Virus record (IMG/VR): IMGVR_UViG_3300012006_000002
Span: 1 to 64,000 of that record
DNA length: 64,000 nucleotides
Reading direction: 5' to 3' (one strand)
Source of the DNA: a virus
Of this stretch, positions 1-64,000 are shown in pieces; positions within the stretch are counted from its first letter, which is position 1, and the number at the start of each line of letters is the position of its first letter. The position numbers were made by a program, and so were the translations under genes. The notes under the pieces are model-generated. The model had not been told where the DNA came from. It ran no database searches and saw only the letters and a list, made by a program, of their open reading frames with translations.

Positions 1-147
1 TCTCAATCTGGTCCTGACACAATTTTTCTTAATCTTCCGACAGCGTCGTCATCTGTCCGAGGAGCATTGAGTTCTACGGACTGGACGACGTTCAACAGTA
101 AGGCTAGTGCTAGTCGGGCAGTTGCATTTTCAATATTTTTTCGATAA
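1..147 (+). CDS. 3' end of a tail-fibre-like protein (partial)
   Basis: Frame 1 is open from base 1: ...LNLPTASSSVRGALSSTDWTTFNSKASASRAVAFSIFFR-stop. The ending parallels the fibre at 9329-12568 and is followed by the same 120-aa gene type. Confidence 0.7.
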   Translation, partial: SQSGPDTIFLNLPTASSSVRGALSSTDWTTFNSKASASRAVAFSIFFR

Positions 148-159
148 AGGATTAAAAAA

Positions 160-525
160 ATGGCCGCACCAAATATCGTGTCAGTCGCAACGATGTATGG
201 GAAAACTGTAGGACTTGCAGTTCCTATTACCGCAACCGCAATTGCCTCCAATGCGGCAGCATCAGGAAAATCTCTAAAAATTAATTCTTTAATTATTGCA
301 AATGTTGACGGAACAACAGCGTATAATATTACTGCTGATTTATATAAAAATGGAACTACGTCTTATAGAATAGCCTATTTAATTTCTGTTCCCGCAAACG
401 CAACGTTGGTTTTGCTATCTAGGGAAAGTGCAATATATCTGGAAGAAGGAGATAGTATTCGATTAACCGCAAGCACCGTAAGCAAGCTTGAGGCAGTATG
501 TTCTTATGAAGAAATTGCGGTGTAA
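160..525 (+). CDS. Small beta-sandwich virion/fibre adaptor protein; paralog of 12581-12940
   Basis: MAAPNIVSV...SIYLEEGD...CSYEEI aligns end to end with 12581-12940; AAGGA SD upstream. Confidence 0.75.
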   Translation: MAAPNIVSVATMYGKTVGLAVPITATAIASNAAASGKSLKINSLIIANVDGTTAYNITADLYKNGTTSYRIAYLISVPANATLVLLSRESAIYLEEGDSIRLTASTVSKLEAVCSYEEIAV

Positions 526-528
526 TAT

Positions 529-1311
529 ATGTCTTTTTTTTCAAATAACGCAGGATACATAGGGTCAAGTCAGCAAAAAAGATCAAACAACATTGACGTT
601 GTCGGCAGAGCAAATTTCGGTGTTGTTTCTTCGGGCCTTGTTTTGCATCTTGATGCAGGAAATACTGCAAGCTATCCGGGTACCGGCACAACATGGACTG
701 ATCTTAGCGGATCTGGAAATAATGGCACTCTTGTCAATGGGGTTACTTGGAGCGGAACCACAGATGGAGGGGTAATGATATGTACCGCCACATCCAGTAC
801 AGTTGGACAATATATTCGAACTGCGGGGCCAAATCTTTCCACGACAAATCATACAATTATGGCAGGAACAAAAATTTTTAACACGGCCATTCAGGGGCGC
901 GTGGTGAGTGGAAGATATAATAATTTTTTATTGGGATATCATGGCGGAGGATATGGAAGGTATTATTCTGAAGGATGGATTAACGATCTAAGTGCAGGAT
1001 TAGGCACAAATATTACCTATCAAAACAACGATACAAACTGGAGAATATTTACTTGCACTGGAAATTATACTTCTGACAGTTGGGCTTTATACGATGGACT
1101 TGCTTTGAGTTTTGGCCCTAACTCTTACGGGTCGCAAGGGCCAAATGCATTTTATCTTGGAACTTTTAATGCTACATCCGAATTCTCAAGTTGTTATATA
1201 TCATTTGTATTAGCATATAACAGAGTGTTGTCTTACGCCGAAATAATGCAGAATTATTATGTTTTTAAAAATAGATACCCGTCGCTGTACACAACAGATT
1301 ACCCGGTATAA
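529..1311 (+). CDS. LamG/concanavalin-A-like lectin domain virion protein
   Basis: GLVLHLDAGNTASYPGTGTTWTDLSGSGNNGTLVNG start and YNRVLSYAEIMQNY end are typical of phage ConA/LamG domains. Confidence 0.85.
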   Translation: MSFFSNNAGYIGSSQQKRSNNIDVVGRANFGVVSSGLVLHLDAGNTASYPGTGTTWTDLSGSGNNGTLVNGVTWSGTTDGGVMICTATSSTVGQYIRTAGPNLSTTNHTIMAGTKIFNTAIQGRVVSGRYNNFLLGYHGGGYGRYYSEGWINDLSAGLGTNITYQNNDTNWRIFTCTGNYTSDSWALYDGLALSFGPNSYGSQGPNAFYLGTFNATSEFSSCYISFVLAYNRVLSYAEIMQNYYVFKNRYPSLYTTDYPV

Positions 1312-1321
1312 GAGAAAATAA

Positions 1322-2548
1322 ATGATAAAAAACGGCGGAATCATTGGACCACAGAATCTTCCCTCGCAAGCATCTGCGACAGGGTTTGCTCCTGTGTCAA
1401 TTTCAGGAATATATGATTCTTTTCAGGCATACAATCATGTCAGGCAAGCGACGTGGCCTCAGCAAATTCGCGCAAATTGGACATCTGTCACTCCGTCATT
1501 TACTCCCACCGAAGGAACGGCTTTTACCGTAAAGATCAATTTATCCAAAGCGACGGCTGGATTAACATTACATTATACAATTGTTTCATTAACAGGATCA
1601 GTATTAGCAGCAGATTTTACTGATGGATTAATGACTGGAACATTTACCACATATTCCGAATGGGGAACAACATCTTCGGGAGAATTTACAAAAACGTTGG
1701 TAAGTGAGGATGGAATAGAAACTGATTCATTTTATATTGAAATAAGACTTGCAAATTCTTCCGGAATGTTGTTGGCAACCACATCGACAATAACTCCTAT
1801 AGATTTTCAAAATACTACTGTTTGGAATTTTTTCAGCAATTCTGCCCCCGCAGGCATAACCACGAACACTGCTGATCCTTATGTTTGGAGTGGATCCGCA
1901 TATCAATATGGCTGGAGTTCCACATACGGATTAATGACCGCGGGTTCTGCTACTTTTGCCAGACAATATGTAGTTGGACCAACTCAATCATATGTTGGAG
2001 ATTACCTTATTCAGGCATCTTTTAAGTGCCCATCGAGCAATGCACCAGATCCCAGTATTGCAATTTGGCCAGTAGCAAATGGAAGAACTAATGCCTCAGG
2101 CCAGTCCTCGGCATCTTATGTATGGGGTGCCAATACCAGCAGAATAGCGGTAACTGCCGGAGTTGCAACCAGTTCCTCTAATCTTTTTATTTTTGGCAAC
2201 AATAATAGCGCAAACCCAACCGAAGTTAGCGCATCTTTGGGAAATGTCGGTAGCGGAAATTTTAACTTTGTTGCGGGAACATGGTATACGTTGCATTTTT
2301 GGCACCTACCTTCACTATCCACCTCAAGAGCCGCTTGTACCATTGGTCAAGACGACTGGACTGTTTCAGGGACTCGTTTCCATAATCCATCTACCCTGCT
2401 TCTTGGAAGCACCATCAGCGCGACAACGCAGTTTTATTATTCTTCGAGTACTCAATATTATGTAGGTATATCTAGCGACTGGAACCAAGGATCTTATCCG
2501 CAACCAACAGGGATGAATTTTAGTGGAATGAGGACATCAAAACTTTAG
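1322..2548 (+). CDS. Putative receptor-binding virion protein (Ig-like plus lectin-like domains)
   Basis: NGGIIGPQN leader, EGTAFTV...FYIEIR Ig-like segment, S/T/G/aromatic-rich C-terminal half; similar layout to 14473-15519. Confidence 0.55.
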   Translation: MIKNGGIIGPQNLPSQASATGFAPVSISGIYDSFQAYNHVRQATWPQQIRANWTSVTPSFTPTEGTAFTVKINLSKATAGLTLHYTIVSLTGSVLAADFTDGLMTGTFTTYSEWGTTSSGEFTKTLVSEDGIETDSFYIEIRLANSSGMLLATTSTITPIDFQNTTVWNFFSNSAPAGITTNTADPYVWSGSAYQYGWSSTYGLMTAGSATFARQYVVGPTQSYVGDYLIQASFKCPSSNAPDPSIAIWPVANGRTNASGQSSASYVWGANTSRIAVTAGVATSSSNLFIFGNNNSANPTEVSASLGNVGSGNFNFVAGTWYTLHFWHLPSLSTSRAACTIGQDDWTVSGTRFHNPSTLLLGSTISATTQFYYSSSTQYYVGISSDWNQGSYPQPTGMNFSGMRTSKL

Positions 2549-2629
2549 TAGCATAGTACATTGTGTAATCACAGACAAGACATTGTTACTCTGAACAAGA
2601 ATGATATATTTAGAGCAAGGGAAACAAAA

Positions 2630-2995
2630 GTGGCACAAGCATACAAAAGACTCGGAACAATAACCGCAACAGCGGCCGGTAGTCCTGCTGGATCAACAGC
2701 GAATTTGTTGCACACATGTACTGGCACAGCAAGCATTGCCAGCACCATCGTTGTATGCAATACAAGCGGATCATCTGCTACGTATCGCGTCTGTGTGTCT
2801 GCGTCCACGAGTTTTCCTACAGGTTCCGGAGCAAATGCTTATGACGGATATCTTGCATATGACGGAACAGTGAATGCAAATGATTCGGTATTTCTTACCA
2901 TCGGAGTAACTCTAGACGCAACGAATAAATATCTTCTTGTTTCATCAAGTAGCGCTTCAGTGTCATTCAGTGCATTTGGAGTGGAAATGACGTAA
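2630..2995 (+). CDS. Small beta-sandwich virion protein
   Basis: GTG start at 2630 after AAGGGA SD; MAQAYKRLG...STIVVCN...VSFSAFGVE; distant relative of the 160-525 type. Confidence 0.7.
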   Translation: MAQAYKRLGTITATAAGSPAGSTANLLHTCTGTASIASTIVVCNTSGSSATYRVCVSASTSFPTGSGANAYDGYLAYDGTVNANDSVFLTIGVTLDATNKYLLVSSSSASVSFSAFGVEMT

Positions 2996-5322
2996 TGGTA
3001 ATAAAGACTCTTTCTTCATCTGGGCTAACCATTGCAGCAAATATTGCGGCAGGAACAGGACTGTCTGCGTCTATCTCAAATGGAACGACAACGCTGTCCC
3101 TGACGAATACGGGAGTTGCAGCCAGCACATACCGGAGCGTGACGGTAGATGCCAAGGGAAGAGTCACAGCCGCAACAAACCCGACGACGTTATCGGGGTA
3201 CGGAATTACGGATGCTCAGTCTCTCGATGCTGATTTGACCGCTATCGCAGGACTCGTAGGAACGACTGGTTTCCTCAAGAAAACCGCGGCCGATACATGG
3301 GCATTAGACACCGCAACATACTTGACGGCAAACCAATCCATCACCGTTGACGGAGATGCCACGGGTTCCGGAGCGTCAGCGATTACCTTGACGCTGGCGA
3401 ATACGAACGTTACCGCAGGATCGTACACCAATGCAAACATCACTGTTGACGCAAAAGGACGCATTACCTCAGCAACTAGCGGAAGTACGGTAGGCACAAC
3501 AACGAACTCGCTCACTGCTGGAACTGGATTATCTTTTGATTCTGGCACTACGTTTAATGGGTCGGCCGCAAAAACTCTTTCACTCAATGCAAATCAAATA
3601 TTTACGCAAATCTCCGGATCCAATGCAGGCAGTGGAGTCACTGATACTGCTGGCAGTCCTTTGACGCTCCTTGGCGGAACCAGCACTGGAACTGCTGCCG
3701 GTGGTGCAATCATCTTCCGCACCGCTGCTGCTGGCATAACCAGTGGCACGACAGAGACTTCTGCGTATGAGCGCATGCGAATCACGCCTGCCGGAGATGT
3801 TGGAATTGGAACAACAGCGCCTTCGTCATCTTTGGAAGTGCGCAAAAATTCTTCGACACTTGGCGCAAATTTGATTTTAAATAATACTGATGGATCTACT
3901 GGAAGTTCAGTAGCAATACGATTTGCACTTAATAATGCGTATACTGCAGAAGTACGCGCAGTTCAGACCGATATAAGTCAGTTTACTGGAAACGTTTCTT
4001 CGGGTTCGGGGACTACAGACTTGACTTTTTCTACTTTTGGAGGATCCGGAAATCTCGCAGAGCGTCTAAGGCTAACCGGAAGAGGTGTATTGCGCTTTCT
4101 GGGATCTACAGCCGGATATGTAGGAATCACTTCTCCGGCGACTGGAGACAACACTACCTACACCCTTCCTGCTTCCGCACCATCTGCCGGACAGTACCTT
4201 CGCTCCGATGGAAGCAATAATTTATATTGGTCATCGTTTGTTTCTGCGCAAAGCACTTCCAATTTATCGGTTACTTTTGCTGCTGCAATATCTGCATACG
4301 ACACTGCAACTTCCATAGCCACTTCAACATGGACGGGATCACAGGCCATCACTTTGGACCTTCCCAGTACTGGAGTGACTGCGGGATCGTACACCAATAC
4401 GAACATCACTGTTGATGCAAAGGGAAGAATCACCGCAGCGGCAAACGGCACGGGAGGCGGTGGCGGAGGCGCATCCCTTTCTGTTGGATCTTCATTACTC
4501 TTTAACAGCGGAACAACATTTGACGGATCTGCTGCAAAAACCATTTCGATCAATCTTGCCAATGCCAATACTTGGACAACGGCGCAAACGTTCTCTTCCG
4601 GATTCATTACCAATGGCGTACAAATAACCGCTATTGAAAATCCTACAATTGATCTTGGAGGAAGAACCGGTGGATTAACCCCTCTCGTCAATGATGGATA
4701 CGACAAGGGAATTACTTTTCAGTGGCATAATGGAACTATTGCAAAAAGGGGATTCTTTGGGTTTCAAAGAACAACACAGAATTTCGTCTATATTCCAGAT
4801 GCCACAATAACTGATGGCGTTGTTTCGGGAACACAGGGAACTGTGGTTGGCGTCAATCCTGTTACCCAAGGGCAAATTTCTCTTTCGGCGCAAAACCAAT
4901 GGACCGCTGAACAGAACTTCACTGCCGGAGTCAAGATTTCGGGAAATACCAGCACCTCTCCTTCTCCCGGATTTATCTATGACTCCATTATTCCAAATGC
5001 TATCTCTTCACAATTTGATGGCGTCAAGACAGTTTTTGCGTTAAAAAAAGATCAAACAACCATACTATCAATTGTTGACTCAAAAGACTTGGAACTGTAC
5101 ATCAGCGGCAGAAGACTGACTCCATACGTGAAAGAAATCTCATATCCTTGGATCATGGATTATGATGGATATCGTGGATATCGCGTCAGAAATGGTAGAA
5201 TCACTATATACAATCCTCCCGACGCTGGGGAAAGCTCCTATTCTGTCATAAATAAAATAAGCATTACACAATCAAGCAGAAAATATCCGTTCAGTTCATG
5301 TACAATAGTGCTGGGCGATTGA
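2995..5322 (+). CDS. Tail-fibre protein with VDAKGR repeats
   Basis: Three (A/G)xYxxxTVDAKGR(V/I)TAA fibre repeats, ERMRI...GDVGIGTTAP motif, modules shared with 9329 and 27731. Confidence 0.85.
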   Translation: MVIKTLSSSGLTIAANIAAGTGLSASISNGTTTLSLTNTGVAASTYRSVTVDAKGRVTAATNPTTLSGYGITDAQSLDADLTAIAGLVGTTGFLKKTAADTWALDTATYLTANQSITVDGDATGSGASAITLTLANTNVTAGSYTNANITVDAKGRITSATSGSTVGTTTNSLTAGTGLSFDSGTTFNGSAAKTLSLNANQIFTQISGSNAGSGVTDTAGSPLTLLGGTSTGTAAGGAIIFRTAAAGITSGTTETSAYERMRITPAGDVGIGTTAPSSSLEVRKNSSTLGANLILNNTDGSTGSSVAIRFALNNAYTAEVRAVQTDISQFTGNVSSGSGTTDLTFSTFGGSGNLAERLRLTGRGVLRFLGSTAGYVGITSPATGDNTTYTLPASAPSAGQYLRSDGSNNLYWSSFVSAQSTSNLSVTFAAAISAYDTATSIATSTWTGSQAITLDLPSTGVTAGSYTNTNITVDAKGRITAAANGTGGGGGGASLSVGSSLLFNSGTTFDGSAAKTISINLANANTWTTAQTFSSGFITNGVQITAIENPTIDLGGRTGGLTPLVNDGYDKGITFQWHNGTIAKRGFFGFQRTTQNFVYIPDATITDGVVSGTQGTVVGVNPVTQGQISLSAQNQWTAEQNFTAGVKISGNTSTSPSPGFIYDSIIPNAISSQFDGVKTVFALKKDQTTILSIVDSKDLELYISGRRLTPYVKEISYPWIMDYDGYRGYRVRNGRITIYNPPDAGESSYSVINKISITQSSRKYPFSSCTIVLGD

Positions 5323-5343
5323 AAATATTTCGGGGAGAAACAA

Positions 5344-8175
5344 ATGGCAAAGCATGTAATTTTGGAATCATACTCATTTACTCCATCTACAAGAACCATT
5401 GTAGTAAATGGTAAATATATCCGTGCCGAACAACTTCTCCTTGTGACAAATGTTACGAGAAATATTGTCATTTATAATTTTAGTGATCCAGATCTGGGGT
5501 TTACCGCATGCACGCCAACAGCGACGCTGGGTGTGGAAACAACCACCATCGTGCTGGCATATAACACGACTGCTCATTCTTCGACTGACAAGTTAAGCAT
5601 TCTTTTTGAGGAGACGTATTCTGAAATTACTCCGTCAGAAACGCTCATGGACCCTGTTGGCAAAATGCGGACAAGCACTCCTCAGTCGCTGATTGATACA
5701 GACTTTGAGTATGGCACGCAACCAACCAAGTGGGAAAGTATTTCTACATTGAATTTGCGACCAAGCGCATTTTATGATGCAACCGTTCCGCTGCTCGGCA
5801 TTTCCAATATTACATCCTCTGGAACTACCGTAACGGTGACGACAACTAGCACACTCGGACTAGCCGTTGGAACTCCCTTTTTTATCATTGGCACATACGA
5901 CACGGCAAACGCCGACGGATGGTGGGTAGTAGATACCATTTCAACCAATGTGTCTTTCACCTATCGTACATTTGTTGCTCCCACGCAGATTTCTTCTACG
6001 TTATTTGACTCATCAAAAACGTATGTATTTGCTGGAACGTTCTATACTGGATCATCAATTCCTATTGCGGCAAATGCAGGTACTGCGATGACGCTGAATG
6101 GAACAATACTGACTTGCACAACAACAAATGAGCATGGGCTGAATGTCGGCAATCACGTATTTATCGTGGGCACAACCGGCGTTACTGGAGTCAATGGAAC
6201 GTGGGCTGTTGCCACTACTCCTACGAAAAATACCTTCACTATCTCCACTGCTCTTACAGGAACAATTACAACTACCACGACTTCGCTCTATTCAAGAACT
6301 CAAGGGTATGTCACACACAGAGCATTTGACGGCGGTGTGCAGTTCAGCAATCAATTGGCATCACATGGATATCAAGTAACACGACAAACAAGAAGGTATT
6401 TTCGATATCAGTCAGGAAAAGGTATTCAGTTTTCTACTGGAACAATTTTCAAACCTTCTCTGCAAGTTGATACAATTACCAGTTCTGGAACAACTGTCAC
6501 TATTACGACAAAATATCCACACGGACTTGCTCCCGGAGCGTATATCAGTGTTTCAGGATGTATTGAAACCGCATATAACGGTATATTCCTTGTTGCCACG
6601 GTGGCTAACGTACTTACATTAACGTATACCGCTGCCACCACTCCTTCGGCGGCTACAGCCACATCCAACGCAACAAGCGGCATTTTTACGGTTGCTCCAT
6701 CGTCATGGTACGGGAGCGCCAACCGTGTCGGAATGTTTGATTATCAAAATGGTTTCTTTTTTGAATTTGATGGACAAACCCTTTATGTTGTAAAAAGAAG
6801 TAGTACGACTCAGTTAAGTGGAACAATTGCTGTCGCTAACGGATCTTCATCAATTATTGGGACGGGAACCGCATTTGCAACTCAACTAAAACCCGGAGAT
6901 TATGTCGTAATTCGTGGAATGTCCTATCTTGTTTCAAATATCAGTACTGATACTGCCATGAATATTTATCCAGAATATCGAGGCACAACCATTGTTGCCA
7001 GAGGAATTCTTTCCAAAACTCTCGAAGTTCGCGTTCCTCAGTCGCAGTGGAATATTGACAAAGCGGACGGAACTGGCTATAGCGGATTTACTCTTGACCT
7101 TTCTAAAATGCAAATGTTTTATATTGATTATTCTTGGTATGGTGCTGGAGCGATTCGATTTGGATTCAAGAATAACCGCGGTGAAGTTATGTATGTGCAT
7201 AGAATGGTCAATAATAATGTCAACACTGAAGCATACATGCGGTCTGGAAATCTTCCGGCTCGATATGAAGTAAATACAATTGCTCCGTATACGTACTTGA
7301 CGCAAACGCTGGCAAATACTGCTCTTTCAGGATCAGATCTTTTTGTTTCCGATACATCGCGTTTTCCTGCATCGGGAACAGTTATCGTATATAACAACAC
7401 CGTAACAACCGGCGCAATCGAATACATTACCTATTCTGGGAAAACTACTACTTCGTTAAATATTACAGGCCGCGCAGCAGCCGGAGGAAACGGATCAGCG
7501 CAAACGTTTACGTATTCTGCCGTTGCTCCACAAAAAGTGGAATTGTACAGTCCTGCACAGGCTAGCACCATTTCTCACTGGGGTTCTGCCGTTTCCATGG
7601 ACGGAAGATATGATGATGACAAGTCTCTTGTGTTTGCCGCTGGTGTAAACACACCGGCTATATTCAATAGCACGATTGTTCGTCGTCCGCTTATTGCGCT
7701 ACGAGTTTCCCCTAGTGTGGATAATGGATTTATTGGACTTCTCGGCCAAAGAGAAATTGTCAATCGCATGCAGTTGATCTTGCGCCAAATGGACGTGTAT
7801 ACCACGCTCGCTTTTTTCAAGATTGATCTTGTTCTTAATGGAACATTTGGAGGAACACTCCCTGTGTGGACAGCCGTTGGCGGCAGTAGCCTTGCGCAAG
7901 TTGCATATTTTACCAATACCGACAATACTGTTCTCTCTGGAGAAACCATTTTGACATTTTTTACCAATCTTGGCGGAGTAACACAACAGGAATTGGCACT
8001 TGTCCGGGATATGGGAAACAGCATTCTTGGTGGAGGAAACACTAATTCTCTTGGGAGTGTGTTAAACAAATTTCCCGATGGTCCTGACGTGATTGCCGTT
8101 TGCGTTGCGCCGGTTATTTCTACAGCAAATGCGTCGATTATCACTCGACTGTCTTGGACGGAAGCACAGGCGTAA
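5344..8175 (+). CDS. Large virion structural protein with three HGL-type beta modules
   Basis: 943 aa; DPVGKMRTSTPQSLIDTDFEYG, RQTRRYFRYQSGKG and YIDYSWYGAG motifs typical of aquatic phage virion proteins; GGGGAG SD. Confidence 0.75.
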   Translation: MAKHVILESYSFTPSTRTIVVNGKYIRAEQLLLVTNVTRNIVIYNFSDPDLGFTACTPTATLGVETTTIVLAYNTTAHSSTDKLSILFEETYSEITPSETLMDPVGKMRTSTPQSLIDTDFEYGTQPTKWESISTLNLRPSAFYDATVPLLGISNITSSGTTVTVTTTSTLGLAVGTPFFIIGTYDTANADGWWVVDTISTNVSFTYRTFVAPTQISSTLFDSSKTYVFAGTFYTGSSIPIAANAGTAMTLNGTILTCTTTNEHGLNVGNHVFIVGTTGVTGVNGTWAVATTPTKNTFTISTALTGTITTTTTSLYSRTQGYVTHRAFDGGVQFSNQLASHGYQVTRQTRRYFRYQSGKGIQFSTGTIFKPSLQVDTITSSGTTVTITTKYPHGLAPGAYISVSGCIETAYNGIFLVATVANVLTLTYTAATTPSAATATSNATSGIFTVAPSSWYGSANRVGMFDYQNGFFFEFDGQTLYVVKRSSTTQLSGTIAVANGSSSIIGTGTAFATQLKPGDYVVIRGMSYLVSNISTDTAMNIYPEYRGTTIVARGILSKTLEVRVPQSQWNIDKADGTGYSGFTLDLSKMQMFYIDYSWYGAGAIRFGFKNNRGEVMYVHRMVNNNVNTEAYMRSGNLPARYEVNTIAPYTYLTQTLANTALSGSDLFVSDTSRFPASGTVIVYNNTVTTGAIEYITYSGKTTTSLNITGRAAAGGNGSAQTFTYSAVAPQKVELYSPAQASTISHWGSAVSMDGRYDDDKSLVFAAGVNTPAIFNSTIVRRPLIALRVSPSVDNGFIGLLGQREIVNRMQLILRQMDVYTTLAFFKIDLVLNGTFGGTLPVWTAVGGSSLAQVAYFTNTDNTVLSGETILTFFTNLGGVTQQELALVRDMGNSILGGGNTNSLGSVLNKFPDGPDVIAVCVAPVISTANASIITRLSWTEAQA

Positions 8176-8933
8176 TGTCGAAAAGGGATTACATCAAGCA
8201 CTACTCATCGCCGAATGAGCCATCTGACGCTCAGGCCGGTGATGAGTGGTACAACACTGCAAAAAATAAATTGTACAAAAGACTTATTGATAGCGGAACA
8301 ACAACAGGGTGGCTTGAACTTTCACAAGATAGAACTGTGTCTTCAGGAGCATCATCGGCGATTTCCACTGCCATAGCTGCAACTCCTAGTGCAGTAACAT
8401 CCATTGTCACTATTCCCGGAACGAATTTATCCAACAGGATATCGTTTTCAAACATTCCTTTAACATATAAAAATTTGCAATTAACGGGAAATGTTGTTAC
8501 AACAGGTACTTGGGCAAATTCTAATCTTTGTATAGATTTTTATAAAAGTGGCTCCAGATTAAATTTTTCTTGGATGTGGGGAATGTTTTATAGTTCTGGC
8601 GCGTATAGTGGAACTAATTCTGGAAATAATAATTATGCATATTTTTGGGCTGCTGGCAGCTATGGTAACTCAGCAAGCACCAGTGGATCAATTCAAATAT
8701 TATTTGCTGATTATGTAAATCAAATTGGATCTCATGGAACTATGAATTTTACTCATGGATACAACTCAAGCGGCGGCGCTCTGTTATCAAATTTTGCTTT
8801 TACTAATGCTGCTGGTCAAACACGGCAGGGTTTTGATAGATTTGATTTGTACTGGACAACCGCGCTAGGAAGTGATGGCGGAACGCACTACTGGTCAACA
8901 GATACCAAATTAACGCTGTATGGATTATTGTAA
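8175..8933 (+). CDS. Short fibre/receptor-binding protein
   Basis: ATG at 8175 overlaps the upstream TAA; AGDEWYNT anchor motif; ISFSNIPLTYKNL...LTLYG domain shared with 15919 and 27731. Confidence 0.65.
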   Translation: MSKRDYIKHYSSPNEPSDAQAGDEWYNTAKNKLYKRLIDSGTTTGWLELSQDRTVSSGASSAISTAIAATPSAVTSIVTIPGTNLSNRISFSNIPLTYKNLQLTGNVVTTGTWANSNLCIDFYKSGSRLNFSWMWGMFYSSGAYSGTNSGNNNYAYFWAAGSYGNSASTSGSIQILFADYVNQIGSHGTMNFTHGYNSSGGALLSNFAFTNAAGQTRQGFDRFDLYWTTALGSDGGTHYWSTDTKLTLYGLL

Positions 8934-9322
8934 TGAAAAAAATTGTAGCAAACTGCGAAACGGGAGAAATTGAAGAAATTGAACATGATGAATGGGTGGA
9001 ATCTAGCGATGTACTCCCAATCATTGAATCTATTCCACAGCAAGAATCTGCTGCATTGCTTTCTGCACTTTCTGTCTTGCAAGAAAAAGTATCGCAAATT
9101 AATGAAATGCAACAATCCATCATTTCTTCGTTATCACTTATTGCAAATGCCGGACCTGAAATTCAGATGCCAGATTTTTCTGGTGAATTACCTCCTACCG
9201 GCGAAGGCAAAGGACTGATCACCATTCAGCGTGCGGAAGAATTATTTCAACTTGAAGCATCCAGACTTCTTTCATCATATAACAAGCAAATCATTGATAC
9301 TCTACAAAAGCCTTCGGAGTAA
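8933..9322 (+). CDS. Putative fibre assembly chaperone
   Basis: Acidic, helical; NCETGE motif shared with 16512; directly follows a fibre tip gene. Confidence 0.5.
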   Translation: MKKIVANCETGEIEEIEHDEWVESSDVLPIIESIPQQESAALLSALSVLQEKVSQINEMQQSIISSLSLIANAGPEIQMPDFSGELPPTGEGKGLITIQRAEELFQLEASRLLSSYNKQIIDTLQKPSE

Positions 9323-9328
9323 TACGTA

Positions 9329-12300
9329 ATGCCAGCATCTTCTACGTCAGTAAGCATTAGTGCGGCAAACTCGGCTATTACTGCGCTATCTGTTGATACG
9401 GGAACAGTAAGTCTTGCTGGCGGACTTTCCGTGTCGAGTGGCGTCAATATTCTCGATACCGGACTTGTGCTGTCCGCCATGACGACACCGGCAGCACCGG
9501 GCGCTTCCAAGAACAGAATCTACGCCAAATCTGATGGAAATCTTTATTTCCAATCCGGAACATCGGCAACAGAGAAACGTATTGCTGATACCGTAGGACT
9601 TTCCGCATCAGCATTTACGGACACCACGGTAGCAACAAACATTACGTCTGGCACTATTAGCGCGGCTCGACTTCCCGGAGTCATTCCCACTCTTACGGTC
9701 ACAAATCTTATTGCTAATCTATCTCAAGAATATTCAAGTTTTACCAAGACTGGCACACAGACCCTCAGAATACGATTAGGCACAGCATTGACTACCGAGA
9801 CGGGTGCAAATGCAGGGTCGGAATTCTACATCAGCACGTATGCTGATGATGGATCGACACTTATTGCTACGCCATTTCGCATCAAAAGAGGCGGACAAGT
9901 CTTGGTGGGAACGTGGACTTCCGATCTTAGTGCTGGCGGATACGCATTGAATATGCGTACTACCGCAAGCAATGATGGATTATTTCTTACTGATTCAACT
10001 CGATGGATGTTAACTCTTCCCGGAACAACAGGCGCGGGGTCATATAATAATCTCGTTTCCGCCAATGACAACGCGATTATCTTTAGCGCCGGATCGGTAG
10101 GAACCGGAAATTTCGTATTGGCTCCGTGGTTCAACGGAACGGGCGGCATGCGAATGAACAACTCGGGAGAAGTTGGATTTTCCGGAAATCCTGTTTCTGG
10201 ATACCAACTTGACGTTTCCGGAGTTGCTGGCGTAACTGGAAAGTTGTCCATTGCCCCCTCCGGAACAGGAAAAGATAACGCCTATAACGGGGCTTTAGTC
10301 ATTACCAAACCAACTGCTTCTGGTCAATATATCAATTTGATTCGATCTGGCAATACCGTATGGTCCATTGGGTATGCATATAACAATAATAATTTTGCCA
10401 TTGGCGGCGGAAACGCTACGGATTCCAGTTTTACCGCTCCGGGATTTCAAATAACTACCGGAAATCTTTTCAGCATGGCAGCGGGAACTCCCGTGGGAAG
10501 CACCCTGAGCGTTGGGGGAAATGGAATTACTCTTACTGCCACGTATGGAGCCTTATTGAGTAACAGTTATTATGATACGTCTTGGAAATTTGCTGGAAAC
10601 GGATATGCGTGGGGATTTGGTAATAATTTCAGCGGTGTTACAAATGGTGTTACTCTTGCAATTAGTAGCGTCAATAATTCCAGTGGTGCTACTGCTGCGT
10701 TAACATGGAATCCATATTTCAATTTTCATGCGGTAGGTGTTCTTACCGTTGGCACAACAACTAATTATGGAGTTATTACGGGTTATGGGCAATCCGGAAG
10801 CACCACCAGTGGATGGTTTGGGAATGGCAATGCGGGCAGTTATGCCAACATTACCGTTTCGTCAAATGACAGATCTATGGATTTTGGTATTCGAAGCTCC
10901 ACCTATTCCGGCGGAGAAGCCGCGTATATTTATCTTAGTTCCACAACAACGCCGTTTTCAATTTATACTTCCGCATCGGAACAGATTCGAATTCCCGCTA
11001 CCGGAGGATTGCAAATAAATAACAGCAAGGGTTTGACATTTCTTACTCATGCATCAGAAACCGCAGCTCGGGCAAATTTCACCGACATAATCTATGCACT
11101 TTATACAGGAAGTGATGCATTTCGTATTCAGGTTGGGAATCGCTCACTTGGATGGAATGGAACAACTTCTACTGCAATGTCTGCAGATAATGGATATCTT
11201 GAGATTGCAACAGGCGACAGCGCAACTGAGCCAATTTATGTTAGTCAATACACGTATGTTGCTCCGTATACTACAGGAACAGCGTCGCAATCCGGAAACA
11301 CCATTACCGGATCTGGTACAGGATGGACAGTATCGAACGCTCCGGTCGGATCAGAGTTTGTTTTTACCGGAAGCATTCCCCCTGTTCGGGGAGGAACAAT
11401 CAAAGCCGTTGTCAGCACCACTCAGTTGACTGTAGATGTCAATCAGACAGTGGCAAGCTCAACATACACTATTGGACCAAATAGTGGATTCTTTGGAGCA
11501 TTAAATCGAAGAGCGTCTCTTCTTGACGAGAGTGGATATACGTCTTTTCCATTGCGTCTTGGAATTGGTACTACTCCAACTATTCCTCTGGATATTGTTA
11601 CCAACGACAATGTCACGTATACCAATGTCATGACCGGACTTGCGTCTGCGTTGTCTGTTGGCAATACGGCGTATTTTGGAATAGGAAAAGCAAATAGTAC
11701 AAACAACTCTGTCGCGTGGGGCTTTTATAATGCGGGATCTGGAAGCACGAGCAATCGTTCCGATTTGACATTCTGGGGAGGGTCACCGCTACTGTCCGTT
11801 CTTGCTTCCGGAAATGTGGGAATTGGAATAACCGCCCCTGCTGCAAAACTCGATGTTGCTGGGACATTGAGACTCAACGGCACAACCGCAGGGACAAACT
11901 GGACGCAACTTCAATCTGCGGCGACACCGACAACAAACGTCACCTACACTCTTCCGTCTAGCGCTCCTGCCTCAACGGGATATTTTCTTACTAGCACCAC
12001 GGGCGGAGCAATGTCTTGGGGAAACTCATTAACTGATATTACTTCCACAAATGGAAATATTACCACACTTACTGCTACCACTCTCAATGCAACAACGGTA
12101 AATATTTCCGGAAATCTTACTGTTTCAGGAACATTTACCACCTATAATTCGGTGGTAACAACGATAGAAAATCCTACTATTGATATTGGTGGTGGACTGG
12201 GAGGCATTGCTCCCTCAATTGATGATGGCTATGATCGCGGCATTACATTCCAGTGGCACAATGGAACGTCAGCCAAAAAAGGTTTTTTTGGATTTGACAG

Positions 12301-12568
12301 AAGTGCATCAGCGTTTTTATTTGTTCCTGATGCCACAATTACAAGTGGAGTGGTAAGCGGTACTGGGCTGTCATTAAGCGCAACATCTGTTAGCGCTCCA
12401 ACAGTTATATTTACCGATCAGTCATCTTCTCCCTCTGCTCCGGGATCTGGACTTACCACTCTGTACAGCAAATCGGGTTCGATATATTATCGAAGTGGAT
12501 CTGCTGGATCCGAGACTAGTGTTGCATCAACAGGCAAAGCCATTGCCATGGCAATGGTATTTGGATAA
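9329..12568 (+). CDS. Long tail-fibre protein
   Basis: 1079 aa, G/S/T-rich; repeated GNVGIG..P...LDV motifs; ends GKAIAMAMVFG. Confidence 0.85.
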   Translation: MPASSTSVSISAANSAITALSVDTGTVSLAGGLSVSSGVNILDTGLVLSAMTTPAAPGASKNRIYAKSDGNLYFQSGTSATEKRIADTVGLSASAFTDTTVATNITSGTISAARLPGVIPTLTVTNLIANLSQEYSSFTKTGTQTLRIRLGTALTTETGANAGSEFYISTYADDGSTLIATPFRIKRGGQVLVGTWTSDLSAGGYALNMRTTASNDGLFLTDSTRWMLTLPGTTGAGSYNNLVSANDNAIIFSAGSVGTGNFVLAPWFNGTGGMRMNNSGEVGFSGNPVSGYQLDVSGVAGVTGKLSIAPSGTGKDNAYNGALVITKPTASGQYINLIRSGNTVWSIGYAYNNNNFAIGGGNATDSSFTAPGFQITTGNLFSMAAGTPVGSTLSVGGNGITLTATYGALLSNSYYDTSWKFAGNGYAWGFGNNFSGVTNGVTLAISSVNNSSGATAALTWNPYFNFHAVGVLTVGTTTNYGVITGYGQSGSTTSGWFGNGNAGSYANITVSSNDRSMDFGIRSSTYSGGEAAYIYLSSTTTPFSIYTSASEQIRIPATGGLQINNSKGLTFLTHASETAARANFTDIIYALYTGSDAFRIQVGNRSLGWNGTTSTAMSADNGYLEIATGDSATEPIYVSQYTYVAPYTTGTASQSGNTITGSGTGWTVSNAPVGSEFVFTGSIPPVRGGTIKAVVSTTQLTVDVNQTVASSTYTIGPNSGFFGALNRRASLLDESGYTSFPLRLGIGTTPTIPLDIVTNDNVTYTNVMTGLASALSVGNTAYFGIGKANSTNNSVAWGFYNAGSGSTSNRSDLTFWGGSPLLSVLASGNVGIGITAPAAKLDVAGTLRLNGTTAGTNWTQLQSAATPTTNVTYTLPSSAPASTGYFLTSTTGGAMSWGNSLTDITSTNGNITTLTATTLNATTVNISGNLTVSGTFTTYNSVVTTIENPTIDIGGGLGGIAPSIDDGYDRGITFQWHNGTSAKKGFFGFDRSASAFLFVPDATITSGVVSGTGLSLSATSVSAPTVIFTDQSSSPSAPGSGLTTLYSKSGSIYYRSGSAGSETSVASTGKAIAMAMVFG

Positions 12569-12580
12569 AAGGAAATAATC

Positions 12581-12940
12581 ATGGCAGCGCCAAATGTTGT
12601 AAATGTATCAACCATCACCGCTAAATCCACAGGATTGCTAGCCACCACTTCGGCTGTGGCACTTCTATCAAATGCGGCATCATCTGGAAAAGTATTAAAA
12701 ATAAATACCTTGCTTTTCTCCAATATTACGGGATCGTCAGCATCTGCTACCGTGTATGTACTAAAAAATGCTACTACTACAGTATATCTTGCCTATGGAA
12801 TTGCATGTCCGGCAACATCGTCCCTTGTTGTATTAAGCAAAGACACAAGTATTTATCTTGAAGAAAATGATGTTCTGTACATACTTGCCAGTGCAGCAAC
12901 TTCTTTGCATGCTTTTTGCAGTTATGAGGAAATTTCCTGA
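12581..12940 (+). CDS. Small virion adaptor protein; paralog of 160-525
   Basis: MAAPNVVNV...SIYLEEND...CSYEEIS; AAGGA SD. Confidence 0.75.
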   Translation: MAAPNVVNVSTITAKSTGLLATTSAVALLSNAASSGKVLKINTLLFSNITGSSASATVYVLKNATTTVYLAYGIACPATSSLVVLSKDTSIYLEENDVLYILASAATSLHAFCSYEEIS

Positions 12941-14442
12941 TGGGATATTTTTCAGGAAATAATAATTATATTGGAGTTTCCACAAGAAATTCTGGAAGCG
13001 GCGGAATGAGATACGCATTCTTATCAAAAGGAAGTACTGATGTTTCATTTAGAGTAAATGGAGGATCTACTTCTGTTAATACATATTTTTTTGGTTTTCG
13101 AAACGAAATGGACTACATTGACGTGACATCTGGAGGAAAATGCATTGTGCGTTGTGTCGGCGGCGCTGGCGGACCCGGTGCATGGAGTAGCAATACCTAT
13201 CACGTAGGAGGAACCGGAGGATATGTAGAGGCAATTTATACACTTGCTCCCGGACGATATTACCTATTTGCAGGACGTGGCAATAATGGATACAGCGGCA
13301 GCGGCGGCTCTGGAGGAGGATCATCAGACATACGGACTGTATATAACGGAGGAACAACATTTTCTCAAGCATCTTTTATTGAAACGGCGTCATTAAACTC
13401 CCGCTTCATTGTGGCGGGAGGTGGAGGCGGCGCTCATGGAGGCTCCTATGGGCACTACGATCTTCCAAATGATCGACCGGGAAGTGGTGGTCCAACCACA
13501 GCGTTTACCAATACCACTTCAACGCAAGATGCGGGACACGTTGGTACAGGAGCAAGCACTACTGCTGCTGGACTAGATGGAGGAAATAGTATGAATTCCA
13601 CCTATACCGGCAATGGAGCATATGGATTTGGCGGTAGCGGCACAGGAGGAGCTTCATATACCACTGTATCGGCAACTTTCTCTGGATATGCTTGGCCAAA
13701 CGGAGGCAGCGGTAGTAGCTGGGCGAACGGCGGCGGCGGCGGTGGATGGTATGGCGGAGCAGCAAACTGGCCATGCGGGGGAGGTGGATCAAACTATTTG
13801 CAATCATATGGATCTGCAACATTAGTTTCTACGACTACAAATTCCACAGCCAATACAAAAAATCTTCTGCGAAATGGAGAATTTTTGTATCAATATTCTT
13901 ACGGCAATACTCAAGCGGGAGTATTTAATTCTCGATGGTATAATCTGTACTTGAACGGAGGTAGTACGCTGACGTATAACAGCGCAATAACCAATCCTGC
14001 CGGAGGAAATGGTGTTCTGCAGTTTTATACCGGAACTGCTGCTAGTTATACGTACTGGTCTTGGTACGTTACCACAAATCCATATACTGCAGCCGCTTTG
14101 CCTGCGGGAACCTACACAGTTTCCTATTGGGCGCGTATTGCCTCTGGCTCTTCCACAAACCTCAACAATGCTCAACTTTGGAGAAACGGTTCTGTTGATA
14201 CGTATAACGCTACTGGGGCAAATCCCACATTGACAACAAGTTGGCAGCGCTTTTCGGTAACTGCAACACTTACTTCGACTGGCGGTTCTGCTTTGGAATT
14301 TTTTCCTTTTCACTCGGGTTCACTAACTCCAAATTACACTGTGTATATTTGGGGTTTTCAATTAGAGCAATCATCTACTGCTACTGCATATGTTCCGTCA
14401 TGGGGAAACGGATTTATAGAAATTCTTCCTTATGTGCAATAA
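12940..14442 (+). CDS. Glycine-rich domain protein with carbohydrate-binding (CBM4/9-like) module
   Basis: GGGSSDIR...RFIVAGGGGG...GGGGGWYGG glycine-rich domain; NLLRNGEF...YTVSYWAR...LTTSWQRFSVT...WGFQLEQ CBM-like module. Confidence 0.75.
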   Translation: MGYFSGNNNYIGVSTRNSGSGGMRYAFLSKGSTDVSFRVNGGSTSVNTYFFGFRNEMDYIDVTSGGKCIVRCVGGAGGPGAWSSNTYHVGGTGGYVEAIYTLAPGRYYLFAGRGNNGYSGSGGSGGGSSDIRTVYNGGTTFSQASFIETASLNSRFIVAGGGGGAHGGSYGHYDLPNDRPGSGGPTTAFTNTTSTQDAGHVGTGASTTAAGLDGGNSMNSTYTGNGAYGFGGSGTGGASYTTVSATFSGYAWPNGGSGSSWANGGGGGGWYGGAANWPCGGGGSNYLQSYGSATLVSTTTNSTANTKNLLRNGEFLYQYSYGNTQAGVFNSRWYNLYLNGGSTLTYNSAITNPAGGNGVLQFYTGTAASYTYWSWYVTTNPYTAAALPAGTYTVSYWARIASGSSTNLNNAQLWRNGSVDTYNATGANPTLTTSWQRFSVTATLTSTGGSALEFFPFHSGSLTPNYTVYIWGFQLEQSSTATAYVPSWGNGFIEILPYVQ

Positions 14443-14472
14443 TTTTTTTGCAATGAAAAGTATGAATATATC

Positions 14473-15519
14473 ATGAAAAGAAAAAATGGATTAATACTTT
14501 CATCGGGAACAAGTACTGATGATCTGGGTAGAACTTCTGCAGGAATATCCGAAATTACAGAAATATTTTATAATACGTTGTGGCCATCCGTAAATATTAT
14601 TAATTCTCAAGCATTTATTAATGAAGGACAAACAATCAGTATTAAATTGATTGCAGTTCCCGATGGTACCTACACGGCAACTGCGAATTTAGTATCTGGA
14701 AATTTCTTGAATATTAGTGATTTTCAATCAAATTTAACAACTTTTTCTATCGTTGTTTCTTCTGGCGTGGGAACAGGAACTACCACTCTTGCACTTGATG
14801 GATTTACTGAAGGAACTGAAGTAATAAACTTTACTATTACTAATAGTGTTTATGCAGTAATTGGAACAACACAGAATTATACAGTTTCTGATATCAGCAC
14901 TGGAGCAACTGAGCCAATATATACTCCTTCAGCATATTCTACAGTGTCAGCAACTTCTCCATCTGCGTTTTCTTATCTTGCAATTCCGGGAGGAAGCAGG
15001 ACATTCCTCAATTACATAACAAGTTTTGGAGTTGTTGGATCGTCGTCAAATACCGGATCGACTACATGGAATGCATCATATAGTGGAAATATTGGATACA
15101 CTGCTAGCCCAATTGCTACAAACAATTATTTTACTCAGTATAATCGCGTACAATTTATTGCCGGAGATGGAACTGTTGATGCTCTGGACTGGGCAGTGAT
15201 TAATTTTGGCGTTGCTAATGGCAATGGTGATTTTGACGGAAACGCGCCGGTTAACGCACATTTTGGAGGAGAGGATACTACTAGCGGAGGAGCGGGTGCA
15301 GTAGGAGTAACAGTAGGAAGAATCTGGGGATTTTCAGCCAGCCTTGGATGGACATTATTGTATCAACTTCCTCTTGGTTCAAGTTCCGGAAATTCATACA
15401 ATCACACAAACGGAGCGTGGTTTGCCTCTGGAACAACAGTATCTACAGGGAATGGAAAACGATTAGCGTATGATACGCTTACTATCACACATGTGGGATT
15501 TAGCGTAGGAACATCCTGA
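14473..15519 (+). CDS. Putative receptor-binding virion protein
   Basis: INEGQT...DGFTEGTE Ig-like segment like that of 1322-2548; S/T/G-rich. Confidence 0.55.
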   Translation: MKRKNGLILSSGTSTDDLGRTSAGISEITEIFYNTLWPSVNIINSQAFINEGQTISIKLIAVPDGTYTATANLVSGNFLNISDFQSNLTTFSIVVSSGVGTGTTTLALDGFTEGTEVINFTITNSVYAVIGTTQNYTVSDISTGATEPIYTPSAYSTVSATSPSAFSYLAIPGGSRTFLNYITSFGVVGSSSNTGSTTWNASYSGNIGYTASPIATNNYFTQYNRVQFIAGDGTVDALDWAVINFGVANGNGDFDGNAPVNAHFGGEDTTSGGAGAVGVTVGRIWGFSASLGWTLLYQLPLGSSSGNSYNHTNGAWFASGTTVSTGNGKRLAYDTLTITHVGFSVGTS

Positions 15520-15529
15520 GGAAATTGAC

Positions 15530-15919
15530 ATGCCAACAAGTGCAGCATCATTACAAATAACAGGATCTGCCGGAACGTCATTGTCCGTTGACGCCGGATC
15601 AGTGTCGTTGGCTGGTTCGCTTTCCGTTGCCGGTGCGTTTAGCGCAGCAATTCTCTCCATTACATCTGCCCTGACTCTTACCATCGCTCATCATATTGTT
15701 CTTTGCGGCGGAACATCAAGTTATACCGTCACGCTTCCCACCGCAGTAGGAATCGCCGGAAGAATATATCAAATCAAGAAAACCAGCACTTCTGCCTATA
15801 CACTTACCATTGCTACTACTTCTTCCCAGACCATAGATGGAAGCACGTCATTAGGGTTTACAACACAGTATAATAACTATGTAGTTGTTTCTGATGGCGC
15901 GAATTGGAGCATACTGTAA
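15530..15919 (+). CDS. Short fibre-related protein
   Basis: N-terminus resembles that of 9329; YTVTLPTAVG..GRIYQIKK...SQTIDG...VSDGANW fibre domain; GAGGA SD. Confidence 0.7.
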   Translation: MPTSAASLQITGSAGTSLSVDAGSVSLAGSLSVAGAFSAAILSITSALTLTIAHHIVLCGGTSSYTVTLPTAVGIAGRIYQIKKTSTSAYTLTIATTSSQTIDGSTSLGFTTQYNNYVVVSDGANWSIL

Positions 15920-16515
15920 TGAGTTTTATCGTAAGCAGCGGTGGTGGTGCAAGCGCAGTTACTCGGATTTATACTACGACGCTTGCATCCGACACAGCCT
16001 CAGTAGATATCACTGCAATACCTCAAACGTATACGAATCTGGAATTAATTGTGCATGCCGCCGGGACTTCTTATGTACGCACTGTTGGAATATATTGCAT
16101 CCCGTTTAGCGGTGTCAATCAATCATCTTATCTGGTCAATGGATATCAACAGGAACAGTTTTACTCGGGATCTAGCAGCCCAAACGGTTCGATTTTGAAT
16201 TTTACGAGTGACGCTACTGCGGGGATTATGCCGGGAAGCCAGTCAAATCCCGGCCCGGCGCAATACTTGTTTGGAACTACCAAGATATTTTTGACAAATT
16301 ATTCCTCTGCTACATCATCAAAAGGATGGATGTCAGAGTCTCACCATTCAGGGACTAATAATGCGTCGGTAAATACCAGCACATTGTTTCACAGTGCGGC
16401 GCATTTTTCCCAAACAAACTCGGTTCAATTAGGGGCCATTGATAGGCTGTATGTCTATCCAACCAGTGGTAATTTTCGAACAGGATCAGTATTTACGCTC
16501 TATGGATGGTCATGA
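15919..16515 (+). CDS. Fibre tip-like protein
   Basis: ITAIPQTYTNL...GSVFTLYG domain shared with 8175 and 27731; ATG overlaps upstream TAA. Confidence 0.65.
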   Translation: MSFIVSSGGGASAVTRIYTTTLASDTASVDITAIPQTYTNLELIVHAAGTSYVRTVGIYCIPFSGVNQSSYLVNGYQQEQFYSGSSSPNGSILNFTSDATAGIMPGSQSNPGPAQYLFGTTKIFLTNYSSATSSKGWMSESHHSGTNNASVNTSTLFHSAAHFSQTNSVQLGAIDRLYVYPTSGNFRTGSVFTLYGWS

Positions 16516-16796
16516 TGAATAACGAAGAGATAGCCATCGTCATCGAAATAAACTGCGAAACCGGCGTCGAGACGACTCGACGCTTAACACCGCAAGAGAT
16601 CGCGCAACGGACAGTTGATATAGCGAAAGCAGAATCTGATCAAATTGCCAAAGAATTAAAAGCAGCGCAAGAAGAAGAAGAAAGGCAATCACTTCTTTCA
16701 TGGATCGCTTCTCAATCAACACTTCCACAAGCCGCTAGGAATGCCTTGGCTAGAGCAGCGGGTATTGATACAACTACATCATCTTCTCAAATTTGA
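16512..16796 (+). CDS. Putative fibre assembly chaperone
   Basis: EINCETGVETTRRLTPQEIAQR followed by a coiled coil; related to 8933. Confidence 0.55.
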   Translation: MMNNEEIAIVIEINCETGVETTRRLTPQEIAQRTVDIAKAESDQIAKELKAAQEEEERQSLLSWIASQSTLPQAARNALARAAGIDTTTSSSQI

Positions 16797-16835
16797 TATA
16801 CTTTTAGTAGGTATATTATATAAAAAGGAAATCAT

Positions 16836-17252
16836 ATGGCAGGTGAAATTGCACTCAAGAAATTATATGGAGATATTGCGGGAGCGTATGTCATTGATGA
16901 TCTTAATGAAGCGCAAAGACATTATTTCATGTCGAAGAATCTCATTGTCATTCCGGCCATATTGACAAAAACTGTTCTGTCAAGTCCATTATTTGAACTA
17001 TCCGGACGAACACATTTTACCATTGAGGTAAGTAATTCCGGATTGAGTGCCGGAACATTCGTTTTGCAGGGATCAGTTACTGGGCAGAAATGGGTAGATA
17101 TTACTTCTACCCCCATTGCCTATAATGCTACTGCGCCTGTTACCGTAAGTTCTGAATTTCCATTTCGATTTTATCGCATTTTTGGATCGAACGTTGCCAG
17201 CGCCGGTTCAACCGAATATATAACTGTTTATTTGGCCGCAATTGCAAAGTAA
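16836..17252 (+). CDS. Small beta-sandwich (discoidin-like) structural protein
   Basis: FVLQGSVTGQKWVDI...FRFYRI pattern; AAGGA SD. Confidence 0.5.
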   Translation: MAGEIALKKLYGDIAGAYVIDDLNEAQRHYFMSKNLIVIPAILTKTVLSSPLFELSGRTHFTIEVSNSGLSAGTFVLQGSVTGQKWVDITSTPIAYNATAPVTVSSEFPFRFYRIFGSNVASAGSTEYITVYLAAIAK

Positions 17253-17262
17253 CAAGGAGAAT

Positions 17263-17553
17263 ATGATGGCACGATCAACAGCGTCCCCTTCGGTCGAGGA
17301 AGAGTCTTTGGAAGTAACCCCCGAAGTAACCCCCGAAGTGACCCCCGAAGTAACCCCCGAAGTACTTCCTGCAGAAGAGATTCCTCCGGTTGAATATGGC
17401 CAATTTCTTCAATCATGGATTAATGATCAATCAGGAATTGAGCCGGAAGCACTTGGCGGCTTCGCGTGGCACGCGAAACAAATGAACTGGCATGGAGACA
17501 CCCCTTCCGGTTGGACTGCGAAGTTTCAAAGGTGGATTAATAGTAGTGCGTAA
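17263..17553 (+). CDS. Hypothetical protein with EVTP repeats
   Basis: AAGGAG SD before ATG 17263; lies directly upstream of the sheath gene. Confidence 0.65.
   Translation: MMARSTASPSVEEESLEVTPEVTPEVTPEVTPEVLPAEEIPPVEYGQFLQSWINDQSGIEPEALGGFAWHAKQMNWHGDTPSGWTAKFQRWINSSA
17311..17364 (+). repeat. 12-bp tandem repeat GAAGTAACCCCC x4.5 (encodes EVTP)
   Basis: Directly visible. Confidence 0.95.
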
Positions 17554-17612
17554 TGGCAAACTATAGAAAGAATAATTTCAAGTCGTAAATTTCGCACACA
17601 AAGGAGTATCTC

Positions 17613-19898
17613 ATGGCTGTAGGATTTCGCGGAGTAACATTGATTGCCCCCGGCGTAGCTTCATATATTGATGATTCCAAGGCGGCATCCGCAGCCACAT
17701 TCACTCCGAACGCTGTTGCGGTTGTGGGCGAGGCTGATAGAGGCCAGCCCGGTGTAGCGGTAGCGTTTACTGACTCGTCAGCCGTCAATGCATTTTACGG
17801 GCCGTCCACTGCGTCAAAGTCGCTTACTGATGGATTGGTACGAGCGCTTGCCAGCGGCTCAAGCGTGGTCTACGGAGTGCGCGTTGGAAGAGCAAAGCCG
17901 TTTACTGCTAGTTTGTATGGCGCTACCACATTGGCTCAAGCAATTTCGTTGGTTACCAAAGAATATGGAAGATTTTGTAAAGCATGGTCTATAACTGTTG
18001 GTCCATCTACAAAAACTTTTAACCCAAATGGAGTATCTATAGGACAAAAAATTTCATTAAAAATTCATGACGGATCTACTTATATCACAGATAATATTGG
18101 AAGATCAGTAATTGCCCTATTAAGCACTACAGCTAATGCTGGAAGTGTATCTGTTACCAATACAACTGTTACGCTTACGACTAGCACAAACAGTGTTTAT
18201 GTTTATAAGTATACTGATTACCCAAGATTGCAAAATCTTGTGGCTGCAATCAATCAAGATGGTGCATTTATGGCTTCTGTGTCGACAGGAACCAGTGATC
18301 AATTCTTCACTTCTTCCATAGATTATATTTCAGGAGGAGTTATTCCAGCCAGTACTGGAACTCCATATTATCTTGTATCTACTTCTGCAGAAATAGTATC
18401 TGCAATTAATTACGGAATATTATCTTCATTTCTTACGGCAACTCTTGTAAGTTCGGAATCTTCAATTGTTCCCGGAGTTACGCAATTTTCATACAAAACA
18501 AGTTCAAATGGGGCGTCATTTACTGGAACAATTAATAATCTAGCAACACCAACGGCGGCAGCAGGACGGTATCTTACAGTCACTAAAATGAGCGGCGCTA
18601 TCAGCGCTTTGGCATCTACTTCTACTTCTTTTACCGTTACTCATCCATTTGGACTTATACCACTAGGAACAAGTGTCAATATTTCCGGATGTGTTACTAC
18701 AGGTTTCAATGCGACATGGACTGTTGCCTCATCTACTCCTGCTACCACAAGTCCAGTCGCCGCTGGAACTATTACTGTTTCATCTACCTTAGGAACAACC
18801 ACGCTTGCAGTTCCCAGCTCAGGGTCACTTGGAGAGTTATCCATTAATGGTGGTGGAATCATTGTTCCAAATATGACAATTTCCGGCACAGGCGTTCCTA
18901 TCGGAACGGTTATCGCCTCTCCGTTTTCCGCAACCGGGACCGGAAGCGGAGGAATTGGAACATATTTGCTTAATGTCGCCGGTTCCAGTGAGTCAACCAG
19001 TACGGCAAATGTGACATCAGTAGCAATGCTTGGATCTTCAACAGTTGGAACGATTGCTGATTACGATCCTGAAATAACTGCTTCTGACTGGACTGATGCA
19101 TTTGTCGCTTTACAAACTGTTCCCGCATCACTCGTTGTTCCAATGACTAGCCAAGAATCATATCATGCAACCGCCCTTGCACACGCTCAATCCATGTCAC
19201 TTCCCACAGGAAGAAGTGAGCGCATTGTTGTATGCGGCGGTTCGCTTGGAGAAACATATCTTCAGGCGCAGGCGCGAGCAGCAGCATTAAATGACAAACG
19301 CGCCGTGCTTGTTTGGCCGGGTATTAAAGACTTTGATGCCAACCAGTTTCTTGTTACTTTGCCGCCCTATTATCTGGCAGCGCAAATTGCAGGTTTATTA
19401 TGCGCACAAGAAGATGAAGCAACTCCTTTGACAAATTCTCTTATTCAGTTATATGGAATAGAAAGTGTTTCTTCTAACAAAATTATTGACTCTCTTGTTA
19501 GTAATGGTGTTTTTACCGTTCGAAATGATCTTGGAAGAGGTTTTGTCGTTGTTCAGGGATTAACTACATGGACAGGCGATATGAAAATGGCGCGTCGAGA
19601 AATCAGCACAGTTCGCGCTGCGGATGCAGTTATGAGAACTGTCAGAAACGAAGTTCAAAGATATGTAGGTGCTAAATCAAGTTCGGCTCTTGTGTCTACC
19701 ATTGAATCAACGGTACGAAATGTTTTGGACAGATGTGCTGATAGAGGTCTAATTTATGCTGACCCAGCAAACCCTGCTCGATATCCAGCATACGGAAACA
19801 TTGTTGTCAAAACTTTCGGCGATGCATACTATATTGATTTTAATATTTCGCCAGCTAAGCCAGTAAATTACTTGCTTATAACTGCGTATGTATCGTAA
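17613..19898 (+). CDS. Contractile tail sheath protein
   Basis: PGVASYIDDS...VVGEADRGQP N-terminus; AAQIAGL, TPLTN, VQGLTT, REISTVRAAD, ISPAKPVNYL C-terminal sheath motifs; AAGGAG SD. Confidence 0.93.
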   Translation: MAVGFRGVTLIAPGVASYIDDSKAASAATFTPNAVAVVGEADRGQPGVAVAFTDSSAVNAFYGPSTASKSLTDGLVRALASGSSVVYGVRVGRAKPFTASLYGATTLAQAISLVTKEYGRFCKAWSITVGPSTKTFNPNGVSIGQKISLKIHDGSTYITDNIGRSVIALLSTTANAGSVSVTNTTVTLTTSTNSVYVYKYTDYPRLQNLVAAINQDGAFMASVSTGTSDQFFTSSIDYISGGVIPASTGTPYYLVSTSAEIVSAINYGILSSFLTATLVSSESSIVPGVTQFSYKTSSNGASFTGTINNLATPTAAAGRYLTVTKMSGAISALASTSTSFTVTHPFGLIPLGTSVNISGCVTTGFNATWTVASSTPATTSPVAAGTITVSSTLGTTTLAVPSSGSLGELSINGGGIIVPNMTISGTGVPIGTVIASPFSATGTGSGGIGTYLLNVAGSSESTSTANVTSVAMLGSSTVGTIADYDPEITASDWTDAFVALQTVPASLVVPMTSQESYHATALAHAQSMSLPTGRSERIVVCGGSLGETYLQAQARAAALNDKRAVLVWPGIKDFDANQFLVTLPPYYLAAQIAGLLCAQEDEATPLTNSLIQLYGIESVSSNKIIDSLVSNGVFTVRNDLGRGFVVVQGLTTWTGDMKMARREISTVRAADAVMRTVRNEVQRYVGAKSSSALVSTIESTVRNVLDRCADRGLIYADPANPARYPAYGNIVVKTFGDAYYIDFNISPAKPVNYLLITAYVS

Positions 19899-19921
19899 CG
19901 TTTTAGGATAGGAGAAATACT

Positions 19922-20557
19922 ATGTCAGGTTCGAGTACTTCGGCGACAGGAAATAGCAGTCAGGTTTTAGTTGGTGGAAAAATTCTTGTTCGAATGGATG
20001 GAAAAATTGTTGGATTTGCCAACAGTGCGAGTTGTACTGATGCATATGGATTAAATGCCATCCATGTACTCGGCCAATTGCATCCTGTTGATTATGTTCC
20101 TACAGACGCAAGGCACACTATTAACATGAATGTTCTTGTAATGAAAAGCGGAAGTTTAATCAAGGCAAATCTTGAGCCAACTGGCGCAGGAAGTTTTGGA
20201 CTATTGTCAACGAGCGCGTCAATTGCCGGAACAAAATTTGACAACACTCAACAAGATCTTCGATCAAGCGCTTATTACAAAACAGATGAAGGCATTCCGG
20301 GAAGTTTGCGGGTTCTTCATGGCAAAAATTTTGATATTGAAATTATTGCTCCTGACCTAGATTCTCCCGCAACAAAGCAGTACGTTGTTGTAAAATACAA
20401 AAACTGTTATTACAACACTGGTTCGGTTTCTTTTAGTGCAAACACTATTACTGTGCATAATTGTCAATTTCTGGCTTTATATCGCGAAGGATTTTTGACT
20501 GCTGACACAACATCTTTCCCCAAGGATGAATTGATTGATTTGACTAAGACCATCTAA
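19922..20557 (+). CDS. Tail tube protein
   Basis: Follows sheath; ILVRMDGKIVGFANSASCTDAYG...IHVLG...; YKNCYYN...FSAN; AGGAG SD. Confidence 0.85.
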   Translation: MSGSSTSATGNSSQVLVGGKILVRMDGKIVGFANSASCTDAYGLNAIHVLGQLHPVDYVPTDARHTINMNVLVMKSGSLIKANLEPTGAGSFGLLSTSASIAGTKFDNTQQDLRSSAYYKTDEGIPGSLRVLHGKNFDIEIIAPDLDSPATKQYVVVKYKNCYYNTGSVSFSANTITVHNCQFLALYREGFLTADTTSFPKDELIDLTKTI

Positions 20558-20570
20558 TTTGTAAAATCTC

Positions 20571-20599
20571 TTGCAACTTAATTCGACGTGTGATACAAT
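20571..20599 (+). promoter_or_regulatory. sigma70-type promoter overlapping the hairpin
   Basis: TTGCAA-17 bp-TACAAT with TG extension. Confidence 0.6.
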
Positions 20600-20621
20600 A
20601 GTCACACGTCGAATTTATTTT
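20580..20621 (+). terminator. Intrinsic terminator-like hairpin after the tube gene
   Basis: AATTCGACGTGTGA-8 nt loop-TCACACGTCGAATT followed by TATTTT. Confidence 0.75.
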
Positions 20622-20632
20622 AGGAGATACTT

Positions 20633-21079
20633 GTGACTACTGACCAAGAAATGATGCCGCCACAGAGAATGCTGGATTCTGGTTCTTCCTTGACAGACGC
20701 TATTAAATCATCTGCATCAATCGGACCAAAATTTGCTAGCGACACAAAAGAATACAGTCCCGCAAAGGCTCACGAAATTGATGGACCTGCGGGGAAAATT
20801 GGTGTGATTAGAGGGCACATGAATACGCAGCGACTGGCCGGAAAGGCTGTTGCAACTGCTCTTACTGGTATTCAAGTTGATCAACGAACATATGAAATGA
20901 CATGGATGTCAATTATGTTGCAGTTTGTTACTCAAGCGCCGGGTTATCTTCCGGCATATTGCAACGGAAATATTGACAAATTTATTGAAAATATTTACGA
21001 AATGGAAGATCTTGTGTACTACTATCGTGAATGGGAAAATTGGAGGAATTCTTTTCGCGCTTCAAGAGCGGGAACATAG
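20633..21079 (+). CDS. Tail assembly chaperone (gpG-like)
   Basis: Lies between tube and tape measure genes; AGGAG SD with GTG start; ends ...EWENWRNSFR. Confidence 0.8.
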   Translation: MTTDQEMMPPQRMLDSGSSLTDAIKSSASIGPKFASDTKEYSPAKAHEIDGPAGKIGVIRGHMNTQRLAGKAVATALTGIQVDQRTYEMTWMSIMLQFVTQAPGYLPAYCNGNIDKFIENIYEMEDLVYYYREWENWRNSFRASRAGT

Positions 21080-21599
21080 GGATTATCTTAAAAAACGAGC
21101 CATTCAAGAAATAAACAATGAAGAAATTTTTGAATGGTATCGACAGCAATACAATATTCCATTACACGAATTTCGTAATTTAGAAGTAGAATATGACGAT
21201 ATTGTCGTAGATTTTTATCGTCGTCAATATTGGAACGAAATTCGTCTTGGAGTGCGTAAATGGGATGATGTCTCTATTGAGATGAAAATGCCTCCCTTTA
21301 CATTATACAGGCCAAGCGGCGGAGCATTACCTGTTCCAAACGGATATAATTATGAAAATGATTACACAGTAAAACTTGAATCATATACTTCTAACTCTTC
21401 TTCTACTGACATTACATCGAACAAATTATTAAAATCTTCTGTTGTAACACCGAAGGAGGGAACGTTTGACATGAGTCCTAATCAGGAATCTGAATACAAA
21501 CTTTCAGAAGATGAATTTGCTTCAATGATGAAATCAGCAGAAACAGATACTTCTGTTTGGGATGAATTGGAATCTTTTGATAGTTTGTCGCAGGTATAG
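21054..21599 (+). CDS. Tail assembly chaperone extension (gpT-like), probably reached by +1 frameshift
   Basis: Long ORF in the +1 frame overlapping the chaperone 3' end; no convincing own start; TCT-TTT-CGC site at 21050-21058. Confidence 0.7.
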   Translation, partial: FALQEREHRDYLKKRAIQEINNEEIFEWYRQQYNIPLHEFRNLEVEYDDIVVDFYRRQYWNEIRLGVRKWDDVSIEMKMPPFTLYRPSGGALPVPNGYNYENDYTVKLESYTSNSSSTDITSNKLLKSSVVTPKEGTFDMSPNQESEYKLSEDEFASMMKSAETDTSVWDELESFDSLSQV

Positions 21600-21611
21600 G
21601 ATCATATCATC

Positions 21612-24600
21612 ATGCCACCTCCTCCTGCGCCAAGACCCGCACCAGCGCCCCGGCCACCACAACAAACAGATGCGCTTCTTCAGGCTATTCTGGACGCAAT
21701 AACTAATCCTTCAACAATGCCGGGGCCGAATCCATGGACGTTGCCGGGGCCGAATCCATGGACGTTGCCGGGGCCGAATCCATGGACGTTGCCGGGGCCG
21801 AATCCCCAGACGCAACCGGGGCCGAATCCCCAGACGCAACCGGGACCGAATCCCCAGACGCAACCGGGGCCGAATCCCCAGACGCAACCGGGACCGAATC
21901 CCCAGACGCAACCGGCACCGAATCCGCAGACGCATTCGGATCCGAATCCACCCACGCCATTGAAAGATCTTGTTGCTGCGTCATTAAAAGGATTTGCAAC
22001 TAGCGTTAATTCGTTCACCGCACAAGCCGAAGTAGATGACTATCGCATAGGTCAATTATCTCGCAGACATCTTGATGACACAACTCAAAGTATACAGAGT
22101 TATCGAGAAAGAATTCGTGATTTAACTATTGGCACTGGCATGAGTCATGATGAAGTCTATCAATATGCTCAAACAGCCGGACGATATGGTGCTGGAACGG
22201 GGCGTCAAAATACTTTTGACAGTTTGACTCAAGCCAAAACATCAGCAAAGATGTCTTTTGTTCTCGGCGCAAATGCTGAAAATTACAATGACACCATATC
22301 GGCTTTTGGGCGCGCCGGAGCAGTGGGCGCTTCTGGTCAAAGCGGAGGCTTCACGCAAGATCAAAGACAATTCGCCGTAGTTATCGCAGAAACGCTTGCT
22401 TCTGGAAAATTGTTTGATCGTCTCGATGAAGTTTTGTCTAGCATGACAAATCTGGCCAGCCACATTGCCAGTAGGGGCGGAGATGTTGACCCAAGCATGC
22501 TTGGACGTGCGCTGGCATCGGCCAACAACACAGCCCGAGAATTTGGAGGAGCAAAACTTCAGGAAAGAGCTCCTGATTTGTTGTCCAAAATTGATCAAAC
22601 AACCTCCAATCTTGTCAATGATCCCGCGGCATTTGCTGTTTATAACAGAATGCATCCGTCTGCCGCAGGAAATGTTGGCATACAGGATATGCGCGCTTTT
22701 CGCAGAACAATGGAAGGCGGCGACATCATTGAGAAATCTCGGGTATATGGAGGTTTGTATGAACTCCATGGCGGTAATCTTGCAAACCTACGACCGGGAG
22801 GAAAACTTTCCGAGCAAGACATGATTGCTCAGCATAAGTTGTCTCAAGATTATGGCATGACTACTGATGACTATGAAAACACTTTGCGAATTGCCAGTGG
22901 TGTTTCCAGTGGAACAGGGATGCAGCGACTTAACGCTGTTCAGGGATCGTCCGAATATCAACAATTGGCGCGAACAGGATCTGCTGGAGCTGTCAGTACG
23001 TATGCGCGCGTTGCTACTTCAGAAACAAAAGATGACCTTGCAGCAACATTGCAGAAACTTATTACCAATGTTTCCGAAACTCCCGGAGCTGCTCAACTTC
23101 CGGGATCAAAAGAATCATTATTTGTTGGAAAATTAACTGGTTTAAAAAATACCCTTGATTCATCTGGGGATCCCGACTCAATTCGAAATTCACTGATGTC
23201 GTTGATTGCAGGAAACGAGTCAAACACTTCTTCGACTAAAGTAGATTTGGATGTTGGAAATAGACTGAATCAATCAAGAATACAAACAGTTGAATTAAAT
23301 GAAGCGTTCATGAAATTGGCTGGTAATGTAAATCAATTAAATTCACTTCTTGAAATAGATCGAATTAAAGCAACAGCGATGCGGGTGGGTGCTGGATCAA
23401 CTACCCAGTATATTGATAATCCCGGAAATGCCTTGGCCGTAGGCACCGGAACGAACCAACTGCAACGGTTAGCCTCTGGCGCAGCGGTACAAGCCATAGA
23501 CAAGGGTGGAGATTTTATGGAATTCGGATCCAGTTTTCTTGGATCTGCGTCTTCTGCTTCAACACTTCTTGATTCTGCCACATTGAAAGGCGCAATTGGG
23601 AGAGCGCCAAGATTAGCCAGAGCCGGGGTAATGGCTCTCGGAGCTGCTGGAACGGGCTACGCTGCCGTAAAGGCGTTAAACGCAGCACATAGAGAGTTTG
23701 ACGATAATGTTACATATGTAGACGAAGACGGTAAAAACGACAGTTGGAAAACTTTTGCCAGCAAACATGAAGCATTGATAAGGACTGGCGTTACGGCATT
23801 AAGCGGAATTACGGGAGCTGTGTTTGGCGGACCCGCCACGGCATTGGCGGCCGCAGGCGTCAGTGGATTAGCCATGGATTATGCTTACGATGCACTGGGA
23901 ATTAATAAAGTCAAACGCCTCCGACCAGACGGATCTTCTGCCGGAGGGGGTGATGCTTCTGCACCGATCAGCACTGATACCGGAACAGGAATTGTTTCAA
24001 TTGAGCAAACAATGGTTAACGAAATGCGAGTTAGCCGTCTTGTTGTTGAAGGCCTTGAAATCGGAGTCTCAGTTGGAGGAGCAGGCGGGGGATGGGATGG
24101 GGGATCGGGTGGAGGAAGCGCCTCATCTGTCAGACCTCCTCTCGGATCGAAGCGAGTATCCGGACCGGGTTCCGCGCCGGGATCATCCCCCTCTCAATAT
24201 TCTGCCCAATACGCAAACTGGAGATCTGCTACTGGAAAAGGTGATGATGAATTAAATAAATATGTTGATGAGGCAGCAGAAATGTATGGCTCGCAGGGTG
24301 TCACAAGGGATCTTCTGTTTTCCATGATGGCTTCAGAAAGTGGATTCAATCCCGGTGCTACATCAAGCGCAGGAGCGCAAGGACTCATGCAACTCATGCC
24401 GCAATATCACAAGGGCGTGAATGCATATGATCCTCACGACAATATCATGGCGGGAGCCAAGCACATTGCAGGAAATCTTGCGGCCAATGGAGGAGATATG
24501 GAGGCTGCTCTTGCCGCATACAACGGCGGTCAAGGAAATGTCAATCTTCCTTCCGCAAGAGGATATGCACGCAGAATCATGGGAAGAATGGACGGCACAA

Positions 24601-25352
24601 GCATTCCTTCTGGCGGGGGGCGAAATGTTGCTTCGCCTATTGCTGGACAGGAAGGTGTCGATTGGAGCGTTGGCACGCCTTGGATGGCAAATGCAAATGA
24701 TCCAAGAGCAGCAGCATATTACGCAGCAACCGGAAATGCATATAACTGGGGCGTAGATCTTATTGGAAAAGGAAAGCCCCTGACTGCGCAAGCGGCCATT
24801 GGCGGTACAATTAGCAAAGTTTTTAACGAAGCACCAGATACTCCCAGTGGCATTAACAACGGACAGTCTAATATTAATTCTGGGTGGGGAAATCAGGTTG
24901 AAATACGTGGAGATGATGGAACTATTCACAGAATGTCGCATCTTGCTGCAGTTCAACAAGGCCTGAAAGTAGGAGACCGCATTGAAGCCGGAGCCAAAGT
25001 TGGAATGGTGGGTGCCACTGGTCGAGCCACAGGACCACATCTTGACTGGGAAGTGCTTAAAAATGGCAAGCAAATAGATGCCATGGAATGGCTTCACAAC
25101 GCTCAGGCAAATGGAGCGCAAATTACTACCGGAGGATCGGCCGTAGATGGTGCAAACTTGTCAAATTCCGGCAGCGCACCCAGCGGCCCCCAACGGCTTG
25201 AAATTCAAATCAAGCTTTCTCAAGACAAGGATGGAAATATTGTTGGTAAAGTAGAAGGATCTACATCTATCAACATTAACTTAGGCGGCGACACAATACG
25301 CGCAGCACAAAGCAGGAGCGGATTACCTACTGGATGGGTAAGGAGAAGATAG
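21612..25352 (+). CDS. Tape measure protein with lytic transglycosylase (SLT) and M23 peptidase domains
   Basis: Helical A/G-rich body; ESGFNPGATSSAGAQGLMQLMP...ALAAYNGG (SLT); GWGNQVEI...HL...VGATGRATGPHLDWEV (M23). Confidence 0.92.
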   Translation: MPPPPAPRPAPAPRPPQQTDALLQAILDAITNPSTMPGPNPWTLPGPNPWTLPGPNPWTLPGPNPQTQPGPNPQTQPGPNPQTQPGPNPQTQPGPNPQTQPAPNPQTHSDPNPPTPLKDLVAASLKGFATSVNSFTAQAEVDDYRIGQLSRRHLDDTTQSIQSYRERIRDLTIGTGMSHDEVYQYAQTAGRYGAGTGRQNTFDSLTQAKTSAKMSFVLGANAENYNDTISAFGRAGAVGASGQSGGFTQDQRQFAVVIAETLASGKLFDRLDEVLSSMTNLASHIASRGGDVDPSMLGRALASANNTAREFGGAKLQERAPDLLSKIDQTTSNLVNDPAAFAVYNRMHPSAAGNVGIQDMRAFRRTMEGGDIIEKSRVYGGLYELHGGNLANLRPGGKLSEQDMIAQHKLSQDYGMTTDDYENTLRIASGVSSGTGMQRLNAVQGSSEYQQLARTGSAGAVSTYARVATSETKDDLAATLQKLITNVSETPGAAQLPGSKESLFVGKLTGLKNTLDSSGDPDSIRNSLMSLIAGNESNTSSTKVDLDVGNRLNQSRIQTVELNEAFMKLAGNVNQLNSLLEIDRIKATAMRVGAGSTTQYIDNPGNALAVGTGTNQLQRLASGAAVQAIDKGGDFMEFGSSFLGSASSASTLLDSATLKGAIGRAPRLARAGVMALGAAGTGYAAVKALNAAHREFDDNVTYVDEDGKNDSWKTFASKHEALIRTGVTALSGITGAVFGGPATALAAAGVSGLAMDYAYDALGINKVKRLRPDGSSAGGGDASAPISTDTGTGIVSIEQTMVNEMRVSRLVVEGLEIGVSVGGAGGGWDGGSGGGSASSVRPPLGSKRVSGPGSAPGSSPSQYSAQYANWRSATGKGDDELNKYVDEAAEMYGSQGVTRDLLFSMMASESGFNPGATSSAGAQGLMQLMPQYHKGVNAYDPHDNIMAGAKHIAGNLAANGGDMEAALAAYNGGQGNVNLPSARGYARRIMGRMDGTSIPSGGGRNVASPIAGQEGVDWSVGTPWMANANDPRAAAYYAATGNAYNWGVDLIGKGKPLTAQAAIGGTISKVFNEAPDTPSGINNGQSNINSGWGNQVEIRGDDGTIHRMSHLAAVQQGLKVGDRIEAGAKVGMVGATGRATGPHLDWEVLKNGKQIDAMEWLHNAQANGAQITTGGSAVDGANLSNSGSAPSGPQRLEIQIKLSQDKDGNIVGKVEGSTSININLGGDTIRAAQSRSGLPTGWVRRR
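21720..21950 (+). repeat. 24-bp tandem repeat, about 9-10 units (PGPNPWTL x3, PGPNPQTQ x5, degenerate end)
   Basis: Directly visible. Confidence 0.95.
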
Positions 25353-25353
25353 T

Positions 25354-26976
25354 ATGTCTTCACGAATAGGTGGCGACGACTGGATGGTGGATAGCGACCG
25401 TGTGCGCCCTAAGACACCTTATCCGGAACCAAAGAAATCCAAACAAGGATCTACTATTGGATCTTTTCGTCATCAGATTATTGTTGGAGAACTTGACATC
25501 AGCGATTATGTTCTGGGCGGTCAAATTACCAGAACTTTATCCAATCCTGTTGGGTCATGGACTGTTAATTTACGACCTTTGTTAGGTCAAAATGATAATA
25601 GAATTAAAAGACTTGATATTGGATTAAATAATTTAGCGGAGTTGCGACTTGATAGATCCACTGAAGGAAAACCTCAACTTGTAATGAGGGGATTTGTCGA
25701 TGCGGAAGAATTTTCAGAAAAACCTTCTCAATCAAATGACGGAAGTCCGGGAAGAACATATACTCTTTCGGGCAGTGATACTGGGAAAATGCTGGAAAGA
25801 AGGCAAATTTTTATTCCCAATGATATTAGCGCGGCATCAATACATCAATTTTTAAGCAAACAATCTCCTATAGGTGTATTAAGTGAAATTTCTCAAATGG
25901 AAATTACCGATATGCGTGGCATTAATTCAAGTTTTGTTATGCCAATAAGCAAATGGGTCAATTTTTTTATTCAAAAAGTTTACAAAACAGAGTATGAGCG
26001 CGTTGTAAACATGACAAGAAATTCTGGTCAAAAAATATTTACAATGTCTACTCAAGTGGATGTTCCAATGATTGCATCAAAATTGGAAAGATTTCATGTA
26101 AGTCTTGCGCCATTGATGAATAATCAAAACGGAAGCATGTGGAATTTTATAGAATATTACTGCAAAAAACCGTTTATTGAAACATTTATTGAAGATAACG
26201 AAGATTCAACGATTTTTAATGTTCGCTGGAGTCCCCATAAAAAAGAAGTCATGAGAGACGGAAATCGTCGTCACGAATATCCTATGCAATCCAACGGATT
26301 ACGATGGTTCAATAGAGATGTTGAACGATTTGGAATTTATACTTCTGCAATACTTGAAAGAAGAATGAGAAGACAGGAATCTGATCGTTACACATATTTT
26401 AATACTATTCTTCATCCTTTCTTAAGTTCATCTGGAATAAATATTCCTGTTGGCGGTGGAGATCAACCTCACAACAATCCTTACTATGATACTGCTGGAT
26501 TTGACCAGTTTGGGTACCGGCCAATGGTTTCCGAAGTTCCTTGGCTTCCTCTTGTTGATTATGCTCTAGACACTTCCAATCCAAGGTATGGGCTTGAAGT
26601 TGCAAACACGCTTGCTGATTTGACTCAATGGCTTGTAGATAGTTTTACTTATACTGATCAACTGTATCAAGGATTTATTACTCTTATTGGAAACACTGAT
26701 ATTACCGTAGGAAGCGAATTGCACATCAAGGATACTGATGAGGAATACTATGTTGAAAGCGTCGAGCATATATGGCAAGTCTGGCCTTCTCCACAATTTA
26801 TTACACGCCTTGGCGTTACCAGAGGAACAATAAACGAATATTTGACTGCAGACACTAGTGTTGCTTCTGATCCATTTACACTTCCTAGAAGCAAATTTAT
26901 TCAAACTGGAAATTACAACAAACCAGTTACTCCAATTTTTGGATTAGTAACAGGCGGAGATACTGACAGTGACTGA
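25354..26976 (+). CDS. Baseplate hub protein (gp27/gpD-like)
   Basis: Follows tape measure gene; ITRTLSNPVGSWTVNL, VMRGFVD, GSDTGK and EYYVESVEH...TRLGVTRG motifs. Confidence 0.8.
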   Translation: MSSRIGGDDWMVDSDRVRPKTPYPEPKKSKQGSTIGSFRHQIIVGELDISDYVLGGQITRTLSNPVGSWTVNLRPLLGQNDNRIKRLDIGLNNLAELRLDRSTEGKPQLVMRGFVDAEEFSEKPSQSNDGSPGRTYTLSGSDTGKMLERRQIFIPNDISAASIHQFLSKQSPIGVLSEISQMEITDMRGINSSFVMPISKWVNFFIQKVYKTEYERVVNMTRNSGQKIFTMSTQVDVPMIASKLERFHVSLAPLMNNQNGSMWNFIEYYCKKPFIETFIEDNEDSTIFNVRWSPHKKEVMRDGNRRHEYPMQSNGLRWFNRDVERFGIYTSAILERRMRRQESDRYTYFNTILHPFLSSSGINIPVGGGDQPHNNPYYDTAGFDQFGYRPMVSEVPWLPLVDYALDTSNPRYGLEVANTLADLTQWLVDSFTYTDQLYQGFITLIGNTDITVGSELHIKDTDEEYYVESVEHIWQVWPSPQFITRLGVTRGTINEYLTADTSVASDPFTLPRSKFIQTGNYNKPVTPIFGLVTGGDTDSD

Positions 26977-27727
26977 TTCTGAATATATTCCTAGCAGCAT
27001 TTTGGGATCTTCAAGTCTTTCTGATCATAGGTCAGGAAGGGTGAATTCCTACTCAAGGGTTCCCGGAGCAATATATGCTCGCGTCATCGGTGTTAATTGG
27101 GCTGCTCGTACCGTTGATTGCATTGGGCTGCATACGCAAGCAGGAGCGGGGCCATGGTATGGAGTTCCTGTAATGTCTTCCGTATTCACTCAATCAGAGG
27201 GATTGCACTGGCTTCCGTCGATATCCAAGCCATCCGAAGAGAATCCTCAAGCAAATGCAAAACTAGAAGGCACAAATGACGGACTTGCAATTCTTGATTT
27301 TGTGTACGGTGATCCGTTAAATCCAATTTGTCTTGGATTTATATCACCGGGAGCAAATCAATTTTCTTTTGACGAACCCGGAACAAAAATTACTCGTCAT
27401 TCAAGTAATGTGTATGATCGTTTGACAGCAAATGGAACCTATGAATTTTCTTTTCCAGATGGGACATTTTTAAAAATTGCTCCCTCAATTGAAGGATATA
27501 ATTTAACTGATTTAACTGGGAAAAATGTCAGAAATTCTGCGGAAAATCCGTGGTCAATTCCAAAAGATTCTCCAAGAATTATTTCATTTTCTCATCCTTC
27601 AGGAACATCTATCACTATTGATTCTACAGGAAATATAAACATTTATTCCGCGGGATCAATAAGTATTGTCAGTAGCAATGGATCTGTTTCTCTTCGAAGC
27701 AGATCAGATAGTTTTACGATTGATTAA
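26969..27727 (+). CDS. Baseplate spike protein (gpV/gp5-like OB fold plus short beta-helix)
   Basis: ARVIGVNWAARTVD, ILDFVYGDPLNPICLGF, HPSGTSITIDSTGNI. Confidence 0.8.
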   Translation: MTDSEYIPSSILGSSSLSDHRSGRVNSYSRVPGAIYARVIGVNWAARTVDCIGLHTQAGAGPWYGVPVMSSVFTQSEGLHWLPSISKPSEENPQANAKLEGTNDGLAILDFVYGDPLNPICLGFISPGANQFSFDEPGTKITRHSSNVYDRLTANGTYEFSFPDGTFLKIAPSIEGYNLTDLTGKNVRNSAENPWSIPKDSPRIISFSHPSGTSITIDSTGNINIYSAGSISIVSSNGSVSLRSRSDSFTID

Positions 27728-27730
27728 TTA

Positions 27731-29683
27731 ATGCCTATTACCACTAATTCATTAAAATTAACCTCTGATTTAAAATTATCTTCCATTGCAACTCCTGCTG
27801 CTCCGGGAGCTGGGCTTGTTGTTATATACACCAAGTCTGATGGAAAAATTTATTATCGAGCTGGAGCAACTGGCGCTGAAAGCGTTGTTGGAGTTGGAGG
27901 TTTTGGCAACTACACGATTCCGTCAGTTGACGGATCAAGCGGATATGCACTTGTGACCAACGGATTGGGTACATTAAGTTGGGCACCCTCGCCAGCTCAA
28001 GCAACCACGACGCTGACTAGTCTTGGCATTGGTGCCGCAGCTCCTCCAACCGGAAGATTGGACATATCTGCTGATGGATATGCTAAAGAATTATCAAATT
28101 ATTCTTCTACAAGTATTATGAACATTTCTGGCACAATGTCTTTAAATCAGCCAACAGGAAGTCAGATGAGTTTGCTTCAAACATTTTCTACATCTGTTTC
28201 TTCTTTACGAATAGATAATATTTTGAAGTTTACTTCAACTGGAACGTATTCGTTTTTTGCGGGATCGTCCACCGGCATCGTTGCGGGCATACTATGCCAG
28301 CCAACATATTGGCTCGCTACTGAAAATACTACTTCCCCATCTACTTTAACTGTAGCGCGAGGCATGCAGGTTAGAGTTACTGCAAAAAAAAGTGGCACTG
28401 GATTGGTGAGAATATTTAGCATAGCCGGAATAGAAATATATCCTCCTGCCTATCAAACAGACTCTGCTCTGCAATTATTTCCAACAGGTGTTGCCAGTCT
28501 TTCTACGGATTCGGGATATAATGAATGGTATGGTGTGGCAGGAATTTCCATATATAATCAAGGAAATTCTTCTGTCAAAGAATCTGTTGGACTGGTTGTT
28601 CATGCTCAATCTTCCTCGAATATTACTACTGCAATACTAAGTATTACGTCCAGTGCAAATCCTCCTTCATTTACTATTACTCACGCCATTAAAACAAACG
28701 ATGCTACTCCCGTATGTCCGGCTATTCCCGTCGGAACTCCAGTGACAATTTCTGCAGTAAATACTGATTTTAACGGAACGTGGAGAGTTGCAAGTTCCAC
28801 AGGAGGATCTGCCACTGGAACAATTACTTTTTTAACTTCATCAGCACTAACGGCACCATCAGTAACTCAGTCAAGTACAATTACTCTAGATACCGCATTC
28901 TCTGCAATTTTCCGAGGCGGCCGTGTTGGAATCGGCGTCGATCATCCCAAGTCGGAGCTTGATGTCAAGGGCACATTGTTACTGACCGGCTCTGTCAGCG
29001 GCTATGTAGGATTTAAACCAGCTACGAATGCTGGATCTACTATATATACACTTCCTTCTGCTGCTCCATCTTCTGGATCGTATTTACGATCAGATGCCTC
29101 AAATAATTTATATTGGTCTGATGCGGTATCATCACGGGCGGTCGCAACTGTCAGCAGAACACTTGTGCCAATTTCAAATATTATTGTTGCAGATGATACT
29201 CCCGTTTCATCTATTGTTTTTACTGCTATTCCTCAAATTTATAAAGATCTTTTTATTAGGTTTACTTCTTTAATAAATGATCAATATAATCAATATGTAC
29301 AACTAAGATTTAACAATAGTACAAATTTTTACTACAGCACTGATGAAATTAGTTCTGGAGCGGGTAATGCCAATAATCAATATCCATCTCTTAATTATAT
29401 TATTTGCGGAAGGTCAGCATCAAACATTTATAATGCAGAAAATACCTCAGAAGGAGAAATAAATATTCCAAGATATTCTTCCACAGTAAATGCAAAATCT
29501 GTTTATGGTAGAAGCATTCAACCTCAAGAAATTATTTCAGGAGGTAGCGGATCTCCTACTGTTTGGAGCATAGGCGGTCGATCAAGTCAAACATCAGCGA
29601 TAACCACCATTTCTTTTACTCCCAGTTCTGGATCATTTGTTTACCCTACTTCTTTTTATTTATATGGCGTTTCTGAAGCATAA
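27731..29683 (+). CDS. Fibre-like protein inside the baseplate cluster
   Basis: Shares TPAAPG..IYTKSDG, GRVGIG..P...LDV, YTLPSAAP and FTAIPQIYKDL...LYG modules with upstream fibres. Confidence 0.8.
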   Translation: MPITTNSLKLTSDLKLSSIATPAAPGAGLVVIYTKSDGKIYYRAGATGAESVVGVGGFGNYTIPSVDGSSGYALVTNGLGTLSWAPSPAQATTTLTSLGIGAAAPPTGRLDISADGYAKELSNYSSTSIMNISGTMSLNQPTGSQMSLLQTFSTSVSSLRIDNILKFTSTGTYSFFAGSSTGIVAGILCQPTYWLATENTTSPSTLTVARGMQVRVTAKKSGTGLVRIFSIAGIEIYPPAYQTDSALQLFPTGVASLSTDSGYNEWYGVAGISIYNQGNSSVKESVGLVVHAQSSSNITTAILSITSSANPPSFTITHAIKTNDATPVCPAIPVGTPVTISAVNTDFNGTWRVASSTGGSATGTITFLTSSALTAPSVTQSSTITLDTAFSAIFRGGRVGIGVDHPKSELDVKGTLLLTGSVSGYVGFKPATNAGSTIYTLPSAAPSSGSYLRSDASNNLYWSDAVSSRAVATVSRTLVPISNIIVADDTPVSSIVFTAIPQIYKDLFIRFTSLINDQYNQYVQLRFNNSTNFYYSTDEISSGAGNANNQYPSLNYIICGRSASNIYNAENTSEGEINIPRYSSTVNAKSVYGRSIQPQEIISGGSGSPTVWSIGGRSSQTSAITTISFTPSSGSFVYPTSFYLYGVSEA

Positions 29684-29739
29684 GTAATTCAATTTTATGC
29701 TGAAAATTTTTTTCTGTAGCCAGAATAAATTCTTGTGAG

Positions 29740-29748
29740 TGCTATACT
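29740..29748 (+). promoter_or_regulatory. Extended -10 promoter element
   Basis: TGCTATACT in the intergenic gap, followed by GGGAG SD and ATG 29777. Confidence 0.5.
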
Positions 29749-29776
29749 AGATATATCAGGGAGATAGCAATACGAC

Positions 29777-32359
29777 ATGTCAATGTATGATCCAAGCATT
29801 TATAGTGATCAAACTGGAAGGTTTACCGCTGCAACGAATGAAGTTGGAGCAATTCCAGACGTATCTCCACTCTCATCTCCTCCTAAAACAATTTTTGATC
29901 AGGATTCAACTGTCTTTTGCTCATTGACGCTTATTGATAAAAATGGAGAACTTAAACTTGAGTATCAATTTTACGTAAGTCCAGAATCAATTTCTATAGA
30001 AGTTCCTTCACGAGTTGCTGTATATCAAAGCATACTTGGCAATACCTACATTGACCATCTCGGTCAAGGAGTATCGAGCATTTCCTTGGCTGGAACAACT
30101 GCTTTTAAGGGAAAACACGGCATCGGGTTTGGCTACGCACAGTATGCAATATTGCGTCAAATTATTGATCTTTATAATGAAGAATGCAGAGCGGGAAATG
30201 CCAGATCTGTTCGATTGAGACTGGCGCTGAAGTTTCCTGACTCTCCAGATTATGGCGAATGGGATGTTACACTCAGAAATTACGTTTTATCTCGAAATGT
30301 AGCTCAGCCTCTTTTGTTTAGATATCAATTAACGCTTCTTTGCCTTGGGAAAAATTCTCAAGAAATCGGCGTTGATATAGAGCCTCGCCTATTGCAAGAG
30401 TTGCCACTTGTTTCAGCGGACATAATACGACAATCGCAAATTGTGTCGCCTGCGCCAATAGTGGCCGCAGGATCGGATGAAAAAAGTGAGCCAGTTGTAA
30501 TCGTATCAAGCGGAGACGGCAAAGGACCGGGGGATGTGGCGCCACCGGGATGGTATTACTATTCTGTTCCGGACTGGAGTTCCCCCACTTTTCTTCCCGC
30601 AAGAACTAGCACCGGAGCGGCCGTGGTGTATAGGAACAATATTGTAAAAATTGCGGATTTTTCAAGTGATTTTCCTACGGCTGTTACGAATATTTCTCTT
30701 ACTATTCCTACTCATGTTTCAAATAATAGATTAATAGTTTTGTTTATAGGCCCATGCCATGGCGGCCAAGTACCAACAGTGTCCTGTACTGGTTTACAAT
30801 TTTTACAATTAGAGGATGCACAGGCCATCACTCCGTGGAAATTTATGACTATTCCTTTAGGATATACTGGTTATGATAATGGAATCACCAAGGTTTATTA
30901 TGCGTATTTACCTACTAACGAAACATTTAATGCAACGATTACGATTACATTTGTTGCAGGAGCAAACAGATATTGGGGTTCAGTAGCTGGCGCATGTTTT
31001 GCAGGAGTTGATCCAACAAATGGAATAACAAAAATAATACGAGAAAATCCAAAGACTCGCCACAAAACTCCTGACCACAACGATACGGGTCGCTTAAAAT
31101 CTGAGTTTAAAGTGCCTGTTGGAACAGCGCTGTCAACGACAGATGTTGCTCTTGGATATATTTCAGTCAATATTGAAAATACTGCTTTGTTTAACTCTAA
31201 GGTATCGCTAAACCGTAGGTATTTTACTGATATTAATTCTTCTATGACGTGGTATGAAGTTATGTTGCAAAATGAAAAAAAATCTTATACGGAATATAGC
31301 GGATATCCATGCCCCGGAATGACCATTTGGCATGATCCCAGAGTATTTACTAGCGATCCGCCTACACTTTTGGAAGACCTTAAGCCAACACGATCTGGTC
31401 GTTCAGTACCTTCTGTCGCCAATGGGGGGGTTTTTTCATATTATGTTGGAGGGTATATATTTCAAATTCTCAAGAGTTTTTGGGAATTAATTGATAAGTA
31501 TTTTTTTCATGAAAAATCAAATCATAGCAACGCACGATTAATAACTTCAAAATTCAACACACTTTCTAGTTTTAATCTAGACGCATACAATACCAATTTG
31601 GGAGGTCTTGTTCTTGCCAACGGTAAATCCCAAGCAATAAGTACTAATGCTTACACTTTTTTTGGAAAAACATACATTGTCGAAAAAACACTGGAAGATC
31701 CTTGGATTTCTTATGAAGATAGAGTGGATGGACCCTCTGGACCAAAAATTACACAGGTAGTTAAACAATGGACTCACAATTCAAATCCCGACGGATATCA
31801 TCCAGATGTTCAAACTAACTACTACAGGGTGCGGACACAACTATGTGATCAAGATCCTGACGACAAGCAATATTACACAAAAGGATATTTGATTTGCTCA
31901 ACTGACCAAAAGGGATCCATGAATGAGGGCTTGGATCCGAAAAATCTGCTTACGTTCTCAATTAGAGATTATTGGGGATATCATTTGAACGGATCATATG
32001 TCCTGCTGAAAGCCTATAATCTACCGTCTCATACCCCGACAGCAACTCCCGCAAGTCCCTTGAGTCCAACAGCGCCTTCAACTCGCGCTACTATGACTCC
32101 TGCAACTAGGGCATTGCTGGTAAAAGCAGACGTTCTTCCGAGAAATATTCTCGAACTTATTAGAGAGTGGATTAATCCGGATCATCAAACCGGAACCGCA
32201 CCATTTGATCAATGTGTTGATAGACTGAAAAAAGACAATTCTGCCATTTTGGGAACATATGATGTATTTCAAGACCTCCCCTCAAATGTTGTGATTAAAG
32301 TTGCAATAGACGATTTGCGAGCAATAGTGCCCGCACTTCCCCCTCCCCCTGTTCCATAA
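29777..32359 (+). CDS. Tail tube initiator-like baseplate protein with large internal insertion
   Basis: N-terminal YQFYVSPESISIEVPSRVAVYQS...ISLAGTT...PLLFRYQLTL domain; LysM-like ending. Confidence 0.65.
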   Translation: MSMYDPSIYSDQTGRFTAATNEVGAIPDVSPLSSPPKTIFDQDSTVFCSLTLIDKNGELKLEYQFYVSPESISIEVPSRVAVYQSILGNTYIDHLGQGVSSISLAGTTAFKGKHGIGFGYAQYAILRQIIDLYNEECRAGNARSVRLRLALKFPDSPDYGEWDVTLRNYVLSRNVAQPLLFRYQLTLLCLGKNSQEIGVDIEPRLLQELPLVSADIIRQSQIVSPAPIVAAGSDEKSEPVVIVSSGDGKGPGDVAPPGWYYYSVPDWSSPTFLPARTSTGAAVVYRNNIVKIADFSSDFPTAVTNISLTIPTHVSNNRLIVLFIGPCHGGQVPTVSCTGLQFLQLEDAQAITPWKFMTIPLGYTGYDNGITKVYYAYLPTNETFNATITITFVAGANRYWGSVAGACFAGVDPTNGITKIIRENPKTRHKTPDHNDTGRLKSEFKVPVGTALSTTDVALGYISVNIENTALFNSKVSLNRRYFTDINSSMTWYEVMLQNEKKSYTEYSGYPCPGMTIWHDPRVFTSDPPTLLEDLKPTRSGRSVPSVANGGVFSYYVGGYIFQILKSFWELIDKYFFHEKSNHSNARLITSKFNTLSSFNLDAYNTNLGGLVLANGKSQAISTNAYTFFGKTYIVEKTLEDPWISYEDRVDGPSGPKITQVVKQWTHNSNPDGYHPDVQTNYYRVRTQLCDQDPDDKQYYTKGYLICSTDQKGSMNEGLDPKNLLTFSIRDYWGYHLNGSYVLLKAYNLPSHTPTATPASPLSPTAPSTRATMTPATRALLVKADVLPRNILELIREWINPDHQTGTAPFDQCVDRLKKDNSAILGTYDVFQDLPSNVVIKVAIDDLRAIVPALPPPPVP

Positions 32360-32385
32360 TATTTGTATTGCGATTAGGAGTATGT

Positions 32386-32928
32386 ATGCCTGTTTCCGTA
32401 ATTTCTTCATCTGTTGTGCCAAATACAACGTTTAGCCGTGATTCGTCTACTTTACTTGAGTTTAATCCAGACATACTTTCTCTTATTAATACGTATACGT
32501 CAATTAATAATTTTAATTTTTTCTTAAAGTCCGCATCTTCTTATAGAGACGCAACTCCCGAGCATACGAAAATATTATTAGGAAAAATATTTCATGCTTG
32601 TGCAAAAATTTTTTCTGGTATTAAATTAGAAGGTCAATTTATCGCCACAGTTCATACAGATATTTATTTATCTCAACTATGCATGATTTGCTATACAATG
32701 GAATCTTGGATGATTGACAATAGATTTAAATCTTCAATCAAACTATCATCCGGCGGCGATGTTGTATTAGACATGAACGCTGAAGCATCACTAGCGTTTG
32801 ATGACATTAATAATTGGAATCTCTTTTCTTCTCTTTTTTCCGAATCTTCAACAAGCGCTCCGTTTGATTTAAATGAAAAACTATTTATATTGTTGAGCGG
32901 ATGTTCTTTTAATTTTTCTACGAGGTAA
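32386..32928 (+). CDS. Hypothetical baseplate-region protein
   Basis: AGGAG SD before ATG 32386; position. Confidence 0.55.
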   Translation: MPVSVISSSVVPNTTFSRDSSTLLEFNPDILSLINTYTSINNFNFFLKSASSYRDATPEHTKILLGKIFHACAKIFSGIKLEGQFIATVHTDIYLSQLCMICYTMESWMIDNRFKSSIKLSSGGDVVLDMNAEASLAFDDINNWNLFSSLFSESSTSAPFDLNEKLFILLSGCSFNFSTR

Positions 32929-32932
32929 TAAA

Positions 32933-34531
32933 ATGTCATTTTATAAAAATTATATTGTAAAACAAAATGACACTATAGAATTAATTGCTGATAAATATTT
33001 GGGCGGATCTCAAAATGCGGGTCAAATTATTGAAATAAATAAATTAAGATTTCCTTATATTTCTTCTAATCCTAAAGATAAATTAAGTTTATCAAAAACA
33101 GAATCGTCGCTTACATCCGCTTTGACATATGGATCCACTTCAATAAATCTATCATCTTATATTTCATCTAAATCTATTAACGAGCAGTATCTTCGTTCAA
33201 GATATATTTTTTTCATATCATCAAGCACCTCAACAGGGTCATTTAAATATGATAAATTTTTTATAAAAAAATATTATTCTCGTGATGAACTCGTTCCATC
33301 AAATACAGATGGCAATCCAATTACAATACCGTCTGGAACACTTGTGTTTGATTGTCCGGTTGTTGCTCCTCCATCAATCTCCGCGCAAGATGCGGGACTT
33401 CTTTCCTTTTCTCAAAATTGCGTTTTTTCCGGATCATTATCCGGAACTACCCTAACTGTTACTTCAATTTCTTCTGGATTACTTTCTGTTGGAATGAGTA
33501 TTTTTTCTACAGAACTATCTGGAGGATCTAAAAAAATAACGGAAAATTTAACTGGATCTGGCGGTGTTGGAACATATCGTATTGTAAATGATTCAAATAT
33601 ATCTGGTTATTACAAAAATTTATTTGCATCTTTTGAATCATCTTCCGTGCCTTTTGCAAGAAAATATTATGTAAAATATTCTTACATTTCCTCTTCTGGA
33701 GAGACACTAGCATCACCGCTTCCTCGTGATCCATATTATGGAAACAGTTTTTCTTTTTCAGTTCCAGCTAATCAATTATTAACTGTTTCGTCTCCGTTGG
33801 TTTGGCCAGACGGAGTGATTGCTGTTAAATTGTATATTGGAACATCTATTGGATTTGAATCATATCAAGCAACTCTTTTTAGTACAAACAGCTCATACAT
33901 AGAACCTGTCAATGGATTAAATAAAACAACTATCTATCCTCCCACATCTAACACTGCTTTAATTGGATTTTCTTCGACGTATTCATCTGGAACTGAATTT
34001 TCAGTTCACGAAAATAGTGATCATTTATTTTCAAGAGTTGTTAGCTATGGAGAAATATTATTTCTCCCATCTAAATTAATGACGCAGTCATTGATTTATA
34101 ATAATTCAAAATCCAATCAATTTATTAGCAGTCTTGGGTCCGATATGAAACTTGACACATCTGGACAACTGATTTTTCAAGGCATTTATGGTGGAGATAT
34201 TGGAACAGTCTCTAATGTGGAAAATCTTCGTCAGTCTTTAAAAAATCGACTTACTACGCGATTTGGCGAATTAACTACTCAGCCAAATTACGGAAATAAA
34301 GCATTGGCATATATTGGTTATAAATATAGATCGTCGTTTTTAATGATGGTTCGATCTGCGTTTATTGAGTGCGTCAAACAAGAGCCTAGAATACAAAAAA
34401 TAGTTTCTCTTGAAATATATTATAATAAAAATTTGTCCGCAGTAATAATAAAAAATTTAATTGTAAAGGTATCCGAAGGGGATTCTCCTGATACTCAGAT
34501 CAGTATTGATAGTCTTGCGCTTCGAACCTAA
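32933..34531 (+). CDS. LysM-like plus gp25/gpW-like baseplate wedge protein with nested insertions
   Basis: YIVKQNDTIELIADKYLG (LysM-like); GDIGTVSNVENLRQSLKNRLTTRFGEL..PNYG...QEPRI (gp25-like). Confidence 0.85.
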   Translation: MSFYKNYIVKQNDTIELIADKYLGGSQNAGQIIEINKLRFPYISSNPKDKLSLSKTESSLTSALTYGSTSINLSSYISSKSINEQYLRSRYIFFISSSTSTGSFKYDKFFIKKYYSRDELVPSNTDGNPITIPSGTLVFDCPVVAPPSISAQDAGLLSFSQNCVFSGSLSGTTLTVTSISSGLLSVGMSIFSTELSGGSKKITENLTGSGGVGTYRIVNDSNISGYYKNLFASFESSSVPFARKYYVKYSYISSSGETLASPLPRDPYYGNSFSFSVPANQLLTVSSPLVWPDGVIAVKLYIGTSIGFESYQATLFSTNSSYIEPVNGLNKTTIYPPTSNTALIGFSSTYSSGTEFSVHENSDHLFSRVVSYGEILFLPSKLMTQSLIYNNSKSNQFISSLGSDMKLDTSGQLIFQGIYGGDIGTVSNVENLRQSLKNRLTTRFGELTTQPNYGNKALAYIGYKYRSSFLMMVRSAFIECVKQEPRIQKIVSLEIYYNKNLSAVIIKNLIVKVSEGDSPDTQISIDSLALRT

Positions 34532-34553
34532 AAGCACGTGCTTTGTTACAGAT

Positions 34554-34562
34554 TGGTATAAT
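34554..34562 (+). promoter_or_regulatory. Extended -10 promoter, probably giving a leaderless transcript
   Basis: TGGTATAAT ends 5 nt before ATG 34568; no SD. Confidence 0.55.
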
Positions 34563-34567
34563 GCATC

Positions 34568-37399
34568 ATGGTAGAATCATATGGCTTTCGACTTTTAACT
34601 CAAGAAGAAATCATGTCAAAAATGGCTAGGTATTTATCTGGTCATACTGAATTTATTAATGATTTTAATGAAGGCAGTGTTACCAGATCTTTACTAGAAT
34701 CTATTTCGCAAGAAATGTTTCGACAGAATTTGACATATGCCCAAGGTATAATGGAATCTGTTCGATCATCTCTTAAGCAAACTTTTAATCAACCACTTCT
34801 TGAGGCATCCAAATCTTACGGGTCTCTTCTTTTAAAAAGAAAACTTTTACCTCCTCCTGCTGACTTAATTGCTGTTCGTCCAACGTTGTCATCTACTGAT
34901 GGCTTTAATACAAGAATTAGCGTCGAGGGATGGATAAATGGATCAGAATTTGAAATCAAAACTATTACCGCTCCAGCTTCCTCTGTTGATTATCCAAATC
35001 CTGCTTCTATCTTAACCAATTCTGTTTTTATTGGAATGAATATTTATTGCAGTACAGATACAGTATCTTCAGACACGCAAATTGCTGAATTTATTACCGG
35101 TACTGGTGGAACCGGAAAATATAAATTATCAAATGGATTAAACACTATAGGATCTCTTCAATCTCCAAAAACATTCATCTTGTATGGAACAGTTTGTGGT
35201 CCAGTGGATTTAGCAATTACAGCAACTGACGCTACGGCTGCATCTGCATCACTGATTGCTGGATCAGCAACTTATTATTGGAGCATGACAACAGTTTATG
35301 GGTCAAAAGAATCTGTGGCAACATCGCCTATATCTGCGTACTTGACCGCACCATCCACAGTAACATTAAGATGGACTTGGGATGCTCTGGCAACAGAGTA
35401 TTATGTTTATAGATCAACTAGTAAATATATGTTTAATTCTATTGCTTGGAAAATTACTAATCCAGCAACATCTAGCACTGGATATGTTACCACTACCGAC
35501 ATAAGTACCAATCTCACGAAACGCCTTTGGCCCGGAAGTGCTTTATGTTATGCTGTAACATCAGTAAATGTAACATTGGGAGTTGTTGCAGAAAGTGCCG
35601 GTAATTCAGTACTTGCATTTCCTACTAAATCAAGTTGTGCGTATTCTTGGCCTATTGTTGAATCTACTGATTCGTTATCTGCTGTTCAGTCATATCAAAT
35701 TTACAGATCTGATTATGATTATTCTGTTTTACCTACTGGAGAAATTAACGCTACTCCTATTCTTGGAGGCTCTTTAACCAACGGTTTTACTTACTATTAT
35801 AAAGTTACAGCGCTAACTGGAATTGCAGAAGGATGTCCTTCTGATTATTATGGAACATTTACTGCGGATGCAACATATAAATCTGCATATGTTTCTTGGT
35901 CTTCATCAGTTGGTGCAATTGGATACAGAATTTATAGATCAACTAATGCATCTTTTCCTTCCTCCGCAATTGATTTTTATGATTATTATTCTAGCAATAC
36001 TTTTTTTATTGATGATAATACCAAATTTTCAACAGGGGGCGCATCTTTACCGTTTTCACGATTAATTGCCATTTATCCTTCATCGCAAAATTTAAAACTT
36101 AATGATACAACTTATACTCCATCTCTTCTTGATTGTGGAATTATAGGATATGCAACTACTACCGGAAAAAGCAGAATTCCTCCTTTTAATTCATCCGCTT
36201 TTTCGGTAAGTGGCCCGTTGGATATTCCTGCAGGAACACAATTTTCTATTCCTAGCACTCAGCAATTTTATACCCTAAAATCTTCATATACTATGCCTGC
36301 CTCATCAACTTCCATATCCGTCATTGTTGAATCTGATTTGTATGGAATTTCATCAAATACTCCAGAAAATACTATTACAAATGTTGTTTCACCTTTATAC
36401 GGAATTGATACAGTTACAAATCCTGCTGCATTTATTAATGGCAGAAATCATGAATCTGAAGAAGAATGGAGAATACGATTTAGTCAAACTTTGGCAAAAT
36501 TATCCAGAGGCACAATTGATTCTATTTCGTATGGAGTTCTTTCTGCCAATCTTACAGATACAAATGGATATATTTATGAATCAGTAAAAAAATCTTTTGT
36601 TTATGAGCCTTCCACAAATGTTGTGAATGTATACATTCATAATGGATCATCAGTCTCTCAATCCAGTCCTGAATTATTAGCTAAAGTTCAATCAATTATT
36701 AATGGATATATTGACACCTCCGGAAATGAAATTGCCGGATATAAACCGGCAGGCATTCCAGTTACTGCATACGCTGCAAATATTCAACTACAATCTGTAT
36801 CTGCCAATATAGTCACTAGCTCCGGATATCCACTATCTATTGTTTCTGAATCAGTTCGAAGAGAAATTGTTTCGTATTTTGATTCACTACAAATAAGCAA
36901 CGGATTATCCACTCCCTCAATTACTAGTGTAACTTGCGCTACATCGGGAAATTCATCATATAACTACAAAATTGTTGGATTTGACTCTTTTGGAAATTAC
37001 ACATATCCATCTCCTATTTTTACAGTAGATAATGCCAGTTCAAATATTGCCAGTCCCGGAAATGTTATTACTTTTTATAATAGCAACCCGTATATAAAAT
37101 ATTACGACATTTTGCGATGGACGGGCAATTCATGGGGACTTGTTGCAACTGTTTCGTCTACAGTTTCCAGCAATACTATTATTTATACAGATAACGTTGT
37201 CACTCTTGCTGATTATATTTTTTCCACTACTGCTGGTTCTGCTAATTTTTATTCGGATACATTAATTTCTCGTATTTTAAAAATAAACGGAATTTTGTCA
37301 GTTACTTTATATGTTCCAAGTTCATTAGGAACTCATCAGGATTATATAGAACCTACACTTGGCAGCATTCTTGTTCTAGGAAAAGTATTGGTGAAATAA
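34568..37399 (+). CDS. Baseplate J-like wedge protein with two insertions
   Basis: DFNEGSVTRSLLE, IPAGTQF, VTNPAAFINGRNHESEEEWRIRF...LSRGT, GYKPAGIPV. Confidence 0.9.
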   Translation: MVESYGFRLLTQEEIMSKMARYLSGHTEFINDFNEGSVTRSLLESISQEMFRQNLTYAQGIMESVRSSLKQTFNQPLLEASKSYGSLLLKRKLLPPPADLIAVRPTLSSTDGFNTRISVEGWINGSEFEIKTITAPASSVDYPNPASILTNSVFIGMNIYCSTDTVSSDTQIAEFITGTGGTGKYKLSNGLNTIGSLQSPKTFILYGTVCGPVDLAITATDATAASASLIAGSATYYWSMTTVYGSKESVATSPISAYLTAPSTVTLRWTWDALATEYYVYRSTSKYMFNSIAWKITNPATSSTGYVTTTDISTNLTKRLWPGSALCYAVTSVNVTLGVVAESAGNSVLAFPTKSSCAYSWPIVESTDSLSAVQSYQIYRSDYDYSVLPTGEINATPILGGSLTNGFTYYYKVTALTGIAEGCPSDYYGTFTADATYKSAYVSWSSSVGAIGYRIYRSTNASFPSSAIDFYDYYSSNTFFIDDNTKFSTGGASLPFSRLIAIYPSSQNLKLNDTTYTPSLLDCGIIGYATTTGKSRIPPFNSSAFSVSGPLDIPAGTQFSIPSTQQFYTLKSSYTMPASSTSISVIVESDLYGISSNTPENTITNVVSPLYGIDTVTNPAAFINGRNHESEEEWRIRFSQTLAKLSRGTIDSISYGVLSANLTDTNGYIYESVKKSFVYEPSTNVVNVYIHNGSSVSQSSPELLAKVQSIINGYIDTSGNEIAGYKPAGIPVTAYAANIQLQSVSANIVTSSGYPLSIVSESVRREIVSYFDSLQISNGLSTPSITSVTCATSGNSSYNYKIVGFDSFGNYTYPSPIFTVDNASSNIASPGNVITFYNSNPYIKYYDILRWTGNSWGLVATVSSTVSSNTIIYTDNVVTLADYIFSTTAGSANFYSDTLISRILKINGILSVTLYVPSSLGTHQDYIEPTLGSILVLGKVLVK

Positions 37400-37403
37400 C
37401 ATA

Positions 37404-39011
37404 ATGTCAAATCCTTCTACTTTATCTGAAGATACTAGCATTATTCAAAGATTATTTGAACAACTGCCATCTGCTTTTTCTCGTGAAGAAGAACCCAGAG
37501 ATATTCTTACTTTTTCTTTTGTAGACTCAACAAACACTATTTTTTCACAATCTACCTCCTCATCGTTCATTTCCTTTTCAATAAAAGATTTTGTTTTGAA
37601 TATTTCCTCAAATATTGTGTATATTGAATCAGAACATCTTGATTTATCACAATTCACATTTGATTCATTATCTAATTATTTTAATTACAAATATTTTTAT
37701 CAAGGATTAAAATGCACTATTTCTTCTCAGTATGCTTTTACTGATTCCAATCTTCCCGCAACCATGCTGTGCGAGGGAGGATATTTTTTAACTGGCCCTT
37801 TTTCCACTTCTTCTTCTCTTACAATATCTCGATTTACAAGTAATAATTTTTCATTAATTTCATCATTAGCGTTATCACTGCTTGACAATAATAAAAAAAT
37901 GACTTCAACTCTGGGTCAAATTGATCTTCGTGTAGCATCCGGCTACTGGCTGGATTATTGGGGTCATTTGCTAGGAATTGATAGAAATACTACGGATATT
38001 GAAAATGATGATCAATATAGATTAAGAATACAATTTCAATCTCTTGGTGTGCGATCAACAAATTTGGGGATTCAAAAAGCTGTCTCTACATCTGTGCAGC
38101 GAAAGTGTTTTGTTTCTGATGGCGGTAAACCATATGTTTTTAGTGGATCTTATACAAGTTCTGCAAATACTCCACTTCCAAGTATTGGAACAATTTATCC
38201 TTCTTATTTATGGATATCGACCGCAACTTCTTTAACGTCTACTACCACTGTTGGCAGTATTAGAAAGAACTCCGTCGAATCTACTGCTGTTTCACTAGGA
38301 ATTCCTATGATTAGCACAACTGCAGGTTTGAACACAGTTGTTTTTAGCAGTGTTTCATCTACCTTTGTTGATTTTTTTAAAGTTGGGGCCATCATTGATG
38401 GATATAAATTAATAGTGCCAGATGGCACTACTGCTGCATTTGAAGTTGGAAAAACATATACTGTTATTGCTCTGCCCAGCAACAATCCGCAACAAGCACT
38501 TCGGTCTGTTGCAGGTTTTGATCCCGCAAATAGTGCAATTACTTTTACAACAAATGCGATTTATTTATCCACAACAAATGTTCTGGCAAGCAGAATCCCT
38601 GTTGCCACAATAGGATCATCTTTTGTGGCAGCAAATACCGGAACAACTGCGACAAATAACAACTATTCTCTTGCTGGAGGAAAATTTGAACTCAATCCTT
38701 TTCCAGATAATTGTTATATTACCAACCTTACTGTGTCTAATACATCTGACTCAACCTCAAAAAATATTACTGTAACATTATCGAATAAACTTCTTTATAC
38801 ACTAGAAAGTGTAATTGTAAATATTTATGCACCACAGTGGTCAATTCCTTCCGAAAAACTTGGACCCACAACTGGGTCGGGAACATTTGCGGTGAGAATA
38901 CAATTAAATAGCAACGAAACAACACTCCCTCAACCTGTTATTTCTGCGGCTACTTCCGCAATTAATGCGTGGCGACCTGCGGGAATGCCTTATGTGATAC
39001 AATCATACTAA
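37404..39011 (+). CDS. Baseplate wedge protein (gpI-like) with insertion
   Basis: ASGYWLDYWGHLLGIDR...ENDDQYRLRI and AINAWRPAG motifs; follows J. Confidence 0.8.
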   Translation: MSNPSTLSEDTSIIQRLFEQLPSAFSREEEPRDILTFSFVDSTNTIFSQSTSSSFISFSIKDFVLNISSNIVYIESEHLDLSQFTFDSLSNYFNYKYFYQGLKCTISSQYAFTDSNLPATMLCEGGYFLTGPFSTSSSLTISRFTSNNFSLISSLALSLLDNNKKMTSTLGQIDLRVASGYWLDYWGHLLGIDRNTTDIENDDQYRLRIQFQSLGVRSTNLGIQKAVSTSVQRKCFVSDGGKPYVFSGSYTSSANTPLPSIGTIYPSYLWISTATSLTSTTTVGSIRKNSVESTAVSLGIPMISTTAGLNTVVFSSVSSTFVDFFKVGAIIDGYKLIVPDGTTAAFEVGKTYTVIALPSNNPQQALRSVAGFDPANSAITFTTNAIYLSTTNVLASRIPVATIGSSFVAANTGTTATNNNYSLAGGKFELNPFPDNCYITNLTVSNTSDSTSKNITVTLSNKLLYTLESVIVNIYAPQWSIPSEKLGPTTGSGTFAVRIQLNSNETTLPQPVISAATSAINAWRPAGMPYVIQSY

Positions 39012-39023
39012 TGGAGAATAAAC

Positions 39024-42000
39024 GTGAAGCCAAGTAATCCATATTTAGGGGCATTGCCATTACGAACCAGTAGAATTTCCAGCATTGATGTTGATGGAAA
39101 AGCTTGGGATTCCGTTCTTTTTCAACAATCAAAATCTATTCTTGATTTTGATTTAAATGTAATGCAGAGAATTTTGCAAGAAAATATTGCACAATTATCA
39201 AGATCAATATTTTATTCTGGATTTACTCGTTCATCTTCATTAACTGCAGATAGCAATAATGTTTATCTTGCCGTATCAAGAATCAATGCTCTTGGAAATA
39301 TCATCAGACTTATTGATACAAATGGTACTGATGGAAGAATTTCTATTCCAATATCTTATACAACCAATGTAAATACATCTCAGTATTCAAGAATTTTTTT
39401 ATGGATTGAAATCTGGTTTCAGGAAATTATTCCGACAACTATTTCTGAATCTTTTGACGGATCATCGCCGGTTGAATTTAAATCTTCTGTTATTCCTTAT
39501 GGAGGAGGAGTTCAAAATAATTCAACTTTAACAAACGAATTATATGATCCAACATTTGGATCTGAAACAACTCGCAGAATTCAAACAAGATGGAGAATTC
39601 GTCAAACTCCAGCAATAGATCCTACTCCAGTAGTTGCAGAAGCTTCTTCAATTAGCGTGACGGCAAATCAAAGCGGAGCATCTGGAACTATTGTAGTTCC
39701 AAATCCAACGAATCTATCTGGAACGATTACTGCAGCAGGAAACACCGTAAAAATGTACGGTGTTAATACAAGCGCTTTATATCCAAAAATGATTCTTGTT
39801 CAAACAAATACCACCGGGGGGAATTTTGGCAGCGCTACAGCCGGAACAACAGCCACTATTGTATCGGTTGATAAGCTTGATGGAGGGTCCACCCCAGCAG
39901 GGGTCATCACCATCAAGGCAAATGGAACATCATCTTGCGCTGTTGGATCCGTATCTTTTACGACCTCAGGATATATGCACGGCACAACATTTGTGGTTCC
40001 TCCTTTGGGATCTCAAAAACTTATTACTGCAAATACTACGTATGGATTTCCTTCAGAAACAACACTTGGAAGTAAAACAGTGTTTGGCGTTGACCAAGCA
40101 AGATCCGATTCATATAATATTAATTTTGCGAATAATGTTTCGTATGTTTCTTCCAGACTTTCCGGCATTACTGTCGCGGCATCATCCGTAAGCACAGCTA
40201 CACTTTACGACACGTATGCGTATAAATTATCTTACTCTTACACTGATATATCTGAAAATGAATCACTAGCAAGCATGACTTCCAACACTGTTTCAAATTT
40301 TGCTGGAAATCTTGCGAATACAGGTTTGGCAAGTACTACTTATTCTAACAAGATTACTTGGACCGCATCCACGTCAGCTAAACAATACTATATTTATCGC
40401 AATATTTTTCGTGGTCAAATTACAAGCATTGCTGGCAACAGCACTACTGGAGCAGTATATACACTAGCGAATACAAATTCCTATGCGTTACCAATTGGAA
40501 CTAAAGTAACGACTACTGGAGCATCCGTCAGTAACTATAATGTTACTGATGGAATTGTTACTGCATCTACTACAAATACTTTTACTATTGGTAGCATTAC
40601 TATTACCACCTCTACTACCGTAACTAACGGTGTGGCAAAACCAGATTCACTTCCGTTTTCCTCCGCGCAACTTATTGATACTATTATTCTTTCGGCACCA
40701 GCGACAACAAATTCTGCAGGAGTTGTTGCTAGTGGCATGACTGCAACAATTCCTGCATCTGCTACTTCAGTAACACAAAGTAATTCAGCAGCACTTCTTA
40801 ATGCAGCAGGTACAGGTTCTTTGTATTCTTTGACCGGAATTAATACAACTCTTCTCAAGCCGGGAATGATCATATCTTCTACTTCTAAAATTAATTCAGG
40901 AACTCACAGAATTCTCTCCATTACCACCTCTTCTTCAACAAACGGAACGGTGCTTTGCTATGGAACTTCTGCTCCTACTACTACTGGTTCCACTGCGACA
41001 ATTACTGATCTTTCGGTAAGTGTAGACGCCAACACTCCGGTATATTACGATAATATTAACAGTTTTTCAGAATCGCCATTTACCAAACCTTCAACAATAA
41101 CAGTTCAGGCGGTCTATCCTACAAATGTTGCTCCTTTTGAGACCATATCCGGAAGCGGTGGGGATCCCCGAGTATTTGCTCAGGGCGGCCGTATTGAGGT
41201 TATACTTACCGGATCTATTAGCGCCAGTGGCGTACTTACAGTTGCTGCATTAAATACTAATGGATATTTGCAAGTTGGACAACGAATAACCGGAATTGGT
41301 GTTCCCGATAATGTTTTTATTACTGGAATAACAACGGCTTTTAGTAGTAGTGGCAACGGAACTTATACGGTATCTGGAATTTCATCAGCTATTTCATCCA
41401 CTACTTTATATGCTTGGTTTACTCCTTCTAAAACTTTTCAGCGATCAAGCAAAGTTACCGGCTTTACGGAATTATATGATCCTTATGTGTACGTTGCTGG
41501 AGATGGAAGTTCTTCAGATGCGTCAGTTCTTAACACTGTTGATGGACGAGTATATGGTTTGCCTTTGGCATATGTATACAAAGACGACTCATCAGTTGTT
41601 TTAACTGATTTGCGAAATGTAATAAATTCATTAAATACCGGAACCATAAATGCCACTACGGACATCACTACGACAAATCCGATTTCTGGACTTGCCCTGC
41701 GACTTGCTGCGTCAAGTACCGGAACATCGCTGACTGTTTCTGGGGGCGGATCAACGAACGCAGACCTTTCCTTAACGCCAAAAGGCTCCGGAGTTGTTTC
41801 AGTGGCTACCAGCCTTGCCGTTCCGGCCGGAACAGCAACATTGCCTTCGTATTCATTTGCGGGACAATCATCTACGGGTCTGTATTATTCTCTTTCTAGC
41901 GCTGGAGTAAGTCAAATTGGACTATCTGTCGGTGGAACACCTGTTGTTACTGTCAGCCCTTTATCAACTGTTTTTGCAAGTACTTTGACAAGTGCAGGCA

Positions 42001-43574
42001 TTGTCACAGGAACAGCTTTTTCTTCCACCGGACTAGAGGGCGGTTCAGCCGGAAGATATTTAGGGAGAACAAGCAACGGCGCTCCCTCTAACGGCACCTA
42101 CTCTATTGGCGATTATGTTGTTGATACTTCAGGATATGTTCGCGTTTATAATGGAACTGCGTGGATTATTGCTGGAGCTAATGCAGGAGACCCAAACACA
42201 TGGTCAGGTTTGCAAAGTTTTGTGAGATCAAGTCTCAACATAAGTTCAGCAGCAGACACTGTTGTAAACACGACCATTGGACCCGGATCTGCAACCATTG
42301 CTGCAGATTTAAGTCCTAATTATGTTTCTGGAGCAAGATTTGTATCTCCGACATATTCCAATAATGGCACTACAAAAACAATTGGATCTGCAGTAAACGT
42401 CGATATTGCAAATCTTCCCATTGCTGCAACAAATGTTTCTATTACAAATTCATATGGACTTCGTATTACGGGTACAGCAACAAACGCTACAAATGCCTAC
42501 AGTCTTTATGTATCGGGTTCTACTGGATCTACTTTGTCCTATGCAATGTATGTTGCAAGTGGATTATCGTATTTTGCTGATAACGTAACTATTGCAAAAA
42601 TTACTAAAATTACTGATAGCACTGATGCTACTAGCACAACTGCCGATGCTGCTCTTGTCATATCGGGTGGTCTTGCTGTTGCCAAGAAGCTTTATGCCGG
42701 TTCTTTGTACGGCCCGCTTATTGGAACCGTAGGTGCTGGGACAGGAAACGCTAACACGGGAGCGTTTACCACTCTAACTACTAGCGATACTACCGAAGCA
42801 ACAAATACTTCTACTGCCTCCGTTGCTATCACCGGAGGTCTTGCTGTTGCCAAGAAAATTTTTGCTAATCAGTTTAACGGCCCTCTTGTTGGAGCCGTCA
42901 CTGGAAATGTCACTGGAAATGTGACCGGATTGCAGACCTATACGATTGCAGCAGGCAGTACTGCCGACCTTATTTCCGCAACAATGGCTACAAGTGATTT
43001 TTTCAGGATTAGAGTAGGGGGAAGCGCTGATGCCGGTTATGCGGAAATAGCAACTGCTGATAATGGATCGGAACCAATACATGTCCGTCAGTATACTTGG
43101 GGGTATCTTAACGGAAGTTCTGGAGACACTGATTCATGGAAAAACCCAACCCGAACCGCTACTCTTCTTGATGCATCTGGAAACACTTCTTTTCCGGGAA
43201 CATTATCAGCAGACAAAATGAGCGGCGGTGCAGCACCACGTTGCTTTATTCCTGCCGGAGCATTTACATCACTTAACGCAACGTTGTCAACAGACACTAC
43301 TACTGGACAATATCAATGGACATTTGCTGCTGCAAATACTGCGTATGTATATTTAGTTGTTCCTGCAAACTACGGTGGAGGGACATGCTCGTTTACTATT
43401 CATGGCACTGCAACGGGTAATCTTACTGCAAAATATGGAACAACATCTGCTGCTGACACAACATTTACTTCAGGAGCAACAATACTAGTTGCTAGCACGG
43501 CATACTATATTAAATTAACATGTGCCGTATCACAAACGGCAACTTTGACAGGCATGTCAATTGTATTTGGATAA
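39024..43574 (+). CDS. Long baseplate-anchored tail fibre
   Basis: VLFQQSKSILDFDLNVMQ anchor, ETTRRIQTRWRIR, many fibre modules, ends GMSIVFG; GGAG SD with GTG start. Confidence 0.85.
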   Translation: MKPSNPYLGALPLRTSRISSIDVDGKAWDSVLFQQSKSILDFDLNVMQRILQENIAQLSRSIFYSGFTRSSSLTADSNNVYLAVSRINALGNIIRLIDTNGTDGRISIPISYTTNVNTSQYSRIFLWIEIWFQEIIPTTISESFDGSSPVEFKSSVIPYGGGVQNNSTLTNELYDPTFGSETTRRIQTRWRIRQTPAIDPTPVVAEASSISVTANQSGASGTIVVPNPTNLSGTITAAGNTVKMYGVNTSALYPKMILVQTNTTGGNFGSATAGTTATIVSVDKLDGGSTPAGVITIKANGTSSCAVGSVSFTTSGYMHGTTFVVPPLGSQKLITANTTYGFPSETTLGSKTVFGVDQARSDSYNINFANNVSYVSSRLSGITVAASSVSTATLYDTYAYKLSYSYTDISENESLASMTSNTVSNFAGNLANTGLASTTYSNKITWTASTSAKQYYIYRNIFRGQITSIAGNSTTGAVYTLANTNSYALPIGTKVTTTGASVSNYNVTDGIVTASTTNTFTIGSITITTSTTVTNGVAKPDSLPFSSAQLIDTIILSAPATTNSAGVVASGMTATIPASATSVTQSNSAALLNAAGTGSLYSLTGINTTLLKPGMIISSTSKINSGTHRILSITTSSSTNGTVLCYGTSAPTTTGSTATITDLSVSVDANTPVYYDNINSFSESPFTKPSTITVQAVYPTNVAPFETISGSGGDPRVFAQGGRIEVILTGSISASGVLTVAALNTNGYLQVGQRITGIGVPDNVFITGITTAFSSSGNGTYTVSGISSAISSTTLYAWFTPSKTFQRSSKVTGFTELYDPYVYVAGDGSSSDASVLNTVDGRVYGLPLAYVYKDDSSVVLTDLRNVINSLNTGTINATTDITTTNPISGLALRLAASSTGTSLTVSGGGSTNADLSLTPKGSGVVSVATSLAVPAGTATLPSYSFAGQSSTGLYYSLSSAGVSQIGLSVGGTPVVTVSPLSTVFASTLTSAGIVTGTAFSSTGLEGGSAGRYLGRTSNGAPSNGTYSIGDYVVDTSGYVRVYNGTAWIIAGANAGDPNTWSGLQSFVRSSLNISSAADTVVNTTIGPGSATIAADLSPNYVSGARFVSPTYSNNGTTKTIGSAVNVDIANLPIAATNVSITNSYGLRITGTATNATNAYSLYVSGSTGSTLSYAMYVASGLSYFADNVTIAKITKITDSTDATSTTADAALVISGGLAVAKKLYAGSLYGPLIGTVGAGTGNANTGAFTTLTTSDTTEATNTSTASVAITGGLAVAKKIFANQFNGPLVGAVTGNVTGNVTGLQTYTIAAGSTADLISATMATSDFFRIRVGGSADAGYAEIATADNGSEPIHVRQYTWGYLNGSSGDTDSWKNPTRTATLLDASGNTSFPGTLSADKMSGGAAPRCFIPAGAFTSLNATLSTDTTTGQYQWTFAAANTAYVYLVVPANYGGGTCSFTIHGTATGNLTAKYGTTSAADTTFTSGATILVASTAYYIKLTCAVSQTATLTGMSIVFG

Positions 43575-43589
43575 AAGGAAAATTTTTAA

Positions 43590-44426
43590 ATGCCATTTAA
43601 ATGGAAAGACAAAATTGTTAGTTTTGGAAGTTCAAGTAGTGATCTTGCTGTAAGTGCAGGAACTTCCTATACAATTCCAGCAAACACAACTTCTCATTGG
43701 GTCAATGCAACCATTTCGGGAAACCTCTACGTACATAGAACCGCAGATTTTAGAGTAAGTGGAACTTTGACTATTGGATCCACGGGAAATATAATTGCAG
43801 TAAACAATGTCGCGGGAGAATCTGGGTCAGGAACCGCTTATGCTGCAACGACGGCTGATGACACGTTGCCCGCTTCTTCTAACGGAGCGAACGGAACTGG
43901 TGCTGGTAAAAATTCTCTTAAAATTATGGCAAATAAACTTATAAATAATGGGACTATTAGTGCTAGTGCGGACTATAACAATACGAATAGCGGAACTGGA
44001 GCTAGTGGCGGATTCATATGGATTATTTCTCCTGATATTTCAGGAGGGGCAGGAATAAGGATAAGTTGCGATGGCGCTGAAGGAGGTCCAGCTTGGGCTA
44101 GTGAGAGATATTGCGTAGGCAATGGGGTGTGGTTTGCTAATTGTGCCGGTGGCGGTGATGGGTGCTATAATTATGGAGGCTCCGAATATGTGTCGGGAAC
44201 CTCCGGTAAACACAACTCCTCGTCGGAAGGAGAATACTGTGTTGGTGGCGGGTCTGGACCCAAAGGAACGTCAGGAACAGCTTCATCTATTCTCATCGTC
44301 ACTTCTAAGAATCCATCTGGAGGAACAGCAAGCAATCAAACAGTTTCTTTGGATACTACCATGAAAAGTTTGTCTCTTGGTACAATTCTTTGGTTTGAGG
44401 AAAATAAACAATGGAATACACCGTAA
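43590..44426 (+). CDS. Gly/Cys-rich fibre-associated protein
   Basis: GTISA...GASGGFIWIIS beta-helix-like pattern; follows the long fibre. Confidence 0.6.
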   Translation: MPFKWKDKIVSFGSSSSDLAVSAGTSYTIPANTTSHWVNATISGNLYVHRTADFRVSGTLTIGSTGNIIAVNNVAGESGSGTAYAATTADDTLPASSNGANGTGAGKNSLKIMANKLINNGTISASADYNNTNSGTGASGGFIWIISPDISGGAGIRISCDGAEGGPAWASERYCVGNGVWFANCAGGGDGCYNYGGSEYVSGTSGKHNSSSEGEYCVGGGSGPKGTSGTASSILIVTSKNPSGGTASNQTVSLDTTMKSLSLGTILWFEENKQWNTP

Positions 44427-45274
44427 AACACGATGTTGCATTTGGAGATGGCTCTCATCATCATTCTGTTTATATTTCAGATAAATCGCAAGATAATTTT
44501 ATAAAAGAAATTTTAGAAAATCAAGTGAAAACAAAAAATATTGATAACATTAGTTCTATTGTTTCCTATATAAAAAGTAATACAATATATGTGGAAAAAA
44601 ACGGATTATATATGGAAAGACATTTGGGAATTGGAAGACCCGACGAAAACGGAAACATTATAGTAACTCCATTTCCACATATTGGAACTTTTTGTCATGT
44701 GGTTTATTTCTTTAACTCTTCACCAGATTGGTGGAAAAATATTCAAATAATTTCAGAAAAATACAATATTTTTTATTTTTTAGAAGCCATTGAATATTTT
44801 AAACAACGGGTGGGAGTATCTCTTGCTGGAAGTAGTGAATTAAGGCCAGATTATTACTATATGGCTAAAAATATTGCTTTATCTACAGAAGGATGGGATT
44901 TCAATGATCCTCCATTGGAGTTCATAATTTTTGGAGATAAAGAAAAACTTCCAGTTCCAAGATTTAGTGTAGTCGATACAAAAGGATTAATTGTGGGATT
45001 ATCCTCTAAAGATGGAGCGGTGAAAACCGCAAATGTTGTAGATGGTGGCAATAATTACGACATCAACGATGAGGTAGATGTATATTTTGTTGGATCAGAG
45101 GGAGCAAAACTTCGAGTTGCGGAAGTCGAAAACGGTTCAGTTACAAAATTGACTATTATCAATGAAGGAAAAAATTATCCGCTTTTTTGCACCGCAATAA
45201 CGGGGTTATATAATTTTGAAAGCAATATTAGAGGACAATATTTTTTTCCTCAACATGAGGCTTTGTTTGAATAA
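44411..45274 (+). CDS. Hypothetical protein with C-terminal structural beta repeats
   Basis: GAVKTANVVDGGNNY and GSVTKLTIINEGKNY repeat pair; GAGGA SD. Confidence 0.55.
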   Translation: MEYTVKHDVAFGDGSHHHSVYISDKSQDNFIKEILENQVKTKNIDNISSIVSYIKSNTIYVEKNGLYMERHLGIGRPDENGNIIVTPFPHIGTFCHVVYFFNSSPDWWKNIQIISEKYNIFYFLEAIEYFKQRVGVSLAGSSELRPDYYYMAKNIALSTEGWDFNDPPLEFIIFGDKEKLPVPRFSVVDTKGLIVGLSSKDGAVKTANVVDGGNNYDINDEVDVYFVGSEGAKLRVAEVENGSVTKLTIINEGKNYPLFCTAITGLYNFESNIRGQYFFPQHEALFE

Positions 45275-45291
45275 TATGGAAAGATATATTT

Positions 45292-46080
45292 GTGAATGAT
45301 CTGTGCGCAAAAAATAGCGATAAATTTGAAGACACTTTGTCGCAAGAAACAACAACGATTTATTGGTCCGCTTGGACACCTTCTTCATCATGGGCTTTTG
45401 CTAAATTAATTCAGAAAAATTTTCGATGGTTATCTCAAGATTCAATCGGTTTGCATACTGACATCGGAAGAGGGCAGCATTTACTGGGATGTCCAGCACA
45501 TAGAAGTGTCAAATCTGATACATTAATTTTAGATTTTCCCATAAATATTCATGTTGTTTTTGACGAAGTTGGAAATCCAATTGTAGAAAACAAATACAAT
45601 AATTTTATCAATAAAGATTCAGGCAGAACTAGTACTCATGATGATACAATGTCTAATAGATATGCTGTTCAATTTAAAGGAGCTCCCATTTTCTTTTGCG
45701 AAGAAAGCCTTGATATTGAACTATTTCCTCCGTACATGCATAATGTTTCTTCAACGCAATATGGAGCGCTCACTGCCGGAAAATTTGATATTGGCCAATG
45801 GTTTCGACCATTATACATAGACTATATGTTGTGGAATAATGTTCGAGAAATCATCTTAAAAGAAGATGAGCCATGTATGTATATTAAATTTCATACTAAT
45901 AAACGTATTAAATTGCAAGAATTTAAATATAACGATTTTATAGCATCTGTTGCATGGGCTTGTGAAAATATTTCCAAAACATACAAAGACAGACAATCTC
46001 TTCAGCAACGATACGATCTTTTTGGAAAGGGTTCTTTAAAAAAGGCTCTTTTGCAAGAAATCAAACAAAATCTGCTGTGA
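45292..46080 (+). CDS. Conserved hypothetical protein of aquatic phages (possibly dUTPase-like fold)
   Basis: GCPA...FFCEESL...GKFDIGQWFRP...DEPCMYIKF pattern; function unknown. Confidence 0.5.
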   Translation: MNDLCAKNSDKFEDTLSQETTTIYWSAWTPSSSWAFAKLIQKNFRWLSQDSIGLHTDIGRGQHLLGCPAHRSVKSDTLILDFPINIHVVFDEVGNPIVENKYNNFINKDSGRTSTHDDTMSNRYAVQFKGAPIFFCEESLDIELFPPYMHNVSSTQYGALTAGKFDIGQWFRPLYIDYMLWNNVREIILKEDEPCMYIKFHTNKRIKLQEFKYNDFIASVAWACENISKTYKDRQSLQQRYDLFGKGSLKKALLQEIKQNLL

Positions 46081-46108
46081 AAAATTTTCACAAATACGTA
46101 GGTTCTTA

Positions 46109-46138
46109 TTGACATCCCAATGGGTGATGTGCTACCAT
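46109..46138 (+). promoter_or_regulatory. sigma70-type promoter
   Basis: TTGACA-18 bp-TACCAT with TG extension. Confidence 0.65.
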
Positions 46139-46185
46139 AAAACCAAGGAACAAGTTTCCGCCAATACAAACAAGGAGCATGAAAC

Positions 46186-46557
46186 GTGGCGCGCGCAAAT
46201 AATGTAGTGGATGCGGAGTTCACAATGGAAGAGACGGAAGTCATTGCCAGCAATCCTGAAGCGACGGACGAGGCCATGGAGTACGATCAGTTCGTTGACG
46301 TACTTGCAGACGGCAAGTACGGTGGCGAAATCTGGGCTGAAGCTGAGCGCGAGAAGATCCGGGCACAAGCAGAGATTCGGCTCTCCAGCAAGCGGAACAA
46401 TGAGCAGCGACTCAATGCTGCGACAGAGCGTCTTCGGAAGGCTGTTGATGACCAGAAGGCTGTCGAGGAGGAGTTCCCCTCTGCGCAGAAGTGGGGCAAG
46501 TACTACATCTCCCTAGAGGCTGTAAACGCCAAGCAGGCTGAAGCCAATACTCCATAA
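46186..46557 (+). CDS. Hypothetical acidic helical protein in a stand-alone transcription unit
   Basis: AAGGAG SD 8 nt before GTG; GC3-rich codons; own promoter and terminator. Confidence 0.8.
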   Translation: MARANNVVDAEFTMEETEVIASNPEATDEAMEYDQFVDVLADGKYGGEIWAEAEREKIRAQAEIRLSSKRNNEQRLNAATERLRKAVDDQKAVEEEFPSAQKWGKYYISLEAVNAKQAEANTP

Positions 46558-46580
46558 TTATTTTGGCTTGATACTTCATG

Positions 46581-46614
46581 ATAAGGGTTGCCAGTTGGCA
46601 ACCCTTATTTTTTT
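46581..46614 (+). terminator. Intrinsic terminator
   Basis: ATAAGGGTTGCC-AGTT-GGCAACCCTTAT followed by a T run. Confidence 0.9.
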
Positions 46615-46660
46615 AACTGCTACACTTCTATTGTAGATTCATCTACAGAAGGAGGTGTGA

Positions 46661-47407
46661 ATGTTTCCACTTTTGGATTCCCGAGATAATAACCCTACAA
46701 TGGGTGGATATGATTTTGGTGAATGGAGTACTTACTCAAATCAATTTCATCCCGGACTCGATTTTAATGCAGGGAATGGGGGTGATGGAGACATCGGATT
46801 ACCATTGGTGACTGTTTGCAAGTCTGCTCTGCGTGCCAGTGAAGAGACTGCACGAGGGTATGGAAAACATCAATGGTGGGAAATTCTAGAAGGTCCGCAT
46901 ATCGGTTCGTGGATTCATTACTGCCATGCGCACAATTTTGTTCATTCGGAGATTGGAACCATTTCTGGTCGAGGAGAAAAAATCGGCGAGTGCGGAAAAT
47001 CAGGCGGACAACAATTTGCTCATCTCCATTTTGAGGTTAAGAATGACAAACCCCCAACATGGGGATACTGGGGTGGTGGTTTGACAAAGGATCAAATGCT
47101 TGCCACATACACCGATCCCTTGCAGTTTTGCAAAAATTATGATGACTATGTTCCAAGCGAAGAACAAAAAGGAGAATACGATATGCTGAGTGATGGAGAA
47201 AAGTCCCTGATCAATGCAGTTCGAGAATTGAATTACATCTCATATGCCGAACCAGTTGTTCGCTTGATGGCTGGCCTCAACGCAACTGCCACCAGTGTCG
47301 AGGAATGGATCAACGAAAACGGCGCTTTGCGAAGCCAATTGGCGTTAGCAGGAGAAGCGGCCAAGGCGGATGAATCTTACGATGGAGATCACCCGGAAAA
47401 ACAATAA
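46661..47407 (+). CDS. M23 family peptidase, probable endolysin
   Basis: HPGLD (HxxxD), GYG, YCH, HLHFEV; AAGGAGGTG SD; near the holin. Confidence 0.85.
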   Translation: MFPLLDSRDNNPTMGGYDFGEWSTYSNQFHPGLDFNAGNGGDGDIGLPLVTVCKSALRASEETARGYGKHQWWEILEGPHIGSWIHYCHAHNFVHSEIGTISGRGEKIGECGKSGGQQFAHLHFEVKNDKPPTWGYWGGGLTKDQMLATYTDPLQFCKNYDDYVPSEEQKGEYDMLSDGEKSLINAVRELNYISYAEPVVRLMAGLNATATSVEEWINENGALRSQLALAGEAAKADESYDGDHPEKQ

Positions 47408-47427
47408 TTTTTCATGTTCCGCATTTT

Positions 47428-47461
47428 GAAAACGAGCCGTAGTGGCTCGTTTTCTATTTTT
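47428..47461 (+). terminator. Intrinsic terminator
   Basis: GAAAACGAGCC-GTAGT-GGCTCGTTTTC followed by TATTTTT. Confidence 0.85.
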
Positions 47462-47507
47462 CCAAAAGTATGCTACCCTCAATGTATCTTTATATTGCGG
47501 AGAACAT

Positions 47508-48569
47508 ATGACACGATCAATTGGCAAAACTCCAGAAACACGGCTTAATGATGTCCCTCATCCGTCAATCGACGGATTCCCCTTGGAAACAGAGGAAGAA
47601 CACATTCTTGCGCGGGTGCCATTCAGTCCAGATGGGAAAATCAAATTTGAGGATGTTTTTCGGGTTACCAAGGAATTGCAGAAGATCAAGAAGGATTCTC
47701 AATATAGGGTAGAAAAAGCATACTTGGACCTGAGGCATGCTGACGGACCGATTGCAATGGTCTATTCGTCCGACTGGCATCTTGGTTCTCTAGGCTGCGA
47801 TTATGACAGCATGCAGCGAGACCTTGATTTTCTTCTTTCCACCGCCAACATCGGGCTTGCTACCGTTGGTGATTTGAAAGATAATTTTGCCTCATTCCAT
47901 AATGTTGCTGCTATTCATGGTCAAGGATTTGCCGGAGATTTGCAAAATCTTGTTCTTGAAGATATTTCCACCAGACTTGTCCAAGCAAATAAATTATGGA
48001 TTATTACTTGGGATAATCATTCCGTAGAATTTGATGAAAAAGTCATTGGATATGAAGCAGCTAATTATATCTGGCGAAATGGAGTTCGACTTAACAAGAC
48101 AATTGCCCTTGAGGGAGAAGGTTTTGTAGAACTTCATATTGGCGAAACGTTTTATACGCATATTATTGTGCATCAATCTCGATCACATAGCAGCGTTCAC
48201 AAACTTGCTGGAAACAAGCGAATCTATCAGACGAGATTCCCGGCTCATGTGATTGCAACAGGGCATACACATAGCCCAGATTATGAACAATATACGCACT
48301 ACGAACTGGGACAATCTTTGGGATACGGTTTTGGCGGTCGATCCTATCTTGTAAAAACCGGAACATATAAAACAAACGATACCTATAGCCAACGATATTT
48401 TGGTCAGCCAAGCATAGGCACTCCAACAATTGTGTATTTTCCAATGCCAAAAAACATGCACAAGCATATATGTTTTCCAAGCGCAGAGGATGCTGTTCGT
48501 TACATGAACGGTCCTGCGTTCATGCATGACTTTTCCGAAACAACAAGGCGGTCTGTGCATCCCACGTAA
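47508..48569 (+). CDS. Calcineurin-like metallophosphoesterase
   Basis: SDWHLG, GDLKD, DNH, GHTH motifs; GGAG SD before ATG 47508. Confidence 0.85.
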   Translation: MTRSIGKTPETRLNDVPHPSIDGFPLETEEEHILARVPFSPDGKIKFEDVFRVTKELQKIKKDSQYRVEKAYLDLRHADGPIAMVYSSDWHLGSLGCDYDSMQRDLDFLLSTANIGLATVGDLKDNFASFHNVAAIHGQGFAGDLQNLVLEDISTRLVQANKLWIITWDNHSVEFDEKVIGYEAANYIWRNGVRLNKTIALEGEGFVELHIGETFYTHIIVHQSRSHSSVHKLAGNKRIYQTRFPAHVIATGHTHSPDYEQYTHYELGQSLGYGFGGRSYLVKTGTYKTNDTYSQRYFGQPSIGTPTIVYFPMPKNMHKHICFPSAEDAVRYMNGPAFMHDFSETTRRSVHPT

Positions 48570-48600
48570 ATGCCATACTCTTTTATGAAAGGAAAAGAGT

Positions 48601-49017
48601 ATGATAAAATTGTTTACTTATTTTGCTCAAGCCGGTCTTTCTTTTGGCATTTTTACTCCTGAAGAACAAGCATTTATTTCGTCTATTATTGACGATATTC
48701 TTGCTTTAGTGATGGCGTTAGCTATTGCATCAGTTGCTATTGTTGGACCAATGCTTTTGAGGTCTGTGCAAAAAAAAGTTGAAACTTCTCATCATGCCAG
48801 TCAATGGGAATTATTGGCAACAATAGCAACTTTTGCAGTAAAGTCTGCACAGCAAACCATTGATCATGAAAATAAAACACTTAAATTTGATTACGCATAT
48901 AAAATAGTTGAAACTATGGCTCAAAAAAATGGAATTAAATTCATGACCGAAGAACTTGGAAGAGTGCTTATTGAGTCTGCGGTACACACCATAAAGAAAG
49001 ATACACCAAGTACATAG
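48601..49017 (+). CDS. Holin (LL-H-like)
   Basis: One TM segment, then AVKSAQQ...KFDYA...LIESAVH, typical of the LL-H holin family. Confidence 0.75.
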   Translation: MIKLFTYFAQAGLSFGIFTPEEQAFISSIIDDILALVMALAIASVAIVGPMLLRSVQKKVETSHHASQWELLATIATFAVKSAQQTIDHENKTLKFDYAYKIVETMAQKNGIKFMTEELGRVLIESAVHTIKKDTPST

Positions 49018-49021
49018 CAAT

Positions 49022-49618
49022 ATGGAATATTCGAAACAATCTCAAGTAGAAAAAATACGAAAAGTACACAGAAATCCGGAACAATTACGTAGAATATTGA
49101 AAATTCCTACTCCGACAACTCTTGAAAAAAGTCAGCAATTGAGGTATGAAAAATGCTCCATACCTCAATGCATTTCTTACGGAACGTCAGATCATCCACT
49201 AGACCTACATCACATTATTCCTCGATCTCAATCAATTGCTCATAGGGATGAATTTACAAATCATCTTTATATTTGCGGCGATTTTTTCCCGAAAAATCAT
49301 CATAAGGCAATGCACGGCGAGGCAACTCCGGGGCTGGAAGATCTTCAGAAACTGGGATTTTTCGGATCGTGGGAGGCCAACGCAGACCCAGCACCGACAA
49401 GAAGCCTTGACGAGACTGGTCCGATCCTGCTACAGTTCTCACAGGTGGACTCGATAGCTCGGTCCCTGATTTCAACAAGTGTTGAATATCTTCTTGATTA
49501 CGCTAAGAAGCGTGGTATAATTTCTCCGGATATAACGTTATCGGATAATAACGTTATTTTTCTTAAAAACTATTCCGATACTAACGGAATATCCGGAGTA
49601 GCTAGCTACCGGAAGTAA
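49022..49618 (+). CDS. HNH endonuclease-like protein
   Basis: CSIPQC...LDLHHIIPRSQ...NHLYIC...HHKAMH. Confidence 0.75.
   Translation: MEYSKQSQVEKIRKVHRNPEQLRRILKIPTPTTLEKSQQLRYEKCSIPQCISYGTSDHPLDLHHIIPRSQSIAHRDEFTNHLYICGDFFPKNHHKAMHGEATPGLEDLQKLGFFGSWEANADPAPTRSLDETGPILLQFSQVDSIARSLISTSVEYLLDYAKKRGIISPDITLSDNNVIFLKNYSDTNGISGVASYRK
49494..49521 (+). promoter_or_regulatory. sigma70-type promoter inside the HNH gene
   Basis: TTGATT-16 bp-TATAAT with TG extension; spacer holds the palindrome ACGCT-AAGA-AGCGT. Confidence 0.5.
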
Positions 49619-49707
49619 TTCTTACGGATAGTACCGAATAAAACGGTAATTGTCCGAAGAGAGAATTATTAGGATTTTACGGAATATGAGTACTACTATT
49701 GATCCGG
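49525..49707. other. Palindrome- and CCG/CGG-rich tract; candidate replication origin
   Basis: TCCGGA x2, ATAACGTTAT x2, GTAGCTAGCTAC; CCG/CGG triplets at roughly 10-bp spacing in an AT-rich background. Confidence 0.4.
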
Positions 49708-50210
49708 TAGCAGACTGGATTCAAAAGGAAATTGTTCCTGCCATACAAGAATCAAGTACATTGTTGTATGAGTTCAGCAGATTGGAATTAAGAGATATTG
49801 TTCAGTCACACGAAATGTTGTGGAAACTGATCACTCTGAACCATAGATTGGGGTTATTGTATGCAGATTGCATTGAACTCAAAAGCGAATTTGAGACACA
49901 GTGCAACGAGGTGCAGTCACAGGTATTGTTGATGCTTGGAGCGCGTTCCGAGTATCGTCTTACCGCGGAAGCTGCTCGATCAGCGGGAGAATTGGCAAGC
50001 AGCAACATCTCGGCATTAACTGCCCTGTATCCCAATGTTGCAAAAATGCTCTCTTCAATTATTCCCGGCGAAGAGCCTAGACGAAAATTGAACAAACTTT
50101 CCGCAATGGTGGATAAGTTGAAGTCAATTCAGAGGGATGTTCAAGAGTCCATAAATGGAATCAAGCATCTCGGAAACAGAGACCTGCAGCATGCTGTACA
50201 TGGTCTCTAG
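49686..50210 (+). CDS. Helical/coiled-coil hypothetical protein
   Basis: All-alpha pattern; loosely reminiscent of UvsY-like mediators (unverified). Confidence 0.6.
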   Translation: MSTTIDPVADWIQKEIVPAIQESSTLLYEFSRLELRDIVQSHEMLWKLITLNHRLGLLYADCIELKSEFETQCNEVQSQVLLMLGARSEYRLTAEAARSAGELASSNISALTALYPNVAKMLSSIIPGEEPRRKLNKLSAMVDKLKSIQRDVQESINGIKHLGNRDLQHAVHGL

Positions 50211-50231
50211 TAATTTATTACTGGAGTTAAT

Positions 50232-50747
50232 ATGCCTTCATTCAAAGAACTCTACGAGCCTGTTGCAAGATTGGCTGCAAGAGAGAACAACATCAACGAG
50301 AATATTTTTTGTGGTTTGATTACCATAGAAAGTAAATGGAACCCAAATGCAGTCAACCCGGACTCTGGTGCTGCAGGTATTGCTCAGATCATGAGGATCT
50401 GGCATCCCGGAGTGAATGTTTTCAATCCTATTGAATCCTTGTACTATTCAGCAAAATTAATACGATCATATTTGAATGTATTCAATGGTGATTACGACTG
50501 GGCATTGGCGGCGTATCACATGGGAATCTCTACGGTAACATCCATGCATACTACATCGGGACAGTTACCATTTTACGAGTTACGTAATTACGTCTATCCT
50601 GTGAATCAATTAGCAATGGAATGCGTCATTCATCAGCCAGTATCAACGCTTATCCCCTCAGTGATGCCTAGCGTTACTCCTGAGGCGTCCTTGCTTGATC
50701 CCCTGTATCTTCTTCTTCCATTGTTGTTTGCCTTGCTTAAACAATAG
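50232..50747 (+). CDS. Lytic transglycosylase (SLT) with C-terminal hydrophobic tail
   Basis: ESKWNPNAV...GAAGIAQIM...ALAAYHMG; ends LLDPLYLLLPLLFALLKQ; GGAG SD. Confidence 0.85.
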   Translation: MPSFKELYEPVARLAARENNINENIFCGLITIESKWNPNAVNPDSGAAGIAQIMRIWHPGVNVFNPIESLYYSAKLIRSYLNVFNGDYDWALAAYHMGISTVTSMHTTSGQLPFYELRNYVYPVNQLAMECVIHQPVSTLIPSVMPSVTPEASLLDPLYLLLPLLFALLKQ

Positions 50748-50749
50748 AT

Positions 50750-51010
50750 TTATCCTCTCGGCGCAATTTCTCGCGAAAGAGGGGTTGCGTCGGTTGATCT
50801 GGTATCGGTCGAGCTTTCAGAAGCTGCATTTTTTGCCCGGAGACTTGTGCTGTAGAATGTTCCCGTAGCCGCACCGACGACACCAGTAAGGACCGGGATA
50901 GCTCCGGGATTTTCTACTACTACGGCAAGATAAATAATTGCCAATATGGACAAAAACCCAATAACAACACCAGCGTACTCAAAAATTGTCGGCGGCTCTT
51001 GAAGTTTCAT
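50750..51010 (-). CDS. Small two-TM membrane protein
   Basis: AGGAG SD before ATG at 51010 on the minus strand; two hydrophobic segments. Confidence 0.7.
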   Translation of the reverse strand: MKLQEPPTIFEYAGVVIGFLSILAIIYLAVVVENPGAIPVLTGVVGAATGTFYSTSLRAKNAASESSTDTRSTDATPLSREIAPRG

Positions 51011-51065
51011 TATGTTACTCCTCATTTATAGTATATAATTATACTTAATAAATACAGTGCCTTTT

Positions 51066-51152
51066 GCTGGGATGATGAAATCGGTAGACATACCTGACTT
51101 AAAATCAGGAGGCGGACATTCCGTCGTGCGGGTTCGAGTCCCGCTCCCAGCA
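51066..51152 (+). tRNA. trnL: tRNA-Leu (anticodon UAA)
   Basis: Acceptor GCTGGGA/TCCCAGC, discriminator A; anticodon arm CCTGA-CT-TAA-AA-TCAGG; long variable arm; T arm GCGGG-TTCGAGT-CCCGC; CCA incomplete (CCT). Confidence 0.97.
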
Positions 51153-51154
51153 CC

Positions 51155-51183
51155 TTGCTAGAGTTGATTCCGTCTGCTATACT
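51155..51183 (+). promoter_or_regulatory. sigma70-type promoter with degenerate operator
   Basis: TTGCTA-17 bp-TATACT, TG extension; spacer contains GTTGATTCCGTC. Confidence 0.65.
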
Positions 51184-51200
51184 GTAGGCAGGAGGACACG

Positions 51201-51515
51201 ATGAATAATTGGCGCGAAAATGATGAACGAGTCATCACAGCCAAGGATACTCAAGACGCACTTCGCATCATTGCGCTTGCGCAGCGTGGGCATGGTTTGA
51301 CGAGGTTCAGGATTATTGATGAACCCGGCTCCGGCCCTCTGGTTGACGAAATCAACAAGTGTGCCGCAGGATGGGGTGTCGGATACGACACGCTAGAGAA
51401 GTATCGCCAGTTCCTGAACAAATCCCGCCCCGGCCACGGGCTTCGCATTACCATTGATCCGATGTGTTACCGGCGAGGCGCAGACTTGATCCGCTCTCTG
51501 AAGGGGTTCATCTAG
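51201..51515 (+). CDS. Hypothetical protein
   Basis: AGGAGG SD, own promoter. Confidence 0.75.
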   Translation: MNNWRENDERVITAKDTQDALRIIALAQRGHGLTRFRIIDEPGSGPLVDEINKCAAGWGVGYDTLEKYRQFLNKSRPGHGLRITIDPMCYRRGADLIRSLKGFI

Positions 51516-51522
51516 ATCGGGC

Positions 51523-51551
51523 TTGACAAGCGTTCCCGCTTGGCTTATAGT
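51523..51551 (+). promoter_or_regulatory. Near-consensus sigma70 promoter driving a non-coding unit
   Basis: TTGACA-17 bp-TATAGT; contains CAAGCG-TTCC-CGCTTG palindrome. Confidence 0.8.
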
Positions 51552-51556
51552 TGAGA

Positions 51557-51705
51557 TGTCGCGTCGGCATCCCCCTTGCTAACCAGTTGCCTTACTGGGG
51601 ACGCGACAAGGCAGCGCAGATACAGAGCCTGTAGTTCTGTAGATTCGTTGTCTACCCGCCTGAATCCCCTTCGGTTTGGAACAAGACCGAAGGGGATTTT
51701 GCTTT
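51557..51705 (+). ncRNA. Candidate structured small RNA (~150 nt) of unknown family
   Basis: Bounded by promoter and terminator; 9-bp P1 closing a three-way junction, second long hairpin, possible pseudoknot; no convincing SD/ORF. Confidence 0.65.
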
Positions 51706-51706
51706 C
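51663..51706 (+). terminator. Intrinsic terminator
   Basis: AATCCCCTTCGGTTT-loop-AGACCGAAGGGGATT followed by TTGCTTTC. Confidence 0.85.
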
Positions 51707-51739
51707 AGTTTCTGACAATTTCCCAGTATTCGCTCGATG

Positions 51740-51768
51740 TTGACGAAACCGTCTGCATTGTGTATACT
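51740..51768 (+). promoter_or_regulatory. sigma70 promoter with GACGAAACCGTC operator
   Basis: TTGACG-17 bp-TATACT; operator 51742-51753 overlaps -35. Confidence 0.8.
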
Positions 51769-51819
51769 TGATGCAGGTGGCCCGCCCAAGCCGGAGTCGC
51801 CAGAAAGAAGGAAGGCACG

Positions 51820-52371
51820 ATGCCCTGCCACGACATTCTTATTGAAACAGCAATCAAGCAAGTGACCAATGAACAGATCAGCGAGACTGTTCCGATGTGG
51901 GACATGATGGCATCTGTCCTTACCATTGATGTTCCCAATGATTTTGGCGCTCGTCCAAATTACGAAAACAATTTGGTTCTTTATCGAATGGCCGGAGGGT
52001 CACTAGATGCAGAACTTGTGCAGCGATACCAGCAGTCCTACGTTGCGCGACAGATCTTTGCCGCACTGGAAGCAGACGGCTACGAAATGCACGCCTACGT
52101 CTCTCCTGATCATGAGGGAACTTGGGTCATTAACGCCAGAGATGTGACTCGAAACGCAACCATCGGCGTTGTTGTCTACAAGACTCTTGAATTTGAGATT
52201 GATTTTCTCGATGTACTTCATGATGATTCTGTCTGGCTCGTGGGCGGTGAATTTGGTCGAGTCATAGAGAAAGTCCAAGCAATGGGACTTGCGACAGAAG
52301 TTGTTAAAATGGACATTGACAACAACGCAAAAGCAATATATTCACAAGAATCAAACGCTTTGTATTCATAA
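51820..52371 (+). CDS. DUF1257(Ycf35)/DUF2997-like protein, putative AAA+ ATPase partner
   Basis: MPCH..IETAI start, LVQRYQQSYVARQIFAALEADGY helix, Y.QE-type ending; near a Ycf46-like ATPase; family call from memory. Confidence 0.5.
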   Translation: MPCHDILIETAIKQVTNEQISETVPMWDMMASVLTIDVPNDFGARPNYENNLVLYRMAGGSLDAELVQRYQQSYVARQIFAALEADGYEMHAYVSPDHEGTWVINARDVTRNATIGVVVYKTLEFEIDFLDVLHDDSVWLVGGEFGRVIEKVQAMGLATEVVKMDIDNNAKAIYSQESNALYS

Positions 52372-52389
52372 AATAGAAGGTAAAATAAA

Positions 52390-53325
52390 ATGGACGCCAA
52401 ACACAAAGAACGCGCACTCATTGTTTCGGATATTCACAGTAACGCACATGCATTGCGCGCAGTTATTGATGATGCAACCAAGGCATTAAAGGGAAGGAAA
52501 AATTTTCACGCATCAGGGCTTCCGTTTCACGAAATCTGGTGCGTTGGCGATCTTGTTGGCTACGGACCTGAGCCGAACGAAGTCATTGACATGCTGCGCA
52601 AATTTCAAAAAGAAGGCATTGCTGTTCACGCGGTAAAGGGAAACCACGATACTGCTGTCGCTGGAATAACAAATGCAAGAGATCACATGCACACGGCAGC
52701 AGCTCAGTGTGCAGAACATAATGCCTCAATCATAACTCCAGAAAATCAGCGTTGGCTTGCAAGTCTTCCAGATACTGCTCAAGTTGGCCCAAAGATCGAA
52801 AATCCTGCTGGATTAACTGGAAGCCGAAGCATGTTCACGCTTGCTCACGGAACTCCAGACAGTCCGCAGGGAACGTATGCAGATTCATATGAATCCGCGC
52901 TTTACGGATTAGATCATCTTGATGCGGATCATGAACACACTCCGTATACTCCTCATGTCATTGTTGGTCATACGCATGATCCGAGGGCTTTTCAGTTTGA
53001 TCCGGATCATATCGTCGAACACCCTGCCGAAGATGGATCATTTCCATTCCTTGGTCCTGCAGCAAATGATTATTCCTTGTTGCACAATGACAAATTGCAC
53101 ATCTTGAATAATCAAGGAAACGGCCGATTCGTGATCAATCCCGGCAGTGTCGGGCAGCCTCGCGATCACGACCCGCGTGCATCCTACGGAATTGCTGAAG
53201 TAACTGCTTCGGGTATTCGCATCATGCACCGCAGGACTCCTTACGATGTTCCGTCCGTTCAAAAGAAGATGAAAGCCGAGGGTCTGCCCGCCTCGATGTA
53301 CCAACGTCTTTCCCTTGGGCGCTAA
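52390..53325 (+). CDS. Metallophosphoesterase (YfcE-like phosphodiesterase)
   Basis: SDIHSN, GDLVGYGP, GNHD, HGTP, GHTH, NPGSVGQPRD.DPRASY. Confidence 0.92.
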   Translation: MDAKHKERALIVSDIHSNAHALRAVIDDATKALKGRKNFHASGLPFHEIWCVGDLVGYGPEPNEVIDMLRKFQKEGIAVHAVKGNHDTAVAGITNARDHMHTAAAQCAEHNASIITPENQRWLASLPDTAQVGPKIENPAGLTGSRSMFTLAHGTPDSPQGTYADSYESALYGLDHLDADHEHTPYTPHVIVGHTHDPRAFQFDPDHIVEHPAEDGSFPFLGPAANDYSLLHNDKLHILNNQGNGRFVINPGSVGQPRDHDPRASYGIAEVTASGIRIMHRRTPYDVPSVQKKMKAEGLPASMYQRLSLGR

Positions 53326-53338
53326 ATATCTTTTCCCC

Positions 53339-53367
53339 TTGACATAGACGAACCCGTCGTATACACT
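53339..53367 (+). promoter_or_regulatory. sigma70 promoter with GACGAACCCGTC operator
   Basis: TTGACA-17 bp-TACACT; operator 53347-53358 in spacer. Confidence 0.85.
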
Positions 53368-53417
53368 TGTTCTAGGCGGGAATCCCGCCCAAGGACTCTC
53401 CGAAAGGAACTACTCTT

Positions 53418-55346
53418 ATGGCCAGTACCGAAATTGCTCCCAGCCCCGAGTGGGCAAAGACCGTCGTCAAGAAGTACCTCACTGGAGAAGGCCATGCCTA
53501 CCTTCTCTATGGGCCGGGAATTCATGACATCAGCGCCTTGTCCTACGACCTGCACGCCAATCTGTATCACACGTTTGGCAACAAGGCGACGCCCAACAAG
53601 CCCGTGCAACTTGACTTCGATATCGTTGTTCGTTACGACCGCGTTGCTGGGTTCCGGTTCATTGGAACGGAAAAGAAGCGCAGCGATGATCGTGAGCGAT
53701 TCAAGGCAATCGTCGAGAAGATTCGTGCCAACGCTCCGGCTGGCGCAGCAAACGCAGCAGGAATTCGCGGAGGAATGTCTAGCGGAATTTCTTCCGCTCC
53801 AAAGTCGGATATCTTGGAACAATCCAAGAATCCTGCACTCGCCATTCCGCTATTGACTGACGCGCTTTCTCAAAGCGAAGTGCGACTGTGCGTTATTCTG
53901 GATGAGTTCCAGAGTATTTGTCCTCGTGGCGATTGGGACAAGATTGGCGAAATGTTCACCAATTGCATTATTGCCGCAAGATCATGGGGTCTGGACTTTG
54001 ACAACATAGGTGGTCATGGTCGTAAATGGACCAAGGGTGGGGCTGGGCACATTATTATCGGTATAACCGATGATAAGTCGGAAATCAATGCCGCCCTCTC
54101 AAAGGGACGTAGCATTTCTGGCTGGATTCCGATCAATGTCGGCTTTCCTTCTCCAGTAGAGCGCGAATACTATATCTCTGAGAGGGTCATGACCCCGGCA
54201 TACCTTGAACAGGTCGAGATTGACTTTGGCGACAATGTTGCCGAAGAAGACCGGGCAAAGTGGCTGGCAAGTGCAACTGGCGGACTGAGTATTCGCGCTA
54301 TCGAAGACATGCGCCTTGCTGGCGACCGTCACCGCATGCTTACTCGTGACATGGTTCAGAAGATTATCAATGAAACCATTTCCGAACAGTTTGCTGGTCA
54401 GGGCGGATCCGAGTACCTGACGGTCATCAATCCCACAAAGGGTCTTCGCGACTATGGGTTTCCGGCGTATCTGATTGAATACATGGAATGGTTTATCAGG
54501 CAATTCCGTGCTGGCAAACTCAGGAACGCAAACATCCTTGAGGCTGGCCCTCCCGGCACCGGAAAGAGCATCCTTGCGTATGCCTTGGCCTACGAACTTG
54601 GATACAAGTGCGTTCACTGGAGTCCTGCCCTCACTCAGAGCAAGTGGGTAGGGGATTCGGAGAAGCAGACGCAGCAGGTGTTGGACTGGGTTGAAGCCAA
54701 CCTTCCTTGCATGGTTTTCATTGACGAAATCGACGTTGCGCTTACCTCGCGCGATGGCGGCGTTGGTGATAGCTCCGGGGTTGGATCAAAGATGCTTAGC
54801 ATCTTGATGCCTTGGCTGGAGCGGGACGAAATCAAGGGCAAACTTCTTCTTGTTGGCGCAACAAACCGTGCTGATAACATTGATGCAGCAATGAGGCGTC
54901 GCCTGCAGACAGTTCTTCCTATTCTTCCTCCAATGACACCAGAAGATCGTCGAGCGGTATTGGAGAATGTTCTTATCCGCGAGCAGGGCATAGATCGCAA
55001 TTTGATCGAAATCCCAGAAGAAGTTGTTGCAGACGGTGCTACAAAGTGGTACACACAAGCCAACTTGTCTATTCTTGCTGAGAAGGCAGCGTCTATTGCC
55101 TCACGGAAAGGCGATGAGTTTTCATCACGAGTCGGACATTTTCTCCAACTGGCTTCCGCTTCATACCGTGTTGATACAACGCGCACGGAAGCACTCTCCT
55201 ATCTTGCTGCTTCTCAGTCATCTGATACCGACCTTCTTCCTCCGGGCTTTCAAGTGAAGCAGGAGCGGGAAGTCAAGAAAATCTTGCGAGAGATTGAGGC
55301 AGATGATGACGATGAGGTCGGGCCTAGCGAACGGGGAGTTCGCTAG
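53418..55346 (+). CDS. Double-domain AAA+ ATPase (Ycf46/CDC48-like, first domain degenerate)
   Basis: D2 has GPPGTGKS, VFIDEID, GATNRADNIDAAMRRR; D1 retains only YLLYGPGIHD and CVILDEF. Confidence 0.92.
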   Translation: MASTEIAPSPEWAKTVVKKYLTGEGHAYLLYGPGIHDISALSYDLHANLYHTFGNKATPNKPVQLDFDIVVRYDRVAGFRFIGTEKKRSDDRERFKAIVEKIRANAPAGAANAAGIRGGMSSGISSAPKSDILEQSKNPALAIPLLTDALSQSEVRLCVILDEFQSICPRGDWDKIGEMFTNCIIAARSWGLDFDNIGGHGRKWTKGGAGHIIIGITDDKSEINAALSKGRSISGWIPINVGFPSPVEREYYISERVMTPAYLEQVEIDFGDNVAEEDRAKWLASATGGLSIRAIEDMRLAGDRHRMLTRDMVQKIINETISEQFAGQGGSEYLTVINPTKGLRDYGFPAYLIEYMEWFIRQFRAGKLRNANILEAGPPGTGKSILAYALAYELGYKCVHWSPALTQSKWVGDSEKQTQQVLDWVEANLPCMVFIDEIDVALTSRDGGVGDSSGVGSKMLSILMPWLERDEIKGKLLLVGATNRADNIDAAMRRRLQTVLPILPPMTPEDRRAVLENVLIREQGIDRNLIEIPEEVVADGATKWYTQANLSILAEKAASIASRKGDEFSSRVGHFLQLASASYRVDTTRTEALSYLAASQSSDTDLLPPGFQVKQEREVKKILREIEADDDDEVGPSERGVR

Positions 55347-55349
55347 GCC
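55321..55349. repeat. Perfect 12-bp inverted repeat spanning the AAA stop codon
   Basis: GGCCTAGCGAAC-GGGGA-GTTCGCTAGGCC, no U tract. Confidence 0.85.
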
Positions 55350-55372
55350 ACACTGCCCCGAAAGGAATTATC

Positions 55373-55696
55373 ATGAGTACTTTTAAAAACAACACGTCGC
55401 TGCCAATATTCAGAGATCCAAAATTTCAAGATATGTTAGTCAAACAATTTGAATACTCTATGAAATCAAATATAGAAGAATTATTCAATGCAATTGAAGA
55501 AATGATGAATCTAGATCATATGAAAAATCCAAAGTATACATCTGATGTGTATGACAAAATAGCAAAAGCAACACATAATCTCAGATTCCGATTGATTCAT
55601 TCACTTCCTGATTATCAAATTGACGACACTGTCGACCAAATTGTGTCGCAGATCATGGATAGTCTTTCCAATATGCCGACCGAATACCCCCACTGA
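55373..55696 (+). CDS. AT-rich hypothetical protein (moron-like)
   Basis: AAGGA SD; visibly more AT-rich than its neighbours. Confidence 0.7.
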   Translation: MSTFKNNTSLPIFRDPKFQDMLVKQFEYSMKSNIEELFNAIEEMMNLDHMKNPKYTSDVYDKIAKATHNLRFRLIHSLPDYQIDDTVDQIVSQIMDSLSNMPTEYPH

Positions 55697-55697
55697 C

Positions 55698-55726
55698 TTG
55701 ACACCGACGAATCCGTCTGATAGTAT
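55698..55726 (+). promoter_or_regulatory. sigma70 promoter with GACGAATCCGTC operator
   Basis: TTGACA-17 bp-TAGTAT, TG extension; operator 55706-55717. Confidence 0.85.
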
Positions 55727-55761
55727 TATCTTGTGGGCACTGCCCCGGAACTGGAGAAAAA

Positions 55762-57291
55762 ATGACCGTTACTCTTACGAACCCGCAAACCCTAGAAGAA
55801 CAGTCCGAATCGCTACGCCAGCAACTTGGGCTGGAGGTGGCTCCCAAAATCATCAATCCTGATTCAGTCACAAAGATTTTTGAATCCGGCGTCTTGGCAA
55901 ATGTTCGCGTGACCGCTGAGCGATTCAACTTTTCCATCAAGTTGTCTGACTTGGGAATTGTTCCTACTCGCGAAAACCGAAAGGAAAAGTTGGTTAGCGC
56001 CATCGACTCGGTTCTCAGAAATTCTCAGCGCGCATCTTTGCTGCCCAAGGATGAAATGTTCCATTACGTGGATGGCAAGAAAGTTGCCATTCCCATGCCA
56101 GAGATTACTGACCGGGCTGTAAGGTTCTTGTTTCCCACTCGCTACGACGAGGATAAGGGACCGGCTTCTGCTTCTGAAGCATCATGGGATGCCATTCCAT
56201 TGTATGGAATGACTTTCATTCCGCTCGCTTCTTGGGTTCGCTGGAGCAAGCAGTATGAAGAGGCGAAGACAGAGCATCTTCGTGCGGCACAACTCATCGT
56301 TGATAACTATGATCGACTGAGGAGTGCATCAGTCAATCATTACGTGCAGATTGCCCTTGATGTGTACAACCGGCTTCAGAAGACTGCGCCTCAGCAATTG
56401 ACGCGCACTATCCAGTTGAATGACCTTACAGCGCGACGCTTTGGCGGAACCGCTGGCGAGTCAATGGAGGTGCAGATCACACCTGTCCAGTGGGTGCGTC
56501 GCTGGAAGCGTGTTGTTCTTCGCGCTTGGCCCACCAAGCAAGATATCATCAATAAGTATCGAGTAGATGCCAAGTTTTTTTGGGCACCTCTGCCGTCCAA
56601 GGTTGCCGAAGACCGCATTCTTGCTGATGAAAAGATTCGGAATCGAAACTCTGAAAATACTGCAATCAGTCAGATCAGGGATGTTGTGAATAGCACCATG
56701 TCTTCTCAGGCGCATGAACTTACAGTGTCTTATGTCAGAACTATCGTAGAGCGCACCGAGATGGTTTTTCTTGGATTTCTCAACTTTGTTCAGAATGACA
56801 ATCGTGCAATTTCTCCCAGACAGTTAAATGCAGTACTCCGTGTCGTAGATATGATCAGCCAGATGACAGCGGATGTGTCTGGACTTGATGGAATCAAGCG
56901 TCAGGCGGAATTGATCGAGGCATATGTCGAGCAAAGCAAGTCGCTATTAGCTTCATCTTCGAACAAGAAGGGTCGCAAGTCTACTGCTGAGGAAATTTCC
57001 AAGGATCTTCCGAGCATTATTGCACAAGCAGTTCAGATCGTTCGCGAAGAGGCCGAGTCACTTATCGGATTCGAAGCGCGCCGGACAGTGTACTCAGCCG
57101 AAGACCCGATGCAAATTCTTGCCTCCATAAACTCTTCCCAGTCAGGTCAGTCTCCAGTTGTTCGTCGCGCGTCAGTCAGCACAGAGGATGACGCTGTCGA
57201 ATTTATCGAATGGGAAGATACTGACGCCCACGAGCCGCTGCCTCTCGATGAGCAGGAAGATGAACTTGCCGCAGTCCGCCGCGTGCGATAA
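55762..57291 (+). CDS. Helical protein, DUF3150-like
   Basis: GVLANVRV...LSDLG...SLLPK...GMTFIP...IVDNYD...WPTKQDIINKY pattern; GGAG SD; family call from memory. Confidence 0.55.
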   Translation: MTVTLTNPQTLEEQSESLRQQLGLEVAPKIINPDSVTKIFESGVLANVRVTAERFNFSIKLSDLGIVPTRENRKEKLVSAIDSVLRNSQRASLLPKDEMFHYVDGKKVAIPMPEITDRAVRFLFPTRYDEDKGPASASEASWDAIPLYGMTFIPLASWVRWSKQYEEAKTEHLRAAQLIVDNYDRLRSASVNHYVQIALDVYNRLQKTAPQQLTRTIQLNDLTARRFGGTAGESMEVQITPVQWVRRWKRVVLRAWPTKQDIINKYRVDAKFFWAPLPSKVAEDRILADEKIRNRNSENTAISQIRDVVNSTMSSQAHELTVSYVRTIVERTEMVFLGFLNFVQNDNRAISPRQLNAVLRVVDMISQMTADVSGLDGIKRQAELIEAYVEQSKSLLASSSNKKGRKSTAEEISKDLPSIIAQAVQIVREEAESLIGFEARRTVYSAEDPMQILASINSSQSGQSPVVRRASVSTEDDAVEFIEWEDTDAHEPLPLDEQEDELAAVRRVR

Positions 57292-57299
57292 TCTTTCCC

Positions 57300-57321
57300 G
57301 CGGGGCTGGATCCAGCCCCGC
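57300..57321. repeat. Perfect 22-bp palindrome before the primase gene
   Basis: GCGGGGCTGGATCCAGCCCCGC. Confidence 0.9.
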
Positions 57322-57335
57322 ACTCACCGAGGGGG

Positions 57336-59474
57336 ATGCCTGTGACAAGTACGCTAGAGGACACTCTCTCCATCCTTTTTTCATATGTCGATAAGGGATG
57401 GAATATTTTCCCAATAGAAAAGAATGGTAAACGCCCAGTTGTTGTAAGCCGGGGGAAGGATAACTCTGGAGAAGAGTTTGAGGTTAGATTGAAGTGGAAT
57501 ACATTTCAATACAACAAGAATACCAAGGATCAGATAAAGACTTGGTATTCTCAGTTTCCGGAGTGCAACTGGGCAGTTGTGTGCGGCAAGATATCAAATC
57601 TTGTTGTAATGGATGTGGATGGGGATCTGGGAATTGCTTCTCTTCAAAAATTTCATCCGGAAATACAATCAACAAAGACATGGATGCAAGCAAGCCCACA
57701 TGGGTTTCACATGTTTTTTCTACACCCCGGCAGTGACGTAAAAAGTTTCCCTATTCTGCCAAAAGTTGACATCAAAGCAGATGGTGGATACATTGTTATC
57801 CATCCATCAAAAATTGATGAAGAGCAGTACAGAATCCTGATTGAGGCTCCCCTTGCAACATGTCCGGGGTGGATCGTCCGTGGTGAATCCTCACGAGACG
57901 ACAATGAATCTGAGGCTGCCCCCGTTTCTGCCGAAAAGACCAGACCCCAATGGGTTTCTGATCTTATTGCTCATGGCTCTCCTTCTGGAACACGAAATCC
58001 AGACGCTGCTCGCCTTGTAGGATATTTCTGGAATAAGGGAATAGGCAAGGACATTATCGAGACCATCATGGCTCCATGGGCGGAGCGTTGTCAGCCTCCC
58101 TTTTCAATGAGAGAACTTCAGACAGTGATTCGAAGCATTTGTTCATATCAGCAAATGGCAAAGAATCACGGAGTGGTTGACCCTCCTACGATGAGTTCTA
58201 GTGGTACTGGCATGAAATACACTTGGCATACGTTCAAGGTGGATATTGTCATATCAAAAGTTCTGGATACTGATCGCTTCGGACTTGTTGGGGAGTGGGA
58301 GGTGCAGACGAATGGCATTCCCTCCCTGCCAAAATATCTCTATGGCCCCGTGGCAGTTACAATGAAGGACGGACAGAAATTGTCCGCGCTGGTCACGGAA
58401 CTTGAGAAGCGGATGTTTGGACCTCCGTGGCGTCAGATGGTCAGTGACGTAGCGCGGCTAAGCATCGGTCAGTTCACTCGGGGGCAGCCATGGAGCCTTC
58501 TGCGAGATGCGCCCCGCGCACAGCAGATGGGATACGCACACAGGCCTCTCCTGTTGGCCAAGGAACCCACCCTTTGGTTCAGCGCGGGTGGTGGCATGAA
58601 AAGCTACCTAGCCCTCGCTCTGGGCATACAAATGGAAACGGGCATTGATCTTGGGCTGGGAACTCCGCTGGTCCGGAATCATGTCGCGTACCTTGACTGG
58701 GAATGGGATATTGGCCAACATGCGCGACGATTGGATACAATAATATCTCCGTCAGACCAAGAGCGACTTGGCGTCAATATTGTCTACCGGAATTGTGGAG
58801 GCAGACCGCTTCGCAATCAGATTGACGAACTAAAGCGACTTATCGCACAAGAAGGAGTGACGTATGTCATTATTGACTCTGCTAGTCCTGCTTGTGGTCG
58901 TGCTAGCGATAATGACGAGATTGTGGCGTTCTTTCAGAGCATCTCACAACTCAACGTGGGGTCATTAATTCTCGCTCACATCACGAAGAATGATAGAAAT
59001 TCTCAGGATGATGTCCAAACTGCTTTCGGTGGAGTGCAGTGGGAGAATCAGGCTCGATCAACGTGGCATATCCGCAAGGTTCAGGAAGAGGGAAGCAACA
59101 TATCCGACCTCGTCATGACACACCAGAAAATAAATGCTGGTGCAATGAATCCCCCGATTGCGATACGATTTCAATTTCCTTATGAAGACGAGCCGGGTGG
59201 ACTGGTAAGTTTCCAGATGATGAATCCCTCTGATCTTTCTCCTGAATCACTGAAAGACAGCGGGATAAGTTTCAGGGATAAGATTAAGTTTGTCCTGAAA
59301 AACAAATCCATGTCGGTAGAAGACATTGCCGAGGCCATGAGCATGAGTCCATCACCGGGCTTGGTCAATACCCTTAAGGCCATGGAGCAGAACACCCTGA
59401 CACGAATCGTGAGGAATGTCGGTGGCCAGCAGGTGGAGTGCTGGGGGCTTCGGTTTGGACGAACAGCAGATTGA
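57336..59474 (+). CDS. Bifunctional primase-polymerase, PriCT and RepA/AAA_25-like helicase fusion
   Basis: GWNIFPI, NWAVVCG..LVVMDVD, GFHMFF, DIKADGGYIVIHPS; GTRN..AARLVGYF; YLDWE, VIIDS, LILAH; start may be GTG 57342. Confidence 0.9.
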   Translation: MPVTSTLEDTLSILFSYVDKGWNIFPIEKNGKRPVVVSRGKDNSGEEFEVRLKWNTFQYNKNTKDQIKTWYSQFPECNWAVVCGKISNLVVMDVDGDLGIASLQKFHPEIQSTKTWMQASPHGFHMFFLHPGSDVKSFPILPKVDIKADGGYIVIHPSKIDEEQYRILIEAPLATCPGWIVRGESSRDDNESEAAPVSAEKTRPQWVSDLIAHGSPSGTRNPDAARLVGYFWNKGIGKDIIETIMAPWAERCQPPFSMRELQTVIRSICSYQQMAKNHGVVDPPTMSSSGTGMKYTWHTFKVDIVISKVLDTDRFGLVGEWEVQTNGIPSLPKYLYGPVAVTMKDGQKLSALVTELEKRMFGPPWRQMVSDVARLSIGQFTRGQPWSLLRDAPRAQQMGYAHRPLLLAKEPTLWFSAGGGMKSYLALALGIQMETGIDLGLGTPLVRNHVAYLDWEWDIGQHARRLDTIISPSDQERLGVNIVYRNCGGRPLRNQIDELKRLIAQEGVTYVIIDSASPACGRASDNDEIVAFFQSISQLNVGSLILAHITKNDRNSQDDVQTAFGGVQWENQARSTWHIRKVQEEGSNISDLVMTHQKINAGAMNPPIAIRFQFPYEDEPGGLVSFQMMNPSDLSPESLKDSGISFRDKIKFVLKNKSMSVEDIAEAMSMSPSPGLVNTLKAMEQNTLTRIVRNVGGQQVECWGLRFGRTAD

Positions 59475-59475
59475 T

Positions 59476-59868
59476 ATGGCGTCATTCAACGTATTTGATG
59501 TAATGAAAAAGTCTCCCCCTCGACAAAAGGGGGAGACTTCGTCGTTTCTGTCCATAGCCGAAGCAATTGACACAATGGACAAGCTAGCCAGCATCTTGAT
59601 TGCCAGCAATATCCAATGGAAAACAGGAAACCAGCGAACGTTTGCTCATTCGAGCGATATGAAATCAATAAATGAAAATGCCAGAAAAGCAGCGCTGTTC
59701 ATTTATTCCGAAGAGCAAAAGGGATCTTTGCTCATTCGCAAATTTTCCGCAGAGTGCTGGAGCGAACTTATTGCAATTACCTCTGTGGCTGAGGTACAAT
59801 CGTTCTGTCAGTCAACTTCAATGAACCCATCAGTTCTTTGCAGAATAATTCTGACAGAAAAACAATGA
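59476..59868 (+). CDS. Hypothetical protein
   Basis: Tightly packed ORF in the operon. Confidence 0.6.
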   Translation: MASFNVFDVMKKSPPRQKGETSSFLSIAEAIDTMDKLASILIASNIQWKTGNQRTFAHSSDMKSINENARKAALFIYSEEQKGSLLIRKFSAECWSELIAITSVAEVQSFCQSTSMNPSVLCRIILTEKQ

Positions 59869-59871
59869 GTT

Positions 59872-60561
59872 ATGGCATTTAATAAATCAAGAAAATCCTC
59901 TACGCCCGACATTGCACTACCTGCACTTACTGGAAAATCTTGGCCAACCATATCAAGAATATTATGTATTGACGAAAGTCTTAATGATAGCGGAGCAGCA
60001 CTTTTTGTTGATTGCGTATATCAAAAAGTTATTGACGAAGAGTCAAAAGATAATATCGGGCTTTTTCTAACAATCAAAAAAAATCAATCGCAAGTATTTA
60101 AAATTATTAAATACTTCAATTGGGTTGATCAAATGATTAAAGACCACAATCCAGATGTGGTGATTGGCGAAACGCATCCGTTTACTCGTGGCAATCTCAA
60201 GACAAGCAGTGCGACACTAGAAGTCATGGCTGGAATCAGGTACATTACCATGCTTGCGTGTGGATTATCTTCAGTGCCGTATGTTGAATTTTCAACAAAT
60301 CATGTAAAAACCATTATGTGTGGCGCTCCGTCAGCGTCAAAGGAAATGGTTCAAATGATTTTGAAGGGCTGCGGATACGATCTTCCAGTCTATTGGGGAC
60401 AAGCACAAGAAATAAATGGTAATGTATGCGACGCTATTGCAATGGGTGAAGTTATCTGCAGAATGCAAAAACAAGAAATACTTCGCATGCAGTATAGTGT
60501 AGTTGTTGGACCCGGGCGTTCTCAAACACAAAAGCGTGCATCAACCAAATTTCAAGGATAA
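59872..60561 (+). CDS. ruvC: RuvC-like Holliday junction resolvase
   Basis: ILCIDESLNDSG, PDVVIGE, VKTIMCG..ASKEMVQ, NVCDAIAM. Confidence 0.8.
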   Translation: MAFNKSRKSSTPDIALPALTGKSWPTISRILCIDESLNDSGAALFVDCVYQKVIDEESKDNIGLFLTIKKNQSQVFKIIKYFNWVDQMIKDHNPDVVIGETHPFTRGNLKTSSATLEVMAGIRYITMLACGLSSVPYVEFSTNHVKTIMCGAPSASKEMVQMILKGCGYDLPVYWGQAQEINGNVCDAIAMGEVICRMQKQEILRMQYSVVVGPGRSQTQKRASTKFQG

Positions 60562-60565
60562 GAAA

Positions 60566-61012
60566 ATGAATTCCGGCGCAGTAAAGCCATTTCCACAAAT
60601 CAATTATTTTTCTCATGATTTCAAGGAACCAGAAACAATATCAGAATGTCAGGATAGACTTTTTGAATTACAGCAAAATTTGCATAAGATTAATCAGCAA
60701 ATTAATGATCCGCACAGAATGGAAAAACTAGATATTTCCAATGAGGAATATCAGATGTGGAAACACAAGGCAATTCATGCAAGAAATGCCAAAAGAATGC
60801 AGCAAAAAATTTTGAATCAATGGCTGCAATCGCAGAAAGTCAAGAGAGCGCTGGATGCGATTAGCGGATCAAATCCGGTAGCAATTATTGAAAAGTTAGT
60901 AGAAATTATTACCTTTTTAAAAAATAAACATAATTTTGAATTAACTGATGAAATGTCTGATATAATTTCATTGGCTAATAACATAGTATCCAATGATCCA
61001 ATAGGAAGATGA
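60566..61012 (+). CDS. Coiled-coil hypothetical protein
   Basis: Helical ORF in the operon. Confidence 0.65.
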   Translation: MNSGAVKPFPQINYFSHDFKEPETISECQDRLFELQQNLHKINQQINDPHRMEKLDISNEEYQMWKHKAIHARNAKRMQQKILNQWLQSQKVKRALDAISGSNPVAIIEKLVEIITFLKNKHNFELTDEMSDIISLANNIVSNDPIGR

Positions 61013-61013
61013 C

Positions 61014-61463
61014 ATGCGACCAGACGACACCATGACAAATTTAACGGATGACCTGCGTCATATTACTGAAGGTTTTCCTGCGCACCCGATACTAGAAAAT
61101 TATCCAGTATTATGGGATGAAGAGGGTGACGAGTGGATTTTTCGAAGAACGACAAATGTGCTTGTTCCAAAATTGGTAGACGTTGTTGATATCAAAGAAC
61201 CAGATGTCAGATATACAGTAGCTGCCATCCGGAGGTCAGTACAAAACGGCGGTGGTATTGATTTTGTGATTTGGCTTGAGGCTGATGTTCCTGATGAAAA
61301 AACTGGAATAAAGAAAAAAGTATCACAGTTATGCTTTGGCCCATCCCATGCCGAAAACATGAATCTAGTTAATTCTACGATAAGCACAACAATGATGGCT
61401 TTTGAGCAAGTGTACAAAGATCCCAAATGGATAAGTCAATTTGAAAAAAGGATCATTGTCTAA
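61014..61463 (+). CDS. Hypothetical protein
   Basis: Tightly packed ORF. Confidence 0.65.
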   Translation: MRPDDTMTNLTDDLRHITEGFPAHPILENYPVLWDEEGDEWIFRRTTNVLVPKLVDVVDIKEPDVRYTVAAIRRSVQNGGGIDFVIWLEADVPDEKTGIKKKVSQLCFGPSHAENMNLVNSTISTTMMAFEQVYKDPKWISQFEKRIIV

Positions 61464-61798
61464 TGTCGGATTTGAGTGTCCGGGCGTTTGATCAAGCACA
61501 ACGAAGAAAAAGATATCCAGAAAGAAGAGGGTCTCTTGGTGTCGCTTGCATGCAAAGAGATATTATTACTGCGCAAAAATACTTGTCAATTGCATCTGAG
61601 ATTCTGTGGCAGACATCAATTGATAAAGAATATGAAATGCCTATATTAATGACGGCAGAATCAAAATTACAGCACACACTCAATGAATGTCTGGCGAAGG
61701 CTGGATTGCAGTTATTGCAATTAAGTGGATGCTTGGGAATAGATTTTGTTACGCTCATGCGACAACGCCTTGAAAGAGAAGAATTGGCAGTACTCTAA
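61463..61798 (+). CDS. Hypothetical helical protein (weak MazG-like ending)
   Basis: ECLAKAGLQLLQLSGCLGIDF ending; catalytic acidic residues not evident. Confidence 0.55.
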   Translation: MSDLSVRAFDQAQRRKRYPERRGSLGVACMQRDIITAQKYLSIASEILWQTSIDKEYEMPILMTAESKLQHTLNECLAKAGLQLLQLSGCLGIDFVTLMRQRLEREELAVL

Positions 61799-61956
61799 TG
61801 GCAAATAAATTAAAATATAAATCAAAAAAAAAGAAGTATTATTGTTCAAATTGCGAAAAGGAAACAATTGAACATAATGGAGAAAATGACATTACAAGAA
61901 GATGCAAAATATGCAAGAAAGATTGTGTCTTTATTCCCTATGAGGAGGAATGGTGA
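61798..61956 (+). CDS. 52-aa zinc-ribbon protein (absent from the ORF track)
   Basis: MANKLKYKSKKKKYYCSNCEKETIEHNGENDITRRCKICKKDCVFIPYEEEW; TAATG and TGATG overlaps at both ends. Confidence 0.75.
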   Translation: MANKLKYKSKKKKYYCSNCEKETIEHNGENDITRRCKICKKDCVFIPYEEEW

Positions 61957-62210
61957 TGAGAGCGGAGCCTGAATGGGTAATCAGCGCAGTAAAAAACGAT
62001 TTAACCGCGACGTGGTGGTCGGCGGCTGAAGCATTGTTTTTGTCAAACCCAGATAATGTTCCGGAATCCATTCATTTCATGTTAGATCCAACATGGAAAG
62101 AGCAAGAAGTGGTAGCGACCAAACACGACATCAGAGCGGTTCAGGCATGGGCGACTGGAATTCACGGATGGAACTCGCAAAAAAGTCCTCTTGAATTTCT
62201 TAAAATATAA
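61956..62210 (+). CDS. Hypothetical protein
   Basis: GAGGAGG SD, ATG overlapping upstream TGA. Confidence 0.7.
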   Translation: MRAEPEWVISAVKNDLTATWWSAAEALFLSNPDNVPESIHFMLDPTWKEQEVVATKHDIRAVQAWATGIHGWNSQKSPLEFLKI

Positions 62211-62229
62211 TACACATCGGAAGGCATCT

Positions 62230-62502
62230 ATGATTACCCAAATGCACACGCCCTTGCCGGTCGTCACTCCAAGAGGAAAGGGCTGGGCGTATTTTATTAT
62301 TGATAGATCGCAGGAACATTATCTTGAATGGGTAGTATTCCTTGACGACGGAGGATGTTGCTGGACGTTTCCAAATACGGAAATTCGTATTCAGGATAAT
62401 TGGTCAATGGGAAGAACAAAAATTCACGATTTTTCGTATCAACCTTCCGCTCCATTGCCAAAAGTAAACCAATCCTCGTATCCTACAAAAAACGAAACAT
62501 AA
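62230..62502 (+). CDS. Conserved small phage protein
   Basis: MITQMHTPLPVVTPRGKGWAYFIID..EH.LEWVVF.D...WT..N.EIR pattern. Confidence 0.65.
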   Translation: MITQMHTPLPVVTPRGKGWAYFIIDRSQEHYLEWVVFLDDGGCCWTFPNTEIRIQDNWSMGRTKIHDFSYQPSAPLPKVNQSSYPTKNET

Positions 62503-62503
62503 A

Positions 62504-63544
62504 ATGGAGAGTATCTCTGACGTTGTGCGTCGTCAATTTCGGGAACAGGCAATGAAAGATATTGCAGAATCTTCTAAATCATCGCCAAAAAAGCGACCAA
62601 TCGTTGTTGAGTCCGTATCGTTGCCTGTATTTCCCGCAGAAGATCGAATGCAAAGTAGAAGAAAAATAAAAGATTCTTCTTTAGTTGTCAATACATCAGA
62701 CAATGATGAAAATGTATCAAGACCGGAAAACATTGAATCTGATAATTCGGAAGAAATTGAAAACACAGGAACAATTTATTCAGACATGCCAGACGGTACT
62801 CCGGGCGAAGACCCATTAACTCCAGAAGAAGCCGCGTTGCAACTTGCTCTGGCTGTGCGAAAAGGTCACGAAAAAGGCAAACCAGATATTGATTGGCATC
62901 TGGTGAAATTATTGTATGTAAACGGCGGATGGACTTATGAGCGTATTGCCAATGAATGCAATATTTCCTTTACATTAGTAAGGCTCAATGGCCGAAAGGG
63001 AAGATGGCCTGAGGCGCGAGAATCATACAGGCTAGAGCAGTCCTCAAAAATTCAGGAACGAATGGCTCTTGAGGAAGATCGGCTAAGAGATTGGCAGATC
63101 ATGAAGCGACGCCAAGCTGGAATTGATGGATTCAATTGGCTTGTAAAAGCAATGTCAAACTTGCGCGATGATGCTAGTCCGGAGTCCATTGCCAAACTGG
63201 GTGGACTTATTGACAGAATGATGTCATCAGTTACCGGCATGGCACCTGTAGAAGGCGCGCCGGGGGCAGTAAGCGTTCAGGTTCAAAATAACATAGGATC
63301 TAATGCATTTGCGCCAAATTCTCCCCAAGCAAAACTGGCTGCTGTATGGACAAAAAAGGTTGGAGAAACTGAGGAAGATCATACAAAGCGCTTGGCATTC
63401 ACCATACGAGATTTGTATATCGAGTGTGACAGGGCTGGATTGTATGAAGATCTGAAACTGGATCCTGAGGGCCAAAGACAGATGCGCTTAAGAAATAGAT
63501 TAGGCTTATCTGAACCAGTATCCATTTTGGAAGATAAACAATGA
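62504..63544 (+). CDS. terS: Terminase small subunit (probable)
   Basis: Directly upstream of terL; DWHLVKLLYV.G.TYERIANECNISFTLVR...RW HTH followed by helical region. Confidence 0.7.
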   Translation: MESISDVVRRQFREQAMKDIAESSKSSPKKRPIVVESVSLPVFPAEDRMQSRRKIKDSSLVVNTSDNDENVSRPENIESDNSEEIENTGTIYSDMPDGTPGEDPLTPEEAALQLALAVRKGHEKGKPDIDWHLVKLLYVNGGWTYERIANECNISFTLVRLNGRKGRWPEARESYRLEQSSKIQERMALEEDRLRDWQIMKRRQAGIDGFNWLVKAMSNLRDDASPESIAKLGGLIDRMMSSVTGMAPVEGAPGAVSVQVQNNIGSNAFAPNSPQAKLAAVWTKKVGETEEDHTKRLAFTIRDLYIECDRAGLYEDLKLDPEGQRQMRLRNRLGLSEPVSILEDKQ

Positions 63545-64000
63545 CATCCATGGTACAATCCGTACCTCCTCCGACAGGAATTGAAGATGGATTACGAAAA
63601 TGGAGAATTGAAAAAACCATTGATGATCCATTTGAATTCGGAAGAATATATTTTCCCAAATACTGGTTTCAGGCCTCTCCGGAATTTCATAAAGATATTA
63701 TGGATTTAGCGACTCGTAAAAATCCTGCAGACTGGGTTGGCAAAGAGATGCTTAATACGCTTGTTCTTGCCGCTCCAAGAAATCATAGCAAATCAACTCT
63801 TATTACATTTTTATATGTCATATGGTCGTTAGTGACGCAAAGAAAATTTTTTACTGTTATTATCTCTGATATTGCAAGAATCTCTGTTGGTCATACAAGA
63901 AATATTAAAGAAGAGTTTGAGTCAAATGAAAGATTATGCAATGATTGGGGTATAATTCTTGGAAGAGAGTGGGAGACTTTGTCGGGAGCCGCAAAAAATG
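63541..64000 (+). CDS. terL: Terminase large subunit (5' part, runs off the window)
   Basis: Open frame MTSMVQ...FGRIYFP...PEFH...LVLAAPRNHSKST (Walker A)...VIIS...IKEEFESNE. Confidence 0.9.
   Translation, partial: MTSMVQSVPPPTGIEDGLRKWRIEKTIDDPFEFGRIYFPKYWFQASPEFHKDIMDLATRKNPADWVGKEMLNTLVLAAPRNHSKSTLITFLYVIWSLVTQRKFFTVIISDIARISVGHTRNIKEEFESNERLCNDWGIILGREWETLSGAAKN

Follow-up and report, generated by a model that had tools for sequence, protein, structure and literature searches.

Optional β-domains and their predicted nesting in the tail proteins of an uncultured myovirus with an SPO1/phi812-like core

The window, a stretch of 64,000 nucleotides, is part of a 102.8-kb contig from a large uncultured myovirus whose tail core is SPO1/phi812-like. 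Its tail genes are probably best explained as an SPO1/phi812-like contractile-tail block to which three unrelated β-domain families (modules A, B, and FN3) have been added over long evolutionary time, as optional and sometimes nested domains. At the same sites, related phages differ in having no module, a single one, or several. Compact homologues without them include the 371-aa J and 207-aa W proteins of Touem01 and the 573–586-aa sheaths of the clade.

A preliminary description of the window had proposed that domains were systematically inserted into loops of the tail core. The proposal holds in that the modules are optional and absent from compact homologues. It does not clearly extend to the tube initiator, which is enlarged by a C-terminal extension, or to the long fibre, which is probably a linear domain array. 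The open reading frames of that description were confirmed at their coordinates and run without interruption. All genes given here with coordinates lie on the plus strand.

The three module families

Module A is a 60-residue β-barrel with the motif TGxGGxGTY at its end. The working HMM, built from four seeds and their relatives, matches the LysM-gp25 protein (aa 160–220, E 3e-17), baseplate J (aa 117–190, E 6e-11), and the long fibre (aa 723–786, E 1e-11). The sheath contains a split copy (aa 298–328 and 415–456). These are the four genes to which the preliminary description had assigned the module. An HMM made from two seeds recovered only those seeds. In shuffled databases, the best E-value for module A is 0.17–0.29; across the module HMMs, shuffled databases give 0.04–0.3, against 1e-11 to 1e-22 for true matches.

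Predicted alone by AF2, module A forms a small barrel with a pLDDT of 90. The model compares with EF-Tu-domain-2-like barrels at a Z score of about 5 and with the E1 FCCH domain at 4.3, and no Z score in the VIA-align structural comparison exceeds 5.5. Searches of NCBIfam return no match, and those of Pfam at E ≤ 5 only a chance match to DUF5862 (0.46). The best hit of a sequence-profile search of the PDB is to antibodies (E 0.29), and Foldseek finds nothing in the PDB at E ≤ 0.001. Module A is a domain family that does not yet have a name in Pfam, NCBIfam, or PDB sequences.

The module is nevertheless contained within the longer proteins of PHROGs 38233 and 21413 and is carried by 7,736 protein clusters, with at most 29 copies per protein. 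In BFVD, it turns up in proteins of uncultured phages that bear capsid, fibre, tailspike, or tip-J annotations, with TM scores of 0.74–0.86. It is also present within a DUF3383-family sheath, and hence in sheaths of two families. Further hosts are pectate-lyase-type tailspikes, RHS proteins, and giant-virus collagen-like proteins. A tblastn search of 50,697 phage records, cultured or deposited, gives nothing at E ≤ 1e-3.

Module B is a domain of about 65 residues that resembles the E1-FCCH and endosialidase barrels, which are six-strand Greek-key barrels. Its HMM identifies three copies in the 943-aa virion structural protein o5344 (5344..8175, outside the 17613–43574 region), at aa 158–220, 251–313, and 380–441 (nt 5815–6003, 6094–6282, and 6481–6666; E 1e-18 to 1e-20). 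This protein is 43% identical to virion proteins of T4-like cyanophages. Single copies are found in the sheath (aa 335–402, E 3e-18) and in a 650-aa fibre-like protein, o27731 (27731..29683), at aa 309–382 (nt 28655–28876, E 1e-16). The copy in the long fibre is weak. It is missed when the whole protein is searched and seen only when aa 475–534 are scored alone (15.3 bits), a score reached by none of 300 shuffles. With this reservation, every gene listed for module B in the preliminary description carries it. The module B region of o5344 scores 29.4 bits against E1_FCCH (PF16190; cut-off 29.5) and 19.6 bits against End_beta_barrel (PF12195); the sheath and o27731 copies have no Pfam match. By BLAST, o27731 also has further short modules in common with o2995 and o9329.

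FN3 is a seven-strand sandwich whose termini are far apart and whose strands B, C, and F carry a tryptophan, the motif Y-x-[IV]-Y-R, and YYY, respectively. The FN3-like motif that had been described is composed of strands F–G of one FN3 domain and strands A–C of the next. It is present three times in J and once in the long fibre. In BLAST searches, these regions align colinearly to PF00041-annotated tandem FN3 arrays (E 1e-9), with W, YxIYR, and YYY in register, whereas the segments themselves have no Pfam match at E ≤ 5. Judged by this alignment, the modules are probably true FN3 domains, of the same class as the promiscuous accessory domains of phages. A third gene said to carry the motif, that of the LysM-gp25 protein, contains an FN3-like region that is detected solely by BLAST, to the A+FN3 region of relatives' J (E 4e-7), and is missed by the phased FN3 HMM. 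Profile-profile comparison gives no homology among A, B, and FN3.

Insertion and nesting in the sheath

The 761-aa tail sheath (17613..19898) matches PF04984 with 37.6 bits (cut-off 31.4), PF17482 with 23.1 bits (below the cut-off of 26.9), and phrog_279 with an E-value of 6.7e-46. Structurally, its AF2 model comes closest to the phi812 sheath, with which 478 residues align (Z 28.8, rmsd 4.0). The conserved core is composed of the N-terminal ~105 residues and residues ~485–761, and a peripheral domain lies between them. The protein is ~180 aa longer than the 573–586-aa forms of the clade. A composite A/B insert occupies aa 298–456, where the AF2 model is of moderate confidence (pLDDT 45–69 over aa 300–470). 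Relatives were located with the sheath alignment and by genome searches; scanning viral contigs with a single protein gave no hits.

Within the insert, the N-terminal half of module A (aa 298–328; 18504..18596) is followed by module B (aa 335–402; 18615..18818) and then by the C-terminal half of module A with TGSGGIGTY (aa 415–456; 18855..18980). The two halves were delimited by a splice test and by alignment with orthologues bearing an intact A, with the HMM additionally matching the second. Removal of aa 329–414 raises the score of module A to 50–53 bits, compared with 10 bits for the intact sequence. Module B is thus nested in module A, as far as the splice test and the alignment can define the topology.

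An alignment of 19 homologues covers the sheath. Among orthologues, this one site exists in three states: empty, occupied by an intact A, and occupied by an A split by B, as in this phage. The P0004 and P0006 sheaths contain an unsplit A and no B at the site. Since the direction of change is unrooted, the three states may reflect loss as well as gain. Elsewhere in the sheaths of relatives, module A is found at five distinct sites with 1–3 copies each. Copy numbers among relatives range from 0 to 6 and sheath lengths from 573 to 1243 aa.

Baseplate proteins, initiator, and fibre

Pfam and phrog matches agree with the families previously given for the sheath, initiator, LysM/gp25, and J genes. 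The core motifs of these proteins had been described as pushed apart, which is the case in J by 451 aa, in LysM-gp25 by ~320 aa, and in the sheath by ~180 aa, but not demonstrably in the initiator.

Baseplate J (943 aa; 34568..37399) scores 70.6 bits against PF04865 (cut-off 21.1). Residues 11–95 and 96–324 of Touem01 J align to residues 15–101 and 553–776, so that the adjacent positions 95 and 96 of the compact protein correspond to 101 and 553 here. Alignment with orthologues and FN3 homology complete the layout: an N-terminal core (aa 1–101), module A (aa 117–190; nt 34916–35137), an FN3 array (aa 222–505), the J core (aa 544–776), and an additional FN3-like segment (aa ~780–880). In J of the relatives G001 and G002, the alignment places module A inside an FN3 domain. 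Splicing raises the score there from 11.7 bits to 29.1, the HMM having been built without those sequences. A is nested in FN3 in these proteins by the same kind of evidence that places B in A in the sheath, and the two cases bear out the earlier remark that modules are inserted inside one another.

The LysM-gp25 baseplate wedge protein (532 aa; 32933..34531) scores below the Pfam cut-offs for PF01476 (20.0 against 20.9 bits), PF04965 (18.9 against 27.2), and PF10934 (22.7 against 32.9). Its homology is nonetheless clear, with phrog_975 matching at E 3.7e-28 and both parts aligning in BLAST to the compact 207-aa Touem01 protein W. The ~320 additional residues follow the LysM start (aa 7–43) and precede the gp25 domain (aa 421–501), and include module A (aa 160–220; nt 33410–33592) and the FN3-like region (aa ~225–365). 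Module A is absent from the orthologues in G003 and G004.

The tube initiator (860 aa; 29777..32359) matches PF23980 with 47.5 bits (cut-off 27), over profile positions 25–156 of 258 only. Its conserved N-terminal domain spans aa ~39–231, and these 190 residues alone are common to the 389–624-aa orthologues and Touem01. The remainder contains no copy of A, B, or FN3. The sequence comparison identifies the enlargement as a lineage-variable C-terminal extension. The 'I-like' baseplate protein beside J (535 aa; 37404..39011), assigned by phrog_7378 and by BLAST to orthologues, is conserved at aa 1–249 and 483–534. The stretch between these parts is variable, measuring 233 aa compared with 111 aa in G001.

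The long fibre (1516 aa; 39024..43574) is conserved in its N-terminal ~200 residues. The module HMMs and FN3 alignment locate an FN3 junction (aa 387–464), the weak B (aa 475–534), a weak second A (aa 588–642), and the clear A (aa 723–786; nt 41190–41381).

Origin, role, and relation to known systems

In the favored explanation, the lineage added small, independently folding β-domains (A, B, and FN3) to the core proteins, in regions that would face outward. The insertion points were loops or linkers, and sometimes a domain inserted earlier. Infrequent recombination, either illegitimate or domain-level, may have generated the new copies, which would then have been inherited vertically and occasionally lost; a dedicated copying system is not implied. 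We infer that the modules are displayed at the sheath surface and the baseplate rim, where they would most likely adhere weakly to glycans of the host surface and may also brace neighboring subunits. Both the surface exposure and the nesting topology are suggested by sequence and by comparison among relatives.

Alternatively, the modules could be mainly structural, cementing sheath and baseplate subunits to stabilize the long tail without binding the host. Cementing is a common role on HK97-type capsids, and BFVD contains a fusion of module A with an HK97-type capsid protein. A contact between the outer domain of the phi812 sheath and a neighboring subunit is also cited in PMC9230969. However, the presence, copy number, and site of the modules vary freely among close relatives, a variability that fits poorly with a fixed contact in a lattice. 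Fibres, pectate-lyase-type tailspikes, and RHS proteins, which are adhesion or enzyme proteins, carry these modules too. We regard a purely structural role as improbable.

The preliminary description had also suggested a recombination route, active and possibly dedicated, that copies modules between genes of the phage genome. Three module families do recur in at least six genes, and the insertion boundaries match domain boundaries precisely. In G004, moreover, two pairs of A in different genes are mutual nearest neighbors with 53–65% identity. But the copies of A in the present genome are only 38–57% identical, the largest DNA repeat among module copies is a motif of 27 nt with 74% identity, and the GC content of the modules tracks that of the gene carrying them, ranging between 34% (gp25) and 46–50% (sheath). 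These three features indicate that the insertions are old. In G001 and G002, orthologous module copies are nearest neighbors, as vertical descent predicts. A diversity-generating retroelement was considered as well, and no RVT_1 reverse transcriptase is present on the contig, which is ~59% complete. The suggested route is not upheld by these data and appears very unlikely.

That the inserts are artefacts, namely low-complexity Ser/Thr-rich filler, misassembly, or fused reading frames, can practically be dismissed: they are Ser/Thr/Gly-rich and modeled with low confidence in the sheath, but the frames are uninterrupted, module A alone is confidently predicted to fold, the HMM matches far exceed those in shuffled databases, and the architecture is repeated in independent samples (P0002 and P0003, 83% and 64% identical; J homologue P0021, 92%).

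The favored explanation, gradual addition of optional domains, has precedents, as both the add-on domains of sheaths and the promiscuous accessory domains of phages have already been published. A nested-domain topology of T4 gp18 was reportedly described by Aksyuk et al. in 2009. Myophage sheaths have a core built from the N and C termini with extra domains between, and the number of domains rises with genome size (Evseev et al. 2022, PMC9230969). According to the same paper, these additional domains point outward from the tube and presumably contribute to adhesion or stability. The present sheath resembles the phi812/A511-type and T4 gp18 sheaths in this arrangement. It differs from phi812-type sheaths in that the extra layer on the 573–586-aa form consists of two kinds of barrel, one of 60 aa and one FCCH-like, rather than Ig-like sandwiches, that the 60-aa barrel occupies five loops in relatives with 0–6 copies, and that one module interrupts another.

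Ig-like and FN3 accessory domains on phage capsid, tail, and fibre proteins are exchanged and dispensable, and weak carbohydrate binding has been proposed for them, according to PMC9230969 (citing Fraser et al. 2006) and, for T4 Hoc, PMC10385173. The modules described here are likewise small β-domains on structural proteins, and the FN3 modules probably belong to that class. In contrast, the fold of module A is not of the Ig-like sandwich type, and the modules are mostly internal rather than terminal. FCCH domains point outward on siphophage tail tubes (PF08813 + PF16190; PMC13576161). E1 FCCH and the endosialidase β-barrel are similarly outward add-on or inserted barrels in phage tail proteins, but only the o5344 copies of module B come near a Pfam threshold, and here a barrel lies inside another inserted sheath domain.

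A more far-reaching reading, possible though on balance doubtful, is that module A represents an undescribed and very widespread plug-in family of virion surfaces, with the conserved TGxGGxGTY loop as a new glycan- or ligand-binding site and with gain, loss, and nesting at sheath loops tuning host adsorption.

The clade provides a natural series of decoration-domain acquisition, with an empty site, one domain, and a nested pair at a single sheath loop, together with the alternative loops used by relatives. The tolerated insertion sites mark sheath and baseplate loops that are permissive for added domains. Current annotation pipelines also overlook an abundant 60-aa domain in thousands of structural proteins from phages. 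Should the modules bind polymers on the host surface, adsorption of these uncultured phages would involve the sheath and the baseplate rim in addition to the fibres. If the far-reaching reading of module A is true, the entire tail surface, and not the fibres alone, would be a receptor-binding organ.

Tail block and enlarged core proteins

The 102,766-bp IMG/VR record is an estimated ~59% complete, and the window covers its first 64 kb. Domain and family assignments place a contractile-tail block on the plus strand, in ORFs from 17613 to 43574. The block comprises a sheath (ORF starting at 17613; PF04984/PF17482; phrog_279, E 7e-46), a tube (phrog_985), a tape-measure protein with SLT (aa 895–979) and M23 peptidase (aa 1089–1156) domains, a tube initiator (29777; PF23980), a LysM-gp25 protein (32933–34531; phrog_975, E 4e-28), Baseplate_J (34568–37399; PF04865), a baseplate protein adjoining J, and a 1516-aa fibre (39024–43574). 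The closest cultured relatives are SPO1-like phages and 90-kb phages, e.g., Bordetella PHB04 and Pseudomonas Touem01, which align over the conserved cores only, with 31–39% identity. The top structural match of the sheath AF2 model (pLDDT 71) is the 563-aa phi812 sheath chain, with a Z of 28.8 and 478 residues aligned.

About 13 tandem units of 24 nt (8 aa) lie near the N terminus of the tape-measure protein (21672–21981). A small ORF (50232–50747), with homologous ORFs of small size in two related contigs, G001 and G002, contains an SLT-like domain that is 34% identical to the tape-measure SLT (aa 897–977). Directly upstream of the sheath gene (17299–17370) are five to six tandem 12-nt units, GAAGTAACCCCC. 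On this one contig, GC content is 32–35% in gp25, J, and the next gene (32000–40000), compared with 43–49% in the sheath, head-side, and replication genes. The dip in the baseplate wedge block could reflect amino acid composition or a separate origin.

In the preliminary description, inserts separate normally adjacent motifs of these core proteins; for J, gp25, and the sheath, compact homologues indeed lack such segments. Residues 11–95 and 96–324 of Touem01 J (371 aa) align to residues 15–101 and 553–776 of the window J. Touem01 residues 95 and 96 map to 101 and 553, so that neighbouring residues are 451 aa apart here. The spacing between LysM and gp25 is ~50 aa in the 207-aa Touem01 W protein, but ~375 aa here. 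Nineteen sheath homologues of 577–1243 aa share one common core and differ in the blocks of the middle region. Orthologues in the clade span 459–535 aa for gp25, 843–1421 aa for J, 389–860 aa for the initiator, and 442–740 aa for the I-like protein. In the initiator, the N-terminal ~190 aa are the sole part common to the orthologues. Judged by sequence comparison, the added length lies in a C-terminal extension that varies between orthologues rather than in a demonstrated loop insert.

Three module families

A search with HMMs built from the previously described motifs covered all contig ORFs, 18 homologous sheaths, and tail regions from four related viral contigs, with shuffled databases as control. 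Module A is ~60 aa long, with the consensus FTGsISGTTLTVTxVxSGxLxVGQxIxGxGVxxGTxIxxxxTGTGGxGTYxV. All four proposed copies were recovered with E values of 1e-11 to 1e-17 (best shuffled E 0.17–0.29), in LysM-gp25, J, the long fibre, and, as a two-part copy, the sheath. Module B was likewise recovered three times in the 943-aa virion structural protein (5344–8175) and once each in the sheath and the 650-aa fibre-like protein (27731–29683), at 1e-16 to 1e-20. Its proposed copy in the long fibre (aa 475–534) is a weak full-length match of 15.3 bits, reached by none of 300 shuffles. Three FN3-like units are present in J and one in the long fibre. BLAST against PF00041-annotated tandem arrays supports their identity as true FN3 domains; the original motif spans two successive domains, covering strands F–G of the first and A–C of the next. 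Profile–profile comparison found no relationship among the three families.

Module A by itself is confidently predicted to fold into a small β-barrel (pLDDT 90). It has no sequence match in Pfam, NCBIfam, or PDB, and no Foldseek match in PDB. Structural likeness is weak, to EF-Tu-domain-2-type barrels (Z ~5) and the E1 FCCH domain (Z 4.3). The module is found in 7,736 clusters (50% identity, E ≤ 1e-3), often in tandem, and as many as 29 stretches of a single protein match it. It occurs alongside RHS repeats and a pectate-lyase-like domain, and in the middle of a DUF3383-family sheath. Its BFVD matches (TM 0.74–0.86) include proteins of uncultured phages that bear the annotations HK97 capsid, P22 gp10-like, side-tail-fibre, tip protein J, and tailspike. 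It is also present there in giant-virus collagen-repeat proteins. A tblastn search of deposited phage genomes gave no matches. Module B scores 29.4 bits against E1_FCCH (cut-off 29.5) and also matches the endosialidase barrel. In siphophage tail tubes, FCCH barrels are already known as domains that face outward (PMC13576161).

The fibre-like proteins (2995–5322, 9329–12568, 27731–29683, and 39024–43574) have additional short modules in common, distinct from A, B, and FN3. Those at 2995 and 9329 share one at 63% identity over 82 aa, those at 27731 and 2995 one at 47% over 73 aa, and those at 39024 and 9329 one at 31% over 146 aa. These short modules are also present in fibre proteins of the relatives G003 and G004.

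Nested and repeated insertion

Alignment of sheath orthologues reveals one site in three states. The site is free of insert in P0014 and G003 (573–586 aa), contains an intact module A in P0004 and P0006 (661–667 aa), and contains a module A broken by module B in the window phage, P0002, and P0003. The break falls after 'LTVTKMSG' and before 'GGIIVPNMTISG'. In silico removal of sheath residues 329–414 raises the module A score from 10 to 50–53 bits, with a full-length alignment. Scored by itself, the C-terminal half gives ~34 bits; among 100 shuffles of the N-terminal half, the highest score was 46.5.

The second FN3 domain of J in G001 and G002 encloses an additional copy of module A, which is absent from four orthologues. 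With the inner module removed, the FN3 match is again full length, and an HMM built without G001 and G002 sequences scores it at 29.1 bits instead of 11.7. The three-state site and these splice tests support the proposal that modules sit inside one another. As read from sequence, the topology is module B within module A in the sheath and module A within FN3 in J of the relatives. Inserts vary among related genomes at shared sites of both proteins. Across the sheaths, module A is found at five sites, each with one to three copies; they follow compact-form residues 105, 137, 180, 239, and 293.

At least 12 copies of module A are spread over the tail region of the relative G004 (184-kb record, 97% complete; L035–L037). 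Some are in the initiator, and others in several additional large proteins between sheath and baseplate. In G004, sheath and J are ~40 kb apart, compared with 15 kb in the window phage.

Proposed origin and display, and relation to known tails

A recombination route that copies modules between genes had been suggested, and the data do not support one that is active or recent. Module copies within the genome are only 38–57% identical, and only orthologous copies in sister genomes are close to one another. Between copies, DNA similarity extends over 27 nt at most, at 74% identity. Module GC content tracks that of the surrounding gene, with values between 34% (gp25) and 46–50% (sheath), and no reverse transcriptase was found on the contig. 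The evidence therefore points to old events rather than a running mechanism. Domain-level recombination would have inserted modules now and then over long times, and these would then have been passed on vertically or lost, the direction of change being unrooted.

By comparison with sheath add-on domains and Ig-like accessory domains in the literature (PMC9230969), the tail surface is the most likely site of display for the modules. Such display fits the company of module A in fibres, tailspikes, and capsids. The modules would mediate weak adhesion to host surface polymers and possibly also have a bracing role.

The 943-aa virion structural protein aligns along its full length, at 42–44% identity, with a 'virion structural protein' from the T4-like cyanophages S-PM2, S-RSM4, and Syn1, whereas the tail core is SPO1/phi812-like. 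These sequence relationships suggest a mosaic virion and hint at an aquatic, possibly cyanobacterial, setting.

A conserved sheath core with optional outer domains is already known, as are promiscuous accessory domains on phage structural proteins, and T4 gp18 has nested domains. To this the window phage and its relatives add a clean three-state series at a single site, multi-site insertion across a clade, and an abundant domain family without a name, module A.

Follow-up and report, generated by a model that had tools for sequence, protein, structure and literature searches.

Operators known from phage early promoters include OR and OL of lambda, bound by CI and Cro, the P22 operators of Arc and Mnt, and the dispersed C1 operators of P1. 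The locus described here, found in a 64,000-nucleotide window (the whole stretch analysed, positions 1 to 64,000 of the 102,766-bp IMG/VR virus record IMGVR_UViG_3300012006_000002), resembles these systems in carrying a short dyad-symmetric site over the −35/−10 region of sigma70 promoters, found at several promoters in the same phage, with exclusion of RNA polymerase as the expected outcome. It differs in having a single 12-bp site at each promoter where those have 17-bp sites in tandem, in lacking an adjoining repressor gene, with no Cro/CI-type HTH found anywhere in the record or in a relative that is 97% complete, and in belonging to what looks like a large lytic phage (∼175 kb) in which no lysogeny genes were seen. 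One helical turn between arms is typical of classical HTH dimers; the arms here are less than that apart, at 8 bp centre to centre. The promoter-early stem-loops (PeSLs) of T4-type phages offer a second comparison, having long stems with G/C tracts that terminate transcription and are present in ∼50 copies per genome (PMC2839356, PMC4122927). Like PeSLs, the sites described here belong to a series of near-consensus sigma70 early promoters, occur in paralogous copies with the dyad between −35 and −10 or over −35, and adjoin accessory or orphan genes that vary from relative to relative; unlike PeSLs, they have 4–5-bp arms, fold no better than chance, are present in three or four copies and show no evident AT-rich upstream tract. 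A palindrome in the spacer of an early sigma70 promoter, with its regulator not recognised, is a design often seen in the literature; the present case is a fairly ordinary one, and the gain is therefore incremental.

The promoters (P1–P5), their sites and the genes around them are as follows.

51155–51183, + strand: promoter P1, TTGCTA (51155–51160), 17-nt spacer, TATACT (51178–51183), TGn extended −10; upstream of the 104-residue orphan gene
51163–51174, + strand: degenerate P1 site GTTGATTCCGTC, spacer positions 3–14, same register as P4 and P5
51201–51515, + strand: gp51201, basic lineage-specific orphan, 104 residues, pI 9.4
51523–51551, + strand: promoter P2, TTGACA, 17-nt spacer, TATAGT, without the motif; upstream of a ∼150-nt structured RNA
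51740–51768, + strand: promoter P3, TTGACG (51740–51745), 17-nt spacer, TATACT (51763–51768)
51742–51753, + strand: P3 site GACGAAACCGTC, overlapping the −35
51781–51790, + strand: P3 leader box CCCGCCCAAG, an exact sequence found just twice in the window
51820–52371, + strand: 183-residue core gene, present in all relatives, always behind a promoter- or terminator-bearing gap
52390–53325, + strand: metallophosphoesterase gene, inserted in this lineage and missing from 10 relatives
53339–53367, + strand: promoter P4, TTGACA (53339–53344), 17-nt spacer, TACACT (53362–53367)
53347–53358, + strand: P4 site GACGAACCCGTC, spacer positions 3–14, ending 3 nt before the −10
53384–53393, + strand: P4 leader box CCCGCCCAAG, inside the hairpin GGCGGGaatCCCGCC
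53418–55346, + strand: AAA+ ATPase core gene, 642 residues
55373–55696, + strand: variable gene of 107 residues, absent from distant relatives
55698–55726, + strand: promoter P5, TTGACA (55698–55703), 17-nt spacer, TAGTAT (55721–55726), with TGn
55706–55717, + strand: P5 site GACGAATCCGTC, spacer positions 3–14, ending 3 nt before the −10
55762–57291, + strand: 509-residue core gene
57336–59474: primase-helicase gene, downstream of the 509-residue gene

The promoters are near-consensus sigma70 early promoters (hexamers matching the consensus at 9–11 of 12 positions, spacers of 17 nt), and three or four of them, co-directional and within 4.6 kb, head one early/replication block. Exact copies of GACGAANCCGTC number three in the whole record (at 51742, 53347 and 55706), against a chance expectation of 0.01, and at least three were reached in none of 100 shuffles of the window. 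The coordinates given in the preliminary description were all verified, each palindrome lying within a TTGAC(A/G)-17-TAnnnT promoter, ending 3 nt before the −10 in P4 and P5 and overlapping the −35 in P3. That description had also raised the possibility that the motif might be as frequent in coding DNA; the exact 12-mer has no copy in the coding DNA of the 102.8-kb record, and all three copies are intergenic, inside core promoters, in a record that is only ∼4% intergenic. The cis element itself holds up: it is not a random occurrence, and it is limited to core promoters. Two further copies of the generic pattern GACG-N4-CGTC bring its total in the record to five, but neither has promoter boxes: the copy at 79251 lies in coding DNA, and that at 99447 is a variant of a different, non-palindromic box of a cassette array. 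Strict symmetry in the window sites extends to 4+4 bp only (arms GACG and CGTC), little for an operator, and the asymmetric GACGAA is common to all three. The degenerate copy reported at 51163 is likewise in the same register, within the spacer of P1; it has three mismatches to the 11 specified bases and shares TCCGTCTG with P5 at 8 of 8 positions, and by our own estimate a match at no fewer than 8 of the 11 bases, with the register fixed, has a chance probability of ∼1e-3. A MerR-type spacer operator was rejected, as it needs an over-long spacer of 19–20 bp and all spacers here are 17 bp. A CcrM-type methylation site was also rejected, GANTC being found only in P5 (GAATC) and P1 (GATTC) and absent from P3, P4 and the close relative described below. 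As a separate observation, the phage encodes an N6_N4 methylase.

Only one close relative was recovered (L041, with an ATPase 93% identical), a short contig that covers P5 only. Its counterpart of the P5 site is GACGGTTCCGTC, in which both half-sites are kept (8 of 8 positions) while the centre (AA to GT) and the flanks have changed, giving a better palindrome of 5+2+5 form, GACGG-TT-CCGTC. The half-sites held while the ORF upstream of P5, encoding the variable 107-residue protein, drifted to 38% amino-acid identity. How fast sequence under no constraint can change is illustrated by contigs L032 and L033, in which the flanks are ∼90% identical and the leader is identical, yet 8 of 18 spacer positions differ, suggesting that an unconstrained spacer drifts fast in this phage group. 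The motif was not found in ten distant relatives (65–71% ATPase identity). Contigs from four public freshwater or lake-water runs cover the stretch, although these are fragmentary and mostly of the same strain; one contig, 3.4% diverged, spans P5. Holders of the stretch are indexed in 13 studies, and GenBank phages gave no megablast match to the region.

Scanning IMG/VR for TTGACANNGACGAANCCGTC returned 22 matches, mostly in GC-rich contigs and all without a −10-like hexamer downstream in register, which we read as chance; a tighter P5-type pattern gave none. The full architecture TTGACANNGACGNNNNCGTCNNNTANNNT had four unrelated matches, of which only one is of interest, as an analogue. This contig (L081, IMG/VR 2545824653_000004), from an unrelated low-GC phage (33% GC), has two copies of CGACGAAAACGTCG between divergent XRE-type, Cro/CI-like genes, and in one of them the core GACGAAAACGTC occupies spacer positions 3–14 of a TTGACA-17-TATTAT promoter, as at our locus. 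Unlike here, a longer palindrome of 14 bp includes the site, in a classical temperate switch of an unrelated genome. By analogy, its position between XRE-type genes and in the same spacer register suggests that such a site can serve as an operator.

The gene order of the block differs from that of the relatives. In the ten distant relatives a single promoter, ahead of the 183-residue gene, serves the same gene block, and here P4 and P5 lie directly 3' of genes that these relatives lack. On balance we think it probable, if not strongly so, that the 12-mer GACGAAnCCGTC is an operator within sigma70-type core promoters read by the host RNA polymerase, to which a protein would bind and so switch the 183-residue, AAA+ and 509-residue genes together. 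A sequence-specific regulator, probably small and presumably dimeric, would sit in the spacer at P4, P5 and, weakly, P1, whereas at P3 it would cover the −35 box. Once bound it would exclude RNA polymerase, switching the three genes together; repression rather than activation is the probable mode, as suggested by the position of the site. In the relatives the three genes share one operon and one promoter. Accessory genes would have been inserted between the core genes in this lineage, each core gene gaining a promoter copy with the same operator, by which co-regulation would have been kept. If the 12-mer is an operator, it would mark a small switch that times the replication-block genes in a widespread, uncultured freshwater phage, and would offer a handle on a regulator that escapes profile searches. 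Comparing the relatives further suggests how co-regulation may outlast insertions in a phage, namely through copying of the promoter along with its control site.

The main rival to an operator is a PeSL-like promoter cassette that involves no trans factor, the motif being a relic of an ancestral promoter copied as accessory genes were inserted, and perhaps homogenised by recombination between copies. The promoters do share ancestry: CCCGCCCAAG is common to the P3 and P4 leaders, AGGnGG follows the −10 in P1, P3 and P4, and MAFFT aligns the five promoters over their whole length, on the motif, placing a 6-nt insert in P3. Such likeness beyond the motif marks the promoters as paralogues, and common descent therefore accounts for part of their similarity. 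The shared asymmetric GACGAA is consistent with descent, the P2 spacer has a 6+4+6 dyad of its own (CAAGCG-TTCC-CGCTTG, 51527–51542), P4 and P5 come right after genes missing from relatives, and the dyad of a PeSL may fall between −35 and −10 or over −35, beside orphan genes (PMC2839356). Against a cassette without a trans factor, the likeness of the P4 and P5 spacers is limited to the motif, with 11 of 11 motif positions identical but only 1 of 6 elsewhere; in P3 the same 11 bases are kept although the motif lies 6 nt further from the −10; and in the close relative the half-sites held as neighbouring sequence drifted. Judged from the alignment, the motif is the best-kept part of the paralogous promoters, its sequence held even at a shifted register. 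Three or four copies also compare poorly with the ∼50 of RB49 and phi1. P4 and P5 do stand behind lineage-specific genes, and P3 and P4 have paralogous leaders; no recombinant junction was seen. We consider a cassette without a trans factor rather unlikely. A role in RNA, where the dyad in read-through transcripts would fold as a hairpin ahead of the U-rich −10 region and attenuate or mark the transcript as a composite promoter-terminator in the PeSL sense, seems very improbable to us. The arrangement of a dyad inside a promoter with a T-rich −10 downstream is that of a PeSL, and in P3 the dyad extends to an interrupted stem of 10 pairs (z −2.1), but the stems of P4 and P5 are only 4 bp, folding energies are otherwise no better than those of shuffles (z −0.7 to +0.9), and no GACG-N4-CGTC site is in the list of terminator-like sites. 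With 4-bp arms, fold z-scores from −2.1 to +0.9 and nothing terminator-like, the sites form no stable terminating stem-loop of the PeSL kind, and the case for an RNA hairpin role is weak. The leader hairpins that follow each promoter are individually unremarkable (z −0.3 to −1.85), and a tRNA was the only match in an Rfam search.

Were the 12-mer an operator, its regulator may be an unrecognised phage protein, a product of the ∼40% of the genome missing from the record, or a host protein. The preliminary description had seen no obvious repressor in the window, and this extends to the whole 102-kb record (∼59% complete), which has no match to HTH_3, RHH_1 or Sigma70_r4; Pfam revealed no regulator domain among ∼45 ORFs, and three relatives, including the one that is 97% complete, had no HTH_3 match. 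The proposal of a repressor-controlled regulon is accordingly upheld in part: a rare site, limited to promoters and kept in the close relative, fits an operator, whereas the sites form only a 4.6-kb cluster, the promoters are paralogous and no regulator was found. Host factor sites are borrowed by other phages, and the failure to recognise a phage regulator would fit a 12-mer that is the site of a borrowed host transcription factor, making early genes responsive to the state of the host. The pattern TTGACA-NN-GACG-N4-CGTC-N3-TAnnnT has 68 matches in one genome per species from 185,579 species, where ∼69 are expected by chance, and these are spread across unrelated taxa without enrichment in any freshwater group; the site is also missing from the distant relatives, which presumably infect related hosts. 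The suggestion of a host factor found no support in these counts, and we consider it improbable.

Two small proteins had been put forward as the regulator. The product of the gene at 46186 is encoded in a tail/lysis block and has a weak match to Caudo_TAP (tail-fibre assembly; E 0.0016, below the cut-off); by this similarity it looks like a tail-fibre chaperone. The other, gp51201, stands as a speculative candidate only: it is an orphan with one homologue (94%) among 1.8 billion representatives, and its models are too poor for a fold search (pLDDT 0.45 in the Atlas, 52 with AlphaFold), but its gene comes first after P1, the promoter with the weak site, and no relative without the motif has it. 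An apparent GHGL repeat in gp51201 was unsupported by BLASTP of its two halves. Further small proteins that may be considered as candidates are encoded by a 52-residue zinc-ribbon ORF (61798–61956) and by other small basic ORFs in the 59.4–62.5-kb interval. Operator and regulator could have entered together, as a lineage-specific package, in which gp51201 would be a DNA-binding protein of new fold that weakly regulates its own promoter and turns off the other three (P3, P4 and P5). The operator-promoter would have been triplicated, and the AAA+ module of three genes thereby kept under joint control once accessory genes had broken up the operon; we give this fuller scheme little credence.

The motif lies at the head of the early block of a 102,766-bp record (45% G+C, estimated 59% complete, ∼4% intergenic), whose first 64 kb make up the window. 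This block encodes a 104-aa orphan, a structured small RNA, a 183-aa protein, a metallophosphoesterase, a 642-aa AAA+ ATPase, a 107-aa protein, a 509-aa protein, a primase-helicase and a RuvC-like nuclease; neither the 183-aa nor the 509-aa protein has a Pfam match at E < 0.01. Beyond the window, an N6_N4 DNA methylase gene (71746-72513 of the record, minus strand, Pfam E 1.6e-28) adjoins the genes for Pol III alpha, thymidylate synthase, DHFR and SNase. Public metagenome runs of freshwater, lakes and rivers, from 13 studies, are indexed as containing the stretch, and four of these runs contain near-identical contigs.

Features of the window around the five promoters (P1-P5)
160-50747, + strand: tail and lysis genes
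48601: holin, in the tail and lysis block
50232: SLT lysin, in the tail and lysis block
between the lysis genes and tRNA-Leu, minus strand: 91-aa membrane ORF
51066-51154: tRNA-Leu(TAA)
51155 to ∼67 kb, + strand: early block
51155-51183, + strand: P1, TTGCTA-17-TATACT, TG ahead of the -10
51523-51551, + strand: P2, TTGACA-17-TATAGT
51740-51768, + strand: P3, TTGACG-17-TATACT
53339-53367, + strand: P4, TTGACA-17-TACACT
55698-55726, + strand: P5, TTGACA-17-TAGTAT, TG ahead of the -10

The feature itself is real. GACGAANCCGTC occurs three times in the window (51742, 53347 and 55706) against 0.01 expected, none of 100 shuffles reached three copies, and the whole record holds no fourth exact copy, nor does any lie in coding DNA. 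The generic form GACG-N4-CGTC has five copies in 102.8 kb; the two that are not among the promoter three have no promoter boxes around them and fall in coding or cassette DNA. An independent consensus scan recovered all five promoters and, with these counts, confirms that the three palindromes sit inside sigma70 promoters with 17-bp spacers. Their placement also agrees with the preliminary description: the site occupies spacer positions 3-14 of P4 and P5, stopping 3 nt short of the -10, and overlaps the -35 of P3, while P1 carries the degenerate GTTGATTCCGTC at the P4/P5 register.

The motif is restricted to a single lineage, at three or four promoters. In ten loci whose ATPases are 65-71% identical to that of the window, from relatives that include one 184-kb record (97% complete), a 186-aa gene is followed by one promoter and then by the 183-aa gene, ATPase, 509-aa gene and primase, with a terminator-like hairpin in the promoter's place in two of them. 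All ten lack the 12-mer near this block, as well as the 104-aa orphan behind P1 (gp51201), the small RNA, the metallophosphoesterase and the 107-aa gene. Compared with them, the window has lineage-specific inserts at 50750-53325 and 55373-55696, comprising the minus-strand 91-aa membrane ORF, tRNA-Leu(TAA), gp51201, the small RNA, the metallophosphoesterase and the 107-aa ORF. Since the relatives are without these genes, P4 and P5 in this lineage lie directly 3' of inserted genes and directly 5' of the second and third core genes. The simplest reading is duplication of promoter and control site after the operon was split, in which a single ancestral promoter would have been copied together with its control site, keeping the three core genes co-expressed. 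In relatives (L032 7742-7771, L033 7742, L038 3658, L039 7733), the 3' end of the ATPase coding sequence also contains a conserved TTGACA-18-TATCCT, ∼100-220 nt 5' of the 509-aa gene, a possible internal promoter to which TTGATA...TCTCCT corresponds in the window.

The promoters are paralogues of each other. MAFFT aligns P1, P3, P4, P5 and the copy of P5 from L041, a metagenome contig of a close relative, on the motif, with a 6-nt insert in P3 between motif and -10. The P3 and P4 leaders have CCCGCCCAAG in common (51781-51790 and 53384-53393, the only exact copies in the window), starting 13 nt and 17 nt past the -10, respectively, and forming in P4 part of the hairpin GGCGGGaatCCCGCC; AGGnGG follows soon downstream of the -10 in P1, P3 and P4. 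The likeness is therefore partly descent, as the main rival explanation, a paralogous cassette with no trans factor, would have it. We consider that rival rather unlikely. Three observations favour selection acting on the 12-mer, beyond descent. The P4 and P5 spacers are identical at 11/11 specified motif positions and at 1/6 of the remaining positions. P3 keeps the same 11 bases with the register moved 6 nt, so the motif does not simply follow the hexamers. In L041, where the ATPase is 93% identical, the 509-aa protein 78% and the fast-evolving upstream 107-aa ORF only 38%, the counterpart of P5 is TTGACA ctGACGGTTCCGTCtgg TATTAT, with both half-sites intact, two central and two flank bases changed, and better symmetry (GACGG-TT-CCGTC). 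An unconstrained spacer in this phage group drifts quickly, as L032 (5314-5343) and L033 (5315-5343), ∼90% identical around the promoter and 100% in the leader, differ at 8/18 spacer positions plus one indel. As to conservation in relatives, lack of which the preliminary description named as a refutation, the half-sites are kept at P5 in L041, and the ten loci do not have the motif.

A known cassette resembles the window promoters in layout, including the dyad in the P2 spacer. The phages RB49 and phi1 have strong early promoters of sigma70 type that bear a stem-loop (PeSL) between the -35 and -10 or over either box, and these elements precede orphan genes and recombine with each other (PMC2839356; PMC4122927). 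PeSL stems, however, are stable terminators, whereas the window arms are only 4-5 bp, the promoter regions do not fold more stably than shuffles (z -2.1 to +0.9) and copies are few; for these reasons we do not class the window promoters as PeSLs. The P2 dyad is its own, 6+4+6 (CAAGCG-TTCC-CGCTTG, 51527-51542), and P2 drives a highly structured RNA of ∼150 nt with a strong terminator at its end (51523-51706; MFE -74.7 kcal/mol, z -7.9), which has no Rfam match and is missing from every relative examined.

On balance, we lean towards the 12-mer being an operator. The spacer or -35 of a near-consensus promoter is the usual place of repressor action, and because the site covers one or the other, a regulator bound there would exclude RNA polymerase. 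Of the repressor-controlled regulon proposed earlier, the cis element at three or four promoters of one lineage stands, while repression is what we infer from position only. A chance find provides an analogue: an unrelated phage contig (33% G+C) has a classical switch (2050-2560), in which CGACGAAAACGTCG stands twice between divergent XRE genes of Cro-like (63 aa) and CI-like type and, in one of these copies, occupies spacer positions 2-15 of a TTGACA-17-TATTAT promoter. Operator-bearing early promoters are already known in phages, and this case would add another.

That the window encodes no obvious repressor was borne out: HTH_3, RHH_1 and Sigma70_r4 profiles had no match in six frames of the record, from which ∼40% of the genome is missing, nor did Pfam reveal a regulator among ∼45 ORFs, including the small ones of the 59.4-62.5 kb stretch and ten from the cassette array. 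The HTH_3 profile had no match in three relatives either. Two small proteins had been named as candidates. One, gp46186, has instead a weak tail-fibre-assembly match and a late-block position; gp51201 is basic (pI 9.4) and lineage-specific, as is the motif, with one homologue only (94% identical) in two very large searches, poor structure models and an apparent internal repeat that was not significant. A host transcription factor bound at the site, also suggested beforehand, we retain as quite improbable: across one genome per species (185,579 species), the combined architecture of promoter and palindrome had 68 matches, scattered over unrelated phyla, against ∼69 expected by chance (596 Gb, two strands, 17 fixed bases). 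Separately, Thiohalomonadaceae, Acidihalobacter and Thiodiazotropha genomes (L095, L107, L116, L124, L137, L147) share a promoter-like TTGACA-TTGACGT(A/T)(T/A)ACGTCAAC-TAGATT, whose spacer contains a perfect 16-18-bp palindrome and which looks like a conserved host operator.

Other promoter-like sites also carry dyads. Outside the window, two identical minus-strand promoters, TTGACAGTCCCGACCACTGCTATATACT (98137-98164 and 100614-100641 of the record), have an inverted GGGTCGG/CCGACC pair on either side of the -35. They are part of a repeated cassette array, and a third copy, a variant near 99447, happens to hold GACGATGCCGTC. Both the window (16089-16118, minus) and the 184-kb relative (43737-43766, minus) have a strong promoter-like site that is antisense to the structural block and whose spacer includes a CCG...CGG dyad (CCGCTAAACGG and CCGCGTTTAACGG, respectively).

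Follow-up and report, generated by a model that had tools for sequence, protein, structure and literature searches.

A putative stand-alone structured RNA of a freshwater phage with candidate antisense pairing to the phage's own mRNAs

The window that we analyzed, the first 64 kb of a 102,766-bp IMG/VR virus record, contains an element that, judged from its sequence, is a conserved non-coding RNA gene running from promoter to terminator, lying outside the described families and belonging to a narrow freshwater phage lineage. We place roughly even odds (a probability of about 0.5) on its product being an independently transcribed, trans-acting antisense sRNA of a new family that pairs with the phage's own mRNAs. 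A base-pairing regulator appears the most likely function because the RNA includes a stretch perfectly antisense to a distant phage gene as well as a loop matching the ribosome-binding site of the primase gene. What is new here is a 23-bp antisense match to a site at 88 kb, which the original prediction missed and which appears to be the strongest lead. Its transcription and in vivo pairing, and the direction and timing of any regulation, are what we infer.

The record is about 59% complete according to CheckV, and its genes lie mostly on the + strand, with structural and lysis genes in about the first 50.7 kb (from position 1) and a replication block after them. The same phage DNA was found in freshwater, lake and river metagenomes from 13 studies, and GenBank phages matched only the tRNA. 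Within this 59%-complete record we found neither an integrase or resolvase nor lysogeny genes. Table 1 lists the features of the locus and of its candidate targets.

Table 1. Positions of the RNA, its structural parts, its neighbors and its candidate targets in the virus record
Feature	Position	Strand	Remarks
tRNA-Leu(UAA)	51066-51154		ARAGORN and Rfam; 400 nt upstream of the RNA
104-aa ORF	51201-51515		Between tRNA-Leu and the RNA promoter; own promoter-like site at 51155-51183
Sigma-70-type promoter TTGACA-17-TATAGT	51523-51551	+	11/12 match; -35 at 51523-28, -10 at 51546-51
5′ domain, three-way junction	51557-51608	+	MFE and centroid folds agree
P1, 9 bp (TGTCGCGTC / GACGCGACA)	51557-65 / 51600-08	+	Closes the junction
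P2, 4 bp (GGCA/TGCT)	51566-69 / 51577-80	+	C-rich loop L2, UCCCCCU, 51570-76
P3, 5 bp (CCAGT/ACTGG)	51583-87 / 51594-98	+	Loop L3, UGCCUU, 51588-93
Hairpin 2, 45 nt, interrupted	51609-51653	+	Outer stem 51609-16/51646-53, inner stem 51621-28/51634-41
Intrinsic terminator	51662-51706	+	16-bp stem (51662-51699), 6-nt loop, then UUUUGCUUUC
Candidate seed 1, GGCAUCCCCCUUG	51566-51578	+	P2 5′ strand, L2, start of P2 3′ strand
Candidate seed 2, UCUACCCGCCUGAAUCCCCUUCG	51651-51673	+	Last 3 nt of hairpin 2, single-stranded linker, terminator 5′ arm
Promoter of the downstream 183-aa gene	51740-51768	+	Separate from the RNA; bounds the unit
AAA+ ATPase	53.4 kb		Replication block
Candidate target 1, CGAGGGGGAUGCC	57328-57340	+	SD and AUG of the Prim-Pol/helicase gene
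Prim-Pol/helicase gene	57336-59474	+	Pfam Prim-Pol, PriCT_1, AAA_25
Candidate target 2, 762-aa ORF	87576-89864	+	Site 88026-88048 in its interior

A promoter-to-terminator unit and its predicted fold

The promoter and every other motif named in the original prediction are in place. Eight sites in the 102.8-kb genome reach the same promoter score, and the one ahead of the RNA is alone among them in combining a perfect -35 hexamer with a 17-bp spacer on the + strand. The expected start of transcription, at about 51556-51558, coincides with the first base of the 9-bp closing helix, and the predicted RNA extends from 51557 to 51706 (about 145-150 nt). Its own promoter and a Rho-independent terminator thus frame a short predicted non-coding transcript, the arrangement expected of trans-encoded sRNAs. 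The promoter of the next gene contains a dyad, GACG-N4-CGTC, both arms of which are kept in a metagenomic homologue described below (GACGGCACCGTC) while the center is altered.

The minimum free energy of the predicted RNA is -75.4 kcal/mol (z = -7.97), and none of 200 dinucleotide shuffles folded as well. The MFE structure, which is identical to the centroid, consists of a three-way junction, the hairpin at 51609-51653, a linker and a 16-bp terminator, in that order, so that both the junction and the second hairpin of the original prediction are reproduced exactly; the strong terminator it had proposed also forms in this fold, with a pairing probability of about 1. Folded alone, the three-way junction has a predicted energy of -23.9 kcal/mol (z = -3.7; 2/500 shuffles). 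Linker bases 51654-57 and 51660-61 are unpaired with a probability of about 1.

The original prediction also proposed switchable pairings, and the complementarities on which it drew (TGCCTT with AAGGCA, TCCCCCT with AAGGGGA) do exist. As alternative pairings they are energetically uphill: the pseudoknot between L3 and AAGGCA would gain -6.7 kcal/mol against a cost of +10.1 kcal/mol to open the partner, and for L2 paired to the terminator's 3′ arm the corresponding figures are -9.9 and +21.9 kcal/mol. Overall the alternatives are net uphill by +3 to +12 kcal/mol, and none that is stable competes with the terminator. The pseudoknot loses further ground in the homologue, where AAGGCA has become AAGACA without a compensating change.

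These energies bear on whether the RNA might instead act in cis on the 183-aa gene and AAA+ module that follow it, as a leader, attenuator or insulator in which transcription begun at 51523 would stop, whether conditionally or always. The RNA and that module do lie next to each other on one strand, with the RNA upstream, and L2, being similar to the terminator 5′ arm, might conceivably compete with it for the 3′ arm. We nevertheless consider such a role quite unlikely, and a riboswitch or attenuator is unsupported because the pairings are uphill, the MFE and centroid folds coincide and the downstream gene keeps its own promoter. That promoter follows the terminator and is conserved, and relatives that lack the RNA (L004 and L006) retain both it and the gene, which leaves the attenuator of the original prediction without support. 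No mutually exclusive terminator and antiterminator folds and no gene dependent on read-through were found, nor did Rfam return a riboswitch or leader family.

The position of the RNA between the late/lysis block and the replication genes (the AAA+ gene and the primase gene at 57.3 kb) would also suit an element that acts as DNA or in priming, for example a promoter associated with an origin, or a primer RNA where the replication module begins. This seems highly unlikely: iterons and tandem repeats are absent, GC skew computed in 2-kb bins is unremarkable at 50-52 kb, and an efficient terminator argues against a primer that is to be extended onward. An antitoxin, another of the earlier suggestions, found no backing either, as neither tandem repeats nor a toxin partner is present; with type I and type III systems in mind, we note that the overlapping ORFs are not conserved in frame and that the 104-aa ORF is missing from the homologue that bears the RNA.

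The earlier judgment that the locus holds no convincing ORF was borne out. The sense frame spans 8 codons in the window versus 63 in the homologue, both sense and antisense ORFs shift frame between the two because of +2/+2-nt indels, and no protein resembling the sense ORF occurs among 5.8 billion predicted proteins.

The Rfam search that the original prediction called for returned no family for the RNA. With Rfam 15, whose scope includes the C4 antisense RNA, riboswitches, ribozymes, 6S, Y RNA and tmRNA, only tRNA-Leu was found in the whole window at the gathering score, and in a search of 51000-52000 at E<=10 the RNA was overlapped only by chance-level miRNA hits (15-17 bits versus gathering scores of 69-88). 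No relatives turned up in IMG/VR with a 19-mer of the linker and terminator, a 21-mer of L2, or a strict or loose three-way-junction pattern; a 17-mer of the hairpin-2 apex gave nine matches of 17-19 nt, all due to chance. A covariance model (R1) detected no paralogue in the phage genome and no copy in four related phage records.

Conservation in a diverged homologue and absence from other relatives

Scanning JGI metagenomes with the terminator stems yielded three loci, only one of which, the 1,984-bp contig L009, is a true homologue; the other two (L010 and L011) are unrelated terminators. L009 has, in order, a minus-strand membrane ORF, tRNA-Leu, a promoter, the RNA, its terminator, a promoter and the 183-aa gene. 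The 104-aa ORF of the window is missing there, and the tRNA adjoins the RNA promoter. Since L009 keeps the RNA without that ORF, the RNA is not tied to it. The 104-aa ORF, which has no Pfam or PHROG match and no relative in IMG/VR, looks like a moron-type insertion. The 91-aa membrane-type ORF at 50750-51025, flanked by the SLT gene and the tRNA, is on the minus strand, where this + strand phage genome has few genes, and its protein is conserved in L009.

Identity between the window and L009 varies widely along the locus. It is 0.80-0.82 in the coding flanks, 0.92 in the tRNA, 0.79 in the promoter region, 0.75 in the three-way junction and 0.76 in hairpin 2, rises to 1.00 over the 46 nt of linker and terminator (part of an identical run of 54 nt, 51647-51700), and is 0.57 in the spacer to the next promoter. 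In the promoter, both hexamers (TTGACA/TATACT in L009) and the 17-bp spacing are kept, with 4/17 spacer bases changed. In the junction, 7 bp of P1 and the whole of P3 are invariant and a G.U pair of P2 has become G-C, whereas the two 2-nt insertions and most of the substitutions fall in L2, L3 and the junction itself; the loop cores CCCC and GCCUU are conserved. Hairpin 2 keeps all 19 nt of its apex (51623-51641) unchanged; in its outer stem A-U replaces G.U at two pairs, and the internal loop has been rewritten. Helices that are kept while loops vary form the pattern that a structured RNA would show. Together with a promoter of its own, a terminator and the lack of an Rfam family, this retention of promoter and helices in a diverged relative strengthens the original proposal of a novel phage sRNA.

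Covariation can be read from two DNA sequences only, and among 45 pairs they give no double-sided and four one-sided consistent changes. Folding of L009 favors, by a predicted 5 kcal/mol, a different third hairpin over the conserved CCAGU/ACUGG pairing, and P3 is therefore not proven.

The fully conserved 3′ block of the RNA could reflect mosaic recombination, as a second near-identical block exists between the same two sequences. This other block, 173 nt at 50082-50254, differs at only two positions, where identity around it is about 80%; it runs from the 3′ end of the ORF at 49650-50210 into the start of the SLT gene, and may represent either a patch of recombination or a further nucleic-acid element under constraint. 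A diverged strain from run X16, assembled as a 610-nt contig, has three differences in the 84 nt of the RNA that it covers (51623-51706) versus 65 in 412 nt of the next gene. This was the one diverged contig from the reads of four DNA runs, in which the phage was present and no new full-length variant appeared. No RNA sequencing run containing the phage was found, and the single metatranscriptome of the same study shared almost no sequence words with it.

Three Logan contigs (P0002, P0041 and P0042) encode an N-terminally extended gene product, the extension being the translated 3′ part of the RNA. Working back from the protein sequence of the P0002-type variant, its terminator would translate identically to that of the window, and 9 nt over the 3′ strand of the hairpin-2 outer stem would be absent.

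More distant relatives of the 183-aa gene (L004-L007; 58-62% protein identity) lack the RNA and carry a promoter immediately before the gene; in L006 this promoter comes straight after the SLT transglycosylase gene. Because relatives at about 60% protein identity are without the RNA, the stretch 50750-51740 is a lineage-specific variable insertion by tRNA-Leu. Such a setting might suggest a functionless orphan transcription unit, such as a decayed moron remnant or a spacer retained because it carries a promoter and a terminator, in a region where a 104-aa ORF was gained in the window and not in L009, and the narrow distribution (one homologue in JGI metagenomes, none in IMG/VR) would fit. We find this distinctly improbable in view of the extreme fold (z = -8), the helices that are kept while loops vary, the invariant 54 nt at the 3′ end and the unique antisense match described next.

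Candidate pairing with two phage mRNAs

Seed 2 is complementary to genome positions 88026-88048 on the + strand over 23 continuous base pairs (22 Watson-Crick and one G.U; 20 contiguous and perfect), and the similarity ends abruptly on either side. In an all-against-all k-mer search of the 102,766 bp, this match was the only distant inverted repeat of at least 16 nt. Direct repeat runs number 195, nearly all of them in an array at 95-102 kb; the region 95600-102400 is a dense array of direct repeats with units of 45-122 nt and many pairs, and has no sequence in common with the RNA. Since the site lies within a + strand ORF, the RNA is antisense to the mRNA of the 762-aa gene.

Searches of Pfam, PHROG and PDB gave no match for the 762-aa protein. 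An HGDNHEYN...DNG motif is present in its C-terminal domain, for which the ESM Atlas suggests PI3/PI4-kinase and LepB_N, as leads only. The gene is one of two adjacent paralogues, of 502 and 762 aa, located outside the window (genome 86039-89864; L008 6040-9865), which have in common a C-terminal domain with the motif HGDxHxxN...DNG; Arg-rich internal repeats lie upstream of that domain in the 762-aa protein.

Energetically, the 10-nt linker ACCCGCCUGA alone would hybridize with -19.4 kcal/mol, or -9.5 kcal/mol net after both partners are opened, and the full 23-bp duplex with -47.5 and -12.5 kcal/mol, respectively. Half of the 23-nt match is locked in the very stable terminator stem, at an opening cost of +24 to +29 kcal/mol. 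In genome-wide duplex scans the 88-kb site ranked first for the whole RNA, and for the linker it was an outlier (z = -7.7, with the next site at -4.3). Seed 2 is 100% identical in L009. The match could also be a relic of an inverted duplication.

The second candidate contact involves L2. Seed 1 can form 13 bp with the start of the primase gene, 11 of them contiguous Watson-Crick pairs, with a hybridization energy of -26.2 and a net energy of -8.6 kcal/mol. This is the best score among 111 translation-initiation regions, and it was reached by none of 400 shuffles of the loop sequence, a lenient control because shuffling breaks the C-run of L2. Genome-wide, the match stands barely above other G-rich sites (z of -5.0 versus -4.8). 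The anti-SD regulator of the original prediction thus receives some support from pairing that takes in both SD and AUG. The C to U change in L2 of L009 would retain the primase pair as G.U, and the primase initiation regions of phages that lack the RNA are unrelated; both observations are compatible with the pairing and neither is decisive. Opening the primase initiation region costs 10-12 kcal/mol. A GC-rich hairpin, GCGGGGCTGGATCCAGCCCCGC (57300-57321), lies immediately upstream of the primase SD and may occlude its G-rich sequence.

Two other pairings were discarded. One, between L2 and a site designated '80488', concerned a spurious ORF over the minus-strand thymidylate synthase gene (genome 80111-80923; L008 112-924), which is thymidylate synthase-like as read from its translation. 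The other, between L3 and the ribosome-binding site of the gene at 51820 (AAGGCA), was found for 1/111 genes, which is chance level, and is lost in L009.

The RNA thus presents accessible seeds complementary to distant mRNAs, as trans-encoded sRNAs do, with the 88-kb site appearing to be the stronger candidate target and the primase initiation region the second. A structured RNA that functions without pairing to phage mRNAs, for instance by binding a protein as a decoy or sponge, by counteracting defence or by regulating host mRNAs via its C-rich loop, would account for much of the conservation: a fast-evolving junction that yet keeps its helices while the loops change, the preserved CCCC and GCCUU cores, and an invariant terminator loop and hairpin-2 apex that a plain terminator would not need. 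The 23-nt match would then be historical. We regard this as possible if somewhat unlikely, since neither a protein partner nor a host target suggests itself and it leaves unexplained why the sole distant antisense match falls exactly on the accessible linker; moreover, the 20-mer of the seed has no meaningful match in 185,579 prokaryote genomes (two chance matches within coding genes).

If the RNA is indeed a trans-acting antisense sRNA, a strong host-type sigma-70 promoter would start it at the closing helix P1 and the 16-bp intrinsic terminator would end it. The single-stranded linker would nucleate a duplex with the mRNA of the 762-aa ORF, and this duplex would extend to 23 bp by invading the terminator 5′ arm. 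A duplex this long would be expected to attract RNase III or to obstruct translation, and thereby to reduce expression of the 762-aa gene. In addition, L2 and its flanking bases may cover the primase SD and AUG, in which case translation of the Prim-Pol/helicase would be repressed.

A bolder version, which we hold to be doubtful, joins the two contacts by analogy into a two-seed master regulator, in which L2 would restrain the primase-helicase and the 23-bp duplex would silence the kinase-like gene 36 kb away. Were this true, a large freshwater phage without a recognizable protein repressor or integrase in its sequenced part would possess a switch made of RNA that serves to delay replication, to maintain pseudolysogeny or to confer superinfection immunity. 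Its logic would be analogous to that of the RNA immunity factors c4 (P1) and CI (P4), with the RNA made here from an unregulated strong promoter.

Relation to known phage and bacterial RNAs

Few sRNAs of environmental phages are known, and those characterized are nearly all from coliphages or prophages of pathogens (PMC12197685). The RNA described here would be an independently transcribed phage sRNA whose two predicted targets, a replication primase and a large kinase-like protein, are encoded by the same phage. If confirmed, it would extend the classical cis-antisense cases among phages to control in trans and would count as a new RNA family, although even then no principle would be changed.

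The c4 RNA of P1/P7 is a structured phage sRNA that pairs a loop or single-stranded sequence with the mRNA of the ant operon (Citron & Schuster 1990, as cited in PMC12197685). The present RNA resembles it in being phage-encoded and structured, with candidate pairing to the phage's own mRNAs. c4 is processed from the operon under its control, and its targets lie a few hundred nucleotides away. Here, in contrast, the RNA has its own promoter and terminator, its candidate targets are 5.7 and 36 kb off, it does not match the Rfam C4 family in sequence or structure, and no lysogeny genes accompany it.

The OOP RNA of lambda and the sar RNA of P22 are short, terminator-ended RNAs that form long perfect duplexes with phage mRNA, leading in the case of OOP to cleavage by RNase III (PMC12197685). 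Our RNA likewise ends in a terminator and has the potential for a long duplex with a phage mRNA. Both OOP and sar are cis-encoded, opposite their target, whereas the present RNA and its candidate 88-kb target occupy different places on the + strand, so that the complementarity must have been acquired or kept separately.

Trans-encoded sRNAs of bacteria and prophages include DicF and RsaE/RoxS, the latter being sRNAs with C-rich loops. The likeness to this group lies in an own promoter, an intrinsic terminator, an accessible seed, and a C-rich loop facing a G-rich SD; the differences are that the 23-bp match is much longer than the usual seeds and lies inside a coding region, and that the U-tail is short (UUUU). 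Taking these analogies together, the RNA would work like c4, OOP, sar and the trans-encoded sRNAs while standing outside their sequence families (PMC12197685).

Follow-up and report, generated by a model that had tools for sequence, protein, structure and literature searches.

The locus lies in the genome of an uncultured large phage, of which one stretch of 64,000 nucleotides (here called the window) was analyzed. It comprises three genes, A183, AAA642 and C509, together with two interleaved genes, three promoters and a hairpin (Table 1). A megablast search of the GenBank phages with the region gave no match and the only Rfam match was a tRNA. The preliminary description had presented the three genes as GC-richer than their surroundings. 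This holds for AAA642 (GC 0.52) and C509 (0.50) when compared with the window (0.42), while A183 (0.455) falls below the inserted phosphoesterase gene (0.486).

Table 1. Features of the A183-AAA642-C509 locus (positions in the window).
Feature	Position	Strand	Remarks
Promoter P1, TTGACG-17-TATACT	51740-51768	+	sigma-70-like, score 10/12; upstream of A183
Dyad GACGAAACCGTC in P1	51742-51753		overlaps the -35 hexamer
A183	51820-52371	+	183 aa; no named family
Calcineurin-like metallophosphoesterase	52390-53325	+	311 aa; Pfam Metallophos E 3e-12
Promoter P2, TTGACA-17-TACACT	53339-53367	+	score 10/12; upstream of AAA642
Dyad GACGAACCCGTC in P2	53347-53358		within the spacer
AAA642, AAA+ ATPase	53418-55346	+	642 aa
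s107, AT-rich ORF	55373-55696	+	107 aa; GC 0.34
Promoter P3, TTGACA-17-TAGTAT, TG-extended	55698-55726	+	score 10/12; upstream of C509
Dyad GACGAATCCGTC in P3	55706-55717		within the spacer
C509	55762-57291	+	509 aa
GC-rich 9-bp hairpin	57300-57321	+	between C509 and the PrimPol-helicase gene; no T-run after it

The phosphoesterase and the AT-rich ORF reported earlier as interleaved with the trio are both present. The phosphoesterase gene starts 18 nt past the A183 stop codon, with no promoter found in the gap between them, and the sole match of s107 was Imm30, under the Pfam cut-off. Since the two genes are absent from all seven related contigs and were seen only here, they are taken as lineage-specific inserts at the two junctions. 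Both junctions are variable in the relatives too, with inserts that differ by lineage; no informative family was recognized among the genes inserted there.

Each core gene had also been credited with its own sigma70-type promoter bearing a common operator, and the present analysis agrees. The exact dyad GACGAANCCGTC occurs three times in the 64 kb, once inside each of P1, P2 and P3, when 0.01 occurrences were expected from shuffled sequences and none of 100 shuffles reached three. The promoter scan of the window as a whole returned 34 sites versus 28 expected. An identical dyad with P3-type geometry was found ahead of C509 in the relative L013, and variants of the dyad are present in the promoter array formed by 13 mini-cassettes at 95-102.7 kb of the genome. 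In the relatives a promoter lies upstream of A183 and a hairpin downstream of C509, the hairpin being placed at the equivalent position in L002, L004, L005 and L009. Judged from the sequence, the trio in this phage accommodates two putative accessory genes at its two junctions, and each core gene has its own predicted promoter bearing the same dyad.

The C-terminal domain of AAA642 matched PF00004 (E 4e-28; 98.9 bits, cut-off 21.2) and Cdc48 D2 (E 7e-39), with CdvC and PAN also matching. It contains the motifs GPPGTGKS, MVFIDEID, SKWVGDSE, ATNR and AAMRRRLQ and is an intact classical AAA unfoldase domain, in which both Walker motifs, sensor-1, the RRR fingers and an aromatic pore loop (KWVG) can be read. 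The preliminary description had placed a degenerate first domain ahead of this intact second one. The second is confirmed; for the first, what was found is a series of AAA-like motifs lacking the lysine (LLYGPGIHDIS, VILDEFQ and IIIGITDD), which follow an AAA-like order along the N-terminal ~345 residues and align collinearly, but not significantly (E 0.44, hhalign), with the second domain. Because the Walker lysine is absent, these residues should be unable to bind ATP in the usual way, and the profile of the N-terminal half matched no P-loop family in the PDB or Pfam. Part of the region is a genuine conserved domain: residues 209-326 are common to single-AAA ATPases of phages and plasmids, and the N-region was aligned with the AAA proteins of Paenibacillus pSC2 (E 3.7e-5) and Rhizobium phage RHph_Y1_11 (E 0.003, with 27% identity between residues 206-345 and the N-region of the latter). 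At its C-terminus AAA642 has an acidic tail that ends in PSERGVR and is kept in five relatives. Among the real genes of the 102.8-kb record, only AAA642 and C509 have an acidic run followed by a terminal R-x-[VIL]-R.

The motor resembles Cdc48/p97/VAT and Vps4/CdvC in its C-terminal domain, pore loop and ATNR sensor-1. The RRR finger region is Vps4-like and the acidic C-terminal tail recalls p97; the N-terminal region, which is non-catalytic, could be a binding place for cofactors. The module departs from the Cdc48/p97 and Vps4/CdvC systems in being encoded by a phage and in having partners, A183 and C509, that fall outside the known cofactor families. The motor lacks an HbYX tail, its N-terminal 345 residues fit neither a known N-domain nor a known D1, and no protease to go with it was identified. 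The AAA domain also matched the anti-phage ATPases IetA/IteA in PADLOC and NCBIfam (E 1e-15 and 3e-13), but this match involves the generic AAA domain only (49.5 bits against a family cut-off of 510), no IetS-like protease partner was found among the genes scanned, and AAA642 is on a phage and not in a defence island.

The A183 protein shows invariant N-terminal residues C3-H4-D5 and a conserved block, FEIDFLD..HDDSVWL.GGEFGR. Its predicted fold (a confident model, pLDDT 85) is a KA1/TBP-like alpha+beta sandwich, for which VIA-align gave values little above its stated background (Z 7-8), namely Z 9.5 with the METTL16 VCR (rmsd 2.7 over 106 residues) and Z 8.5 with the Chk1 KA1 domain; Foldseek found nothing in the PDB at E <= 1e-3. 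No match was obtained in Pfam at E <= 10, in PHROGs, NCBIfam or PADLOC, or among phages by tblastn at E <= 1. The A183-family profile, run against 1.84 billion representatives, yielded four small clusters only. Three of these, distant ones, had no Pfam match, and the distant homologues P0069, P0070 and P0072 are missing from IMG/VR and lie on contigs of 1-2.4 kb. Matches of the profile to giant proteins (YadA stalk, InlB repeats) were repeat artefacts. Two ideas for A183, an N-terminal proline as in tautomerases and a cysteine of the Ntn type, were considered and dropped, as Pro2 is not kept in the distant homologues and the fold matches included neither MIF nor 4-OT structures.

C509 was modelled with fair confidence (pLDDT 73) as a mixed alpha/beta N-region that includes long helices and a four-helix bundle at residues 314-438, followed by a disordered acidic tail that ends in VRRVR and is poorly conserved among the relatives. 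No match was found in Pfam, PHROGs, NCBIfam or PADLOC, among phages by tblastn at E <= 1, or in the PDB by Foldseek at E <= 1e-3, and a wide VIA search recovered generic four-helix bundles only. The likeness to DUF3150 proposed earlier was weakly supported, by fold and by language-model features. In BFVD, Foldseek matched six proteins of phages, 268-346 aa long, at E 8e-5 to 4e-4 and probability 1.0, with TM-scores of only 0.17-0.36; the annotation of one of the six names a DUF3150 domain. ESM Atlas comparisons scored 0.93-0.94, with 18 of 30 matches within a DUF3150-bearing set. The DUF3150 HMM itself (PF11348, cut-off 24.9 bits), however, did not match C509 at E <= 10, nor anything in this genome and five relatives or in the phages SM1, RHph_Y1_11 and RcZahn.

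The order A183, AAA, C509, PrimPol is kept in all seven related IMG/VR contigs, and each protein of the trio, when searched separately, led to the identical set of contigs. These belong to a clade of uncultured phages in which one near-complete relative reaches 184 kb. The two partners have 32 (A183) and 33 (C509) homologues with many invariant columns and are, to judge from these alignments, conserved proteins under selection. Together with the shared dyad, these observations uphold the proposal of a conserved, co-regulated unit around a functional-looking predicted AAA+ unfoldase. All instances of co-occurrence come from one clade whose synteny runs well past the trio, from the gene at 49022 to those at 61-63 kb, so that co-occurrence by itself says little about functional linkage. 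Among 185,579 prokaryotic genomes, neither the AAA nor the C509 alignment found a relative, and thus no prophage or host clue emerged.

The reading that we prefer, with a probability of about 0.5, is that the trio constitutes one conserved operon of an uncultured phage clade, in which an early, co-regulated protein unfoldase or remodelling motor of the classical AAA+ clade is encoded with two clade-specific partners. AAA642 would form a hexamer and thread a protein substrate, possibly a host or phage protein of early infection. The role in host takeover or counter-defence suggested earlier is speculative. Its N-region and the KA1-like A183 may provide a platform for substrates or adaptors, while C509 could be an adaptor, a scaffold or a client. 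The 'acidic run then R-x-V-R' C-termini common to the motor and C509 might serve to dock both proteins at one site. Transcription of the operon would take place early and by the host RNA polymerase, a timing suggested by promoter resemblance alone, and a regulator would bind the dyad.

A possible but distinctly less probable alternative is that the trio is a diverged and compacted form of the DUF1257/DUF2997/Ycf46-like AAA/DUF3150-like module of phages and plasmids, with A183 as a fused DUF1257+DUF2997 protein drifted past recognition and still working as that module does. A DUF2997-ycf35 cluster is listed for cyanobacteria (PMC4284462). In the genuine modules that we located on four cyanobacterial plasmids, DUF1257 and DUF2997 lie directly 5' of an AAA gene whose product has an N-region of ~290 aa and one AAA domain; A183 is placed likewise in the relatives, as a small gene directly 5' of an AAA whose long N-region precedes a single live AAA domain. 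The A183 N-terminus, compared by eye with the genuine ones, has in common with them an M-x-(C/S)-H...T pattern and a fitting order of secondary structures, and the affinities of C509 to DUF3150 point in the same direction. Arg-rich C-termini are found on partners in the modules of Nostoc, Pseudomonas phage SM1 and Arthrobacter, but A183 lacks an Arg tail.

The profile comparisons weigh against this alternative, and the earlier view of A183 as a DUF1257+DUF2997 fusion found no support in them. Neither the DUF1257 HMM (PF06868, cut-off 22.2 bits) nor that of DUF2997 (PF11211, cut-off 24.1 bits) matched A183, or anything in six-frame translations of this genome and five relatives, at E <= 10, when the positive controls scored 54 bits (the Nostoc pn3 protein, DUF1257) and 45 bits (DUF2997). 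In hhalign, the A183 family stayed below 1% probability with genuine DUF1257, DUF2997 or their fusion, the genuine sequences being recognized by Pfam: profiles A1 and A3 reached 0.3-0.9% with four cyanobacterial DUF1257 proteins, a shallow template alignment that very remote homology could escape, and A183 reached 0.1-0.3% with genuine DUF2997. An ESM Atlas lead from A183 to DUF2997 (0.76) fell inside the noise range, and the search of 1.84 billion representatives recovered no DUF1257 or DUF2997 protein. No gene of either family was detected near AAA642. Full-length AAA642 aligned with the four DUF1257/2997-linked AAAs at 99.4% probability (hhalign, E 2e-21) but the N-terminal halves alone gave only E 0.28; the likeness of the motors is carried by the generic AAA domain. 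In addition, no WGR gene is present here and the gene order differs, C509 being downstream. The literature on DUF1257/DUF2997, DUF3150 and Ycf46 in relation to phages held nothing functional that we could find. An extension of this alternative, more speculative still and in our opinion unlikely, sees in the trio a minimal, fast-evolved form of the orphan Ycf46/Ycf35-type AAA+ machine that mobile elements carry. Motor and client or adaptor would dock by their common tail at one shared site, for which the KA1-like A183 and the dead N-region are candidates.

We regard as improbable that the trio is a replication accessory that loads, activates or recycles the adjacent PrimPol-helicase, or remodels the host replisome for the phage DnaE polymerase. 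The trio always lies directly 5' of the PrimPol-helicase gene, a RuvC-like protein and a DnaE-type polymerase are encoded nearby and the Nostoc modules adjoin dnaN and dnaX. Moreover, the AAA genes of RHph_Y1_11, RcZahn and SM1 are placed, as AAA642 is, after lysis/transglycosylase genes and at the head of the next block, which in the cultured Rhizobium and Rhodobacter phages (RHph_Y1_11 and RcZahn) holds DnaB, RNase H and primase. Yet AAA642, which has a KWVG pore loop, is a member of the classical unfoldase clade and not of the initiator/loader clade, a conserved hairpin separates the trio from PrimPol, and adjacency inside one syntenic clade proves little. The AAAs of these phages are also shorter (396-574 aa), the first ~200 residues of AAA642 having no counterpart in RHph_Y1_11, and their neighbours, which in SM1 end in Arg-rich tails, show no detectable likeness to A183 and C509: hhalign of both profiles against all AAA neighbours in RHph_Y1_11, RcZahn, SM1, Paenibacillus pSC2 and Arthrobacter pZXY24 found no similarity. 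Least probable of all is that three unrelated early genes merely adjoin in one phage lineage under a general early-promoter operator, as the extended synteny and the recurrence of the dyad in the far cassette array would allow, since the presence and order of the three genes stay constant while the junctions take varied inserts, one promoter and one hairpin bracket exactly A183, AAA and C509 in the relatives, and AAA642 and C509 have an unusual tail in common.

Metagenomic phages commonly encode classical AAA+ unfoldases together with private partner proteins, and we found no paper on such a set. Read as an operon for an unfoldase motor and its partners, the trio offers a compact example, with one motor and two partners, in which natural insertions at both junctions tell the core genes apart from the cargo. 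The split operon is a clear case of accessory genes lodged inside an operon with one promoter for each core gene, and the shared operator and the shared C-terminal tail are direct experimental handles on its regulation and assembly. Should the trio be a stripped-down machine of the Ycf46/Ycf35 type, its three proteins would offer the simplest system at hand in which to establish the role of that machine and, if the link is real, could help explain long-orphaned genes of cyanobacteria and plastids.

The source record is 102,766 bp long, with an estimated completeness of 59%, and the window is its first 64 kb; the closest near-complete relative has a size of 184 kb. The genes of interest encode A183 (183 aa), AAA642 (a 642-aa AAA+ ATPase) and C509 (509 aa), and they lie in a five-gene region together with a metallophosphoesterase gene and a small AT-rich ORF. 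Farther 3' of the PrimPol-helicase gene come the genes for a RuvC-like protein, the large terminase, the portal and then a DnaE-type polymerase; therefore, replication and packaging genes are interleaved. Just 5' of the module there is a single tRNA-Leu gene (anticodon UAA), followed by a stand-alone unit consisting of a near-consensus promoter (TTGACA-17-TATAGT, 11/12), about 150 nt without an ORF, and a hairpin with a T-run, CCCCTTCGG...CCGAAGGGG ATTTTGCTTT. This unit had no match in Rfam and is a candidate small RNA.

Coordinates of the features of the module and its surroundings (window and genome numbering of the same record unless a contig is named)
Feature	Coordinates	Strand	Remark
Transglycosylase gene	50232-50747	+	upstream bound of the five-gene region
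tRNA-Leu gene	51066-51154
Promoter-hairpin unit	51523-51706		candidate small RNA
A183 gene	51820-52371	+
A183 N-terminal Cys-His (residues 2-5)	51822-51836
Calcineurin-like metallophosphoesterase gene	52390-53325	+
AAA642 gene	53418-55346	+
CACTGCCCCGRAA, first copy	55351-55362		leader ahead of the 107-aa ORF
107-aa ORF, AT-rich	55373-55696	+
CACTGCCCCGRAA, second copy	55738-55750		leader ahead of the C509 gene
C509 gene	55762-57291	+
PrimPol-helicase gene	57336-59474	+	downstream bound of the five-gene region
Large terminase gene	genome 63541-65208
Portal gene	genome 65258-67159
DnaE-type Pol III alpha gene, full length	genome 67761-71198	-	opposite strand
Mini-cassette array	genome 95000-102766		outside the window
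Gene for ~110-aa protein, L002	L002:9877-10233
Gene for ~110-aa protein, L004	L004 ~9930-10266

Separate queries with A183, AAA642 and C509 led to the same seven IMG/VR contigs, in which the ATPase shows 60-72% identity. The order A183, AAA, C509, PrimPol is kept in all seven, with a promoter ahead of A183 and a hairpin behind C509. The phosphoesterase and the 107-aa ORF had no counterpart in the related loci searched, and the A183/AAA and AAA/C509 junctions are variable slots. In this phage the former is occupied by the phosphoesterase and the latter by the 107-aa ORF. Among the relatives, contig L013 has a 108-aa ORF at the former; at the latter there is a ~110-aa ORF in L002 and L004, a 2.7-kb stretch of genes in L009 and nothing in L005. 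Thus, the non-adjacent, interleaved genes represent a core operon split by cargo, whose downstream core genes would be kept expressed by P2 and P3, the promoters preceding AAA642 and C509. The ~110-aa genes of L002 and L004 share a W/YDWDIDPY motif and correspond to no Pfam family. A direct repeat, CACTGCCCCGRAA, flanks the 107-aa ORF and P3 and looks like the scar of an insertion or of a leader duplication.

A promoter scan placed a sigma-70-like site scoring 10/12 before each of the three core genes (P1, P2 and P3, in gene order), which by itself is weak evidence because the scan found 34 such sites where 28 were expected. The 12-mer dyad GACGAANCCGTC, however, has exactly three copies in the 64 kb, one within each of these promoters, whereas 0.01 copies were expected from shuffled sequences. 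Its placement varies: it occupies the spacer of both P2 and P3, but in P1 it shares bases with the -35 hexamer and stops 9 nt short of the -10 hexamer. Contig L013 carries GACGGAACCGTC in the P3 geometry ahead of its C509 gene. Since P3-like promoters are thus present in lineages that lack the insert at this junction, at least P3 predates the insertion. Dyad variants (RACG-N4-CGTY) were also located at 95-102.7 kb of the genome, again 9 nt from a TAnACT or TAGTAT -10 hexamer. About 13 mini-cassettes are arrayed in that region, each consisting of a GC hairpin terminator and its T-run, the conserved box GCCCGCAATCYGTCGCGGGTG, a promoter and a small ORF; the dyad of the mini-cassette promoters, RACGATGCCGTY, stands 9 nt before TACACT or TAGTAT. 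The array and the trio promoters share one operator family. The dyad is therefore a genuine regulatory element that serves a larger gene set and is not private to the trio, and the genes so marked are presumably read by the host RNA polymerase. The preliminary description of separately promoted genes under one operator, with interleaved ORFs and an ATPase with an intact second domain, was largely right, and its view of a conserved, co-regulated AAA+ module is correct.

An intact classical AAA domain occupies residues 372-565 of AAA642 (PF00004, E 4e-28; Cdc48 D2, E 7e-39), with further matches to CdvC, PAN and FtsH. The motifs GPPGTGKS, MVFIDEID, SKWVGDSE (the aromatic pore loop), ATNR and AAMRRRLQ (Vps4-like) are unchanged in five relatives; judging from what is established for this clade, such a set would mark a protein translocase that works as a hexamer. 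The N-terminal 345 residues contain LLYGPGIHDIS, VILDEFQ and IIIGITDD in AAA order, but a profile of this half, run against PDB and Pfam, retrieved no P-loop family. An hhalign comparison of the two halves was collinear but not significant (E 0.44). Residues 209-326 are a genuine conserved region, with matches to the N-regions of two AAA proteins, one from a Paenibacillus plasmid (E 3.7e-5, probability 71%) and one from Rhizobium phage RHph_Y1_11 (E 0.003).

A183 has 32 metagenomic homologues and matches no Pfam, PHROGs, NCBIfam or PADLOC family; searching its profile against 1.84 billion representatives added just three distant clusters, themselves without a Pfam match. It had been proposed to be a DUF1257+DUF2997 fusion. 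The controls were genuine modules of DUF1257, DUF2997 and AAA genes carried by four cyanobacterial plasmids. Pfam detected these (E 2e-14 and 9e-12) and found nothing in A183 or its distant relatives. Neither the DUF1257 nor the DUF2997 HMM had a match when this genome and five relatives were searched in six frames, and comparing the A183 family by hhalign with alignments of DUF1257, of DUF2997 or of the two fused gave probabilities below 1%. In spite of these negatives a resemblance by eye persists (an N-terminal M-x-(C/S)-H...T, and a beta-hairpin followed by a G..G...lG helix), as does the position a little 5' of the AAA gene; therefore, the fusion is unsupported rather than disproved. That the trio is a diverged Ycf46-type module is one of the main alternatives to the favored mechanism, and a less probable one. 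AAA642 aligned with the AAA proteins of the cyanobacterial modules at 99.4% hhalign probability, although it is the generic AAA domain that carries this alignment, and the N-halves on their own gave E 0.28.

The invariant residues of A183 are C3, H4 and D5 at the extreme N-terminus and FEIDFLD..HDDSVWL.GGEFGR. The Cys-His pair is invariant even at 25% identity, and residues 128-147 form an invariant D..H-D-D..W..GGEFGR loop; together they suggest a metal or active site. AlphaFold models the protein (pLDDT 85) as a two-layer alpha+beta sandwich nearest to KA1 domains, with a Z of 9.5 to METTL16 VCR that is little above the background of the tool.

C509 has 33 homologues and no known family. Its model (pLDDT 73) shows a mixed N-region and long helices, together with a four-helix bundle of generic type (residues 314-438); the acidic tail, whose last residues are VRRVR, is disordered. 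Its description as DUF3150-like is weakly favored by Foldseek against BFVD (six phage proteins of 268-346 aa, E <= 4e-4, one annotated DUF3150) and by ESM Atlas (0.93-0.94, same direction), whereas the DUF3150 HMM had no match in this genome or five relatives. The C-terminus of AAA642, too, consists in most relatives of an acidic run and then PSxRxVR; among real genes of the 102.8-kb record, only AAA642 and C509 have an R-x-[VIL]-R ending after an acidic run. Arg-rich C-termini similar to these RxVR ends were seen as well in neighbors of unrelated phage and plasmid AAA ATPase genes, namely gp27 and gp28 of Pseudomonas phage SM1 (...VRTPRRR, ...RRRGRTPR) and, on Arthrobacter pZXY24, a protein of 250 aa (...RRTERVIR). 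A Nostoc DUF1257 protein, likewise encoded near an AAA gene, ends in ...QQVRR.

The other main alternative, a replication accessory, has the PrimPol gene conserved behind C509 in its favor and the protein-unfolding type of AAA642 against it, and we consider it improbable. The most likely mechanism, with a probability of about one half, is that the trio would comprise a hexameric unfoldase and two partners private to it, and would act on some protein early in infection.
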